Assembly (NCBI GenBank): GCA_964016885.1 | Contig: OZ024743.1 | Coordinates: 169,694,001-169,758,000 of the forward strand | Length of the DNA: 64,000 bases | Source: Eledone cirrhosa | Lineage: Eukaryota | Direction: 5' to 3' | Shown: one piece after another, positions 1 through 64,000 of the stretch | How the letters are laid out: each line of letters opens with the position of its first letter | How positions within the stretch are numbered: the first letter of the stretch is position 1 | Notes under the pieces: generated by a model | The model's input: only the letters and a program-made list of their open reading frames with translations | Told to the model about the DNA's origin: nothing | The model's database searches: none | Made by a program: the position numbers and the translations under genes

Positions 1-420
1 AGCGGCGGTTTTCTATCTCTGAATCTGTAAAGCTTTCAATCTATCCCAGCCATCCATAGGATTTTTCGTTTCATTCAGGTATTTCTGTCCACACTTTGGA
101 AATGTTTTGTATACATTTATAGCGATGGTTTGTTGATCGTGTTGGTCGTTGATTGTGTTGTGGTGTTGATTCGTTTGTTGCGTGTGAACTCACTTGTAGA
201 TTGATGTGTGGTGTGGTTACTGTTGTGTGATACAGTGTGACCAGCGGTTGTATGTGTGCAGGTAAGTGGGTAAGTCTTCAATAAGATGATGATGATATGA
301 TAGTTCTTTGATTACGCAGAAGATGAATATATATAAATGAACCACAAAAACACCAAACCGCTATATTATTAATTTATTGAAAATATGTCACGTCGAAGCT
401 ATATGAAAAATAGACAAGAA
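1..420 (-). mobile_element. possible 5' portion of a retroelement running off the window start (unassigned; perhaps Penelope-like)
   Basis: Minus strand is ACA/CAA-rich and then reads TFPKCGQKYLNETKNPMDGWDRLKALQIQR. No diagnostic motif is present in the window. Confidence 0.2.
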
Positions 421-1344
421 TTATGGACATTATTTGTTTGTTTGTAAAAGTAGAGTTAAAGTTGTATACCAAGAAAACTTCATGAACTTCAGTGGCTGGG
501 TTGAGAGAGAGACCAAGCGATAGAGATTGAGTGAAAGGGGGGATTAACAGAAAGTAAGAGTCTGTAAGGCCCTAGGGGGTCTGTAGAAAGCAATAGTTTA
601 CATGTTTACTCTATCAAGATCTGCTTCGAACTACTGCTGGATTGATCTAAGGCAGGCTATTTATCCATGTCGCTTCTTCTGTCCGCAAGCCTTGAAAACA
701 AAGGGATGGCCTCTAGAGGTCGTCCACTTTCAGACTAGTTGACGCCCGAAAGGAGATAACCACAAAAATGGCTGTTAAATGCCACCCAGGTGTCAAGGTG
801 TGGACAGATTTCGCTATACATTATTTGCTTATTTTCCCAACGTATATTTCGTCTATTTTCAAAATAAACCATGTTGGTATATTCTCCCCGCTCCCTCTCT
901 CTCTCTCCAACTCTCTACATATTCGAATTCATCCCATTCAATCTATTATTTAGTCGGTGGATGTCTTCGAAATTTTCACACATTCTCCTTGTCGAATATG
1001 CCTATGTATCTGATTATTTCCTCCGAATCTTCAACGACGATATACGCCACGATGACTACCTATCTCACAATTTCCCTGCCGCTCACCCCCACAGACTCGG
1101 CGACCAATCAAACCACAGCAACAAATTCTGCCATTACTAATATCGTCTTTCCTATACCCGCTCCCGAAGAAATTCTTGCATATCGTTATCTGTGGATGAG
1201 CTGAGGATGATGGAACAACCACAAATAAATAAATATAAATCCACTAGTTACCAAGCGTCCATGTAAAGCATTAATTCAGAGACAGAAAGCATATCCCACT
1301 ACCCCACAAGAATTCACCTTCCCCACCAGTGACGGCAGATGCCC

Positions 1345-1999
1345 AAAACTCTGAATTTTCACCATCAACGTGAACACAATGAAAGGAAGAGCAGGAGAAA
1401 TCATAGAGATGTTAGAGCGAAATGAAATTGATGTATGCTGTGTGCAAGAGAGTAGATGGAAAGGAGAGTCCACTAGAGTACTTGTAGGCAAAAAATCAGT
1501 GCTACAAACTTTTCTAGGTGAGAAATAACAAAGTGTTGGGTGGTGTAGGTATACTATTAGCTGACATATGGGTAGATAAGGTAATCTCAGTAAACAGGGT
1601 GAACGCAAGAATCATTAAATTCAGATTAGTCCTGAATAAAACAATTACCACAATTATATCCGCTTACGAACCCCAATCTGGGTTGCCAGACGAACGTAAG
1701 GATAGGTTTTACAAGTCCTTAATGCACGCTATTGCCCTAACAAACGACAATGACTTCCTAATCATTGCAGGAGTCTTTAACGCACGCGTTTGGAAACACT
1801 ATTTTCATGGAGGCTACGGGTTTGACATAAGAAATGAAGAAGGTTTCAAGCTTCTAGAATTCTGCGACACCAATGAGATATCGATATGTAACAAGAACTT
1901 TAAAAAAACCCAATAACCACCGAATCACCAATATATCAGGGAAGCATTCTTGTCAGATAGATTTTATCCTTATCAGAGGACGAGATAGATGGGCGGTTG
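1345..1999 (+). pseudogene. RTE-like LINE, APE endonuclease (5' part, interrupted by Gypsy insertion)
   Basis: Translation gives TINVNTMKGRAGEIIEMLERNEIDVCCVQESRWKG, ISAYEPQ, AGVFNARV, EGFKLLEFC and QIDFILIR, with stops and frameshifts. The 5'UTR probably extends upstream to ~600. Confidence 0.85.
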
Positions 2000-2353
2000 T
2001 GTAGAAGATCACGCCATCTAGCGTCGACTGTGAAGCCAGTCGATTAACTGCCCTTAGTTCTGACGTCAGTTGCTAAGAAAACAACACTCTGACCAAGGCA
2101 GCCCGTAGACAACAGACGTGCTAATCCCCGTGCAGTTCCACGCAGCGACATCACACCATGCGGTCGTGGCATAATACGATAATGAACCACTACCCAACCT
2201 TGGAGCACTGATGTGTTAACCAGTATTATGATTTGCTTTAATTAAAATGTTCACGTAACATAATCTTGAGGTATGTTCTTTTTTGTTTGATGATGTGCCA
2301 GCCAGTAAACAATAACCAATTAGACGGGATGACCGACGACCACCCCGCCTAAA
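2000..2353 (+). repeat. Gypsy 5' LTR (354 bp)
   Basis: Near-identical to 6952-7163 apart from a 142-bp segment; followed by the PBS. Confidence 0.93.
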
Positions 2354-2354
2354 G

Positions 2355-2372
2355 TGGTGACCCTCGACGATT
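2355..2372 (+). promoter_or_regulatory. primer binding site, tRNA-Trp-like
   Basis: TGGTGACCCTCGACG, 1 nt after the LTR, versus the complement of the tRNA-Trp 3' end TGGTGACCCCGACG. Confidence 0.8.
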
Positions 2373-2767
2373 AAATATGAAAGCGCAGCCTGCTTAACTT
2401 CGCCATTCGTTTTTAAATTGAAAATTGTTCGTCTTACACTAAAAAAAAAAAAAGAATATTTTTTCAAACATGGCTGACTGGCCAGCTAACATTCCCGCTT
2501 TCTTCTTCAAATGCGGCCATCTGATTGGCTTAGCCTCGTCACGCGACTATATTCTTGTTTTGGAAAAGAAATGTGACGCCATCATGTTTGATACTAGCTA
2601 GCTTGTTCCACAGATTCTGCCTTTTGGATTTTCGCTGCTATTTCTTGTACTGTGACTGAACTTCTTTTGCTTGCGGCAACTTAATGGATATTTAGGGAAA
2701 GTTGTAGTTTTCCCGTCGTTTTGAACATTACCTACTTTTATTCGTCCATGTGGTAATAGATTGACGA

Positions 2768-3545
2768 TGAGTGGTCCTGGTTTGCCTGCGTTCTCAGGTG
2801 ATACTAAGCTCTGGTTTGCGCAGCTCGGCGCTTATTTTGCTGCCAACGAAGTAAAAACCGAGAAAAAGCCCACTTTTTGATAAGCGGAATTCCTTCTTCA
2901 CCCGCTGTAACAGTGAAAGATTTAATTACGAACCCGTCGGCCAGTATTTCTTATGATTCGTTGCGGAAAGAAATTCTTCGAAGGAACAGTCGTTCTGCTG
3001 AGAGCAGATTTCGTTCATTGTTGGAGGATGAGTGTCTAGGCGATAGGTCGCCCGAATTTTTGTGCCACATTAAGGACCTCAGTGAATCGCCTGAACAGGA
3101 TAATTCTTTTATAAAAAAATTATTTTTCTCTCGCCTGCCAAACAACGTTCAAATTATTTTGGCAAATATAGTAGACACCAGCTCTTTGGAGCAAATTGCT
3201 GCTTCCGCGGATCGAATCGTGGAATTTTCTAAAAAGGCTACCGCCTCGGACTCGCCTATCGCTTCCTCTCATTTGAACCAGCCCGTCTCGACACGCGAGG
3301 ATGCCGTGTTGAAGGCTATTGACGCTTTGGCGCAGCAAGTAACTCGATTGTGCAGAGAGAATAGGCTGTATTCCCGGCGGCCTAGGAGTCGTTCGCGTTC
3401 TTTCGTGACTCCACGTCGGCGTACTACTTCGCCCGCCAGCAACGAATCATTGTGCTGGTATCATGCTACCTATGCGGATAAGGAAGATCATTGCCGGCCT
3501 CCGTGTAATTATTCGGCCGCGGGAAATGTGGACCAGAGTCACTAA
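2768..3545 (+). pseudogene. gag: Gypsy gag
   Basis: LWFAQLGAYF (upstream frame), LGDRSPEFL, LFFSRLP and C-terminal LCWYH..Y...HCRPPC. GGGAAAT slippery-like site precedes the stop. Confidence 0.85.
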
Positions 3546-6510
3546 AGGCGGCTAGTGAACTCTGTGATACAAAACGGAACCGCCATTTCTTCATTGAGGA
3601 CCTCCTGTCTGGAAGAGCCTTCCTAGTGGACACAGGAGCTTCATGCAGTATTTGACCTGTTACTACTATGACAGTAACTCCTCCTGAGTCGTTGATCGAA
3701 TTGCAAGCTGTCAACCAGTCAGCAATCAGAGCTTTTGGACAGATCTCGCTTCCTCTTAAGTTCCGAAATCTTCGTCGGGATTTCAAATGGGTATTCATTG
3801 TTGCTGATCTGCCATACCCGATTTTGGGCGCGGATTTTCTGCACCATTTTTCTTTGACGGTGGACGTTCGTCACCAACGCCTGATTGACAATATTACTGG
3901 TTTTTCTCTGTGTCGCAGGACGGCGGAATTTTCTACAGTTAACCCGACATTCTTTATTGCTAACTCTGGAAACTTATATCACGGACTGTTGAAATCGTTC
4001 CCGCAACTGACTCATGAAATTTTTAAAGTCACTGATCCAGGCTACGCTACGGAAGATTTTATTACTACAACTGGCGCTCCGGTTTTTTTCGCGTCCCCGC
4101 CGATTGCCAGCGGACAAATTAAATGCAGCACGGTCCGAGTTCGATCATATGCTACAGCTCGGAATTATTTGTCCTTCCACAAGCCCGTGGGCATCTCCAT
4201 TACATATGGTGCCAAAATCTTCTGGCGATTGGAGACCCACTGGAGATTATAGAAGATTGAACTCGATGACCGTACCGGATCGGTATCCTATCCCTCATTT
4301 GCAGGATTTTGCATCCTCGTTGCAAGGTTGCAACATTTTTTCGAAGCTCGATTTGATACGAGCCTACAACCAAATTCCTGTCAATGGAGACGACATCTCG
4401 AAAACGAATATAACTACGCCATTTGAATTTTTCGAATTTCTCACCATGCCTTTCGGATTAAGGAATGCTGCTAGCACCTTCCAGCGTTTTATGGATGAGG
4501 TCACTCGCGGCCTCGACTTTGTATACACATACATTGATGACCATCTTGTTGCTAGCTCTTCTCCAGAGCAGCATTTGCGCCATCTGGAACTTCTATTTTG
4601 TCGTTTAAAGAATTACAATGTTCGGATTAATCCGTCAAAATGTGTTTTTGGTTCCGAATCTTTGAATTTTTTGGGCCATGTCATTGACTCTGACGGTATT
4701 CGACCTATTCCTGAGAGAGTTAAAGCTATAGAGGATTTGCCTCCACCAACCTCACTTCGTCAGTTGCGCCAATTCTTGGGGCTGATTAATTTTTATAGGC
4801 GGTTTGTGCCTAATTGTGCTAAGCTACTTTTCTCCTTGACGGAAAGTTTGAAAAATTGTCGAAAGAAAAATAGAGACATTTCTTTGAATGAAACTCAGCT
4901 CCAGGATTTTGAGAGCGCGAAAATTGTTCTAGCCAATGCATCTTTGCTGGCTCACCCAGTGTCCAACGCTAAGCTTTCGCTTTGTGTTGATGCGTCGGAT
5001 ACTGCCGTGGGCGCAGTTTTGCAGCAAAGTAGAAACGATCAACAGCAACCGTTGGAATTTTTCTCCAGGAAGCTGAAACCTGCCGAAACCCGCTACACCA
5101 TCTTTGGACGGGAGTTGCTAGCAATATATTTATCGTGGAAACATTTTTCGCACATGCTTGAAGGAAGAACGTTTACTATCTTCACGGATCACAAGCCGTT
5201 GACATTCGCCTTGCAAGCAAAGGCAGACAAATACTCACCTAGAGAAACTAGACATCTTGATCTCATGTCTCAGTTTACGAATGACATTCAACATATTCCG
5301 GGTTATATGAATACAGCGGCCGACGCCCTGTCTCGTTTACCGATTACTTCAATCTCAACGCCCGATGGCATAGATTTGAATCGCTTGGCAGCCGATCAGC
5401 CTACCCTCGAATCGTTCGATGTTACATCACCTTAATTTGTGAATTGCAGGATGAAATACCTATCTTTACCGACCGCAGACGGACGGATCCTCTGCGACGT
5501 CTCTTTGGATACGCCACGTCCTTTTGTTCCGTTGAATCATCGTCGAACTGTGTTTCTTGTTTTGCACGGCATTTCACATCCTGGATCTTCTGCCACAGTA
5601 AAACTCAACGGCTAGATTCTTCTGGCCAAATATGAGACGTGATATTACTGTCTGGTGCCGTTCCTGTGTTGCTTGCCAGAAATCGAAAGTTCTTAGACAT
5701 ATTAAGACTCCTCTTGGTAATTTTAGTATCCCGGACGCCCGGTTTCGCCACATCCATGTGGACATCGTGGGACCTTGGCCCATCAGCGGTGGTTACAATT
5801 ACTTATTGACTGTAATCGATCGTTTTTCGCGATGGCCTGAGGGATATCACTGCTGAGACCACAACGCGTGCCCTTGTGTCTGGATGGATCGCTCGATATG
5901 GAGTACCAACTACGATTACAACGGACCGTGGAAGACAATTTGAATCGAACCTCTTCCATGAATTGACGAAAATCATCGGCGCTAAACGCATCCGAACTAC
6001 AGCATATCATCCTGCCTCGAATGGAATGGTGGAGCGCTTCCACCGACAACTGAAAGCCGCTCTACGGACTTCTCCTGACTCTACGCGCTGGAGCGAGTAC
6101 CTCCCTATTGTGTTGTTGGGGATTCGGTCAACAATAAAGGAGGACCTTGGGTTCTCCCCGGCCGAATTATTATATGGTGCTCCTCTAGCGTTACCTGGGC
6201 AAATTCTTGCCCCTGTCGATTTTGCTGAACAAGATCCGCTTTCCTACGTATCCCGTCTGCGTTCTTATTTTCAGGACCTGCCGCCGATGGATACGAGGAA
6301 GCAAACTGTACAATTTGCAGTCCCGAGGGATATTGCCTCGTGGACCCATGTGTTTGTGAGAACGATGCTGTGAAACCACCTCTCACACAACCATGTCCTG
6401 GACCCTACCGTGTATTAGCTCGTTCAGAGAAACATTTCACTGTAGACTTTAAGGGTTCCAGAGAGACGGTTTCGATTGATAGACTCAAACGAGCACATTT
6501 GGATACAGAT
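3546..6510 (+). pseudogene. pol: Gypsy pol (protease, RT, RNase H, integrase), with stops and frameshifts
   Basis: Protease FLVDTGA and [37 protein letters not shown]. RNase [23 protein letters not shown]. Integrase [35 protein letters not shown]. Confidence 0.95.
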
Positions 6511-6937
6511 GCTATCGCACCTGATCCACAAACGCCCCCGTCTTTTTCTTTCGCACACACACCTGCTTCTTCGTCGTCATCGTCCCCCCATCCCCATCAC
6601 CAAGATATAAGACTACGACCCGTTCCGGTCGGAGGGTTCATTGGCCAAAAAAACTGTGTAGCACGGTATATTTTTAAACTGCTATTGTGCAGTGCTTTAA
6701 TCCTGTAGTGACTTTTGGAACTTTTAGGAAATTGTAATTACATCTCATTACATTGTTTTTGCTTTTTTTTCCTTTCACGTTCTTGCATGCTTTTTTAATA
6801 TGTATTTTTGAAATTTGTTGTGCCCTTCATGCTCGGTTGGGCTGATTGCTCCTTGGTTTGGGATTTTTGATGGTTGCTAACCGGTTTTTCTACATACATG
6901 ATTCGATGAACCGATTTTTATTTAATTTTCTAAAATT

Positions 6938-6951
6938 CTGGTGGGAGGCCA
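6938..6951 (+). promoter_or_regulatory. polypurine tract
   Basis: CTGGTGGGAGGCCA immediately before the 3' LTR. Confidence 0.6.
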
Positions 6952-7163
6952 TGTAGAAGATCACACCATGCGTTCGTGGCATAATACGATAATGAACCAC
7001 TATCCAACCTTGGAGCACTGATGTGTTAACCAGTATTATGATTTGCTTTAATTAAAATGTTCACGTAACATAATCTTGAGGTATATTCTTTTTTGTTTGA
7101 TGATGTGCCAGCCAGTAAACAATAACCAATTAGACGGGATGACCGACGACCACCCCGCCTAAA
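6952..7163 (+). repeat. Gypsy 3' LTR (212 bp, internal 142-bp deletion)
   Basis: Matches 2000-2012 plus 2155-2353. Confidence 0.93.
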
Positions 7164-7756
7164 GTTGTAAACACAAAAGCCTTCCCTGGTGGGGAATGTA
7201 CCTCCCAACATAACTTAGTTGTCAGCGACATCATTGTCAGAACTAGAGAAACTTAGAATCAGAAGACAACCTGGCGAAGAAAAATCTGGAAGCTGAAAGG
7301 CCCATCAGTTAGTAACAGATTTAAAGATATCTTATGCCTACGACAGTAAAGAAGAACAGATAGAAACATTCAATATAGAAGAGCACTGGGGGTTCCTAAA
7401 AAATAACTTACTAAAAGCGACAGATAAGATTTGTAGTTGGAGCAAGACCACGGGGAGAAATAGAGTGACATGGTGGTGGAACAATAAGGTAGATGAGGCA
7501 ATTAAGGCTAATAGACAGGCATGGAAAGAATGGAAGAAAGGGGGAAGCAGGGTACATTACATACTAGGAGGGAAACAGAAGATGGAAAATTCAAGCATGT
7601 TTTGCAGCATGAGGACCTGATACAGGAGGTGTTCAAGATTGCGAGGTAGTGTGTTAGAGAAAATTGTGATGTCATTGGAGAGAAGTGTATCCGGAATGAT
7701 AAAAGTGCACTTGCCTTCACAAGTACCGAGAAGAAAGCTGTGTGGAAGAGCCATTA
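7164..7756 (+). pseudogene. RTE-like LINE continued (end of APE, linker); 3' part missing
   Basis: Removing the LTR element restores W-A-V-V-N-T-K-A-F-P-G-G-E-C-T-S-Q-H-N-L-V-V-S-D in frame. Continues with IWKLK, TWWWNNKV and EKKAVWKSH. Confidence 0.85.
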
Positions 7757-9385
7757 AGTTTTCCACCCTTAATCTTCGTCACAATCCGTCTCCAGTTGCA
7801 AGAGGTCGGGGACTGGAATTTCCTCCACAGGCGTTGGTGTTATTGGTGGATGGTAGTGGCGCTAGTGCTACCTCTGGCGTGGTGGTGGTGGTCTTGCTAT
7901 TGTTTCTGCTACAGTTGCTACTGCCGTTGCTGCTGTTGTTTTTTTCTTGTTAAGCCAGTGGGGTAGGCAGGAGAGGTAGCCTTCATTTTTTAGCCATCAA
8001 CTGATGGCAGAAGGCCTTTAGGTGGGTTCCACCGCCACAAACGACGCACCTTGACCTTCTACATTCAACGATTATGGTGAGGCGGCTGCCGGCATCGAGG
8101 TCTATCACCTCTGGAATCTCCCAGATATTTTTCTGGTCCGCTTGGATCAGGAGCTCCATTAAAAATCCGGACCAGTTCTACTGTTTTATTCTTATCACCT
8201 CGATGACCTTTGTGTCGTCCTCGATGTCATCGAGGACGGCAGCCATCAGCCAGGGAATTTCTATGGTCGGTGGAACCTGGGTTACCCTCTCTCTCACGAG
8301 TCTTTGTCAGCAGTAACTTGGAACTAGCGTGAACTTGTCGCTCTATAGTGGAACCATGGAGTGCTCTCTGGCTTCCTATTGAGTTCCAAGGAACACATCC
8401 ACGGTCCCATATCTTTTTCCACATATGATGTGGTTTTTCTGAGCCCACACATGTCCCAAAACCTTTGGGATCTGGGACTCGGATGCCCGCTCCCCTTGGC
8501 ATGTTTTTATGTTAATTGTATGGTATGATACTGTACATAGCTGCCGATGTTGCATGGTATTTGATGGAGGTGTGAGGCTGACTCTGTAACCATTTTTTTT
8601 CACCATTCGCCTGGCCTTATTCAGTTGGTCCTGGCTTACCTCAATCATATCGTTCTTGTTCACCGCTTTAGCTAAAGACACATTTGGTTTCGCGTTGGCG
8701 TTGGTGTTGTTGTCATTCTTATTGTTGTTGTTGTTGCTGTTGTAGTTTTTTCTTTTTCTTATTATTTTTTGTTTCAGTTGTTGCTGAGGTGGTGGTGGAG
8801 GGTAGTGGTGGTGTCAGTGGCGTTCGACGTGAATGTCCACATTGTAGGAGCATCCATTTTGTTATCACAAGATCATTTTTTTCTTTCAGTTATTGCTGTG
8901 GTGGTGGTGGTGGTGGTGGTATGAATGGTGTTGCATGTACTCCTCGACATTGTGGCGGTGGAGTTGGCGGCTTTAACACCGGTACATATTGGCAAAGGTG
9001 GAAAGTCTACGTCTGCACGTGCCAAACTTTGGCGACTGCTATTGCTAGTGCCGCTGCTGCTGCTATTAGCGAAAACGTTATCGCTGTTAGCAATTGTAGC
9101 AAGGTTCACAATGGTCGTAGTAGAAGTAGTGACAGCAAGCTTAATTTTGGGAGGTGTATACCGTCCATGTATTTTTTTTACCCCAAAAAATTGTTAGTTT
9201 GAAAAAATAAAGTTTAAATTTGGGCTCAAGGCCCCAATATTAATGAGTGTCCTTTTCAGAAGGCAATATATATGAACTTATCAACAGTTAAAAACAAAAA
9301 ATTTCCATAACTGGTAATTGGAAACAACTGAAAACAACAAATCTTTGTGGAGCTCACGATAATACGATTTCCTACGTAGATGGTC
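7757..9385 (-). mobile_element. Tx1-like LINE copy A (5'UTR plus ORF1 only; ORF2 and 3' end lost)
   Basis: 5'UTR is homologous to copies B and G. ORF1 ATG at 9168, with SLAKAV, KYGTVDVF-like motif and a CVVCGG.THLKAFC knuckle. Abuts (AAT)16. Confidence 0.85.

Positions 9386-9433
<48 letters not shown>
9386..9433. repeat. (AAT)16 microsatellite between copies A and B
   Basis: Direct reading. Confidence 0.98.
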
Positions 9434-9434
<1 letters not shown>

Positions 9435-9653
9435 TTTTCTTTATTAACCACAAGGGTTTACATAAAGTAGACATTAAGGACAGTACAGGACAATACAGGA
9501 CGGTACAAATGGGCATTTCTGCGTGTAAAAAAAACAGAGGATGTAATAAAATAACAAAGAAATATTCCCCAATAGGGGGGAGACTTCCGAGGGACATTTG
9601 TGGAGAAAGCCCATTAAAAGACCACAGTCCTCTCCCAGTTTTCCACCTTTAAT

Positions 9654-12600
9654 TTACAGACACATACTCAGAGTAGGCCCATTCACTCGGGCCATACTTG
9701 CTTCTCTCACCCATCTTTCAACAAAATGCTGGGAAGAGAGCATTTCCCTCTCTACCCTGATTTTCCTTTTCAAATGAAATTTGAAAAAGTTAATCAGGGC
9801 ATCACCGAAGAGGTAAGTGCTCGTCTTCAGCCCTTTCAAACGTGTCCACCATACTATCTCTTTCGCCATGGCCACCAGATAGATAAAAACTGCCTGCCCT
9901 TCCGGCTAAAGGGAGAGGGCGGGGCAATCCTCACGATGGACTCAGCTGATAGCTAGATCCGTCCTACACGTGACAGCAGGTGTTCGACATAAACCCACAA
10001 GTCAGCAATGCTCGGACACTGGACGAGTGCGTGCAGGACGGTTTCGTCGCCCTGCGCGCATCTCGGACATGCCCGGCTGACGGCACCTCCATGCCTATAG
10101 AGTTTATCCCGAACTGGCAAAGCTCCCCGGTAGCACTGCCAGGCCAGGGATTTCTGGAAGTTGTCCATAGGCCCCGGCCCGAAAGTTCTTCCGAAGAGAT
10201 TGGCTAGTTGATTTTCGTCGCTCTTCCCCTCCACTAATCCTCTATAGAACGCCAAGGTGGAGTTTCCACCGATCACATTGCCCGATTGGCCGAGGGCTGT
10301 GAGCGCCTGAAGATATTCCAGTCTCCCAGCGCTCCCTCTCGGTCTTCGCTTGACCCAGGACTGCAGCTCCGTCAAGGAGATGAGCTGGGGAATGACGCGT
10401 CTAGCAAACGGCGACCACACCTGATCACCGTCGATGAAGAGGTGGAGATGTCGTAGCCTGAGCACATGTCTGTTCATTATCAGCCACGGCATGCCCAGCC
10501 CTCCACGTAGATGGTGTTGAAAGCAGATGGACCTCCTGACCATCGGAGCGCGTCCCTTCCACAAAAGGCGAAAGAGCAAACGCTCCAGCGCAGTCAGGCG
10601 AGGCTTAGGACAAGGCACAGCGGTCAGGTGGTAGTAGATGACGGACATGATGTACGCGTTACCCACTTCCGCTCGATCTTTCAGGGATAGCTTCCTCTCC
10701 GCCCATTTCTGGGTGACAGAAGCCACCCTGCTCGTCACCTCGTCCCAGTTTTTGTCCGTCTGGAGGACCGGACCGAACCAGACCCTTAACAATTTAACCG
10801 GTCCGTCCGTCCAGCGCCCGACGAAACTGTTGGACGGCATGGACCTGCCTCTCCAGGTGCCGAGCTGCAAGTCAACCGACTTTTCCTGGTTGATCATTGC
10901 TCCTGTCACCGCTTCGTATTCTCTTATTGTAGTACCGATAGCCTCGATGTGTTTGGTACTACGGTGACATCGTCCGCATATGCTGACACGGAATCTTCCA
11001 CATCATAGTTCGCGCGGGACCCCCTCAACGTCTCCAGTTTGTGCAGTAATGGCTCGAGAGTCAATACGTACAAGAGGGACGAGAGGGGACATCCTTGGCG
11101 GATCGAGCGCATGATGTTGAACAGTTCTGAAAGGTGACCATTCACTCTCACCACAGAGCAGATGTCGCTGTGCATGGCAGCGATCCAGCCTCTGAAGATG
11201 GAGCCAAAGCCAGCCGCCCTCGGGACTGCCGCCAGATAACGATGGTCCACCCTATCGAAAGCTTTCGACTGATCTAAATTGATCAAGGACCCACCCGTGC
11301 CAGGTTCCCTAGCTACCCTCTCCACGATGTATCGCATGAGGTGGAGGTTGTTGTGGATGGATCTGTCGGGAATGGGGCATATCTGCGCCTCTCCTACCAG
11401 ACAACAAACGACAAGCGCCAAACTCTTTGCTAGCGCCTTGGCCAAAATCTTGAACTGTGTGTTTAGCAGAGTTTTGGGCCTGAAATTATCTATGTTATCC
11501 CCCTTGTTCGGATCCTTTTTCAGCAGCGCCACCGCTCCTCGGCTCACAGAGCTGGGAATTCTCCCGTTCTGTTACCAGTTGCAGTAGACGTCCGCCAAGA
11601 GGCTTCCGAACAAGTCTGGCATCTGTACGTAAAGTTCATAGGGCAGACCATCCAAACCTGGCGATTTACTCCTTGTGCATCCAGTCATTGCCTCCCGTAC
11701 TTCAGCTGCTGCTATCGGCTTTTCACAATACTCCGCCTCAGTGGCGGAGAGCCGCGGCAGTCCGTCGAGGTAGACACTAAAGTACATCCCTCGATCCGGC
11801 CCACCGCTGCCCCCGAACAGCTAAGCGAAGTGTCGCTGAAAAGCTTCACACATTTGCCCGGAATCGAGTAGCATGCGCCTGTCGTGGTCCAAACGGCGAC
11901 CACACCTGATCACCGTCGATGAAGAGGTGGAGATGTCGTAGCCTGAGCACATGTCTGTTCATTATCAGCCACGGCATGCTCAGCCCTCCACGTAGATGGT
12001 GTTGAAAGCAGATGGACCTCCTGACCATCGGAGCGCGTCCCTTCCACAAAAGGCGAAAGAGCAAACGCTCCAACGCAGTCAGGCGAGGCTTAGGACAAGG
12101 CACGACGGTCAGGCGGTAGTAGATGACGGACGCGATGTACGCGTTAGCCACCTCCGCTCGACCTTTCAGGGATAGCTTCCTCTCGGCCCATTTCTGGGTG
12201 AGAGAAGCCACCCTGCTCGTCACCTCGTCCCAGATTTTGTCCGTCTGGAGGTCCGGACCGAACCAAACCCCTAGCAAAATAACTTTCCTTCCGTCCAGCG
12301 CCCGACGACGCTGTTGAACGGCATGGACCTGCCTCTCCAGGTGCCGAGCTGCAGACCCACCGACTTTTCCTGGTTGATCATTGCTCCTGTCACCGCTTTG
12401 TATTCTCTTAGTGTAGTGTCGATCGCCTCAATGTGTTTGGCGTGCGACACCACTACGTTGACATCGTTCGCATATGCTGACACGGAATCTTCCGCATCCT
12501 AGTTCGCGCGGGACCCCGCTCAACGTCTCCAGTTTGTGCAGTAATGGCTCGTGAGTCAATACGAACTAGAGGGACGAGAGGGGACATCCTTGGCGGACCG

Positions 12601-14501
12601 AGCGCATGATGTTGAATGGTTCCGAAAGGTGACCGTTCACTCTCACCACAGAGCAGATGTCGTTGTGCATGGCAGCGATCCAGCCTCTGAAGACAGGCCC
12701 AAAGCCAGCCGCCCTCGGGACTGCCGCCAGATCACGATGGTCGACCCTATTGAAAGCTTTCGACTGATCTAAATTGATCAAGGACCCACCCGTGCCAGGA
12801 TCCATAGCTACCCTTTCCACGGTGTATCGCATGAGGTGGAGGTTGTCGTGGATGGATCTGTCGAGAATGGCGCATGTCTGCGCCTCTCCCACCAGACCAC
12901 CAACCACAAGCGCCAACCTCTTTGCTAGCACCTTGGCCAAAATCTTGAACTGTGTGTTTAGCAGAGTTTGGGGCCTGAAATTATCGATGTTATCCCCCTT
13001 GTTCGGATCCTTTCTCAGCAGCGCCACCGCTCCTCGGCTCACAGAGCTGGAAATTCTCCCGTTCTGTTGCCAGTTGCAGTAGACGTCCGCCAAAAGGCCT
13101 CCGAACAAGTCTGGCATCTGTACGTAAAGTTCATAGGGCAGACCATCTAAACCTGGCGATTTACCCCTTGTGCAGCCAGTCATTGCATCCCGTACTTCAG
13201 CTGCTGTTATCGGCTTTTCGCAATATTCCGCCTCAGTGGCCGAGAGCCCCGGTAGTCCGTCGATCAGGCCCGCCGCTGCCCCCGACCAGCTGAGCGAAGT
13301 GTCGCTGAAAAGCTTCACATATTTTCCCGGGTTCGAGTAGCATGCGCCCGTCGTGAGCCACCAAAAACCGGATCGTGGCTTTGTTGCCACGGCGTGTTTC
13401 CGGCACTCGGGCCCATTGAACGGCTTTCGTTCCCTCGTGTCTGAGAGCACGCACCCTAGCTCTGACAACGCAGTCTTCGTGCTTTGCATTGAAGAATTGG
13501 TCAAGGGCCAATTTCACCGCAAGTACGTCGGTCGCGATGCCTTTGGTAAGCGCCTCGTCTAATTTTCTAACTAGTTCTCCCTCTGCTACATATTTCTCTA
13601 TTGCTAAAGCCTTATTAAACCTAATGGACTCCATTCTAATCGCTCTTTTCAGAGCAAACCACCACTTGTTGTTCACAATGGCCCCCGTCAACGCCCGCTT
13701 AACTAGTTCGCCAATCCTGTCTCTGTATGCCTTGCGTGCTGTTAATGACGCGTTTAGCTTCCAGTAGCCGGGTCCTTGTCTATGAAGCCTATCTAAATCA
13801 ACGACACAGTTCACGAATTTGTGGTCCGTGTAGCTGACTGTCTTGAATTGTGGACAGCCTATGCTAGACCTATCTATTTCCCTAAAAGATATTCTATCTA
13901 GGTATGATCTGGATGACCCTATGCGATTTGTCCAAGTCCACATTGGCACATTCGGGAAATCCAATCGGTACCTTTCAGACAGTTGAAAACGCCTAAGCAG
14001 GTTGGTGAGGCTCTTGCACCCTCCTCCCCTCTCCGCTAATCCTACACTGTCCCAGCGTGCATCTAAGATACCGTTCCAGTCGCCCACTAACACTAAAGAG
14101 CGGGACGTTCCAAGAAAGGTCTCCAGACGCCGGAAGAAATCAGGCCGCCCTACTCCTGTCGGGGCATAGACGGCCACTAACCTGAAAGCTTGCCCGTCTC
14201 CGCTGGTCACGTCCAGCACCACCAACTTACCTTCTGGGTCCAGGAAGATGGCCCGTATGGCGAGATCCAAACCTCTCCGAAAAAGCACAGCAACTCCACC
14301 CCCCGATCCAGGATGGCTGGGAGATGCGTACACATCGTAGCCACCGAAGATCGATGCGAAGGCCCGTGCTTCGGAGATTCTGGTCTCGCTGATGGCCAGC
14401 ACATCTATGTTTAGTGACCTGAGGTCGTTGAGCAGGTGGCCCTGCTTCCATGACGACCCCAAGCCACGCGCATTTATGCTGCCTATTCTGAGTGAAGTCA
14501 T
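9654..14501 (-). pseudogene. Tx1-like ORF2 (APE-RT-CCHC), frameshifted, RT duplicated
   Basis: SINARG, AISETR, LVGDWN, YLDR, YTDH; KSPGLDG, AFDRVDH, RQGCPLS, YADD; CPRCAQGDETVLHALVQC. Confidence 0.92.
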
Positions 14502-14535
14502 GTTGAAAAGGAGTGGAAAAGATGGGAAAGACCAC

Positions 14536-16475
14536 TTACCTTACTTCTCGTAGGGAAAGATGGTTTCCCCATCCTTCTCACTGCTTATGGTCTCCTCCGG
14601 AAGGATGTCCTTATAATCCTCCTGGAGAGTGCTTGTCGGAAGTCTCCGATGTCCTTGGGGAATTTTTGTTTTAGTGTCGTGTACGTTTTCTGTGTGATGC
14701 GAGTGATTTGTATGTGTGGAGGTTGTGTGAATTTTTGGGGTGTTGTGTAGTCTTTTTCTGTGATGCTGGTGTTGTATTGGATGTAGTGTAATAATTGGTT
14801 GTTGTTCAAATTTAATGCTGTGTTGTGTGCATCGTTTTGGTTGGTTGTGTTTTGTTTGCGTTTGTTGTGGGTTTGTTTCTTTTTTGCTTTTTTATGACTT
14901 TTGTGGTGTTGGTGATGGTGGTGTTGGGGTTAATGATGGTGATGGTGTTGGTGGTGATGGGGTTGGTGATGCTGGTATGGATGGTGGCATAGCTGTCCTA
15001 ACTTTTTTGTTTGTTAGTTTATTGGTTTCCCCCTGTATTTTGTTTTTTGAGGGGGAAGGAAGAGGATTTTTTTCTTTTTTGGCTTCTTTTTCTTTTTTTA
15101 TTTTTTCCTGATACAGTTTTCCACTCCTCGTCGTCACAATCTGTCTCCAGTTGCGATAGGTCGGGGAGTGGAAAATCCTCCACAAGCGTTGGTTTTGGTT
15201 GTGGCGTGGTGGATGGTGGAGGCGCTGGTGCTAATTCTGGCGCGGTGGTGGTGGTGGTGTTGGTTTTGCTAATGTTGCTGGGAATGTTGCTGCTACAGTT
15301 GCTTCTGTTGTTGCTGCTACAGTTGTTGCTGACATTTCTGCTGCTGGTGGTGTTGATGGTTGAGTCACTGGGGTGGGTAAGAGAGGTGGCCTCAACTTTT
15401 TAGCCTGAGGGCAGAAAGCCTTTAGGTTGTTTCCTTCACCACAAACGACACACCTAGGCCACGATTACCGTGGGGTGGCAGTCGTCAGTGAGGTCTATTA
15501 CCTCTGGGATTTCATCCCAGATCCGGACTAGTTCTCCTGCTTTTCTTTTGTTATTTCAATTATTTTCGTGTTGGCCTCGATGCCGGCGAGGACGGGAGCC
15601 ATTAGCCAGGGAATTTCGATGGCCGGTGGAACGTGGGTCACCCTGATCTTCACGAGTTTCTGAGCACAATAGCTTGGAACGAGTGTGAAGTCGTCGCTTC
15701 TTAATGGGACAATGGAGTGCTCTCTGGCTTCCTGTCGTGTTCCAAAGAACACGTCCATGGTTCCATATTTCTGCACACGTCTGATGTGGGTTTTTGTCGC
15801 CCACATATGTCCCAAAGCTTTTTGTGTTTGGGACTCGGATGCCCATTCCACTCGGCTTGATTTTGTGTTTATCGTCCGATAAGACACGGTGCATAGACGC
15901 CGTTGCTCCATTTTATTAGGTGTGTGTGTGGGGGGGGGGCTGACCCTGTACCCATCTCTTTTTACTATTCTCTTGGCTTCATTTAATTTATCCTGGCTAA
16001 CCTCGATTGTTTCGCTTTTCTTGGCTGCTTTGGCAAACGACACATTTTGTTTCGCGGCGGTGTTGATGTTGTTATTCTCATTGTTGTTGTTGTTGCTGTT
16101 GTTTTCATTGTTATTTTTAGTTTCAGATGTGGTGGAGGTGGTGTCAGTGGTGCTCGGCGTGGAAGAGTCGATTCTGGCTGAATCCATTTCACCGCCACGA
16201 GATAATAATTTTTTTTTTTTTAGGTTTCGTTGTTGCTGTGCTATCAGTGTTGTTCGTTGTTCTTTTTGACATTGTGGTGGTGGGGGTGGCGGCTTTAATA
16301 CCTGCAGTTATTGGTAATGGCGGGAAATCCAAGTCTTTATGCGGCAATTCTAAATAATTCAGACTGCAATTAATTATATTTTCAGTGTTGGGAACCGTAT
16401 CAAGGCTTACAATGACATTGGTGTTGGTGGAGGGGGGGGGGGGGGGCTGTTGAAAACAGTAAATTTGTCGTCCAT
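14536..16475 (-). pseudogene. Tx1-like ORF1 (low-complexity N-terminus, RRM-like region, zinc knuckle, conserved C-terminal block)
   Basis: SFAKAAK, CTVSYRTI, KYGTMDVFF, RCVVCGEG, KQKFPKDIGDFR. Confidence 0.8.
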
Positions 16476-16688
16476 GTTTCTTTTCAAAGAAATATTTTGT
16501 TTGATAAGTAAAAAGTTAAAGTTTTGGGCTCAAGGTCCCAATATTTTTTGTGTCCTTTTCAGAAAGCAATATATGTGAACTTATAAACACTTAACAACAA
16601 AAATTTTCCAGAACGGTTAATTTGAAACAACTGAAAACAACAAACCTTTGCGGAGCTCACGATAATACGATTTCCTACGTAGGTCGTC

Positions 16689-16775
<87 letters not shown>
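16689..16775. repeat. compound microsatellite (AAT)11(AAG)18
   Basis: Direct reading. Confidence 0.97.
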
Positions 16776-16776
<1 letters not shown>

Positions 16777-18555
16777 GGTAACACGAAATGATTATCCCTT
16801 GGCGGTTAAGGATAAAACGCGACAAAATAAAGTAAATGTCAAATGATAAAATTTCTGACCGGATCGGCCGTCACCCGGGTCAAAAAGGGCCGCATCCCTC
16901 AGAGAGGAACCAGATTGGTCGAAAATTCAGCTAATGGTTCAAACCTTCCCATCACTTCGGAGCTGGAGACCTCCCATAACCGGAATACTCCTACTGTTGG
17001 CCCACCATGCTCACCACCAAGAAATCCAAAGAAAAAGAGAGAAAAATGGTCAAGGGAAGACAATAAAGAAGTCCTTGAGGTTTTCTACACTGCCATGTAC
17101 TACCCATCAAATAGATCGAATACAGAACAGACATATATCAACTGGAAAAAGAAACATCCCGAAAACCGAGGCTATATTGACAGTAACAAACTAGCCAAAA
17201 TATGAAGAAATATTGTTAAAAAAAGTTACTAACTGATATAGAAATTGATCAAATCAAGCTATTAGCACAAAGTCAGCGAAGGGAAAATGAAACGTGTCAG
17301 TGAAAACTAGATAAATTGTAACACTTCGAATCCCAGGGTTGGGGCGGAACCACTGACAACAGAACAAATTAAAGAAAGGATCGAAAAAGTGGAGGGAGTG
17401 CATGCTCAAGATGAAACTCAAAATGAAAACAATGAGATCGTAAATGATAAAGAAATGAATGAGAATGAACTTACCAACTTGAAGGATGAAATTATGATCG
17501 AATGGATGAAAATGAAAGAAACTGACATGGGGGAACGAGACACTCTCCCTAAGATCCAGAACCAAAAGATAATACACAAGACTAACATAATTCTCAAAAA
17601 CATCATCACAAACAAACTAAACATTACTGATTTAAATCATCTCTATTCTGCATCGGATAAAGTCACCACTCACTTATGTGGAGTGAAAATGAAAAAACAA
17701 AGGAATTCCCACAAGAAATCTACTTGGCAAGAGAACATCAATCGCCAAATAAACCTTCTCAGATCTGATATAGAAATTTTAATAAACTACAAAGTAGGTG
17801 AGCATGTTAAACAAACTAAACTTAGAAAATTGAAAAGAAAATACAGTATAAAATCAATAAATGACATAGACATGCTGATAGAAATAATCAAGCAAAAAGT
17901 GTCGACCAAAGCTGCTCGTATAAGGCGCTTTGAAAAACGATCTAGATTCTATAAGGACAATAATATGTTCAAAAACAACCAAAGAAACTTCTACAGAAAA
18001 ATTGGCAAGTCAACAATAACTGCTAAATCAATATCACCCAAGGAGGAAGTGCAAGAATTTTGGGAAAAGATCTGGGCTGAAGAAAAAGTTCATAATATAC
18101 ATGCCCCATGAATAGACAGACAAATGAAAGATACAGCTCACCTTGAGGAACAAATATGGGGAAATATAACAGTTGAACAGTTGCGTTTGGCTCTTAGAAA
18201 AACCAGCAAATGGAAATCCCCAGGAAAAGACAAAATACCAAATTTTTAAATACCTTCACAGTCTCATGAGCTGTTAGCCCAACTTTACAATGAAATAGTT
18301 AAGGAGCCAGAAAAGATACCATCATGGCTAGTTAACGGCATTACATCCCTGCTTCCGAAGAATGATGAGACAAACAATCCCCAAAATTACAGACCGATAA
18401 CTTGCTTGACCACAATGTATAAAATTTTAACATCAGTCCTAACTGAATATACATATGACCACCTGATAACAAATGATCTATTTCCCAATGAGCAGAAAGG
18501 GTGTAAACGAGGCTCATTTGGCTGTAAGGAGCAGCTTTTGTTTAACAAAATGATA
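16776..18555 (+). mobile_element. R4/Dong-like RLE-type LINE, 5' portion (3' part deleted)
   Basis: ORF from 16843 with stops: KWSREDN, KQKVSTKAARIRRFEKR, EFWEKIW, WKSPGKDKIPNF, NYRPITCL, EQKGCKRGSFGCKEQLL. Confidence 0.85.
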
Positions 18556-19094
18556 CGCGGCCAGCCAAGAAGGGGCCATCCCGGGGGGGGGGGGGGGTCA
18601 GTTTGACTCTCACAATTTTTTGCCCGCAGTAGGAGGGCACCAACACCATTTCCTCGCTCCTTAGGGTTACTAAAGATTGAGCCTTTGCCTCCTGGGGTGT
18701 GGCAAAAAGCACGTCCACGGTGGCATATTTCTTGCTTCGGGTGATATGCGTTTTCTGCTTTTTGTATTTGAGCCTCTGTGGCTCTTTCAACCCTATGTGA
18801 TTTTGTGCTTACTGTACGGTACGTGACCGTACAGTGCTGTTGGGTTTGCGAAAAATTCTTCGGCTGCCTTGCAGATTGTTCGGTGTCCGGTTTTCGGCAC
18901 CATCTTCCTTGCTTCCTGTAATTCCTCATTTGTTCTCAGGATGGTTTCCAGGTTCTTTGCGATACCTGCAAACGAAATTGGTTTTTCTTTCTTGTTGTTG
19001 TTGTCGTCAGAGCTGCAGTTACTTTTGTTGTTGCTGCTGGTACTACGACCGCCGCTGCCGCTGTTGCTGTGGTTGTTGTTGTTGTTGTTGTTGT

Positions 19095-19152
<58 letters not shown>

Positions 19153-19750
19153 TATGCTGCTGCTGATGTTGTTGCGGCTGCTACTAGTATTTTCCTCGCC
19201 ACTGTTGCTGCTGCTGCTGTTATTACGGTTGCTGCTGCTATTCTTCATGACGTCAGACGAATGAAATGGCTTTCCGTATTTACCGCACACATCTTTCGTC
19301 GTCGTCGTGGAGAAATGTTCCACGGTATGCGCGTTCTCTTGATGAAGAACGCTACGATAAACTACATTTTTCTTTTTCTTTAATTGCGTCGCTTGCGAAA
19401 GAGGCGACAGAGGCGACACCACATTTAGAGAAAGGGGGGAGAGAGACAATCTTTTCTCTGACGTAATGACGATTGGGGAAGAAGAAGAAAGAAGGAGTGG
19501 GAGTGACTTGTGAAAATTCTTTTTTGTAGCCATGTTTTTTTTACGGTTTAAAATGAATATTGGGCACAAATCCCCAATAACTGGTTATTTAACCCCCGAA
19601 GGGCCAAATAACGGGCAGAAAGACCCCTCTCACGAGGAGGAAGGTGACTTTATCTACAATTTGGTTCAAGTTTTAAACAATTTACAATTGTTATAACGGT
19701 TAAAAGTTACAATACCTTACAGAGCCGAGCCTCCGTCAACCATGGCATTC
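18556..19750 (-). mobile_element. Tx1-like LINE copy C (5'UTR plus N-terminal half of ORF1), distinct family
   Basis: ORF1 ATG at 19533; SFAGIAKN, CTVTYRTVS, KKYATVDVLF, LVPSYCGQK. Conserved 5'UTR hairpin; abuts (AAT)18. Confidence 0.82.
18990..19240. repeat. (CAA/CAG)n coding microsatellite in ORF1 (poly-N/S)
   Basis: Direct reading. Confidence 0.9.

Positions 19751-19804
<54 letters not shown>
19751..19804. repeat. (AAT)18
   Basis: Direct reading. Confidence 0.98.
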
Positions 19805-19805
<1 letters not shown>

Positions 19806-22800
19806 GTTTCTTTATTGGCCACAAGGGCTAACACGAAGAAAAACGTTAGAGATTGCACAGAACAGTACAGGACGATACAAAGCGGGTTTTGGTCGTGTAA
19901 ACAGGTTATAACAAAATTAGGCTAGAAATCAAAAAAATTCAAATAACAAAAATTCCCCCAAAAGGGGAAAAACACACAGAAAGGCCACGGCCACCCTGAC
20001 CAGCAGGGCAACGCCCTCTCTCAGTTCTCCCACTCCTCAGTCTAGAGGCGCATACTCAGAGCGGGCCCGTTCAATCGGACCAGACTCGCCACTTTCACCC
20101 ACCTTTCAACAAACTTACTGGAAGACAGCACTTGCCTCTCCACCCTGATTTTCCTCTTCCAGTGAAACTTGAAAAAGTTAATCAGGGATTCGCCAAAGAG
20201 GAAAGTGTCCGACTTTAACTCTTTCAACCTTGTCCACCACACAATCTCTTTCGCCATGGCCACCAGGCAGATGAAAACTGCCTGCCCTTCCTCCTCCTTA
20301 AAGGAGGACGGCGGGGCTATCTGCGCAATGGACTCAGTCGAAAACCGGATCCGTCCTACACGCGACAGCAGCTGTTCGACATAGTTCCACAAGTCAGCAA
20401 TGCTCGGGCACTGAATGAGTGCGTGCACAGCGGTTTCGTTGCCCTGCGCACATCTCGGACAGGCTCAGCTGACAGCACCTCCGTGCCTGTAGAGCTTATC
20501 CCAACCCGGCAACGCTCCCCGGTAGCACTGCCAGGCCAGGGATTTCTGGAAGTTGTCCATAGGCACCAGGCTGAAAATTCTCTTGAAAAGAACGAACAGC
20601 TGATCGTCTTCGACGCCCATGGTCTTCCCGAGAACGTTGTCGCTCTTTCCCTCCACTAGCCCTCTATTTAACGCCGAGGTGGATGTTCCACCGATACTAG
20701 TGCCCAGCTGGTAGAGGGCGGTGAGCACTTGGAGACATTCCAGCTTCCAAGGTCTATCCCTTGGTCTTTTCCTGTTCCAGGACTGCAGCTCCGTCAAGGA
20801 GACGAGCATGGGGAAAGCGTGTCTGGCAAACGGCGTCCTCAGCTGTTCACCGTCAAGGAAGCACCAGAGATGTCGCAGCCTCAGCTCATGTTTGTGCATC
20901 ATCAGCCACGGCATGCCTAGTCCTCCACGCAACGGGTGTTGACAGCAAATGGACCGTCTGACCATGGGAGCACGTCCCTTCCACAAAAAGCGGACGAGAA
21001 GGCGCTCCATTTGGGTCAGAGTTGGGCGGGGGGTAAGGTACAACGGTCAGGCCGACGCTATGTACGCATTCGCCACCTCCACCCGACCTTTCAGAGACAG
21101 CCTCCTCTCGGCCCATTTCTGTGTGAGAGAGGCCAACCTGCTCGTCACCTCGCTCCAGTTTTTCTCCCTCTGGAGGTCCGGACTGAACCAGATCCCGAGC
21201 AATTTAACCGGTCCTTCTGTCCACCGCCCACGACGCTGTCTGACGGCATGGGCTGCCTCTCCAGGTGCCGAGTTGCAAGCCCACCGACTTTTCCTGGTTT
21301 ATATTTGCTACTGTCACCGCTTCGTATTCCTTGAGAGCGGTGCCGAGTATCTGGACGTGTTTGGTGCTCGACACCACCACGGTGACGTCGTCGGCGTAAG
21401 CTGACACGGATCTTCTGCATCCCAGTTCGCGTGGGATCCCTCTCAGCGTCTCCAATTTGTGAAGTAACGGTTCAAGGGCCAGTACGTACAAGAGGGACGA
21501 GCGCATGATGCTGAGAGGCTGCGACAGGTGAGTCTGGTCCGATTGAACGGGCCCGCTCTGAGTATGAGTCTGAAGTTGACTATAACGTCCCCCTTGTTCG
21601 GGTCTTTTCTCAGCAGCGCCACGGCTCACAAAACTGGGAATGCTCCCGTTCTGCTGCCAGTTGCAGTAGACGTCTGCCAAGAGGTCGCCGAACAAGTCTG
21701 GCATGTACGCATAAAGCTCGTAGGGCAGACCATCCAAACCTGGCGAATTACCCCTCGTGCAGTCAGACATCGCTTCCCGTATTTCACCTGCTGTTATCGG
21801 CTTTTCGCAGCACTGCGCTGCGGTCGTCGAGAACCGCGGCAGTCCATCGAGGTATGCACAGAAGTCCATACTCCGACCGGCCCGCCGCCGCTCCCAGACA
21901 ATTGAGCAAACTGCTGTTGAAAAGCCGCACACATCTGCTCGGGTTCGAGCATCATGCGCCCGTTTTGATCAAGCAAAGACCGAATTGTGGACTTGTTGAC
22001 AACGCAGCCTTCATGCTTTGCGTTGAAGAATTGGTCGAGTGCCAATCTCGCCGCAAGCACGTCGGTTACGATGCCTGTCCTAAACGCATCTTCTAGCTTT
22101 CTAACTAACTCTCCCGCTACTTTATTTTCCTCTATCACTACTCCTTTGCTAAACCTTATCGATTCTACTCTAATAGCCCTTTTCAGGGTAAACCAGCACT
22201 TGTTGTTGACGAACGCACCCGTCAACGCACGCTTAACTAATTCGCTAATCCGGTCTCTGTAAGCTTTGCGCGCCGGGAACGACGCGTTCAGCTTCCAGTA
22301 GCCGGACCCTTGCCTATGAAGTCTATCTAAGTCAACTTCACAGATCATAAATTTGTGGTCCGTTTAGTCGACTACTTTAAATTGTGAACAACCTACACTA
22401 GCCTTATCTGTTTTCCTAAATACGATCTAGATGACCCGATGTGGTTTGCCCATGACCACATTGGCACATTCGGATAATCCACTCTATACCTGTCAGAGAG
22501 TTCAAAACGTCTGAGCAGGTTGTTGAGGCTTTTAAACCCTCCTGCTCTGTCTACTAGCCCCACATAATCCCAGCGGGCATCTAAGATACCGTTCCAGTCG
22601 CCCACTAACACCAAAGAGCGGCACGTTCCAAGAAAGTTCTCTGGACGTTTGAAGAAATCTGGCCGTCCTGTCCTGTTGGGGCGTAGACGGCTAATAGCCT
22701 GAAAGCATTGGCTTCACTGCCGGTCACGTCCAGCACCACCGACTTACCTTCTGGTTACAGGAAGATGGCCCGTATGGCGAGATCCAAACCTCTCCGAAAA

Positions 22801-25112
22801 AAGCACGGCAACTCCTCCCCCTCGATCCTGGACGGGTGGGAGATGCGTATACATCGTAGCCGCCGAAGATCGGTGCGAAGGCTCGTGCTTCAGACATTCT
22901 GGTCTCGCTGATGGCCATCACATCTATGTTTATTGAGCTGAGGTCGTTGAGCAGGTGATCCTGCTTCCAAGATGACCCCAGGCCACGTACATTTATACTG
23001 CCTATTCTAAGTACGGCCATGTTGGATGAGAAACGGGGTAAGTGAGAAAGGATCACTTATCTTGATCCTCTGGTGAAGGGACAGTAGAACCGTCCCTTCG
23101 GCTGGTCATGGGTAGTTCCAAGAGGATGTCGGTGTATATCCTCTTGGTAACCGACCCTCTGAAGTCTCCCAGTGCGTTGGGGAATTTTTGTTTTAGAAGT
23201 TTGTACTGTTCTATTTTGATTTCAATGATGTTTCAGTTTTTTCTGGATAGTTCTTTGTGTTGGTGGGGTGTAGTAATTTTTTTCTGTCATGTCTGTGTAC
23301 TGCTTTATATGTTGTTATGTTGTAAGAGTTCTTTATTTGGCATGTTTATGGCTGTGTACTTTTGGGGGGAGGGGTGATTTTGTTGCTGTTTTCTTCTTGT
23401 TGCTGTTGGGTGTGTGTGTTCTGTTGTGTTTGCGATGTTGGTGTTTTTGGTGATGGTGGTGGTGTTGCTGCAAGTCTCCTTGCAGCCTTTACCCCTCTTT
23501 GTTTGCCTTCGCTTTTGGAAGGTGGTGAAGCTAAGGGTTTTTTCTTTTTTCATTTTTGTGACAGACCGTTTGCCACTTCCCTCCCGCCTCATACTCCATG
23601 TCGGATTCCGTGGTGTCTGGGAGGGGTATGGGCTCCACTGCTGTTGGTGGTAGTAGTGGAGCCCGCTCCGGCGATTTTGCCGCCGGTGTAGCAACTGGGA
23701 CTGTTGGTGTTGCCACCACTGCTGCCGCTGCTTTAGTTGTCCGTGGCCTTGGTATGGGTGCCACGGATGTTGCCCTCCTACTCACCATGGAGAAGTTTTC
23801 TTCCCCTGTTGCCTGCCCTGCTCTTGGTAGCAGCGGATCAGCCGTCGGGAGGAGGGGGGGCCTCTTCTTGGCTGTCTTCTGCGAGCAGAAGTCTCTGAGG
23901 TGACCCTTCTGCCCACAGAGATAGCACTTTAGGCCCCTTCCTTCCACGCTTATAGGGAGTTGGAGTCCTTCCTCGAGGTCTATGATGTCTGGGATGGCCT
24001 CGCTGCATTCCTGGTAAATTTTTATTAGCATTTGCATGCCTATTCCTGACCAGTTCTCTCTTCCCATTCTCTGTATTTGCAGTATGGTGGTCTTCACCTC
24101 GATTCCAGCAAGTACAGATGCGACCAGCCAACGTATGGGCACGTCGGGTAGAACCTGGGTCACTTTGACCCTCACAGTGTTTTTCCCACAGTAGGAGGGC
24201 ACCAAGACTATCTCCTCACTCTTTAGGGTTTCCAAAGAGTGAGACTTCGCCTCTTCAGGGTGGCGAAAAGTACGTGTACTGTGGCGTACTTTTTGCCTCG
24301 GGTTATGTGTGCTTTGCGCGCTTAGACGCATCCCAAGGCCTCTGGATTTGAGCCTCCGTGGCTTTCTCCACCCGATGTGACATTTTGCTTACGGTGCGGT
24401 AAGTCTCCGTGCGCAGCTGCTGGTCTTTGAAGAAATCGGGTGGAGGTTCCAGGGAAACTCTATTGTCATTTCTTGACACCATGGCTCTTGCGACTGCCAT
24501 CTCCTCCTCCGTGACTAGCACTGACTCTATATTTCGGGCCACACCAGCGAAAGAAGTGGCCTCATTTTCAGCGGCACCATTATTGCTGCCGCTACTGCTG
24601 CTACTGGTCTTGTTATTGGTGCTGTTGCTGTTGCTACTGCTACAAACGATGTTGTTGCTGTTGTTGTGTCTTTGGTGCCACCGTTGTTGTTTTCGGTGCA
24701 ATTTGTATTATTGCTGTTAGTGTTGTTGCTGTTATTGTTGTAGTCTGTGTGGTAATTTTTTTTAAATTAGTGTTCTCAGTGTTTGTTGTCTTTGTTCACG
24801 TTGTTTGTGGTGGTGTTTGTTGTATCAATTTCTGTAACCCTCCTCTCAAATTTTACGTCGTTGTCACACGACAGCAGACATATTGTTCGGGGGAGTGGCT
24901 CAGCCATGATTTTTTTATTTTTAAAAGTAAAATGTTCAAATATTGATCAAATATTTGGGCCAAAAGGCCCAAATATTATACTTCCCCGTTCACAGGGCTA
25001 AGTCGAAGGGCTTATATCCCTTACACAACAAGAAAAATTTAACAACAAATAATTATAACTGGTAAATAACGCGACTTACTGGGAGCGAGCCAAAAAGACG
25101 TCCGAACAGGCC
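19805..25112 (-). mobile_element. Tx1-like LINE copy D, full length, decayed
   Basis: ORF1 24907-23057 (MAEP..., CYLCGQKGHLRDFC). ORF2 23020-20042 (MAVLRIGSINVRG, GDWN, YADD). 3' end GCCCTTGTGGCCAATAAAGAAACC(ATT)n. Confidence 0.92.
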
Positions 25113-25130
25113 AATAATAATAATGATAAT
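25113..25130. repeat. short (AAT)n spacer between copies D and E
   Basis: AATAATAATAATGATAAT. Confidence 0.9.
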
Positions 25131-28100
25131 GCTTTCTTTATTAATCATAAGGGTTGACACAAAGTATAACATTAAGGACAACACAGGAGAATATAGGACG
25201 GTACAAATGGGCATTTCTGCGTGTAAGAAAAACAAATACAGAGGATGTAACAAAAAAAGAAACAACGAAAAAATCCCCAATAGGAGGGGGGCTTCCGAGT
25301 GTCACTCGTGGAGGAAGCCCAAGAAAAAACCACGGTTAAACTGACCGCTAGGGAAAATTCCCTCTTCCAGTTTTCCTCCTACGATGCTACACGTATACGC
25401 TCAGGGTAGGCCCATTAACACGGGCCATTCTTGCCTCTCTCACCCACTTTTCAACAAACTGGCTGGAAAGCAGCACTTCCCTCTACACCCTGATTTTCCT
25501 TTTCAGGTAAAACCTGAAAAAGTTAATGAGGGCGTCACCGAAGAGGAAAGTACCCGTCTTCAACCCTTTCAGACGCGTCTTTTAACATGCAATCTCTTTT
25601 ACCATGGCCACCAGGCAGGAAAAAAAATTCATGCCCTTCCTGGCTAAAGAAAGGCGGCGGGGCAATCCTCACGATGGACTCAGCTGATAGCCGGATCCGT
25701 CCAACCCGCGACAGCAGGTGTTCGACATAATCCCACAAGTCAGAAATGGTCGGAAACTGGTCAAGTGCGTGCAGGACGGTTTCGTCGCCCTGCGCGCATC
25801 TCGGACAGGTGCGGCTGACGGCATCTCCATGCCTGTAGAGTTTATCCGGAACTGGCAAAGCTCCTCGGTAGCACTGCCAGGACAGGGATTTCTGGAAGTT
25901 GTCCATGAGCTCCGGCCAGAAAATTCTCCTGAAGAGATTGGCTAGTTGATTTTCGTGGGCGCCCAGAGTCGTCGCCCTTTCCTTCCACTAACCCTCTATA
26001 GAACGCCAATGTGGAGTTTCCACCGATCGCATTGCCCGACTGGACGAGGGCTGTAAGCGCCTAAAGACGTTCCAGTCTCCAATCACTCCCTCTTGGTCTT
26101 AGCTTGACCCATGACTGTAGCTCCGTCAAGGAGACGAGCTGGGGAAACACGCGTCTAGCAAACGGCGACCACACCTGATCACCATCGTGGAAGAGGTGGA
26201 GATGCCGTAGCATCAGCGCATCATCAGCCACGGCATGCCCATCCCTGCGCGTAGTGGGTGTTGACAGCACATGGACCGCCTGACCATCGGAGCACGTCCC
26301 TTCCACAAAAAGCAAAAGAGTAAACGCTCCAGCGCAGTCAGGCGAGGCTTAGAAGAAGGCACGACGGTCAGGCGGTAGTAGATGACGGACGCAATTTACA
26401 CATTCGCCACCTCCGCTCGACCTTTCAGAGATAGCTTCCTCTCAGCCCATTTCTAGGTGAGAGAGACCACCCTGCTCGTCACCTTTTCGTCCGTCTGGAG
26501 GTCCGGCCCGAACCAGACCCCTAGCAATTTAACCGGTCCGTCCGTCCAGCGCCCCACGTCGCTGTTGGACGGTATGGACCTGGCTCTCCAGGTGCCGAGT
26601 TGCAGGCCCACCGACTTTTCCTGTTTTATCATTGCTCCTGTCACCACTTCGTATTCTCTTAGTGTGGTAACGATCGCCTCGATGTGTTTGGCGTTCGACA
26701 CCACTAAGGTGACGTCGTCAGCATATGCTGACACGGTTCTTCCGCATCCCAGTTCGCGCGGGACCCCCCTCAACGTCTCCAGTTTGTGCAGTAATGGCTC
26801 GAAAGTCAATACATACAACAGGAACGAGAGGGGTCATCCTTGGCCACCGAGCGCATGATGTTGAACAGTTACGAAAGGTGACCACAGAGCAGATGTCACT
26901 GTGCATGACAGCGATCCAGCCTCTGAAGACAAGCCCAAATCCAGCCGCCCTCAGGACTGCCGCCAGATAACGATGGACGACCCTATCGAAAGATTTCGAC
27001 TGATCTAAATAGATCAAGGACCGACCCGTGCCAGGTTCTTTATCTACCCTCTCCACGATGTATCGCATGAGGTGGAGGTTGTCGTGGATGTATCTGTCTG
27101 GAATGGCGCATGTCTGCGCCTCTCCCACCAGACCACCAACAACAAACGCCAAACTCTTTGCTAGCACCTTGGCCAAAATTTTGAACTCTGTGTTTAGCAG
27201 AGTTATGGGCCTGAAATTATCTATGTTATCCCCCTCTTTCAGATCCTTTCTCAGCAGCGCCACCGCTCTGCGGCTCACAGAGCTAGGAATTCTCTCGTTC
27301 TGCTGCCAATTGCATTAGACGTCCATTAAGAGGCCCCCGAACAAGTCTGGCATATGTACGTAAATTTTGTAGGGCAGACCATCAAAACCAGGCGACTTAC
27401 CCATTATGCAGCCAGACATTGCCTCCCTACTTCAGTGGCTGTTATCGGATTTTCGCAACACTCCGACTCATTGGCCGAGGGCCGCGGTAGTATATCGAGG
27501 TAAAGTCCATCTCACGATCCGGCCAGCCGCTTCCCCCGTACAGCTGAGTGAAGTGTCGCTGAAAAGCCCTGCACATTTGGCCGGGATCGAGTAGCTTGCG
27601 CCCGTTGTGGTCCGCGGATGTTGCCGGGACGCGCCCCCGCCACTGAGGCCCATCGAACGGCTTTCGCCCCCTCGTGTCTGAGAGCACGTGCCCTAGTTCT
27701 GACAACGCGGCCTTCATGCTTTGCGTTGAAAAATTGGTCGAGGGCCAATTTCGCCGCAAGCACCTCGGTCGCGATGCCTTTACTAAGCGCCTCGTCTTAT
27801 TTTCTAACTAGTTCTCCCTCTGCTCAATTGATCTCTATTCTAACGCCTTACTAAACCTAATAGACTCTATTCTAATCGCTTTTTTCAGGGCAAACCACCA
27901 TTTGTTGTTGACGATGGCCCCATTCAACGCTCGCTGAACTAGTTTGCTAATCCGGTCTCTGTAAGCTTTGCGCGCTGTTAACGACGCGTTTAGCTTCCAT
28001 TAGTCGGGTCCTTGTTTATGAAGCCTATCTAAGTCGACCACACAGATCACGAATTTGTGGTCCATGTAGTGGTCTATCTTGAATTGTTGACAGCCTATGC

Positions 28101-29520
28101 TAGACCTATCTATTTCCCTACAAAATACCCTATCTGGATGACCCGATGCGGTTTGTCCAAGTCCACATTGGCACATTCGGGAAATCCAAACGGTATCTGT
28201 CAGGCAGTTGAAAACGTCTGAACAGGTTTGCGAGGCTTTTACACCGCCCTCCCATATCCGCTAATCCCACACAGTCCCAGCGTGCATCTAAGATCCCGTC
28301 CCAGTCGTCCACTATCACTAAAGTGCGGGACGTTCCAAGAAAAGTCTCCAGACGCCGGAAGTTGTCAGGCCGTCCTGCTCGTGTTTGGGCATAGACGGCT
28401 ACTAGCCTGAAAGCTTGCCCTTCTCCGCTAGTCATGTCCAGCACCACCAACTTACCTTCTGTGTCCAAAAAGACGGCCCGTATCTCAAGATCCAGACCTC
28501 TCCGGAATAACACAGCCGCCCTCCCCCAGATCCGGGACGGCTTGGAGATGTGTACACCTTGTAGCCGCCGAAAATGGGTGCGAATGCCCGTACCTTGGAG
28601 ATCCTGGTCTCGCTGATGGCCACCACATCTATGTTTAGCGACCTGAGGTTGTTGAGCATGTGGCCCTGCTTCCAAGACGAACACAGGCCACGTGTATTTA
28701 TGCTACCTATCCTGAGAGAAGCCATGTTGGCTAGCATAGGAGGAAAACAAGTGAGAGGGCAAAAGTAAAAAAACTTTACCTGTGGCTCTTTTTTAGGAAG
28801 GGGGTGGGTGATCCATCCCTCCGAACAGTGGCGTGTTTCTCCACGAGAATGTCTGTGAATATTCTTTTAGTGATGTTCATTCGGTAGTCTCCAATTGATG
28901 TGGGGAACATTTTTTTAATGTTATGTAATTTTTGGGGGGTGATTTTGATTATTTGTATCTGTGTGGGGGTGCAATTTTGGTGGTCTGTACGTAGTTTGTT
29001 TCTGTGATGTTCGTGAGGTGTTGTTGTAGGTGACGATGGGGTAGATGCTAATGGTGGCGGTGGTGGTGGTGGTGGTGGTGGTAATGGCGTAGGTGGTTGT
29101 GGGGATGTGGCTGTTGATGATGATGGAGGAGGTGGGATCGTTTTCATTTTATTTTTTGGGTTTCTTTCTTCCTCTTTTTTTTTGGAGGGCCAAGGTAGGG
29201 AGTTCTTCCTTTTTTTTTTGCTAGGATGGTTTTCCATCCTTCGGCTTCATCGCACTCCTTGTCCGATTTAGCAATATCGGGAAGGGGCATGATCTCCATT
29301 GGTGAAGGAGATGGTGTTTTTGTTGTTGGTGATAGTAATTTTTCTTCGGCCACTGTGGTCTTCGTTGGTTTGTCCACTCCATTCGCGGGGCACGGCATAG
29401 GGAGAAGAGGGGAGCGCGTGCTCTTCTTGGTGAGTTTGGGGCAGAAGGCCTTAAGGTATGTCATGTCAGCGCACCCATGACAGCTTGGGTGCCTACCTTC
29501 GACAGTCACGGGTAGATGGG
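25131..29520 (-). mobile_element. Tx1-like LINE copy E (ORF1 C-terminal half, ORF2, 3'UTR); 5' part lost
   Basis: ORF2 28725-25387 (MASLRIGSINTRG, YADD, CPRCAQGDETVLH). ORF1 VEGRHPSCHGC and KMFPTSIGDYR. Confidence 0.9.
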
Positions 29521-32500
29521 CCTAAAGTTGCCAACGCTCCCCGGCTCACAAAACTGGGAATGCTCCCGTTCTGCTGCCAGTTGCAGAAGATGTCTGCCAA
29601 GAGGTTACCGAACAAGTCTGGCATGTACGCATAAAGCTCGTAGGGCAGACCATCCAAACCTGGCGATTTTCCCCTCGTGCAGTCAGACATCGCTTCCCGT
29701 ATTTCACCTGCTGTTATCGGCTTTTCGCAGCACTGCGCTGCGGCCGTCGAGAGCCGCGGCAGTCCGTCGAGGTATGCATCGAAGTCCATACTCCGACCGG
29801 CCCACCGTCGCTCTCGAACAATCGAGCAAAGTGCTGTTAAAAAGCCGCACACATCTGCTCGGTTTAGAGCAACATGCTCCCGTTTTAATCGGGCAAAAAC
29901 CGAATTGTGGATTTGTTGCCACGTCGCGCCTTCACCACTCGGGCCCATTGAACGGCTTTCACCCCCTCGTGTCTCAGAACATGCGCCCTAGCTCTGACAA
30001 CGTAAATTTAATGCTTTGCGTTGTAGAATTGGTCGAGTGCCAATCTCACCGCAAGCACGTCGGTTGCGATGCCTTTACTAAACGTCTCTTCTATCTTTCT
30101 AACCAACTCTCCCTCTACTCTATTTTCTTCTATCACTACTCCTTTGCTAAACCTTATCGATTCTACTCTCATTGCCCTTTTCAGTGTAGACCACCACCTG
30201 TTGTTGACGATCGCACTCGTCAACGCACGCTTAAATAATTCGCTGATCCGGTCTCTGTAACATTTGCGCGACGGGAACGACGCGTTCAGCTTCCAGTAAC
30301 CGGGCGGATGTCTATCTAAGTCAACTTCACAGATCACAAATTTGTGGTCTGTGTAGTCGACTACTTTAAATTGTGGACAACCTACACTAGCCTTATCTGT
30401 TTCCCTACAGAATGCCCTATCTAAATACGATCTGGATGACCCGATGCGGTTTGCCCATGTCTACATTCGCACATTCGGATAATCCAGTCTCTACCTGTCA
30501 GACAGTTCAAAACATCTGAGCAGGTTGTTGAGGCTTTTACACCCTCCTCCTCTGTCTACTAGCCCCACATAATCCCAGCGTGCATCTAAGATACCATTCC
30601 AATCGCCCACTAACACTAAAGAACGGGACGTTCCAAGAAAGCTTTCTAGACGTCTGAAGAAATTTGGCCGTCCTGCCCCTGTTGGGGCGTAGACGGCTAC
30701 TAGCCTGAAAGCATTGTCTTCGCTGCCGGTCACGTCCAGCACCACCGACTTACATTCTGGGTCCAGGAAGATGGTCCGTTTGGCGAGATCCAAGCCTCTT
30801 CGAAAAAGCACAGCCATTCCGCCCCCGCTCCCGGATGGCTGGGAGATGCGTATACATCGTAGCTGCCGAAGATCGGTGCGAAGGCTCGTGATTAGGAGAT
30901 TCTTGTCTCGCTGATGGCCACCATATCTATGTTTAGTGACCTGAAGTCGTTTCGCAGGTGGCCCTGCTTCCAAGATGATCCCAGGCCACGTACATTTATA
31001 CTACCTATTCTAAGTACGGCCATGCTGGGTGAGGAACGGGGTTAGTGAGAAAGGATCACAACTTTGATCGTGTGGGGGAGGGACAGTACAACCGTCCCTT
31101 CGGCTGGTCATGGGTGTCTCCAAGATGACATCTGTGTATATTCTTTTGGAGAGTGACCCCCTGAAAACCCCAACTGAGTTGGGGAATTTTTGTTTTAACC
31201 GTTTATAATCTTCAACTTTAATTTCGACAATGTTAATATTTTTTGGTAATATTCTTGGTGTTGGTGGGGTGTGGTAATTTATGATTGTCATGTCTGTGTG
31301 CTGCTCTATCTGTTCTATTAATTGTTTGTTTGCGATGTTTATGGGCGTGAAATTTTTTTTGGGGTGTGTGGGGTTGTTGCTGTTTTCTTGTTGCTGTTGT
31401 GTGTGTGTGTTGTTATGTTTGCGATGTTGGTGTTTGTGGTGATGCTGGTGGTGGTGTGGTTGTTGTTGGTGGTGATGCTCGTGGTGGTGATGGTGGTGGT
31501 GTTGCTGCATGTCGCCTTGCGGCTTTTACCGCTCTTTCTTTGCCCTCGCTTTTGGAGGACAAAGCTGCGTTGTTTTTGAGTTTGTATTTCTCTTTCAAAC
31601 CGTTTTCCACTCCTCAGACGCCTCATACTCCATATCTGACTGTGAAAGGTCGGGGAGGGGTATGAGTTTTACCCTCTCATGTGTCATTGTTGTTGTCTCT
31701 TTTTTTTCTTTCTTTCTTCTTACCGCAGGCGCCTGAGGATTACCATCAGTAGCGCTAGACTGGCGTGTGGGAGACGCACGAGTTCATCCATGCTGGAGCC
31801 GAGTTGGTGGTGATAACAATCCACCATCAAGGCCGGACATCTCATTCAAAGATGCTCGGAGGATTCTTCTTCCTCTCCGCACAGACGGCATGTGTTGATT
31901 TCCGCTTGGCCGATCATATGGAGCCATCTCCTTAATGACGTGTGGAAGCGGACGAGATGGTTCCTATCTGCTTTGGAGAGAGTTTGCTCATTCTCTTCAT
32001 TTGGGTGGCGGTTAAAGACTGATTGTAGACGTTGATGCTGGATCGGTGGTGGGCGAAATTCCTGGCGAATGACGGCGAGTTGAGTGGCGGCATCGATTGA
32101 ACTTTCCAGTTGAGTAGATGCTGAGCCTTGTTTCGCCTGGGCGTCCGCCAGTTCATTCCCTTTGATGTTGCAGTGCCCCGGGACCCAGACGTCTGCTAAG
32201 GTTCTCCCCTTTGTGATTTTGTTAGCGATCCCTTGCAGCTCGGTAATGAAAGGGTCATGGGGAAGAGATTGTTGACTGCTTGAACCAGCGACTTGCAGTC
32301 ACAGATGACATTGGAGGACTCCCAGCTGGTGTCTGCCTGTAAACATAGAAGGGCTTGTTTGAATGCAATTCTTTCGGAATGAAAAGAACTGCTATGAGCG
32401 CCCGTGGGAGAGTGCCACTCGTGAACTACCTCTTCATTTTAGATGATTACGAGACCGGCACCACCATTGGTTGTACCGTCGTATGTTGATCCATCTGTAT

Positions 32501-35500
32501 ACACGCAAATGTCGACCGGGTGGAGTGTCGATAGATAATCCAGTGCCACTTTAAGTTGTAGTGCTACTGGCATTGATTTGCTCACCGGGGTAAATGTAAC
32601 AGGGATTGGTGGTGGTAATTCCCACGGCGGCTTCTTATGTGGTAGTTGGGTGTCTGTTGTCGAGGGTATGCCAAGACGATCAAGGGCTGGCAGCTGTCTA
32701 CATCGCCAATCAAGATGGCGGAGTCGACGCCTTACGTTAGCATCGAGTAATTGGTTTTGATGATGACGGTGGTGGGGAGGTGTGCCCATTCATCCGCTTT
32801 CAAGAGGGAGAGAGCAACTGTGGAAGGTGTGCTTCAATTAGGACAGCCTCAGTTAGTGTTGTGCGTACATGTCCAGTGATCGCTCGAGCTGCTTCTAGTT
32901 GTGTTCTTTCAAGCTTGCTGACAACCAGGGAGCCCAGCCTGGGGAGCCGTACTCGGCCAGACTGCGGTGCATTGCGATGTATACTTGGCGAAGATCTGCG
33001 GTATGCCAGCCCCAGGAAGTACTCCCAAGGGTGCGCAGGATGTTGACGTGCTGTTGAAGTTTTTGGCAGATCTTTTTAACATGTTCCCCAAGGGAGAGTG
33101 TCCTATCATATGTGACGCCCAAAAAGACGGGATTAGGGTTAAAGGATAGTCTTACCCCGTCAATAGTAATATTTGGTTGCCGCCTCGCTTCTGCACTGGA
33201 TGTTCCAAAGAAGGTTGACTCTCATTTTGATGTGTTAAGTGGGAGTTTAACTTCTTTACTCCATGCTATCACTTTATCCACTTCCTTTTGTAACCGTTAC
33301 GCTATTTCCTCCTTTTTCTTACCGCAGCACGTGATAGCAAGATCATCGGCGTGTGCGCTGACATGTGTTATGTTGTCGAATTGATCGAGTAGACGATTTA
33401 CGAAGATTGTGAAAATCATTGGTGAAAGGACAGAACCTTGCGGTAGCCCTTCTTCATTAATTCGGACTCTTGCTATACGGTTTGTAAACCAGGCGGATAA
33501 CCACTCGACGAAACGCAAGGGAAAGCCAAGCCTCATCATATCTTGCAGAAGTCTTGTTCTCTACACACGATCATAATCGCGGCTAAAATCGAAGAATATA
33601 GCAACGATGCGGTTTCGATCCAACGACTGGGAACCCATCTGAAATGAACTGGGACAATCGGAGGCACTGATCTGTGGTGCTGCGGCCCTTTCTGAAACCA
33701 GCTTGCCAGGGACTAAGAATGGAGTGTTCCTCTAGCCACCAAGTTAACCGGTTCGCAATAAAACGCTCTAAGAGCCTCCCTATCGTTGAGGTTAGCGCAA
33801 TTGGTTGATAACTCCTCACGTCCGCCGGATCTTTCCCTTTTTTATGAAAGGGAACGATAGTCGCCATTCGCCAACCTTGTGGGCACCAATTCTCCAACCA
33901 GCTGAAATTTAGTAGGTCTAACAATGTTTTTAAGGCCGTTGGTGGTAGGTGTTTGAGGAGATCTGGTGCTATCTGGTCGGGACCAGCCGCTTTCTCGGCT
34001 TTTATTTGGTTCAATGCTTTCGTCGACAGTGAAGGCTGCTTCAATCTTATGTCTTGGTTAGTTTCGAGCACCCTGGATGTTGAGTCGTAAACCCCGTACA
34101 TCTTTTCTAGTGTTTTTATCTGGCTTTCTTCCGCTAACTGCGGCATACTCTTGAATGAAAGCTGCAGCCTTCGATCGGTCGCTAGCATGAGTCGCCCCTT
34201 TGTATAGTATGGACTTGCTGTTGTTTGCGCAGCCTTTTCCTGACAACAATCGAACTACTGACCAGGCTCTTTTACTATCTTTCGTCTCGGATATCGTCTG
34301 TAGGTGTTTCCTCCAGGCCTCCCTCTTTCACTCATCTGTTTTTCTAACCACCCCGCTTGAGGTCTCCAACCACTTTTTGCAGCTGAGACGATTGCGTTTT
34401 TGATCAGACATTTTAGCTCCATTGTCATCCATGGGCATTCATTCTTACGGATGGCCTTCAGGGGAACTGCCACGGCTTCTGCCCTTTTATGGAGTGTGAG
34501 AATAGCTGACAATTTACTTGAGGAGAAGCCTTCATCGGAGACTTTGTTAATTCCCTCTTCAACAAATTCCCGGAATTTTGGCCAGTCTGCTTTTTGATAG
34601 TTTCTCCGTGGTTTCTGTCGTGGTCGTTCTACTTGAAGATCGACACCCCAGTGGATAACGATTGGAAGATGATCTGAGCCGAGTCGTTGTATACCATGAG
34701 AATTTGTTGACTGAGTCTAGATCTACTATTGTAAGATCTGGTACACTTATTCCTGTTCCCTGTTGGTATCTCGCGGCTCGCGTCGGAGTCCCATTATTTA
34801 GAATGGATTTGGAGTTGTCTTCAAGCCAGTTGATGATATCTGAACCGCGGGTATGAGCTTTTGCAAACTGGTCCCACGTCGAATGGTGAGCATTGAGATC
34901 TCCGTAGATAATTCCTCGTTCGTTTGATAGATTGTTGATCCAGACGTTGTTATTCGACGGCTGTTGGGCATAGCCAGATTTCTGCGGGGGCAGGTAGGCA
35001 TTTGTGACGGAAAACTGACGTCTACTGGTTAGGTGGATGACAATCCGTTGTTGTTCCAGGGGGCTTGTGTTCACACGTGGTGGTACCGAGTACTGTATGC
35101 CCTGCCGGATGTAGATCATCAGTCCACCGCCACGGTGGTGTAATGTACCGCTGCCTTCCCGGTCCTAGCGAGTTGCGTCATAGCCGTCAATTGTAGGGGT
35201 TGGATCTTCATGCTCCAATTTGGTTTCTTGGATAGTTGCAACGTCTATATTGTGTTTTAATACGAACTCTTTTAATTCTATTATCTTGGATGGAAGGAAA
35301 TCTGCATTCCATTGTAAAAATTGGAGCTTACGTACAGTCGTTCTTGGCATGTTTGTACGTACTGTCGTAGGTGCTGTCTGATCTAGGGTGGTTGGGGGAT
35401 GGCATTGAGCGCAAGTGCTGCATGTCCATTCGTCGTGTTGTCGTAGCCGCTCTAATGCATATCATATTTCAGGTGCGCACTTGAGATGGAATGTGCGGTG

Positions 35501-36201
35501 ACAAGTTTTGCATATAAGCGATTTTTTTTAGTGAGTTAGACGACGTTTACAAGTAGGACAGTCGGTGTTAATGGGTGCAGCGACTTGTGGGACTTGGGTG
35601 GAGTTGGATGAGTTTACAACAGATGTATTATGTACATGGGGGATGGTAATATTCGATGTGTTGTGGGCTAAAATTACATTATCGTTAGTGGGGGGGGGGT
35701 CATTGCTGGTGATAACAAGATATTATGTGGTCAATGGGCTGGTCTCACAGACTGTGCTTGGTTGTGGAGGGTTGTAAAAGTATGTTGGCGGGTTGCTGGG
35801 GGCATGCTAGGCGCTATTGAGTCCTGCGGATGTTGAGATGGGTGTACAATAGGTGGTTGGGGAGATGAAGGTGTTGTGACTGTATAGGTTGAGCATTGCC
35901 ATATGGGGAAAGTGTTATATCGAGAAATACCAGTGCATTTTCTATGCGCAATGTTTGAGCATGATTGACGTTTGCGGATCTTTCCTTGGCATAGGTGGCA
36001 TCGGAGATTTTGATCACTTGCTGGCGATATAAGCGTTGGCACGACGGCTGTTTCCCGTCAGAAACTGCAGACGAAGCTTTGATGACTCTTCTGTTGAACT
36101 CGAGTCAAGCCGCTACATTTCCTGTGGAAATCGCGTCGGCAGGCCGTGCAGATGAATGGTGCGAAGTCTCGGCGAATCATCTTGGCACACCCTGGGCAGA
36201 T

Positions 36202-36249
36202 GGGTCCGGGGTTGATCTGGATGTCGACCACCAGGAGGAGGATTAGCCG
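36202..36249 (-). other. 2A-like (StopGo) peptide motif, degenerate
   Basis: Minus-strand frame RLILLLVVDIQINPGP, immediately followed in frame by the first PHD finger. Consensus is (G)D(V/I)ExNPGP. Confidence 0.75.
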
Positions 36250-36325
36250 GAGTTACAGGGCGGGAGTTGCACCCTCGGTTATAGAAAAACGGTGCGTCTC
36301 CCATGACGCAGTCTTGGTAGGATAT

Positions 36326-36404
36326 GGTCCGAGTTCGTAAGTCGCCTGAAGACGACCCAATACAGCACACCTCTGGAAGGTCTCTGTCCATATAAACGTG
36401 CTGA
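36326..36404 (-). ncRNA. HDV-like self-cleaving ribozyme (degenerate) at the 5' end of the Ingi-like element
   Basis: Manual fold: P1 CAGCAC/GUGCUG; P2 GGACAGAG/CUCGGACC (6 of 8 pairs); P3 ACC/GGU; L3 UUCCAGA; P4 UGGGUCGUC-UUCA-GGCGACUUA; J4/2 CGAA. Confidence 0.7.
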
Positions 36405-38058
36405 CTGCTGTTTCTGCCGCCACTGTCACCACAGGTGTTATTGTCAATACCACCGCCGCTGTTGTTACCTGCATCAGCAGTTGTTGTTGTTGTTGTTGGT
36501 GGAGCCTTGTCTGCCGTTCTTGGCAGAGGTGCAGCTAGTGCAACCGTTTCTGTTGCTGCAGTTGCCGCCGCTTTTTTGTTGTCCGTGACTTTGGTGTTGG
36601 TGCCACGGACGTTGTCCTCCTACTCTCTGTAGATGCTCCCGACCTTTTCGCTGACTGCTCTGTTTCTGATGGCAGCGGTTCCGGCATTGGAAGGAGGGGG
36701 GGCCTTCACCTTTGTTATCTTCTGTGGGCAGAAGGCGCTGAGGTGAGACTTCAATCCACAGTTGAAGCACTTTGGGTGCCTTCCATCCACAGATATGGGA
36801 AGTTGGGAGCCATTCCCGATGTCTATTACGTCGGGAATAGCACTGATACAGTCCTGGTCGGTTTGGATAAGCATCTCCATTCCAATACCGGACCAGTCCT
36901 CTCTCTCCAACTTCTGTACCTGCAGAATGGTTATTCTATCCTCGATGCCCACAAGAACAGACACAATCCAAGGCACGGGTACGTAGGGCGGGACCTGGGT
37001 TACCCTAACCTTTTCAATTTTTTTCCCAGAGTAAAACGGGACTGACGTTATGTAATCACTCCGTAGGGTCCTCAGTGAGTGCGATTTTTCTTCCTGGGTG
37101 GTAGCAAAAAGGACGTCCACGGTAGCATATTTCTTGCCACGGGTGATGTGGGTTTTCCGTACCCACACAGTTCCCAAGACCTTCTGGATTTGGGCCTCCG
37201 TGGTTCTCTCCACACGACACGATTTCGTGCAATTGTGCGGTATGACACTGTGCGTCGCTCTTGTTCCTCCAGGAAGTCGGTTGGTGGTTTCAAGGACACT
37301 GAAAATTTAGTTCTGGTTACCATGTGTCTTGCGACCGCCATCTCCTTCTATGTGACCAGGACTGTTTCTACGTTGCGAGCCACCTTAGCAAAAGAGATGG
37401 TCCCTTTTTCAGTGGCATCATTGTTGCCGCAGATACTGCTGTTACTGGTCTTGTTGTTGGTGCTGTTTCTGTTGCTACTGCTACAAACGGTGTTGTTGGT
37501 GTTGTTGCTGTTATCACTGTTGCAGTTGGTTGTAATTTGGTGCCGCCGTTGTTGTTATTCTCGGTGCAATTTGTATTGTTGTTGTTGGTGTTATCGCTAT
37601 TAATTTTTTTGTTAGTGGTGTTAATTTCGTTGTTGCATTTGTTGTCATTATTTGTTGTCTGTATTTTGGTTGTCGCTGTTACCGTGTGGTCATTTTTTTT
37701 AAAGTTAGTGTTCTCAGTGTTGTTGTCATTGCTGCCTTTGTTCAGGATGTTTGCGGTGGTGTTTGTTGTATCAATTTCTGTGTTCGCCATAACCCTCCTC
37801 TCAACGTTTACGCCACTGTCACACGACAGCAGGCATATCGCTGGAGGGCGTGGCTCAGCCATGTTTTTTTAATAATTTTTTAATTTAAAAAGTTCAAATA
37901 TTTGGGCCAAAAGACCCAAATATTATACTTTCCCCTTCACAGGGCAAAGTCCAACGGCTTATGTCTCTTACACGACAACAAAAATTTACAATAAATGATT
38001 TATGACAGGTAAATAAAGAGACTTACGGGAGCGAGCTAAAAGACGTCCGATCAGACAG

Positions 38059-38108
<50 letters not shown>
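38059..38108. repeat. (AAT)n between copies F and G
   Basis: Direct reading. Confidence 0.98.
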
Positions 38109-38109
<1 letters not shown>

Positions 38110-41100
38110 TTTTCTTTATGTTTACATAAAGTAGACATTAAGGATAGTACAGGACAATACAGGACGGTACAAATGGGCATTTTTGCGTGTAAAAAAAACA
38201 GAGGATGTAATAAAATAACAAAGAAAAATTCCCCAATAGGGGGGGAGACTTCCGAGGGACATTTAAAAGACCCCAGTGACCCTGACCACCAGGGCAAGTA
38301 CCCTCTCCCAGTTTTCCACCTTTAATTTACGGACACATACTCAGAGTAGGCCCATTCACTCGGGCCATACTTGCTTCTCTCACCCATCTTTCAACAAAAT
38401 GCTGGGAAGAGAGCACTTCCCTCTCTACCCTGATTTTCCTTTTCAAATGAAATTTGAAAAAGTTAATCAGGGCATCACCGAAGAGGTAAGTGCTCGTCTT
38501 CAGCCCTTTCAAACGTGTCCACCATACTATCTCTTTCGCCATGGCCACCAGACAGATAAAAACTGCCTGCCCTTCCTGGCTAAAGGAAGAGGGCGGGACA
38601 ATCCTCACGATGGACTCAGCTGATAGCTAGATCCGTCCTACACGTGACAGCAGGTGTTCGACATAAACCCACAAGTCATCAATGCTCGGACACTGGACGA
38701 GTGCGTGCAGGATGGTTTCGTCGCCCTGCGCGCATCTCGGACATGCCCGGCTGACGGCACCTCCATGCCTATAGAGTTTATCCCGAACTGGCAAAGCTCC
38801 CCGGTAACACTGCCAGGCCAGGGATTTCTGGAAGTTGTCCATAGGCCCCGGCCCGAGAGTCCGTCCGAAGAGATTGGCTAGTTGATTTTCGTCGACGCCT
38901 AGAGTTTCTCCAAGTACGTCGTCGCTCTTCCCCTCCACTAATCCTCTATAGAACGCCAAGGTGGAGTTTCCACCGATCACATTGCTCGATTGGTCGAGGG
39001 CTATGAGCGCCTGAAGACATTCCAGTCTCCAAGTGCTCCCTCTCGGTCTTCGCTTGACCCAGGACTGCAGCTCCGTCAAGGAGACGAGCTGGGGAAAGAC
39101 ATGTCTAGCAAACGGCGACCACACCTGATCACCGTCGAGGAAGAGGTGGAGATGTCGTAGCCTGAGCGCGTCTCTGCGCATCATCGGCCACGGCATTCCC
39201 AGCGCTCCACGTAGCGGGTGTTGACAGCAGATGGACCGCCTGACCATCGGAGCGCGTCCCTTCCACAAAAAGCGAAAAAGCAAACGCTCCAGCGCAGTCA
39301 GGAGGGGCTTAGGACAAGGTACGACGGTCAGGAGAGAAGCCACCCTGTTCGTCACCTTGTCCCAGTTTTTGTCCGTCTGGAGGTCCGGACCGAACCAGAC
39401 CCTATCCCGACGGAGCTGTTGGACGGCATGGACCTGCCTCTCCAGGTGCCGAGCTGCAGGCCCACTGACCTTTCCTGGTTGATTATTGCTCCTGTCACCG
39501 CTTCGTATTCTTTTAGTCTATTCTCTTAGTGTATTCTCTTAGTGTACTGTATCGCCTCGATGTGTTTGACGTTCGACACCACTACGGTGACATCGTCCGC
39601 ATATGCTGACACGGATCTTCCGCATCCTAGTTCGCGCGGGACCCCTCTCAACGTCTCCAGTTTGTGCAGTAATGGCTCGAGAGTCAATACGTACAAGAGG
39701 GACGAGAGGGGCCATCCTTGGCGGACCGACCGCATGATGTTGAACGGTTCCGAAAGGTGACCGTTCACTCTCACCTCAGAGCAGATGTCACTGTGCATGG
39801 CAGCGATCCAGCCTCTGAAGACGGGCCCAAAGCCAGCCGCCCTCAGGACTGCCGCTAGGTAACGATGGTCGACCCTATCGAAAGTTTCGACTGATCTAAA
39901 TTTATCAAAGACCCACCCATGCCAGGTTCCCTAGCTACCCTCTCTACGATGTATCGCATGAGGTGGAGGTTGTCGTGGATGGAACTGTCGGGAATGGCGC
40001 ATGTCTGCGCCTCTCCCACCAGACCACCAACCACAAGCGCCAACCTCTTTGCTAGCACCTTGGCCAAAATCTTGAACTCTGTGTTTAGCAGGGTTATGGG
40101 CCTAAAATTATCTATGTTATCCCCCTTGTTCGGATCCTTTCTCAGCAGCGCCACCGCTCCTCGGCTCACAGAGCTGGGAATTCTCCCGTTCTGTTGCCAG
40201 TTGCAGTAGACGTCCGCCAAGAGGCCTCCGAACAAGTCTGGCAGTTGTACGTAAGGTTCATAGGGCAGACCATCCAAACCAGGTGATTTACCCCTTGTGC
40301 AGCCAGTCATTGCCTCCCGTACTTCAGCGGCTGTTATCGGCTTTTCGCAACACTCCGCCCCAGTGGCCGAGAGCCGCGGCAGTCCGTCGAGGTATACACT
40401 AAATTCCATCCCTCTATCCGGCCCGCCGCTGCCCCCGAACTGTTGAGCGAAGTGTCGCTGAAAAGCTTCACACATTTGCCCGGGATCGAGTAGCATGCGC
40501 CCGTCGTGGTCCACCAAAGACCGGATCGTGGCTTTGTTGCCACGACGCACCTCCGCCACTCGGGCCCATTGAACGGCTTTCGTCCCCTCGTGTCTGAAGA
40601 ATTGGTCAAGGGCCAATTTCGCCGCAAGTACGTCGGTCGCGATGCCTTTGCAAAGCGCCTCGTCTAATTTTCTAACTAATTCTCCCTCTGCTCTATTTTT
40701 CTCTATTGCTAAAGCCTTACTAAACCTAATGGACTCTATTCTAATTGCTGTTTTCAGAGCAAACCACCACTTCTTGTTGACGATGGCACTCGTCAACGCC
40801 CGCTTAACTAGTTCGCTAATCCGGCCTCTGTAGGCCTTGCGCGCTGGGAAGGACGCGTTTAGCTTCCAGTAGCCGGGTCCTCGTTTATGAAGCCTATCTA
40901 AGTCAAGCACACAGATCACGAATTTGTGGTCCGTGTAGCTGACTATCTTGAATTGTGGACAGCCTATGCTAGACCTATCTATTTCCCTAAAAAATACTCT
41001 ATCTAGATATGATCTGGATGACCCTATGCGATTTGTCCAAGTCCACATTGGTACATTCGGGAAATCCATTCGGTACCTGTCAGACAGTTCAAAACGCCTG

Positions 41101-43774
41101 AGCAGGTTGGTGAGACTCTTGCACCCTCCTCCCCTATCCACTAATCCCACACAGTCCCAGCGTGCATCTAAGATCCCGTTCCAGTCGCCCACTATCACTA
41201 AAGAGCGGGACGTTCCAAGAAAGGTCTCCAGACGCCGGAAGAAATCAGGCCGCCCTGCTCCTGTCGGGGCATAGACGGCCACTAACCTGAAAGCTTGCCC
41301 GTCTCCGGTGGTCACGTCCAGCACCACCAACTTACCTTCTGGGTCCAGGAAGATGGCCCGTATGGCAAGATCCAAACCTCTCCGAAAAAGCACAGCAACT
41401 CCACCCCCCGATCCCGGACGGCTGGGAGATGCGTACACATCGTAGCCGCCGAAGATCGGTGCGAAGGCCCGTGCTTCGGAGATTCTGGTCTCGCTGATGG
41501 CCACTACATCTATGTTTAGTGACCTGAGGTCGTTGAGCAGGTGGCCCTGCTTCCATGACAACCCCAAGCCACGCGCATTTATTCTGCCTATTGTGAGTGA
41601 GGTCATGTTGAAAAGGAGTGGAAAAGATGGGAAAGACCACTTACCTTACTTCTCGTAGAGGAAGGACGGTTTTTCCATCCTTTTCACTGCTTGTGGCCTC
41701 CTCAGGAAGGATGACCTTATAAATCCTCCTGGAGAGTGCTTGTCGGAAGTCTCCGATGTCTTTGGGGAATTTTTGTTTTAGTGTCGTGTACGTTTTCTGT
41801 GTGATGCGAGTGATTTGTATGTGTGGAGGTTGTGTGAATTTTTGGGTTGTTGTGTAGTCTTTTTCTGTGATGCTGGTGTTGTGTTGGATGTAGTGTAATA
41901 ATTGGTTGTTGTTCACATTTAATGCTGTGTAGTGTGTATCGTTTTGGTTGTTTTGTTTTGTTTGCGTTTGTTGTGGGTTTGTTTATGTTTCGCATTTTGG
42001 TGACTTTTGTGGTGTAGGTGATGGTAGTGTTGGGGTTAATGATGGTGATGGTGTTGGTGTTTGTGGTGATGGGGTTGGTGATGCTGGCATATCTGTCCTA
42101 ACTTTTTTGTTTGTTAGTTTATTTGTTTCCCTCTGTATTTTGTTTTTGGAAGGGGAAGGAAGAGAATGTTTTTCTTTTTTGGTTTCTTTTTTTCTTTTTT
42201 TCTGATACCGTTTCCCACTCCTCGTCGTCACAATCTGTCTCCAGTTGTGATAGGCCGGGGAGTGGAAAATCCTCCACAGGCGTTAGTTTTGGTTGTGGCG
42301 TGGTCGATGGTGTAGGCGCTGGTGCTAGTTCTGGCGCGTTGGGTGGTGGTGGTGGTGGTTTTGATACTGTTGCTGGGGTTGTTGCTGTTACAGTTGCTTC
42401 TGTTGTTGCTGCTACAGTTGTTGCTGCCATCTCTGCTGCTGGTGGTGTTGATGGTTGAGGCACTGGGGTGGGTAGGAGAGGTGGCCTCAACCTTTTAGCC
42501 TGAGGGCAGAAAGCCCTTAGGTGGGTTCCTTCACCACAAACGACACACCTAGGCCTTCTGCCCTCGACAATTACGGTGAGGTGGCTGCCGTCAGTGAGGT
42601 CTATTACCTCTGGGATCTCCTCAATGCTTTTTTGGTCCGCTTGGATCAGGAGCTCCATCCCAGATCCGGACCAGTTCTCCTGCTTTTCTTTCGCTATTTC
42701 GATTATCTTGGTGTTGGCTTCGATGCCGGCGAGGACAGCCGCTATTAGCCAGGGAATTTCGATGGCCGGTGGAACGTGGGTGACCCTGATCTTTACGAGT
42801 CTCTGGCCACAATAGCTTGGGACGCTTGTGAAGTCGTCACTTCTTAATGGGGCCATGGAGTGTTCTCTAGCCTCCTCTGGTGTTTCAAAGAACACGTCCA
42901 CGGTTCCATACTTCTGCCCACGTCTGATGTGGGTTTTTTTGCCCACACATGACCCAAAGCTTTTTGGATTTGGGACTCGGATGCCCGTTCCACTCGGCGC
43001 GATTTTATATTAATTGTTCGATAAGACACGGTGCATAGGCGCCGATTCGCTATTTTATTAGGGGGGGGGCTGACCCTGTACCCATCTTTCTTTACCATTT
43101 TTTTGGCTTCTTCTAATTCCTCCTGAGTTACCTGAAATGCTTCGCACTGTTTTGCTACTCTGGCAAAACTCAGGGTGGTTTTCTTAATGTCATTGTTGCT
43201 GTTGTTGTTATCGTTATATGTGTTATTATTAATTTTAGTTTCAGTTGTGGTGGTGGTGGCGTCAGTGGTGTTCGGTGTGGAAGAGTTCTTTTTGGTTGAA
43301 TTCATTTCGATATCACGAGTTAATTTATTTTTTCTTTTCTTTCTGTTGTCGCTGTGGGGGGGGGGGGGTCGTGGTGTTGATGGTGGTGGCGGCTTTAACA
43401 CCTGCAGTCATTGGTAATGGCGGGAAATGAATGTCTGCCTGAGACAAATTTAAAATATTGCTACTGCTTATATTTTTAGTGTTGGCAAACGTAGTAATAT
43501 TTACAATGGTGGTGTTAGTGTGAAGGTGTTAGTTTGTGAGGAAGGCTGTCAGCTTCGTGTGGCTGTGAGTCTTCCATGTTTTTTTCAAAGAAAGTTTTTT
43601 TTTATAATTATAAAATTTAAAATTTGGGCTCAAGGCCCCAATCTTTTTGAGTGTCCTTTTCAAAAAACAATGTATGTGCACAATAAAAATTTTCCATAAA
43701 TGGCAATTTTAAACAAACGAAAACAACAAACCTTTGCGGAGCTCACGATGATACGATTTACTACGTAGGTCGCC
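38109..43774 (-). mobile_element. Tx1-like LINE copy G, full length (same family as B)
   Basis: ORF1 43577-41641 (RCVVCGEGTHLRAFC). ORF2 41606-38327 (583-aa APE-RT open stretch, YADD, CPRC...H...C). 3'UTR nearly identical to B. Confidence 0.94.
39855..41606 (-). pseudogene. Tx1-like ORF2 N-terminal part (APE plus start of RT), open for 583 aa before a frameshift
   Basis: ORF track; GDWN, YLDR, YTDH, GYWKLN, NFRPITLLN. Confidence 0.9.
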
Positions 43775-43780
43775 AATAAT

Positions 43781-43847
<67 letters not shown>
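43775..43847. repeat. (AAT)n
   Basis: Direct reading. Confidence 0.97.
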
Positions 43848-43848
<1 letters not shown>

Positions 43849-44012
43849 GGAAGATTCTGTCAATATAAGTACATCACAAGTCTAAACACTAAAGATGCAT
43901 GTGTGAGTATGTATGTACTTTCTTGAACATGGCGGACCTTGTTGTCTCTTGAGGTCACTGGTTGTGACTTGGTGATAACTCGTATGAACATAAAGCAAGA
44001 TAAATGCAACTG
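43843..44012 (+). mobile_element. very short 3' fragment of a second R4/Dong-like family
   Basis: Reads IRKILSI* (compare LRYVLNI* of the neighbouring copies). 3'UTR GAGGTCACTGGTTGTGACTTGGT resembles GAGGCTGCAGGTAGTGGCTTGAT. (TAA)n tail follows. Confidence 0.6.
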
Positions 44013-44031
44013 TAATAATAATAATAATAAT

Positions 44032-44216
44032 TGTTTCTACTTTAGGCACAAGGCCAGCAATTACCCAGTGCATTACTGGTACTTTATTTTATCGACCCCG
44101 TAAGGATGAAAGGCAAAGTCCACCCTGGCGGGATTTGAACTCAGATCGTAAACGGACGTAACTATGCGTCAAAGCATGGCGTCCGACCCTCCACCGATAC
44201 TGCCAATCCACCGCCC
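44032..44216 (-). mobile_element. tRNA-derived Meta-type SINE inserted in (AAT)n
   Basis: A-box-like TGGCAGTATCGG, B-box GAGTTCAAATCC, core GCCTTTCATCCTTACGGGGTCGATAAA. Flanked by (AAT)n on both sides. Confidence 0.85.
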
Positions 44217-44237
44217 TTAATAATAATAATAATAATA

Positions 44238-44452
44238 GATTGTCATAAGCGCACTAGGTACTATCACAAAAAGTTTCCAGAGTGGTTAAAGAAAATTGAC
44301 CCCTTCACGCTTTTTGGAACGCTTCAAAAGGCATGCTTGCTGGGAACAGCAAGAACCCTCCGATACGTCCTGAATATCTGAGGCTGCAGGTAGTGGCTTG
44401 ATATTCATTTCAACAAACTTTCCAGTTAACTAACATCAATGACTGAGACTCA
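44238..44452 (+). mobile_element. R4/Dong-like LINE 3' fragment with (TAA)n tail (44453-44498)
   Basis: Homologous to 46296-46512. Confidence 0.9.
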
Positions 44453-44498
<46 letters not shown>

Positions 44499-44499
<1 letters not shown>

Positions 44500-46515
44500 A
44501 CATGTCTGTCCGTAATGTGGAAACTGTTGACGAGCATTGTGTCTGAGGAAATCTACCATCACCTCCACACAAACAACTTGTTACCGGACGAACAGAAAGG
44601 ATGCCGAAAGAAGTCACGTGGTACAAAGGACCAGTTACTTATTGATAAGATGGTAATGGGGAATTGCAGGAGGAGACACACTGATCTTGCCATGGGATGG
44701 ATAGACTACAGAAAGGCATTTGACATGGTGCCTCATTCCTGGATCACCAAAAGCCTGGAGATCTTCAGGGTGGCAGATAACATCAGACAGTTGCTAGGCA
44801 GGAGTATGGGGTCCTGGGAGACAGAGTTGACATCAACTGGAGTATCCTTGGGAAGCGTGAAGATCAAGAGAGGTATCTTCCAGGGAGATAGCCTGTCCCC
44901 TCTGTTGTTTGTCCTTGCCCTGATGCCCTTGACCATTATGCTGCGAAAAGTGAGAGCAGGATACAAGTTGGGAAGGGGAGAGCTTACCATCAATCACCTC
45001 CTCTTCATGGACGATCTTAAGCTCTTCGGGAAAAGTGAGGAGTTGGATGTGCTTGTTGACACTGTCCGTATTTTCAGCAGTGATATATGTATGCAGTTTG
45101 GTATTGGTAAATGTGGAGTCATTGTGATGAAGAGGGGTAGGTTGAGCAGAAGTAACGGGATCCAGATACCAACAGGTGAGATGATAAAGGAAATTGACTC
45201 TGAGGAAGGATACAAGTATTTGGGCGTTCTGGAGGCTGATGGCATAAAGAACAAAAAAATGAAGGAATTGTTAAGAACTGAATACATTCGAAGAGTAAGG
45301 AGCGTATTGAAGTCACATCTGAACAGCAGAAATGCCATAAGCGCAGTAAATTCCCGAGCTGTGTCTATTATTAGGTACAGTGCGGGAATTCTGAGATGGA
45401 ATGTTGCTGAACAAAAAGAAATGGATAGGAAGGCTAGGAAGCTATTGACTATCTACAACATGTTCCACAAGAGGAGTGATGTCGATAGACTCTACCTAAG
45501 GAGATCTGAGGGTGGAAGAGGTCTTATCAGCATAGAGGACTGTGTTCAGATGGAGAAAAACAACCTATACAAATACGTGACCTATAGTAAGGAGCCAATG
45601 CTCAGAACTGTACTGAAGGAGGGGACAGTAGGCCAGGGGATGTCCAAGGAGGAAATAACATCAAGGAGGAAGAGCAGCCTTAAGGGAAAATCCCTTCATA
45701 GTACCTTCTTTGAGAAAACTGAATTTAGAGATCCACAGACATGGAACTGGTTGAGAAGAGGAGACCTCAAAAAGGCTACAGAAGGAATGCTAATGGCTGC
45801 GCAGGAGCAGGCCCTCAAAACGAAGTGGTTGAAGCACCATATCTACAAGGAGGAGGCTAGCCCACTGTGCAGGATCTGTGGAGAGAGAGAGGAGACTGTG
45901 GCTCACATTGTGTCCGAGTGTAAACACCTAGCCCAGACCCACTATAAGGGCTGGAGACACGATGTGATGGGCAGGGTGATCCACTGGCACCTGTGCAAAG
46001 TAAACAATTTACCACATTCTGAGAAATGGTATGAACATAGGCCAGAGGCGGTGATGGAGAACAATCAGGTGAAGGTGCTGTGGGATTTTAGGATACAGAC
46101 GGACAAAAAACTGGAACACAATAGACCTGACCTGGTGGTTGTGGACAAAGAAAAAAGAACGTGTCTGATTGTGGATGTGGCCTGCCCGTTCGACACGAGA
46201 GTGCAAGAGAAGGAGAGGGAGAAAATTAACCGATACCAGGACCTAAAGTGGGAGGTGAAAAGGATTTGGAACTGCCATGAAGTCAAAGTGATCCCGATTG
46301 TCATAGGCGCACTGGAGACTATCTCCAAAAGTTTCCAGGGATGGTTAAAGAAAATCGGCCCCTTCACGCTTTTTGGAACGCTTCAAAAGGCATGCTTGCT
46401 TGGAACAGCAAGAACCCTCCGATACGTCCTGAATATCTGAGGCTGCAGGTAGTGGCTTGATATTCAATCCAACGGACTTTCCAGTTAACCAACATCAATG
46501 ACTGAGATTCAAGGA
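44499..46515 (+). mobile_element. R4/Dong-like RLE-type LINE, 5'-truncated, intact 3' ORF
   Basis: Starts directly after (AAT)n; ORF, short 3'UTR, (AAY)n tail. Confidence 0.93.
44515..46440 (+). CDS. RT plus CCHC zinc knuckle plus PD-(D/E)xK restriction-like endonuclease (N-terminally truncated, 641 aa open)
   Basis: [79 protein letters not shown]. Confidence 0.92.
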
Positions 46516-46536
46516 ATAACAACAACAATAATAATA

Positions 46537-47584
46537 CACAAGAGGAGTGATGTCGATAGACTCTACCTAAGGAGATCTGAGGGTGGAAGAGGTCTTATCA
46601 GCATAGAGGACTGTGTTCAGATGGAGAAAAACAACCTACACAAATACGTGACTGATAGTAAGGAGCCAATGCTCAGAACTGTACTGAAGGAGGGGACAAT
46701 AGGCCAGGGGATGTCCAAGGAGGAAATAACATCAAGGAGAAAGAGCAGCCTTCAGGAAAAATCCCTTCATAGTACCTTCTTTGAGAAAACTGAATTTAGA
46801 GATCCACAGACATGGAACTGGTTAAGAAGAGGAGACCTTAAAAAGGCTACAGAAGGAATGTTAATGGCTGCGCAGGAGCAGGCCCTCAAAACGAAGTGGT
46901 TGAAACACCATATTTACAAGGAGGAGGCTAGCCCACTGTGCAAGATCTGTGGAGAGAGATAGGACACTGTGGCTCACATTGTATCCGAGTGTAAACACCT
47001 AGCCCAGACCCACTATAAGGGCTGGAGACATGATGTGATGGGCACGGTGATCCACTGGCAACTGTGCAAAGTAAACAATTTACCACATTCTGAGAAATGG
47101 TATGAGCATAAGCCAGAGGCGGTGATGGAGAACGATCAGGTGAAGGTGCTGTGGGATTTTAGGATACAGGCGGACAAGAAACTGGAACACAATAGACCTG
47201 ACCTGGTGATTTGGGACAAAGAAAAAATATCGTGCCTGATTGTGGATGTGGCCTGCCCATTCGACACGAGAGTGCAAGAGAAGGAGAGGGAGAAAATTAA
47301 CCGATACCAGGACTTAAAGTGGGAGGTAAAAAGGATTTGGAACTGCCATGAAGTCAAAGTGATCCCGATTGTCATAGGCACACTGGGGACTATCTCCAAA
47401 AGTTTCCAGGGATGGTTAAAGAAAATCGGCCCCTTCACACTTTTTGGAACGCTTCAAAAGGCATGCTTGCTGCGAACAGCAAGAACCCTCCGATACGTCC
47501 TGAATATCTGAGGCTGCAGGTAGTGGCTTGATATTCATTCCAACGGACTTTCCAGTTAACTAACATCAATGACTGAGATTCAAG

Positions 47585-47585
<1 letters not shown>
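46537..47585 (+). mobile_element. second 5'-truncated copy of the same R4/Dong-like family; (TAA)n tail 47586-47618
   Basis: Near-identical to 45466-46515; one premature TAG at ~46960. Confidence 0.93.
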
Positions 47586-47618
<33 letters not shown>

Positions 47619-47620
<2 letters not shown>

Positions 47621-49719
47621 TTTCTTTATTGGCCACAAGGGCTGACATCAAGAAAAACATTACAGACGGCACAGGACGGTACAGGACGGTACGATGTGGG
47701 TTTTGTGCGTGTAAATATTTTTATTATTTATATAAGAAAAGAAGAAAAAAAGGACATAGAAACATATATATATATATATAAACAATAAAAATGAAAATTG
47801 AAACAATGAAAAATTCCCCAATAGGGGGGAAACCTCCGAGGGTTACTCGTGGCGAAAACCACACGAAAGACCACGGCCCCCTGACCATATGGCAAGCTCC
47901 CTCTCTCAATTTTTCCATCTCTCAAACTACAGACGTATATTCAGACGTATATTCACTCGGGCCATTCTCGCTACATTCACCCACCTTTCAACAAACTTGC
48001 TAGAAAGCAGCACTTGCCTCTCCACCCTGATTTTCCTCTTCAAGTGAAACTTGAAAAAGTTAATTAGGGATTCGCCGAAGAGGCAAGTGTCTGTCTTTAA
48101 CCCTTTTAACCTTGTCCACCACACAATCTCTTTCGCCACCAGGGAGATGAAAACCGCCTGCCCTTCCTCCTCGAAGGAAGACGGCGAGACCATCTGCACA
48201 ATGGACTCAGTCGACAATCGGATCAGTCCCACACGCGACAGCAACTGTTCGACATAGCTCCACAAGTCAGCAATGCTCGGGCACTGAACGAGTGCGTGCA
48301 CGACGGTTTCGTCGCTCTGCGCGCATCTCGGACAGGCTCGGCTGACGGCACTTCCGTGCCTGTAGAGCTTATCTCGAACCGACAACGCTCCCCGGTAGCA
48401 CTGCTAGGCCAGGGATTTTGGGAAGTTATCCATAGGCCCCGGGCTGAAAGCTCTCCGGAAGAGAGCAAACAGCTGATCTTCTTCGACGCCCAGGATCTCT
48501 CCGAGAATGTCGTCGCTCTACCCCTCCACTAGTCCTCTATAGAACGCCAAGGTGGATGTTCCACCGATACTGGTGCCCAGCTGGGAGAGGGCAGTGAGCT
48601 CCTGGAGACATTCCAGTTTCCAAGCGCTATCCCTCGGTCTTTTTCTGACTCAGGACTGCAGCTCCGTCAAGGAGACGAGCTGTGGGAAAACGTGCCTGGC
48701 GAACGGCGACCACACCTGTTCACCATCAAGGAAGCACCAGAGATGTCGCAGCCTCAGCGCATGTTTGCGCATCATCAGCCATGGCAAGCCCAGTCCTCCA
48801 CGCGACGGGTGCTGACAGCAGGTAGATCGTCTGCCCATGGGAACTCGTCCCTTCATAAAAAGCGGAAGAAGAGGCGCTCCATTTTTGTCAGAGTTGGGCC
48901 GGGGCTCGGCACAACGGTTAGGCGGTAGCAGATGACGGATGCGATGAACGCATTCGCCACCTCTGCCCGACCTTTCAGGAACATCTTTCTCTCGGCCCAT
49001 TTCTAGGTGAGAGAGGCCACCCTGCTCATCACCTCGCTCCAGTTTTTCTTCAACTGGAGGTCCGTACCGAACCAGACCCCGAGCAATTTAACCGGTCCTT
49101 CTGTTCAGCGCCCCACGACGCTGTCGGACGGCATGGACTTGCTTCTCCAGGTGCCGAGCTGCAAGCCCACCGACTTTTCCTGGTTTAACTTTGCTACTGT
49201 CACTGCTTCATATTCCTTAAGAGCGGTGCCGAGCATTTGGACATGTCCGGTGCTTGACACCACCACGGTGACGTCGTCGGCGTAAGCCAATACGGATCTC
49301 CCACATTCCAGTTCGCGTCGGATGCCTCTCATCGCTTCCAAATTGTGAAGTAACGGCTCCAGGGCCAATACGTACAAAAGCGACGATAGGGGACAACCCT
49401 GGCGGACCGAGCGCATGATGCTGAACGGCTGTGACAGATGATAGTTAATCCTCACATCTTAACAGATGTCGCTGTGCATCGCAGCGATCCAACCCCTGAA
49501 AGTGGGCCCGAAGCCGGCCGCCTCGTGGACCGCCGCCAGCTACCTATGGTCGACCCTATCAAATGCCTTAGAATGATCCAAGTTGATCAAGGCCCCACCC
49601 GTGCCAGGTTCCTTAACCACCCTCTTTATGATGAATCACATGAGGTGGAGGTTGTCGTGGATGGATCTGTCTGGAATAGCGCATGTCTGCGCCTCTCCCA
49701 ACAGACCACCGACGACAAG
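47619..49719 (-). mobile_element. Tx1-like LINE copy H (RT to 3' end)
   Basis: RQGCPLSSLLYVLALEP, YADD, CPRCAQSDETVVHALVQC. 3' end GCCCTTGTGGCCAATAAAGAAATC(ATT)n. Confidence 0.9.
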
Positions 49720-49826
49720 GTCAGCAATTTTGTTGGGGGAGGGGAAGTCGATTAAATTGACCCCATGATTGGTACTTTATTTTATCGACCCCGTAAGGAT
49801 GAAAGGCAAAGTTAACCTCGATGGGA
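49715..49826 (-). mobile_element. Meta-type SINE fragment
   Basis: TTTATCGACCCCGTAAGGATGAAAGGCAAAG, as in 44088-44118. Confidence 0.8.
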
Positions 49827-51620
49827 CCATTTCTTTCATTGGCAACAACCAGAAGATGTTATTTGAACTGCTTGATAGGAAAGAAAGAGGTAACGACGTG
49901 ATCCCTGAGGCTGAACAGACTAAGGCATTCTGGAGAGGAATATGGGAGCAGGATGTTGTACATAATAGTCTGGCAGTGTGGATTGAGACAGTTAAAAAGA
50001 AGATTAGTGAACAAGCAGACCAACCACCTGATTTGAGTATCACAGCTGAAACTCTTAAAAAGCAGGCCAAAAAACTATCCAACTGGAAATCACCAGGCCC
50101 AGATGATGTTCAAGGATATTGGATAAAAATATAACACCCCTCCACCCAAAACTGACAGCCATATTCAATGACTGCTTGGTGTCGGGTGAAGTACCAGAGT
50201 GGTTGACAAAAGGTACCACAGATCTGGTAATGAAATACCGAATCAAGGGTAATGATGTTACCAACTATAGACCTATCACATGTCTGTCCATATTGTGGAA
50301 ACTGTTAACAAGCATTGTGACTGGGGAAATCTACTATCACCTCCACATAAACAACTTGTTACCGGATGAACAGAAAGGATGCCGAAAGAAGTCCCGTGGT
50401 ACAAAAGACCAGTTACTTATTGATAAGATGGTAATGAGGATTTGCAAGAGGAGGCACACTGGTCTTGCCATGGGATGGATAAATTACAAAAAGGCATTCG
50501 TCATGGTACCTCATGGATAACCAAAAGCCTAGAGATCTTCAAGGTGGCCGACAACATCAGACAGCTATTAAGTAATAGTATGAATTCCTGGGAGACAGAG
50601 CTAACATCAGGTGGAGAATCCTTGGGAGGAGTGAAGATCAAGAGAGGTATCTTCCAGGGAGATAGTCTGTTCACTCTGTTGTTTGCCTTACCCTCATACC
50701 CTTGTCCCTCATATTGACGATCTAAAACTCTTTGGGAAAAGTGAGAAGGAGTTCGATATACAACGGGTGAGATGATAAAGGAAATCGACACTGAAGAGGG
50801 ATACATATATTTGGGTGTTCTGGAGGTGGATGACATCAAGAACAAAAAATTTAAGAAATTGATAAGATCTGAATACATAAGAACATGCTAAAATCACATC
50901 TAAACAGTAGGAATGTCATAAGTGCAGCAAATTACCGAGCTGTGTCTATTATTAGGTACAGTGCGGGAATTCTGAAATGGAATGTTGCTGAATAAAAAGA
51001 AATGGATAGAAAGACTAGGAGGCTAATGACTACCTACAGCATGTTCCACAAGAGGAGTGATGTCGATAGACTCTGCTTAAGGAGATCTGAAGGTGGAAGA
51101 AGTCTTATTAGCATAGAGGACTGTGTTCAGATGGAGAAAAACAGTCCGCACAAATATGTGTCTGACAGTAGGGAGCCAATGCTCAAAGTTGTACTGAATG
51201 AGAAGTCAATAGAACAGAGGATGTCCAAGAAGGAAGTAACAACAAAGAGGAAGAGCAATCTTCATGAAAAGCCTCTTCATGGTATTTTTTTTTTTTAGAA
51301 AACGAAATTCAGAGATCCGCAGACATGGAACTGGTTAAAAAAAGAAGCCCTTAAAAAAGCTACAAAGGGAATGCTACTGGCTTCACAGTAGCAAGCCCTC
51401 AGAACGAAGTGGAGGAAACACCATGTTAACAAAGCGTAGAATCTGTGGAGAGAAAGAGAGGCAACTGTGGCTCACTTCAAAAGGCATGCTTGCTGTAAAC
51501 ACTAAGAACCCTCCGATACGTCCTGAATATCTGAGGCGGCAGGTGGTGGCTTGATGTTCATTTGAACAAACTTTCCAGTTAAATAACACCAATGACTGCG
51601 ACTGCAAGAAAAATAATAAT
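49827..51620 (+). mobile_element. older R4/Dong-like copy with internal deletions
   Basis: [48 protein letters not shown]; same 3'UTR and short AAT tail. Confidence 0.88.
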
Positions 51621-54600
51621 GAAAAAGTTAATGAGGGCCATACGATCTCTTTTACCATGGCCACCGGCAGATAAAAACTGTCTGCCCTTTCTGGCTAAAG
51701 AAAGGCGGCGGGGCAATCCTCACGATGGACTCAACTGATAGCCGGATCCGTCCTACAGCAGGTGTCCGACATAAACCCATAAGTCAGCAATGCTCGTACA
51801 CTGGACGAGTGCGTGCAGGACAGTCTCGTCGTCCGACGCGCACCTCGGACAGGCCCGGCTGACGGCATTTCTATGCCTGTAAAGTTTATTTTGAACTGAA
51901 AACGCTCCCCGGTAACATTGCCAGGCCAGGGGCTTCTGGAAGTTATCGATTGGCCCTGGACCGAAAGTCCTCCCGAAGAGAATAGCTAGTTGGCTTTCGT
52001 CGACGTCCTGAGTTTCACCAAAGAGATTGGCTAGTTGATTTTCGTCGACTCCCAGAGTCTCCCCAAGGACGTCGTCATTCTTGTCCTCCATTAACCCTCT
52101 ATAGAACGCCAAGGTAAAGTTTCAACCGACCGCTTTGTCCGATTGGTCGAGGCCTATGAGCGCCTGAGGACATTCCAATCTCCAAGCACTCCCTCTCGGT
52201 CTTCGCTTGACCGAGGACTGCAGCTCCGTCAAGACGAGCTGAGGAAAAACGTGTCTAGCAAACGGCGACCACACCCGTTCACCGTCAAGGAAGAGGTGGA
52301 GATGCCGTAGCTTGAACGCATGTTTGCGCATCATCAGCCACGACATGCCGAGCTCTCCACGTAGCGGGTGTTAACAGCAGGCGGACCGCCTGACCATCGG
52401 AGCAGGTCCCTTCCACAAAAAAACAAAAGAGCAAACGCTACAATGTAGTCAGACAAGGCTTAGGACAAGGCACAACGGTCATGCGGTAGTAGATGACGGA
52501 CGCGATGTACGCTTTCGCCATCTCCGCTCTACCTTTCAGGGATAGCTTTCTCTCGCCCATTTCTGGGTGAGAGGCCACCCCGTTCGTCCTAGTTTTTGTC
52601 CATCTGGAGGTCCGGACCGAATCAGACCTCTAGCAATTTAACCGGCCCGTCCGTCCAGCGCCCGACGTCACTGTTGGACGGTATGGACCTGCCTGCCTCT
52701 CCAGGTGCCGAGCTGCAGGCCCATCGTCTTTCCCTGGTTAATCATAGCACCTGTCACCGCCTCGTATTCTCTTAGAATAGTGCCAATCGCCTCGATGTGT
52801 TTGGTGCTTGACACCACTACGGTGACGTCGTCTGCATATGCTGACACGGTTCCTCCGCATCCCAGTTCACGCGGGACGCCCCTTAACGTCTCCAGTTTGT
52901 GCAGTAATGGCTCGAGAGTCAATACGTACAAGAGGGACGAGAGAGGACATCCTTGGCGGACCGAGCGCATCATGTTGAACGGTTCCGAAAGGTGACCGTT
53001 CACTCACAGCAGATGTCGCTGTGTCTGGCAGCGATCCAGCCTCTGAAGACGGGCCCAAACCAGGCCGTCCTCAGGACCGCCGCCAGATAACGATGGTTGA
53101 CACTATCGAAAGATTTCGACTGATCTAAATTGATCAAGGCCCCAACTGTGCCAGGTTCCCTGCCCACTCTCTCCGCGATGTATCACATGAGGTGGAGGTT
53201 GTCGTGGATGTATCTGTCTGGAATGGCGCATGTTTGCGCCTCTCCCACCAGACCACCGACAAGTGCCAACCTCTTTGCTAGCACCTTGGCCAAAATCTTG
53301 AACTCTGCGTTTAACAGAGTCATGGGCCTGACATTTTCTATTTTGTCCCCCTTGTTCGGTTCCTTTCTCAGGCAGCGCCACCTCTCCTCGGCGCACAGAG
53401 CCAGAAATTCTTCCGTTCTGCTGCCAGTTGTAGTAGACGTCCGCCAAGGGGTCACCGAACAAGTCTGGTATTTGTACGTAAAGATCGTAGAGCAATCCAT
53501 CCAAACCAGGCGATTTACACATCATACAGTCAATCCTTGCTTTCCGTATTTCAGCGACTGTTATCGGCTTTTCGCAACACTCCGCCTCGGTAGCCGAAAG
53601 CCGCTTCTCCCGAACAGCCGAGCGAAATGTCGCTGAAAAGCCGCACACATTTACCCGGGATCGAGTAGCATGCGCCCGTCGTGGTCCTCCAAAGACCGGA
53701 TTGTGGCTTTGTTGCCACGACGGGCCTCCACCACTAGGGCCCATCGAACGGCTTTCGTCTCCTCGTGTCTGAGAGCACGTGTCCTGGCTCTGACAACGCA
53801 GTCTTCGTGCCTTGCGTTGAAGAATTAGTCGAGCACTAATCTCGCAGCAAGCACGTCGCTCACGATGCCTTTACTAAGTGCTTCGTCGAATTTTCTAACT
53901 AATATTCCCTCTGCTCTATTTTTATCTATTGTTAACGCGTTACTAAACCTAATAGACTCTGTTCTAATCGTCCTTTTCAGGGCGAACCACCATTTCTTGT
54001 TAACGATTGCCCCCGTCAACGCCCGCTTAACGAGTTCGCTAATCCGGTCTCTGTAAGCTTTGCGCATTGTCAGCGACGTGTTTAGCTTCCAGTAGCCGGG
54101 TCCCTGTCTATGAAGCCTATCTAAATCGACCACACAGAACACGAATTTGTGGTCTGTGTAGTCGACTGTCTGAAATTGTGGGCATCTTATGCTAGAACTA
54201 TCTATTTCCTTACAAAATACTCTCTCTAGATACGATCTAGATGCGGTTTGTCCATGTCTACATTGGCACATTCGGGAAATCCAGTCGGTACCTGTCAGAC
54301 AGTTGGAAACATCTGAACAGGTTTGTGAGGCTCTTACATCCTCCTCTCCTGTCCGTTAGTCCCACATAATCCCAGCGTGCATCCAAGATACCGTTCCAGT
54401 TGCTCACTAACACTAAAGAGCGTGGCGTTCCAAGAAAGGTTTCCACGTACCAAAGAAGTCAGGCTGTCCTGCTCCTGCCGGGGATAGTCGGCCACTAGCC
54501 TGAAAGCTTGCCTTTCCCCGTTGGTCACATTCTGCATTACCAACTTACCTTCTTACGTATCTTGAGATCCAGACCTCTCCGGAATAACACAGCCACAACC

Positions 54601-55615
54601 CCAACACCAACCAGATCCGAGAAGGCTTGGAGATGTGTACACCTCGTAGTTGTCGAAAATGGGTGCGAATGCCCGTACCTTGGAGATTCTGGTCTCGCTG
54701 ATAGCCACCACATCTATGCTTAGCGACCTAAGATCGTTGAGCAGATGACCATGCTTCCATGACGACCCCAGGCCATGTGCATTTATAATGCCTATCCTGA
54801 GAGAAGCCATGTTGGCTAAGATAGGAGGATATCAAATGAGAGGGAAAAGATAAAAGCTTTACCTTTGGCTTTTTAGGAAGTGGGTGGGTGATCCATCCCT
54901 CTGACCAGTGGTGGATTTCTCCACGTGAATGTCAGAGTATATTCGCTCCCTGAGGGTCCCTCGATAGTCTCCAATTGCCGCAGGGAACTTTATCGTTAAT
55001 GATGTAAAAGTCTTCTGAGAGATTTCGATTATTTTTATGTGTTGGGTAGGTGTAATTTTAGTGGTTTGAATGTAATTTATTTCTGTGATATTGGTGTTAT
55101 GTTGTATGTAATTTAGAAGTTTTTTGTCGTCCCCGTCCTTTTGGAATGTTGGTGCTTTCTGTGTTTGCTGTGGTGTTGCTGGAGGTGACGATGGGGTTGA
55201 TGATAATGATGATGGTGGTGGTGGTGATGGTGGTTGGGGGTGTGGCTATTGATGGTGATGCTGGTTTAGACTTCAACTTTTTCATTTTTGTTTTGTTTTT
55301 TTCCTCCTCTTTTTTGGGGGGAAGGCGAAGGTAGGGAGTTCTTTCTTTTTTTCGCTGCAATAGTTTTCCACCCTTCAGCGTCATCACACTCCCTATCCGA
55401 TTTAGCGATATCGGGAAGGGGCATGCTTCCCACTAGTCTTGTTGGTGCTGTTGCTGGTGGAGATGGTGTTTTTGTCGTTGGTGTCACTGGTGCTGGTAGT
55501 TTTTCTGCCCCTGGCTCAGGTGGCTGGCTTGGACACTCCAGTCGCGTGGAATGTCGTCGAGAGAAGAGTGGAGCGCCTGTCCACCTTTGTTTGCTTGTGG
55601 TAGAAGGCCTTTAGG
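51621..55615 (-). mobile_element. Tx1-like LINE copy I (family of E), both ends lost
   Basis: ORF2 ATG 54810 (MASLRIG), YTDH, YADD, CPRC. ORF1 C-terminus KFPAAIGDYR and ECDDAEGWKT. Confidence 0.88.
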
Positions 55616-57060
55616 TGCGTCTATATTTTTGAATAAACATATTTTCCTTATTTATTCGTATTTAGACTGTTGCATTGTCAGTGCAAAGATAAAGTGGGAA
55701 GACTTGGAATTTGGGTGTCTTATCGCTTGCGCATATGTCTAGATGTGCACTGAGTGGTATCTGTCTAGTGGTAGGGTCTCGTAATTGTTGGCGATGAATT
55801 GTCATTCTGTTTCTGAGTGTAAGTTTAGTTTGCCCTATATAATCTTCATTACAACCTTTACATTTAATGGCATAAAGTAAATTTTTTGATGAGCAAGTGA
55901 AATGATTTTTTACAACAAAATTTTGTCCTGATTGAAATGTATATATTGTGCCTTCAATGAGGTGAGTGCAAGTTCCGTAATTAGAACGACTACATTTTTT
56001 GACAGTTGGTTGTGGGTTTGTGGTGGGTAATGTTTTTAGTGATTTAGGTTGTTCTTTTGCTTTTTGATTATTTTGTGTGTTTCAAATGCTTTTTTCATTC
56101 TTGGATCTTGTTTCAATAGTGGGATGTTCTTGTGAATAATGTGGTATGCTTCTGTATTTCTTGGGTTGTGTGTTGAGATATATGATAGAATATTGGACGT
56201 ACCTTGAGTTTGTTTCTGTTTTCGTAATTCTTCAATGCCTATTGCTTTAGCCCTTTCTATTCTATTATCTATTAATAACGGAGGTGTGGGGGGGGGGGGG
56301 GGTACTGTCTTTCGAGCAGAATTTCCTTTAATTCTTGAAGTCTTTTATTCCACGTTTCATGATTGGAGACAATTGTGCAAATTCTTCTTGCTAGATTAAA
56401 AGGTATGTTCATCTTCGTGTGCTTTGGATAGCTGGAGGTGAATAGCAGGTATTGTTTGGAATATGTTGGTTTGTAGTAGATGTATTTTTTTATGATTAAG
56501 ATGTCCAGAAATGGGAGTCGGTTTTGACTGTATTCCATTGTGAAATGGATATGGTTATTGATGTTGTTAATTAAATTTTTGAATTCATTTAGTTGGTCGA
56601 GTGTGTGAGACCATAGAATAAGGCAATCATCCAAATAGCGTTTCCAATTCTCTGATAAATATTTGTGGAAGTTCAAGCCGTATTTCAATTTGGAATATAT
56701 CTGGAATTCTAAGTATGCCATAACTAAGGTAGCGTCAGTTGGAGCGATTTTTGTCCCCGATATTTGTTTGTAAGTTTTGACATCGAAATCAAAAAGTTGT
56801 TTTGTAAAATGAATTTTGATCCCTCGGTGATGAAGCTTTTTTCTATTCTTTCCGGGATTTCATTGGGGGTATTTTTCTAGCCAGAATCCTATTGCTTCCA
56901 GTCCATATTTGTGTGGGATCGTCGTGTAGAGGTTCTCTACATCGAAAGACACTGTTATAGTGTCGTTTTGACCTGTTTGGGAGGTGGTTTAAGAGGTCCA
57001 GGTCTTCTCTATCAAAGGCTTGGTCTGAGTTTGAGAATTGGTTTTAGTAGTATGTCTATA
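55616..57060 (-). mobile_element. Penelope-like element fragment (RT plus GIY-YIG endonuclease)
   Basis: VSFDVENLYTTIP, WKRYLDD, LPFLDI, NIPFNLARRICTIVS, CKGCNEDYIGQT..LRNRMTIHRQ. Confidence 0.88.
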
Positions 57061-57065
57061 AAGTT

Positions 57066-57190
57066 GATCTGAGTTCAAATCCCGCCGAGGTTAACTTTGC
57101 CTTTCATCCTTACGGGGTCGATAAAATAAAGTACCAGTAATACACTGGATTAATTGCTGGCCTTGTGCCAAATGTAGAAACAATTATAAT
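57066..57190 (+). mobile_element. Meta-type SINE, 3' half
   Basis: GAGTTCAAATCCCGCC...GCCTTTCATCCTTACGGGGTCGATAAA...CCTTGTGCCAAATGTAGAAACAATTAT. Confidence 0.85.
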
Positions 57191-57259
57191 AGAGAGTAAA
57201 AATGGGTTAGTGAAGTGGAGTGAAGAAAGGTAATAAATAAAGACATGATGATATGGAGA

Positions 57260-57666
57260 CTGAGCCGGATCTAATGGGTGGAGATCCCCCTCTCCCGCGG
57301 TTGGGGGGGGGGGGGCTACCAGCGACGGCCAACGAATTTATTTATTTGCTGACCTTTTTTTTAGTTTTACCTCTTTGTCAACGAGGACTATATTTTTAAC
57401 AAAAACTATTTAATGTCCCCTTACTGTGGCAAAATTCATCAAATGTCTGGTCTCAGACTGTGACAACCCTCTAACATACACCAATTTAGAAAGTGGCCGT
57501 AAAATGAGGCTGGTTAGATTTTTTTTTAATTTAAAACCTGTATGTATAACTTTTTAATTCCGATTATTTGTGCGAAGCCGACTTTGATATGTAAAATTGG
57601 GGGTTGCTGTATATTCTAATTTTTGTGTAAGTGCCCTGGCCTCCCCAAGGTCTAAATCTGGCCTTG
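57260..57666. mobile_element. possible degenerate MITE
   Basis: Imperfect terminal inverted repeats CTGAGCCGGATCTA / TAAATCTGGCCTTG; no clear TSD. Confidence 0.35.
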
Positions 57667-57689
57667 GTTGAAGAGTATGAGATATGATG

Positions 57690-58260
57690 ATACTAAAGGA
57701 AGAGGGTATTATATGAGTGGTAAGGAGTGAGAGAGAGCGAGGAGCAGGAGTACGTTGTAAAGAGTGAGATGGAGAGACTGTAAGAGAGATGATGACAGGG
57801 AAAGAATACAGAGAGGGTAATAATGATTTCTCATTATTATGTGATTAGAGGAAGAGTTTGATAGGATAGAAGTGAGAGGGGGGAATGAGAAATATAGGGG
57901 GGGGGGGGTAGACAAAGAAAGAGAGTGAGGGTGCAGATAGTTTGATAGATTGCAAGGTGTGTATGTGTGTAAGCGAGAAGGTAGTGTGTGAGAAAGTATT
58001 CCGAAATAGGGAAAAGATAGACAGTGTGTGATAGAGTGATAAAGAGAGATGAGGTATGTGTGTGGGAGTGAGAGAGAGGGAGATATAAAAACGTGTGTGA
58101 TAGAAAGAGATAATGTAAGAAAAAAAAACAAGAGAAAAAGGAGTGGAAGAGAAAGAATTCTGTGTTTGAAAGAGAGGACACAGAAAAGTGTGTGTGAGAA
58201 AGAGAGAGAGCGTGAAGTGAGTGTAGCTAAAGAGAAGACTGTGTATGTTTGAGAAAATGG
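57690..58260. repeat. GA/GT-rich low-complexity tract
   Basis: Direct reading. Confidence 0.85.
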
Positions 58261-59882
58261 GGTAGACGGCGGAGGCGGTGAAGTTTGGGACACTTGTTAA
58301 CTTGTCTTTAGTAGTAATGATGTTGGTGTTATTTTATTTATTTTCCTCCTTTAAAGAATTAAAATCACAACCTGCTACACGCAGACATATATATATATAT
58401 ATACATACCCGTTACATACAGATAATGCTCATTTCAAACGAAAGCCACTCCCATCTAATGATCGTCGATATTTAGAGTAATAAGGAGAAAGGGAGAAAGA
58501 GACTGTCTGTACACAATAGTGGTTAAGGTGTCGGTTTATATATATATGTGTGTTAGTGTGTACATGGGCCACTAGTTCTACTGTGAAATAGAGAGAGAAA
58601 GATCAGCAGTAAGCGTGCTTACATTTATAATATATATGCATACACACATTAGAGACACACATACACACGTCACTCCACGCTTCTGTAGGTGTCTAAAACC
58701 AACACTACTACCACCATTACTATTACAACTGCTGCTAATAGTTTTACAAAACTACTAAACTCACAATCAGTAAGTACTAGAGTGCATATCATTACCTTCA
58801 GCCTACTATTTAAGTTAACTTTATAGCGATTATACACATACACACATCGTGTATATATATATATATATACATTCATACTTTAAAATCTAAACTAAACATA
58901 TATATATATATTAATATTATTGATATTAATGATACTCCGGATAAAGCGGTTGAGTGCTTCTAACTTGTTGTAAATTAATTTTGTTGAATAATCAACAAAT
59001 TAAATAACTCATTGTTTATATATATATATATATACACATACACACACACATAATGCGATGTTCTGTTGTATAGCCGGCGCATGCTATACAAGATACACAA
59101 ACATGGATTGATATTTATAGTGTAATAATAATAAGAACAATAATAATAATATCGGTGGTGGTGGTTATGACGGTGATGCTAATGAAGATGATTAATAACT
59201 GTTATAACAATACGTTCCTGAGGATGGATACTTTACCAAACATTAACAACATCAAAAATTCGAACCTTAGAATGTGATTGTTGTTGTTGTTGATGTTGTG
59301 ACTGTTGTTATTGCAAGGTAAGTTGAGATGATAATTATTAGTTGGTTAGTAAGGTGTATGTGCCTGTATGTGTATATTGTATGTTGTGTGTATATATCTT
59401 TTGTGTTACAGTTCGGTGTTTTGGGGTAGAAGGCGACGTCTGTGAAATGTAGTGAAAATTGTTGTAATTAATTGCCGCTAACTTTCACCTTATACCACCA
59501 CCACGCATTATTGCTTCCTTCCTCGTGTTGACGAGCAATGATCGGAGGGAATCCAAATGACCATTCCGACTTTTTGTAGGGCTATGTATTGTATACCTAT
59601 GGCCGTCACTGGCAATCGAGGCTGACTTCTTATCAGTATCATATCATGCATTTTGAGTTTTGTTTTAAATGCCCCAGAGTACTCGCGAGCAAGACACCTT
59701 ATTACAGAGTTTGTGCCGCCCTTGGCCGGCCTTTGGTTTTCCACTACCACACTACTTCCCACGAAAAACAATCCAGTAGGTGACATGTCACCTAGGGCGG
59801 TGCTCCTTCTAACTACGCTATAGCTCTCTTCAACGGAACGTCTGGGATGACACTAAAAGAGAGGACTATATCGGCTTTGGGT

Positions 59883-60168
59883 TGGTACTTTCTTTATCGA
59901 TCTCAAAAGGATGAAAGCAGTTCTGGATTTAGGACAAATGAGGCCATGTGCTAGTTAAGTTATGAGGCCCCTTAGGACGTAAAACATTTTTTTGCAGGAA
60001 GATCGGCCTCACTGGCCAACGGGACCTGTGCTTAAAGCACACCGAAGCATAATGGTAAATCCAGCACTGTATAAAAGGCAACATAAATCTCGGTAGGATT
60101 TGGACGCAGATCGCAGAGAGCCGGAACAAATATCACAACGCTCTAACGACCCTGTCAATCAACTGCCT
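59883..60168 (-). mobile_element. degenerate Meta-type SINE interrupted by a MITE
   Basis: GGTACTTTCTTTATCGATC..AAGGATGAAAG | GCAA..CTCGGTAGGATTTG..CTGTCAATCAACTGCC parallels 44077-44216. Confidence 0.65.
59918..60069. mobile_element. 152-bp hAT-like MITE
   Basis: TIRs CAGTTCTGGATTTA / TAAATCCAGCACTG (13 of 14 match); degenerate 8-bp TSD GATGAAAG/TATAAAAG. Confidence 0.7.
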
Positions 60169-60819
60169 TAAGTCTGTATAGGATATATATATTATTCAAT
60201 ATATAATTTCCTCAGTGAAAGACGCGACAGGATACGCGATTTGAGGGACGTTTGACTTTGACTACTGTTTCTAGCAAATCAAGTAACACCGTAGAGACAC
60301 GCTTCTTGGCTCGTCCTCGTTGTCAGTGTTGTGTGATAAAGCATCTATTACAGGAAGATGAGTGGTGTTGATCCGTTCATTGCTATTAGTGTATGTGTGT
60401 GTGTGTGTGTTTATGTATGGGTATGTATATGTATATATGCATGTATGTGGGTAATGCAGTTCATAGACAAATAGGAAACTCACACGCGAGAAATAGCAGT
60501 TAAAACAGCCGAATGTCGTTAATAATAACAGCATAGAAGTCTTGTAAAAATACCCATAAGGACGGAAAATAGTAGCCAGTAGCAGAGAAACGGGAAGTTG
60601 TAGGACCGGGTGGGTGAAAAGTATAGATGATTAAGAGAGGAGTGTATTGTCATAGGAGTGATAAGGAAAGGAGAATAAAAGCTAAACAAGTGGAAACAGA
60701 TGTCATGTATGTGTATGTATATATATATACACACAAACCCATGCTAGCGTGGAAGATAGACGTTAAACGATGATGATGATGATGATACATAAATACGTAC
60801 GTATATATACATATATAGT

Positions 60820-61620
60820 CAGACTGCCAACGGTTCGTACTGTCACCTCTCCTGTTCATTATTTACACGAACAGGGTTAGAAGTGGTATTATGACAGGCA
60901 GGTGTAAATCAGTTGACTGAAATTTGCAGACGACATGGTGTTAGTTAACTTGACAGGTGATCTCCGACTTGCACTTGGTAGATTTGATGTCGAGTGTTGC
61001 AGGGCTGGAATGAAAATCAATGCTGCAAAAACTGAGACACTTGTCCTCTCAGGGAAGCCTGCGCAGTGCACTCTACATGTAAATGGAGTTCCACTGAAGC
61101 TTGGGGCCGTGTTCGCAAGTGATGGAAGACAGGAAGCTGAATTAAGTGCAAGAATTGCAGGAGCTGGTGCAGTAATGTGCCAGCTTCAGCATTTACTAAT
61201 CAGAGGATGGGAGGTAGGTGTAAAAGTCAAACTCAGTTATCTTCAATTCAATATTCGTGCTAACCTTTACCTATTATCATGAATCTTGGGTAATGACCGA
61301 AAGAATACAATCGCGAATACACAAGAAGACGAAATGGGGTTCCCCTGACGGGTCTTTGGAGAAACGTTACTCAATAGAGTGCATAGCTCGGAGATCAGCT
61401 CTGATACTATGAGCATGTGGTTAGAATGTCTCAGGAAAGAATTGCTGGACAGATTTTACAGGCAAAACCAACCAGCAGAAGACCCAGAGCTTGGCTGGTC
61501 TCGCTTGGAGATCCAGCTGGATCAGTTGGAAATGGTTGTTTCTGACAGGACCCACTGGAAGGAGCGTTTGAAAACGGTGCCCCCATGACCCTCTCAGGAA
61601 TAAGTGGGCGAAGAAAAAGA
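60820..61620 (+). mobile_element. RTE-clade LINE 3' fragment
   Basis: VLSPLLFIIY, FADDMVL, MKINAAKTETLV, LGAVFASDG, ELSARI. Confidence 0.8.
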
Positions 61621-62172
61621 TATATATATATATATATTCTATATATATAAGAGATGAAGCTAATCGAATAGAATGGACACAGCTTAAGTCGTTTCCTCAC
61701 TCACTCAATAATCTAAATAAGTCTGTATTATTAAAATTCAAACTCAACCAATTAGAGTGTACACGTGTTAAACAGTGAGGAAGATGACTTCATGTGAATA
61801 GGAATATTGAGATACCCAGACCGATGCATCAGTTTCTACGATTCCAAACTCCTGGCAGCGTTCCGAGTGGAGCGACTAGCTAATGTTAATGTACATTACG
61901 TAATTTGGCAGGGAACTGCATCATCAGTGTAAGTTCCCGTCCCTGTAATGGAACGTTCCATATGGCATGCTAGTACATCCTGTTGTTGGTTGCAAGTGAA
62001 TGTAATAGTCCTCAATTTCAAGTGATGCATGACTGCATATCAAATAGAAGATAAGCCAGGGATTACACGGCATTGATACAAATTGAACAAATATGGCCAT
62101 GTCAAAAGCACTCTACCAGACAATAAATATGCATATATACATGCATATATATATATGTGCGTATGTATATAT

Positions 62173-62517
62173 GAAGGCACATGGCTTAGTGGTTAGAGCA
62201 TTGGCCTTGCAATCGAAAGGTTGTGAGTTCAATTCTCAGATCGGGTGATGTGCTGTTTCCTTGAGCAAGACACTTTATTTCATATTGCTCCAGTTTACTC
62301 AGCTGTAGAAATGAGATGATAGGGGCTGGGGTCCATATCATTCCACTGTAAAGTGGTCGTGGAGGTGCCATGGCAAAAAAGCACCCAGCACTCACTGTAA
62401 ATGAGGTTGGTGTTAGGAAGGGCATCCAGCTGTAGAAATCAAGCCAGAATCAGTTCCCGTCCCACCCTTGCAAGCAGGGAAAAACGGACGTAAAATGAAA
62501 TGATGATGATGATGATG
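62173..62517 (+). mobile_element. tRNA-derived SINE with CORE/V-like segment and (GAT)n tail
   Basis: A-box TGGCTTAGTGG, B-box GAGTTCAATTC, CCTTGAGCAAGACACTT, tail GGACGTAAAATGAAATGATGATG. A similar tail lies at 60737-60786. Confidence 0.8.
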
Positions 62518-62925
62518 TATCATATATGTATGAATAAATGAATGAGTGAAGCCATGGTTGAGTAGTTAAGAAATACACTTTGCAATCATGATGTTCCCGG
62601 GATCGATTGGGTTGTGTGGTATCAATAGCTTCGGATCAACCCAAAACCTTGTGAGTAAAATTTACTAGACAAAAATTTGTGGAAACCCGCTGGATGATTT
62701 CTGTCTATAATTGAAAGGCTTGGCTTTTCCACACACTGTAATTTATGTGAAGGGCACACGTGTTTATGGAATTATTAGTCACTCACACATTAGTTACCAT
62801 ATTTGCCGGCTTACTGAACATTTTTTTCAAAAAATACATATAAAAAATCTTGCCTGTGTCCAATATCACAGAAGGGAGGCCGAAGGGAATGTGAGGACAA
62901 TCATGGTTAAACAAATTTAGTTAGT

Positions 62926-64000
62926 ACTAGCAGAGGTACCTGGCGTTGCTCGGGTATTAAGTAGCAGTTGTGTATACCATTTATGTCAATACTTCAATGC
63001 TACTTCGAAAACTATAATTTTACAAAATCATCGGCTTTTTCCAAAAGAGGGTTCCTGCCCCCAGGGGTCCCCTACTCAATATGTGCCAATTCTGAGAGTT
63101 CACATTCATCTGTAGGACAAACGTAGCCCATGTGTCAAGTTTTGTGAAAATCGGTTGTGAACTCCATAAGTTATGACGTTTTGTTGCATTGCACTGCAGT
63201 TCTTCAGTCGACTCCAAGGAAGTGGTTAAAGGGGGTATACTACCGGGAGGCCCTATAATCAATATCTGTAAAAATGAAAGTGCCTATGACCATCCGGAGT
63301 ACATAAGTAACCTATGTCGTAAGTTTGGTGAAAATACTGTAGAAATGCATAAGGTTTATACACGCGCGCGCTCGTGTGTGTTTGTGTTTGTGGGGGGGGG
63401 GGGTATGTATTTGTGTGTGCGTATGTATGTGTATGTCCGTCGGGGCATACGTATGTACTGGCCTAAATCTTCACTATTTACTTTTACTATTTTAATCACC
63501 TCTGTCATTTTCGTTTTCAATTTTATTTACATCATTCTTAAACTCCGGGGCTGGAAATCATTCTGTTATGTTAAATAGAATATTAGTCTAACGACTCCAT
63601 TTATACCATAAACTTGGTCTTGTCTTTGCATGAAATTGTTCTTATCGATCCACATAACGACATATTATCCTCGCTTTTTTCCCGTTCATTGCCAGGGAAC
63701 GTCTTCATGAACCAAAATATCGTCTTCCTGTTTTCGTTCGGTTGGAATGTTTCTCGAAATATTGACTTCTGCGTTCACAGATTACTCTCAGTTCAATTTG
63801 AATGGGAAATTCCTGTTTCATCGATTTTCTCCGTAACCATGGAAGCTTGTAGCTTGAAAGTCGACCTAATGCCTTTTCGGGTCATACTGCATAACTGTGT
63901 AAATTTTCGCTGCATTCCACCAAGCCGTTTCGACGTTTATCCGACTACACCTACTTACTTAAATATACAACGTCCGACCACTTCCAATTTATATAGTAGA
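62926..64000 (+). mobile_element. probable non-autonomous Helentron/DINE-like element
   Basis: Starts ACTAGCAGAGGTACCTGGCGTTGCTCGGG (subterminal hairpin), contains repeated AAGTTT.GTGAAAAT boxes, ends TTTATATAGTAGA. Confidence 0.45.

Follow-up and report, generated by a model that had tools for sequence, protein, structure and literature searches.

Tx1-like and R4/Dong-like retrotransposons share (AAT)n microsatellites with opposite polarity in Eledone cirrhosa, and young Tx1-like arrays carry spacers copied beside a neighbour

How does one microsatellite come to hold retrotransposons of two unrelated clades, each facing its own way, and how do such arrays grow? The question is raised by a stretch of 64,000 nucleotides from Eledone cirrhosa (GCA_964016885.1 OZ024743.1:169694001-169758000), here called the window, in which a sequence-only reading had described a self-renewing (AAT)n platform shared by two LINE clades and a SINE. 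Re-examination with tblastn and blastn gave the same layout: the plus strand reads AAT in every one of the 12 tracts that serve as linkers from 9386 to 51620, all nine Tx1-like copies lie on the minus strand, and the R4/Dong-like pieces are found on the plus strand only. The joint registers were also as claimed, with an AAT/G joint at the five intact Tx1 3′ ends (9434, 19805, 25131, 38109 and 47619) and with truncated R4 copies at 44238, 44499 and 46537 starting directly after AATA. The sole (ATT)3 run of this span, at 43223, lies within a Tx1 ORF1 region. Tracts of at least four units number 10 in 38 kb of the window against 19 in 400 kb of samples evenly spaced along the genome, which is above what chance would give.

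The array begins with the 5′ part of Tx1-like copy 1 (7757..9385, minus; ORF1, 5′ end type A, no 3′ part), followed by an (AAT)16 linker (9386..9433, plus, as are all linkers below) and copy 2 (9434..16688, minus), which has both ends, carries APE, RT and CCHC in broken frames and contains an internal duplication (10405-11886/11890-13355, minus). An (AAT)11(AAG)18 linker (16689..16775) leads to the 5′ part of an R4/Dong-like element of family b (16776..18560, plus), next to which lies copy 3 (18561..19750, minus), a 5′ part whose 5′ end is that of the young array-forming family. Beyond (AAT)18 (19751..19804) sits copy 4 (19805..25112, minus; 5′ end type B), and beyond an (AAT)4 GAT AAT linker (25113..25130) are copy 5 (25131..29520, minus), without its 5′ part, and copy 6 (29523..38060, minus), without its 3′ part and split at about 31700-36480 by an APE-RT-RNase H LINE inserted without a tract. 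Copy 7 (38109..43774, minus), flanked by an (AAT)16 linker (38061..38108) and an imperfect (AAT)24 linker (43775..43846), has both ends and an internal deletion near 39332.

There follows a 5′-truncated 3′ end of R4/Dong-like family b (43847..44013, plus), a fourth clean truncated R4 copy, from the second R4 family, that was absent from the earlier list. Between two (AAT)6 linkers (44014..44031 and 44219..44237) lies a 187 bp SINE (44032..44218, minus, the Tx1 strand), whose 3′ end resembles those of Tx1. Three 5′-truncated copies of family a are next (44238..44452, 44499..46515 and 46537..47585, all plus), the first two separated by (AAT)15 (44453..44498) and the last two by an R4 tail with the AAC units common to young copies and then (AAT)3 (46516..46536); the middle copy has a 647-codon open frame with RT, CCHC and RLE motifs. 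An (AAT)11 linker (47586..47618) forms a tail-to-tail R4/Tx1 joint with copy 8 (47619..49719, minus; no 5′ part), after which come a SINE fragment (49720..49826, minus), a decayed family a element (49830..51611, plus; 5′ limit approximate), (AAT)3 (51612..51620) and copy 9 (51638..55616, minus), which lacks both ends. Joints without a tract are located at 18560, about 29520, 49719-49830 and 51621-51637.

That such arrays are artefacts of assembly, joined at microsatellites, is scarcely credible. The window's array is spanned by no read or contig, the contigs and 150-base reads being too short, and near-identical 6 kb units are hard to assemble. However, the copies in the window are 68-96% alike, each distinct, and there is no N in the window, nor in those neighbouring, sampled and array stretches that were checked. 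In raw reads from a different sample labelled as the same species, R4-tail/(AAT)n ends occur in 30,292 reads and the R4/(AAT)n/R4 joint in 1,568 (about 60 starts). Mis-joins would also not give locus-specific linkers of graded lengths, such as those described below.

The Tx1-like ORF2 (P0138, a 1204-codon frame at locus L240) has Pfam matches to Exo_endo_phos, RVT_1 and zf-RVT. Upstream of it lies an ORF1 of 714 codons with a CCHC knuckle discernible by eye and no Pfam match, and several 5′/ORF1 types are found on related ORF2s. A quick ML tree of 41 hand-picked rows, which held no named Keno, Kibi or Koshi protein and no named R4, Dong or Rex6 sequence, answers in part the phylogenetic check proposed by the sequence-only reading: the Tx1-like RT joins, with moderate support (SH-aLRT 94), a vertebrate group containing the 'transposon TX1 uncharacterized 149 kDa' protein, on a separate branch with an Argonauta protein and away from the Ciona (pol-like) and Closterium rows. 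A search of the ESM Atlas returned generic APE-RT clusters and nothing narrower.

The R4-like frame (P0017, 1141 codons, locus L156) matches RVT_1 and is a single ORF in which RT is followed by CCHC and a PD-(D/E)xK endonuclease, with no APE. CCHC, RHD, PD, D and E..K..Y motifs can be read in it, and the R4 clade label is a putative one, given on N-terminal and RT motifs. The best PDB matches of this frame, nuclease stretch included, are R2 proteins, and its named matches are unannotated lepidopteran and shrimp proteins only. The two R4/Dong-like families have 42% identity over 540 aa, and young R4 copies have an AAC-containing tail in common.

The SINE is about 180-190 bp long and dispersed. 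Among 128 3′ ends collected, a target duplication could be read at 32 (9-21 bp, median 16.5 bp, no added tail), 28 of which start with ATTAT, and ATTAT alone is its site requirement. At least four AAT units were found at 4 of 43 SINE 3′ ends in unselected DNA, and the idea of the SINE as a specialist of the microsatellite finds no support. Its head carries A/B-box-like motifs, seen by eye, and no tRNA match was obtained from ARAGORN or Rfam. The last 24 or so bases resemble Tx1 ends by eye, in the same strand and register; CR1-like ends likewise carry ATT.

Across the genome, (AAT)n of at least four units adjoins 1,596 of the 1,655 5′ ends of the young, intact Tx1 family (96%), against the share of more than 20% of flanks by which PMC4494074 defines target preference in Tx1 elements, and four or more units adjoin 2,609 of 3,336 Tx1 3′ ends. 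For two older Tx1 5′ types, three or more units lie beside the end in 29/30 and 25/30 cases. The 3′ ends of R4 families a and b are at tracts in 28/28 and 28/30 cases respectively, while 39 of 53 5′-truncated family a copies begin at a tract and none at an opposite-strand tract. The polarity rule is kept at 605 of 617 element-tract junction sides, 19 sides having been dropped beforehand, and at 44/45 in unselected DNA; 14 of 17 merged tracts in the 400 kb samples are bound to these elements. Truncated Tx1 copies start at a tract in 5/16 chained alignments, and 7 of the 11 misses stop at a single position, the joint with another 5′ half, so that these junctions are thinly sampled. Unchained counts (truncated Tx1 14/94, R4 40/101) were discarded, since breaks in the alignments to diverged references had made them too high. 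From the tracts at 5′ flanks and the polarity of the junctions, (AAT)n is the target of both clades, which face opposite ways in it, as had been proposed. Orientation relative to the repeat is not random, and with tracts forming the 5′ flanks of full-length Tx1 and truncated R4 copies the tails are not due solely to slippage.

The polarity could be caused by pairing of the primer with the RNA, rather than by endonucleases reading opposite strands. It is very unlikely that the endonucleases are loose and AT-rich, with both site and orientation picked by the pairing of a nicked primer with an (AUU)n or (AAU)n RNA 3′ end: 96% of young Tx1 5′ ends are at tracts of at least four units in a genome where these are as sparse as the samples indicate, and PMC4640811 and PMC4494074 describe sequence-specific nucleases in relatives within both clades. 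If the tail chose the site, any LINE with such a tail would join the array, and CR1-like 3′ ends do adjoin tracts on the Tx1 strand (4/4), a hint that pairing of the tail may be enough to fix the polarity. The minimal ATTAT sites of the SINE also fit, as do the young R4 copies, whose inherited AAC-containing tail indicates that the tail is copied from RNA. Tail pairing and nuclease specificity can act together, and this alternative alters just the cause of the polarity.

The linkers of the window are pure or near-pure tracts, so spacer copying cannot be seen in the window itself. In young Tx1 arrays elsewhere in the genome, which are head-to-tail with linkers of 21-257 bp, there are 21 imperfect linkers (30-257 bp), of which 20 repeat the sequence of the outer 5′ flank from exactly the 5′ end of the neighbour onwards. 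Across six loci, eighteen of the 21 are exact prefixes of that flank and two differ by run length alone; all terminate at an AAT boundary, once AAC. Their lengths vary inside one array (127, 127, 140 and 160 bp; elsewhere 30, 36 and 51 bp). The exception (1/21) is a 91 bp linker of array A8, which copies the flank of the other side. Transduction of 5′ sequence was set aside as the source of repeated linkers, because 24 young 5′ flanks have no unique sequence in common and the linkers match their own locus.

A spacer of this kind might instead be a very long ordinary target-site duplication, in which the second nick is made in the ATT strand, at the border of the following tract, and there is no pairing with the old copy. 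The A8 linker is of this sort in that it repeats about 70 bp, slipped by one unit, and its neighbour is truncated rather than full-length, and several neighbours share just their first 155-300 bases, where young copies barely vary. The explanation is nevertheless improbable: the unit count of the first tract is exactly that of the outer flank in 20/21 imperfect linkers, and the 5′ runs of 1-5 kb common to neighbours are left unexplained. Moreover, among 127 3′ ends inspected, Tx1 copies lacking a neighbour of their own family had no duplication of unique sequence around them; the duplications of this kind that flank LINEs occur only beside same-family neighbours or in one duplicated R4 unit.

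The neighbours themselves are mostly not clones, with 27 of 34 pairs at least 10 substitutions apart and 4 near clones, and for 586 of 890 neighbour differences both alleles are present at other loci. An identical 5′ run of at least 1 kb is found in 16/34 neighbours, whereas the share is 4.0% among 885 pairs taken from different arrays. After normalising, the excess of 5′ over 3′ sharing is modest (p 0.064 for 34 pairs and 0.016 for 18, the pairs not being independent), and 16 of 36 array-private shared alleles lie within the 3′ 3.8 kb. Of 12 chimera-like pairs, 8 have an upstream copy whose 3′ part is nearer to another locus and 3 one whose 3′ part is nearer to its own array, with one tie; other loci are more numerous than array members in this comparison.

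These data also bear on a DNA-level origin, in which targeting is the same, copy and spacer are duplicated by unequal exchange or replication slippage between flanking (AAT)n, and the copies diverge later through gene conversion from other loci. Plain DNA duplications do occur among the units, namely c2/c4 of array A6, with private alleles in common from end to end, and a duplicated truncated R4 unit at locus L152. In addition, c3/c4 of array A1 are identical, the members of array A3, c3 excepted, are 1-3 substitutions apart, and private alleles are common to 3′ halves too. However, each linker length would call for a fresh exchange over a few bases of AAT homology (array A9 linkers end at a single ATTAAT), and neither the distance between neighbours, made up mostly of alleles found elsewhere, nor sharing that runs longer from the 5′ end is expected. 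We regard this origin as unlikely.

The reading preferred here, to which we assign a probability of about two in three, is that the window is an old example of genome-wide arrays formed by opposite-strand priming, target duplication and recopying of the spacer on a neighbour. Each clade would prime reverse transcription from the opposite strand of (AAT)n and re-create its target by duplication, which is likely why Tx1 and the SINE lie on one strand and R4/Dong on the other. The Tx1 APE would nick the AAT strand after ATAAT, a position that is ambiguous inside a pure repeat, and the R4 RLE the ATT strand. An ordinary insertion would duplicate about 17-21 bp, so that one tract becomes two usable tracts. 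The self-renewal of the platform survives from the earlier proposal in altered form, the tracts being renewed mostly by target duplication and less by the added tail of that proposal. If the nick has a copy of the same family immediately downstream of it, the cDNA may pair with the 5′ part of that copy, use it as a template and carry on across the spacer as far as the nick. Such a step, by strand invasion or template switching, would leave a full-length chimeric copy and a second copy of the spacer. Spacers would probably repeat the array flank because the new copy finishes its synthesis on the neighbour, and some units may be added later by DNA-level unequal exchange. Chimeric L1s (SDSA-like) were reportedly described by Gilbert et al. 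2005.

With rather less assurance, we favour the view that this octopod Tx1 lineage routinely ends its 5′ junction by switching from the RNA to the 5′ end of a resident copy. Truncated cDNAs would be rescued to full length and foreign ORF2 halves recombined with 5′/ORF1 halves, each round duplicating at most some 260 bp of target, so that arrays of intact elements build themselves; RLE elements and the SINE would reuse the regenerated tracts on either strand.

The completion of LINE 5′ junctions and second strands is still an open question in the field, and the arrays provide many natural marked events pointing to homology-directed completion on a neighbouring copy, as well as a simple test substrate of tract, spacer and old 5′ end. 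The Tx1 enzyme can be assayed, as its family retains many intact frames and has some 1,650 5′ ends that are nearly identical, and an APE and an RLE that would each read a different strand of one 3-bp repeat make it possible to compare target choice directly. Most longer AAT microsatellites sampled in this genome are retrotransposon junctions, which bears on octopod marker design, assembly and genome-size history.

The insertion of Dong into (TAA)n, the convergence of APE and RLE elements, opposite orientation and R1 tandem arrays are already known; the neighbour-copied spacers of young Tx1 arrays, and their mostly non-clonal neighbours with long 5′ stretches in common, are new here. Neither an (ATT)n Tx1 lineage nor a spacer-copying array was found in the literature searched, outside which lay Repbase and Kojima and Fujiwara 2004, where such a family may be held, and a metagenome scan for relatives with flanks gave 34 pattern matches, of which 0 were confirmed. 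Dong-R4 elements are abundant and recently active in octopus (PMC13282606). Like the R4-like families, Dong (Dong, DongAg, DongBg) is an RLE-type single-ORF LINE, and its target is (TAA)n according to PMC3812793; here, at least two families share their tracts with opposite-facing APE elements. The Tx1-clade APE LINEs described in PMC4494074, namely Kibi, Koshi and the crocodilian (TTCC)n/(TTTC)n families, similarly prefer microsatellites. However, Kibi and Koshi target (TC)n or (TTC)n rather than (ATT)n on the sense strand, and the present lineage differs from all of these in its separate Argonauta branch, its several 5′/ORF1 types and its large tandem arrays.

Keno (APE) and Utopia (RLE) also have one target in common, the U2 snRNA gene, reached by parallel evolution and with occasional tandem insertion (PMC4640811). 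Their common 3′ flank lies in a gene, whereas the two clades in Eledone occupy opposite strands of a microsatellite, each nesting in the junctions of the other. In Bombyx mori, TRAS and SART insert in opposite orientation into one simple repeat and form arrays (PMC10088271), although both are of the R1 clade and lie at chromosome ends, whereas the clades here are unrelated and their arrays interstitial and dispersed. A telomere-like array, as first suggested and as in TRAS/SART or HeT-A/TART, does not describe the window, which lies at 169.7 of 378.8 Mb and is one of many arrays found in both orientations. Growth by regeneration of the target is shared with the R1 arrays of Drosophila rDNA, in which each insertion duplicates and regenerates the target (PMC2718515); R1 linkers are however fixed at 14 bp, while those described here are of 21-257 bp, consist partly of unique DNA and start at the 5′ end of a neighbour. 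A similar mechanism is that of the templated insertions of L1, in which, as set out in bioRxiv 10.1101/2024.08.27.596794, the cDNA leaves its RNA, pairs with nearby DNA and duplicates less than 250 bp. Those cases are rare somatic by-products (22), whereas in Eledone such duplication seems to be what usually happens next to a copy of the same family and is fixed in the assembly.

The window (C4:169,694,001-169,758,000) belongs to a sequence of 378.8 Mb within a genome of 3.0 Gb. All 12 of its linker tracts, from 9386 to 51620, read AAT on the + strand, as the sequence-only reading had claimed, and the strict opposite polarity it described is also present, with the nine APE-RT copies of the Tx1-like LINE on the - strand and every RLE-type (R4-like) piece on the + strand. 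The registers it gave for the element-tract junctions were confirmed at each position concerned. The window also has a SINE (44032-44218, - strand), a truncated R4-like copy of the second R4 family (43847-44013), additional to those listed previously, and, inside Tx1 copy 6, a LINE with APE-RT-RNase H (~31700-36480, - strand) which we take to be I-group-like and which has no AAT tract at its insertion. The array is old and damaged; its copies are 68-96% alike, reading frames are broken and several joints are deletions. Other elements in the window include a Gypsy-like LTR element (2150-7168) with 209 bp direct repeats that are 98% alike and matches to RT, RNase H and integrase in broken frames, a decayed RT-like frame (56275-56859, - strand) that is Penelope-like by eye and has no Pfam match, and, outside the array, a SINE (57066-57190) in the opposite orientation.

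Arrays at AAT tracts with fixed polarity are real and general across the genome; other arrays lie at C1:234.59 Mb, C1:441.09 Mb and C2:124.75 Mb. Genome-wide, 1,596 of 1,655 occurrences of an exact 22-mer from the 5′ end of the young Tx1 family (intact and array-forming) directly adjoin (AAT)4, and 2,609 of 3,336 occurrences of the Tx1 3′ end come after (AAT)4. For two older Tx1 5′ types, (AAT)3 or more lies next to the end of 29/30 and 25/30 best-matching copies, and the same holds for 28/28 R4a 3′ ends, each of these sets including the window's own copy; for R4b the figure is 28/30. Of the 53 R4a copies that seem truncated, 39 start at an AAT tract; none starts at an ATT one, and several of the remaining starts are alignment breaks. 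The polarity rule is kept on 605 of 617 element-bound tract sides (R4 202/208, Tx1 310/313, SINE 93/96), a count that excludes 19 sides with inverted tracts or weak scores and in which most loci were selected via element ends; no fewer than five of the exceptions sit where AAT and ATT meet at an inversion joint. The rule also holds for 44/45 sides in unselected DNA, made up of 200 kb next to the window and 40 samples of 10 kb taken at even spacing. Long tracts (at least four units) are uncommon, at 19 per 400 kb sampled, and 14 of 17 of them after merging touch Tx1, R4 or SINE elements. Other clusters near the window occur in either orientation. Because 5′ flanks and orientation are both non-random, the two objections anticipated in the sequence-only reading, chance flanks and chance orientation, fall away.

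At seven loci (L016, L178, L180, L233, L235, L259, L264) (AAT)n is fused directly to (ATT)n with polarity kept on each side, these being inversion breakpoints within tracts. A third LINE clade is also found at AAT tracts, with 3′ ends followed by (ATT)n on the Tx1 strand (L117, L164, L216 and others); by its C-terminal motif it is CR1/L2-like. In addition, (AAG)n follows the AAT tract ahead of R4 5′ ends at window 16722-16775 and at L006, L009, L041, L154, L156, L179 and L311, where the R4 5′ ends open with AAGGGAAGAAG; slippage where the R4 5′ end meets the tract may have produced these runs.

The sequence-only reading had the SINE share the (AAT)n platform; a specialisation of the SINE on the microsatellite is not supported. 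Of the 43 SINE ends sampled from unselected DNA, only 4 carry four or more units, and 32 of 128 SINE 3′ ends show a duplication containing unique bases (9-21 bp, median 16.5), 28 of the 32 beginning ATTAT. As the ATTAT starts are common and long tracts few, the SINE requires just a short motif. The duplication begins right at the last base of the SINE, which therefore adds no tail. A duplication of this size within a tract may turn one tract into two. The proposal that tails renew the target stands in part: renewal comes chiefly from duplication of the target, but units are also gained. Of 20 pure linkers, 9 exceed the outer tract in length, and young R4 copies carry an inherited tail with AAC units.

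A protein search of the genome identified many intact Tx1 ORF2 frames of 1,195-1,204 codons, often spaced by ~6.05 kb. In the set examined (nine regions and 20 single loci), head-to-tail runs reach nine full-length copies, whose two ORFs are mostly open. Where linkers are imperfect rather than pure tracts, 20/21 repeat the array's outer 5′ flank from the 5′ end of the old copy; 18/21 are exact prefixes and two differ solely in a homopolymer or dinucleotide run, the lone exception being a linker in array A8 that copies the opposite flank. Their lengths range from 30 to 257 bp and vary inside one array (127, 127, 140 and 160 bp in A9; 30, 36 and 51 bp in A4), and they terminate at AAT, once at AAC. 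A dispersed AT/AC-rich host repeat with imperfect AAT tracts (L108, L150, L242, L256, L301, L309) seeds several arrays (A1, A4, A9).

On the most likely reading, Tx1 and the SINE would first nick the AAT strand, after ATAAT, and R4 the ATT strand; polarity set by RNA-primer pairing is a rival explanation. A lone site would then give a short target duplication. With a same-family 5′ end nearby, the cDNA may instead pair with the resident copy, copying its 5′ part and then the spacer back to the nick. Copying of neighbour and spacer by cDNA would explain why linkers are anchored exactly, why their lengths are graded, and why arrays contain 5′ chimeras and full-length copies. The linkers might otherwise be long plain duplications; among the Tx1 copies examined that have no same-family neighbour, no comparably long flank duplication was seen.

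Exchange at the DNA level is a further rival. Array neighbours are mostly non-clonal, 27/34 pairs being at least 10 substitutions apart, and for 586/890 of their differences both alleles are present at other loci. An identical run of at least 1 kb from the 5′ end is found in 16/34 neighbour pairs, compared with 4.0% of the 885 pairs drawn from different arrays; from the 3′ end the figures are 3/34 and 0.8%. The normalised 5′ excess has p 0.064 for the 34 pairs and p 0.016 when just the 18 pairs joined by imperfect linkers are taken, the pairs being non-independent. Speaking against a single cause, 16/36 array-private alleles lie within the 3′ 3.8 kb, and A6 copies 2/4, A1 copies 3/4 and the R4 pair of L152 look like DNA duplications. 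Elements with the type-A 5′ end share ORF2 and the 3′ end with the young family and have a different 5′ UTR and ORF1, the switch falling at a single position (2266 of A1 copy 1, compared with L159, L162, L163, L090, L093, L166 and L168). Seven type-A copies depart from the alignment of the young family at a single point close to the ORF1/ORF2 boundary, which fits an exchange of 5′ halves between families. Young Tx1 copies, dispersed loci included, are nearly all mosaics of shared haplotype blocks, which points to frequent recombination between RNAs or between copies.

An assembly artefact is an improbable alternative. Among raw reads from a second sample that bears the same species label, 30,292 show the R4 3′ end continuing as (ATA)n, and 1,568 contain an R4-tract-R4 joint. 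No read or contig in that sample's data spans the array.

The young Tx1 ORF2 frame (P0138) has APE, RT and CCHC domains and groups with a vertebrate clade including a protein named TX1 149 kDa (SH-aLRT 94) in a quick RT tree of 41 rows of our choosing, none of them named as Kibi, Koshi, Keno or Dong. Among named proteins, the closest to the Tx1-like RT comes from Argonauta hians (73% identity), which makes an octopod host probable. The R4 frame (P0017) is a single RT-CCHC-RLE frame, and R4a and R4b are 42% identical. Sequencing runs from at least nine other organisms contain 20-37% of sampled words from window 43000-50000, and close relatives of these elements therefore exist in other species.

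In Octopus vulgaris both Dong-R4 and L1-Tx1 are active, target sites going unmentioned in the available text (PMC13282606). The literature search found no description of an ATT-targeting Tx1 lineage in the text available, though PMC4494074 figure 3 or Repbase could list one, and the accessible parts of PMC8967140, PMC3747384, PMC4758252, PMC9115989 and PMC2881922 hold nothing about an (AAT)n target. Every ingredient of the sequence-only reading has precedent, as far as the accessible text of these sources goes: Dong targets TAA, with Kibi and Koshi also treated (PMC3812793), and there are accounts of Keno/Utopia (PMC4640811), R1 tandem arrays (PMC2718515), TRAS/SART (PMC10088271) and L1 templated insertions (bioRxiv 10.1101/2024.08.27.596794). 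Arrays that copy their spacers were undescribed in the literature searched; they are the part that would surprise a specialist and are open to testing.

Follow-up and report, generated by a model that had tools for sequence, protein, structure and literature searches.

The RNA of an Ingi-like LINE from Eledone cirrhosa carries two arms, one just 3′ of an HDV-like ribozyme fold and one in the last codons of the open reading frame (ORF), that are kept complementary and are predicted to loop the RNA. Since the complementarity is found in the family majority and a second family shows compensatory changes, a 5′-3′ cyclisation helix is likely real, judging from the sequences. For its role, we tentatively favor a cyclisation switch in the manner of Ty1 that takes the RNA from translation to reverse transcription, a reading that we hold at somewhat less than even confidence.

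Architecture of the element

The window, a stretch of 64,000 nucleotides, contains a dead copy of the element on its (−) strand, with an HDV-like ribozyme fold, a 2A motif, and AP endonuclease, reverse transcriptase (RT), and RNase H domains (Table 1). Pfam matches, in order in both the broken window copy and the family B frame, place the three domains in a single ORF without ORF1. RNase H is intact in the family B frame (PF00075, E 1.8e-14), and full-length homologues of ~1,480 amino acids have the same domains. A putative 2A motif near the N terminus reads GDIEINPGP in family A and GDVESNPGP in family B; Ingi elements carry 2A, according to an extract of PMC3708506. The protein matches found included no named Ingi or L1Tc sequence; the Ingi-clade label rests on architecture. 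By analogy with other LINEs, the 3′-terminal stem-loop is likely the RT-recognition hairpin. The 3′ arm abuts this conserved hairpin, an adjacency that we count in favor of the switch discussed below.

Table 1. Features of the element in the window (positions in window coordinates)
Feature	Position	Strand	Remarks
Likely target-site duplication, 5′ copy (ACAACAACAA)	36481..36490	-	Sequence; border soft because it lies within a CAA repeat
Remnant of captured leader, which is the 5′ end of a host LINE family in rearranged form	36405..36479	-	Common to most A and B copies
HDV-like ribozyme fold	36326..36404	-	Descriptor matches in family-A loci; window-copy substitutions at 36385 (P2) and 36361 (P1.1)
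5′ arm of long-range helix	36292..36314	-	Alternative local hairpin possible, with purine-rich loop
U-run right 3′ of 5′ arm	36285..36289	-	Sequence
2A-like sequence	36202..36258	-	Family majority reads ...LLLAGDIEINPGP; window copy has a stop and substitutions
AP-endonuclease fragment, broken ORF	34559..35164	-	PF14529, E 6.4e-13
Reverse transcriptase fragment, broken ORF	33583..34254	-	PF00078, E 2.2e-6
RNase H end and C-terminal Cys/His motif, broken ORF	31846..32298	-	PF00075, E 3.1e-4
3′ arm of long-range helix	31757..31779	-	Protein-coding, within the last 20 codons of the ORF (VRLPHAS)
3′-terminal stem-loop, immediately 3′ of 3′ arm	31729..31755	-	Kept in families A and B; private change at 31745 in window copy
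A-rich 3′ tail	31697..31719	-	Sequence
Likely target-site duplication, 3′ copy	31687..31696	-	Sequence

Complementarity of the two arms

An earlier note on this DNA had described two complementary strings, and both are present, at 36314-36292 and 31779-31757; it did not mention that the second of them codes for protein. The element contains no perfect inverted match longer than the 12-nt one of that note (36303-36292 with 31779-31768), and the imperfect match of about 23 nt appears in a repeat search as a 23-nt inverted pair, 78% ungapped. Allowing for two bulges of one base each and a single mismatch, the arms of the window copy give 21 pairs (−34.7 kcal/mol). Its A at 36304 is a private change; in the commonest family form this base is G, and the arms make 13+4+5 = 22 Watson-Crick pairs. 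When the end windows were shuffled with dinucleotide content preserved, such a match arose in 0 of 1000 trials for windows of 100 × 100 and 150 × 150 and in 3 of 1000 for 200 × 200, the 5′ windows beginning at 36360, a start chosen after the match was known. Some 12-nt inverted match occurs somewhere in 141 of 200 whole-element shuffles, so what is unusual is the position and not the length alone.

Co-change between two families

Alignment of other copies, a check that had been named beforehand, bore out the pairing. Complementarity is present in the family majority and, with compensatory changes, in family B, a second family in the Eledone cirrhosa genome (~48% protein identity to family A) that pairs at the same places with different letters. 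All pairs are Watson-Crick and none is G-U (22/22 in A and 19/19 in B), so the helix could form on either strand. Five substitutions separate the 3′ sides of A and B, and each is matched on the 5′ side; a Ser codon difference in the 3′ arm (AGT/TCT) is mirrored in the 5′ arm. Cognate duplexes reach −40.8 and −36.4 kcal/mol versus −26.8 and −26.2 kcal/mol for swapped ones, and the medians over all copy pairs are −35.3/−32.4 versus −25.7/−24.4 kcal/mol. The observed stability was reached in 15 of 20,000 simulations of independent evolution (0.075%) and in 37 of 2,916 under a second null model (1.3%). RNAalifold, given 13 natural two-ended copies, picks a 12-pair shared core unprompted, with 95.5% of cells paired and one column reading AU:7/UA:6. 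This covariation comes from a single split between families, within one genome. MAFFT aligns only one of the two-sided columns, the other two requiring a hand-placed gap. No third close family was found in the Eledone cirrhosa genome, and no further arm variant among the differences listed in DNA sequencing runs of the same organism. Among the sequencing runs listed as containing the sequence, none was of RNA.

Predicted folds

The helix is present in the predicted minimum free energy fold of the full 4.7-kb RNA, and it is predicted to form in 18 of the 19 internally deleted copies folded. In all equilibrium folds but one, the extended helix is the predicted preference. Local folding had been claimed for both strings; the 5′ hairpin does fold (−8.8), whereas the 3′ hairpin is marginal alone (−3.3) and absent in its own context. 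The loop-loop kissing contact proposed in the earlier note is not supported: family B retains only 2 of the 4 pairs of a 3′ stem that is already weak in family A, and the extended helix is preferred. Nor is a 3′CITE-type element with two conserved complementary-loop hairpins, given that the 5′ hairpin is kept in both families and the 3′ hairpin is not. The alternative 5′ hairpin is maintained with different stems in the two families (−10.3 and −13.0), as a switch would need.

Ribozyme and 5′ leader

The 5′ arm does lie just downstream of the ribozyme, the HDV-like fold ending 11 nt upstream of it. This fold, whose layout we take to be CPEB3-type, matches a custom descriptor in 4 of the 7 family-A loci tried, the window copy not being one of them, and was recognized by eye in family B; an Rfam scan of 30000-38000 gave no ribozyme match. 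The further premise of an uncapped, ribozyme-processed RNA is weakened, as an extra leader precedes the ribozyme in 20 of 22 family-B 5′ ends and in 12 of 13 aligned family-A 5′ ends (L006 begins within the ribozyme). Because most inserted copies captured a leader before the ribozyme, their templates were not simply uncapped. In family A, the AUG frame of the leader itself continues through the ribozyme into 2A. Family B has an AUG within the 5′ arm, aligned with CUG in A; if the U-run is 6, it stands 33 codons before the 2A Asn, matching Met1 of P0003. The loop AUG of the window hairpin was rejected as a start codon, being private to the window copy. The U-run seems conserved across the clade, in that 13 of 28 related proteins have a matching V/G-F-F/L/W-type motif at 22-28 residues on the N-terminal side of the 2A Asn. 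Among the U-run lengths of family B, the three frames are about equally represented (5, 6, and 6 of 17 measurable).

More distant elements

Outside families A and B, support for pairing is suggestive only. A and B alone stood out in a local-alignment test of the ends of 18 elements; the other 16, several without a true 5′ or 3′ end, did not. A duplex scan placed L091 (~32% identity to P0003) at rank 2 of 856, at the equivalent place just 3′ of an HDV-like fold, and gave no signal for L103, a distant Ingi-like element for which 14 of 812 did better. One of four non-Ingi controls (L160) also ranked first, so the scan is not specific. Vingi-like families gave no signal in the 45 nt 3′ of the ribozyme (the anchor was misplaced for L073). 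In a wider scan, a short 8+6 bp match ranks first in 5 of 7 full family C copies and 1 of 3 family D copies, and in L286 it is altered on both sides, which is suggestive only; the family C candidate contains a G-U pair. Two Vingi-like copies, L295 and L296, break just before the candidate arm of their family. The family of L085 and L087, which is presumably RTE-like, had no 5′ match in the scan, and for a relative of family C a search for the 3′ end found none. A codon-level antisense test gave p = 0.077 over 19 homologous proteins, with five dropped for atypical C termini. Searches of viral contigs gave nothing useful, and those of genome contigs gave distant LINEs only. By eye and at the protein level only, P0024 has W-D-W before the U-run motif versus P-V-P at the conserved Pro.

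Proposed mechanism

From the arms, their positions, their co-change, and their predicted fold, we infer an order of folding and switching. During RNA synthesis, the 5′ arm would fold locally into a hairpin whose loop is rich in purines. The 3′ arm, through its single-stranded pyrimidine core, could then invade this hairpin and zip up a helix of 19-22 bp. With the 5′ arm adjoining the presumed initiation region and the 3′ arm in the last codons, ribosomes would hold the helix open. Newly made protein might bind the terminal hairpin, allowing the helix to close and shutting off translation. The closed RNA would offer the ribozyme end, the helix, and the terminal hairpin jointly as a template that the RT accepts. 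Closure would favor two-ended RNAs and might explain the amplification of internally deleted, two-ended derivatives. Every deletion junction found at at least two loci retains both arms, down to the 298-nt copy L195, although this is also expected because a 5′ promoter and a 3′ RT signal are needed. Candidates for 3′ ends number 85 versus 18 for 5′ ends, and 5′-truncated copies are still common. Counted against the switch is that R2 SIDEs are accounted for by the ribozyme and 3′ UTR alone (extract of PMC3414825). NARTc has only the first 77 and last 30 nt in common with L1Tc (extract of PMC3383444); such common ends would not include arms positioned as here, and the signal may therefore be missing from part of the clade.

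The helix might instead aid translation as a closed loop, as the earlier note suggested, setting the stop codon and poly(A) beside the 5′ region and delivering ribosomes or initiation factors to a cap-independent start at the pre-2A U-run. We consider this unlikely. It would suit a 5′ arm that ends at a seemingly conserved U-run and an arm AUG in family B, and ribozyme-cut L1Tc RNA is translated poorly, other elements being needed (PMC3383444, in extract). However, so stable a helix (−36 to −41 kcal/mol) over or beside a start should block rather than help, and kissing would require a 3′ hairpin that is not conserved. In most inserted copies a leader lies upstream, with an AUG frame that in family A reaches 2A, and the U-run of family B favors no frame. 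Viral kissing contacts are short. It is quite improbable that the pairing acts in cDNA, where first-strand copies of the arms would pair after RNase H action, hold the cDNA end at the target site, and complete the 5′ junction. The all-Watson-Crick helix fits this role, as does its strong form in the RNase H-bearing families A and B and weak form in two Vingi-like families without RNase H, and three family-A copies (L013, L014, and L016) break within the 5′ arm. Yet few such breakpoints are seen, among them a simple 5-nt microhomology deletion, the family C candidate has its G-U pair, and second-strand synthesis may leave no long single-stranded cDNA. A helix that governs ribozyme folding or shields the RNA ends from decay, rather than serving replication, is very improbable. 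In L1Tc, the ribozyme can be inhibited when sequence 3′ of it refolds (PMC3383444, in extract), and here a mere 11 nt separate the 5′ arm from P2; however, co-transcriptional cleavage would long precede synthesis of the 3′ arm, 4.5 kb away, and a local 5′ hairpin would be enough for insulation.

Two readings grant the match no function. The RT may occasionally recopy one arm from the other, so that the arms stay matched as a by-product. The purely Watson-Crick pairing and the frequent inversions and internal rearrangements in these families point that way, but each helix keeps single-base bulges, in positions that differ between the two. A and B also share an identical 8-nt core although the adjoining ribozymes are too diverged for good alignment, and the alternative 5′ hairpin is maintained too. 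We know of no targeted inverted copying of this kind and think it highly unlikely here. A chance match inherited from the common ancestor of A and B is scarcely credible. Shuffled elements often contain some 12-nt match, and the protein (R-L-P) partly fixes the letters of the 3′ core, but the five matched substitutions and the rarity of the observed stability in both sets of simulations argue against it.

Relation to known systems

Template recognition in LINEs is usually assigned to the 3′ tail alone, and no description of 5′-3′ end pairing in LINEs was found in the literature searched. If true, a selected end-joining helix would add to LINEs a kind of cis-signal that has until now been associated with LTR elements and RNA viruses. 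In Ty1, CYC5-CYC3 pairing is critical for reverse transcription (extract of PMC3681743). As far as that extract goes, Ty1 resembles the present case in the long-range Watson-Crick pairing of a 5′ region of the retroelement RNA with a sequence close to its 3′ end, and in mini-elements that retain both ends. It differs in tRNA priming and in strand transfer between LTRs within a particle, whereas the element here is non-LTR and uses target-primed reverse transcription; CYC function is proven in Ty1, whereas here the pairing comes from sequence and predicted folds. The 5′-3′ cyclisation arms of flaviviruses lie partly in coding or start regions, can fold into local hairpins instead, and switch the RNA between translation and replication. 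The first two traits recur here, but flaviviruses replicate RNA to RNA with a viral RdRp, whereas the present 3′ arm lies in the last codons of an ORF and abuts a LINE terminal hairpin. To our knowledge, non-LTR target-primed reverse transcription involves no strand transfer that needs end pairing. Plant-virus 3′CITE kissing loops share a 5′ hairpin whose exposed purine loop can pair with a pyrimidine tract on the 3′ side, on a possibly capless RNA; here, in contrast, there is no conserved 3′ hairpin loop or CITE-like structure, and the contact reaches 19-22 bp.

Closest in architecture are L1Tc/ingi with NARTc/RIME and the R2 SIDEs, with a 5′ HDV-like ribozyme (a candidate fold in the present element), a 2A motif, and two-ended non-autonomous derivatives (and, for L1Tc, APE-RT-RNase H), but extracts of PMC3383444, PMC5814959, and PMC3414825 describe no 5′-3′ pairing, and how the L1Tc RT recognizes its own RNA is stated among them as unknown. 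Only RTE, Ingi, Vingi, and R2 are reported to yield derivatives that keep both ends but lack ORFs, with cause unknown (Kojima 2018, extract of PMC5786205), a question on which a break-then-restore test of the helix bears. More broadly, and doubtfully, ORF1-less, ribozyme-headed Ingi/Vingi LINEs may require a 5′-3′ cyclisation helix of lineage-specific sequence in their template signal, which would explain both the two-ended non-autonomous elements and the use of both UTRs in gene-writing templates. In Vingi- and RTE-based gene insertion, payloads sit between cognate 5′ and 3′ UTRs (extract of PMC13708176); a template designed from the annotated UTR alone would lose the last-codon arm.

Complementary Ends of a Family-A Element

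The window, taken from a eukaryotic 3.0-Gb assembly, contains a broken LINE (Table). Likely ACAACAACAA duplications flank it on both sides, and its insertion site is the first ORF of another LINE, the host, which we take to be L1/Tx1-like. Other copies of its family (family A) share about 85-97% identity with it; the family is termed Ingi-like by architecture rather than by a tree with named elements. The two complementary strings described in the earlier note lie where it placed them, near opposite ends of the element, and constitute its longest perfect inverted match. A 12-mer inverted match anywhere in the element is common (141 of 200 shuffles); a match restricted to the ends is rare, arising in 0, 0, and 3 per 1000 shuffles for three end windows.

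Features of the family-A element in the window
Feature	Position	Strand	Remarks
Broken single-ORF LINE, family A	~36479 to 31697	minus	AP-endonuclease, RT, and RNase H remnants; 2A-like motif; A-rich tail
Leader remnant	36479-36405		
HDV-like predicted ribozyme fold, window copy	36404-36326	minus	maps there with two substitutions
5' arm	36314-36292	minus	
U-run	36289-36285		~75 nt upstream of the 2A Asn
3' arm	31779-31757	minus	codes VRLPHAS

Of 19 family-A loci considered for the 5' arm, 9 were set aside (incomplete, duplicate, or disrupted inside the arm), and the remaining ten 5' ends keep the arm region intact. A 13-nt perfect core is present in seven of these ends and an 8-nt core in all ten; at the 3' ends, the corresponding counts are 21 and 28 of 40. 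The commonest arm forms join through 22 Watson-Crick pairs; their duplex contains two single-base bulges and has an energy of -40.8 kcal/mol. An AUG in the hairpin loop drawn in the earlier note was rejected as a family feature because it depends on an A at 36304 that is private to the window copy. Three family-A copies (L013, L014, and L016) break inside the 5' arm at positions equivalent to window 36312-36304, two of them at nearly the same base; these are too few to interpret.

Covariation between Two Families

Querying with the RNase H region uncovered a second Ingi-like family in the same genome (family B, about 42-50% identity). Its arms occupy the same places with different letters (AGAGAUGCGAC-G-UGGGAGAC versus GUCUCCCA-GUCGCAUCUCU) and form 11 + 8 pairs. 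Among family-B ends that reach the arm, the 11-mer survives in 18 on the 5' side (n = 22) and in 11 on the 3' side (n = 17); 4 and 3 loci, respectively, fall short of the arm and are left out. Hand alignment of the families shows three pairs that differ in both arms, and an extra base has converted one bulge into a base pair. An AGT/TCT difference between A and B in a Ser codon on the 3' side is mirrored on the 5' side. Cognate duplexes have energies of -40.8 and -36.4, as compared to -26.8 and -26.2 for swapped arms. With arms from copies L010 and L178, the B value was reached in 15 of 20,000 trials of independent arm evolution with the same numbers of changes, and in 37 of 2,916 when the 5' letters were redrawn at the observed places. 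RNAalifold, applied to 13 natural two-ended copies, picked a shared 12-pair core unprompted; the alignment lacks a gap at that point and so displays just one two-sided column. The complementarity, which the earlier note proposed to follow into other copies and relatives, is present in both families with compensatory changes, the whole covariation case being a single lineage split. Judged from sequence, we regard the predicted covarying end-to-end helix in these two families as real, and its pairing is very probably under selection.

Predicted Folding and Two-Ended Derivatives

Folding the complete RNA of the window element (4,714 nt) to its energy minimum yields the arm helix, with 21 pairs. 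The earlier note envisaged kissing hairpin loops. A stable kiss is not supported: the 3' hairpin is weak in isolation (-3.3), does not form in context, and is not retained by family B. An alternative 5'-arm hairpin is predicted in A and in B, its stem differing between them (-10.3 and -13.0). This asymmetry suggests that pairing would likely follow a one-sided path, in which a hairpin loop acts as a toehold for the extended helix.

Both families include internally deleted copies in which 170-800 nt of the 5' end run straight into a 3'-terminal piece of 90-160 nt or longer, and deletion junctions found at several loci retain both arms. Two of the 21 such copies tried have no recognizable 3' arm; among the 19 folded, 18 show 12-22 of the expected arm-arm pairs. 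Arm retention agrees with a requirement for pairing, but it would look no different if the copies needed a promoter at one end and an RT signal at the other. In Kojima 2018 (PMC5786205), two-ended elements of this kind occur only in RTE, Ingi, Vingi, and R2, their cause being left open. According to PMC3383444, the sequence common to L1Tc and NARTc is confined to the initial 77 nt and the final 30 nt.

Possible Roles of the End Helix

The terminal stem-loop lies directly 3' of the 3' arm and is kept in families A and B. Along with Ty1, flaviviruses and 3'CITEs are comparison systems for an end helix. With somewhat less than even confidence, we propose that the helix could be a cyclization switch for reverse transcription, by analogy with Ty1 (PMC3681743). 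A switch would suit a helix that is long and strong and has a conserved alternative fold. Since the helix would cover translated sequence, it could not persist under ribosomes. It would also stack on the terminal hairpin, the presumed binding place of LINE RTs (PMC5814959).

A role in translation is a less likely candidate, to which the conserved U-run and an AUG/CUG within the 5' arm would lend themselves. Fold-back of the cDNA is improbable. Control of the ribozyme or of decay is more doubtful still, as is, to the same degree, a helix arising as a by-product. Chance, to be set beside the shuffles and the simulated arms, is the least probable explanation. Cyclization of this sort would be a known kind of signal. 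For LINEs, no prior report of 5'-3' pairing was found in the available portions of sources including PMC3708506, PMC5786205, PMC13708176, PMC3681743, PMC5814959, PMC3414825, PMC3894237, and PMC3383444, though subscription papers, patents, Repbase notes, or supplements may mention one.

Other Elements

In L091, a distant metagenome element, an HDV-like fold is followed at the equivalent place by an interrupted duplex (-35.3, rank 2 of 856). Duplex ranking gave no such signal in L103, another distant element, and one of four non-Ingi controls also ranked first. In the control L160 (RCNA010001962.1), a 2A-bearing LINE without RNase H, the top duplex pairs a site 285 nt before 2A with the 3' end (-30.6; 0 of 545 internal windows better) and may be chance. 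Two Vingi-like families of the same genome (C and D) were negative in a narrow test. In a wider test, a short 8+6 bp match came out on top in 5 of the 7 C copies and in 1 of the 3 D copies; two family-C copies break just before this match, which counts against it. An RTE-like family showed no end pairing in the wider test. An antisense test at the protein level returned p = 0.077. Long eukaryote-type LINE ORFs were also seen on contigs filed in bacterial MAGs (L170, L172, and L173), probably through bin contamination.

Predicted Ribozyme and Captured Leader

A descriptor search recovered the HDV-like predicted fold in 4 of 7 family-A loci (P1 CAGCAC/GUGCUG, P2 CCGAG/CUCGG, P3 ACC/GGU, a P4 hairpin, and a CGAA linker); Rfam gave no match to that of the window element. 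The fold is separated from the 5' arm by 11 nt, and the arm is followed by the U-run and then 2A. The U-run seems conserved across Ingi-like elements (proteins P0003-P0138) and is a possible non-AUG start or slippage signal. A V/G/F/I/P-F-F/L/S/W/Y motif lies 22-28 residues upstream of the 2A Asn in 13 of 28 proteins, with a peak at 24-25. By eye, the family-B ribozyme, unlike that of A, has an apparent hairpin insertion in the L3 loop region (start of L055; 5' ends L176-L196). The 3-kb families C and D start exactly with compact HDV-like ribozymes (L077, C1:163374280, minus; L073, C3:181666863, minus), that of C presumably closely resembling the CPEB3 layout.

The premise of an uncapped, ribozyme-processed RNA, also from the earlier note, is opposed by what lies upstream. 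Of the copies that reach the ribozyme, 20 of 22 in B and 12 of the 13 aligned in A run on into a common leader, so the templates of inserted copies were mostly uncut there. An exception is the family-B copy L055, which begins at the ribozyme, after a microsatellite. The leader derives from the host LINE family, whose 5' end it carries in rearranged form, and in family A its AUG frame is open through the ribozyme into 2A. Both ribozyme-headed families appear to have taken over one and the same promoter, the AUG frame of the host ORF1 staying open across the ribozyme. The shared leader reaches about 500 nt (full form in L014:916-1440 and L236-L251), carries the first about 290 nt of the host 5' end inverted, and contains a CGCCATTTT motif, which we take to be YY1-like. 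Many family-B copies start sharply at one place within it. Separately, inversion of a copy's first 125-550 nt is seen in L290, L291, L292, L294, L296, and L013. In three of them (L292, L294, and L296), this inverted segment abuts a fragment lying more than 2.3 kb farther downstream, a join that could mean that the 5' end is close to the target site as insertion proceeds.
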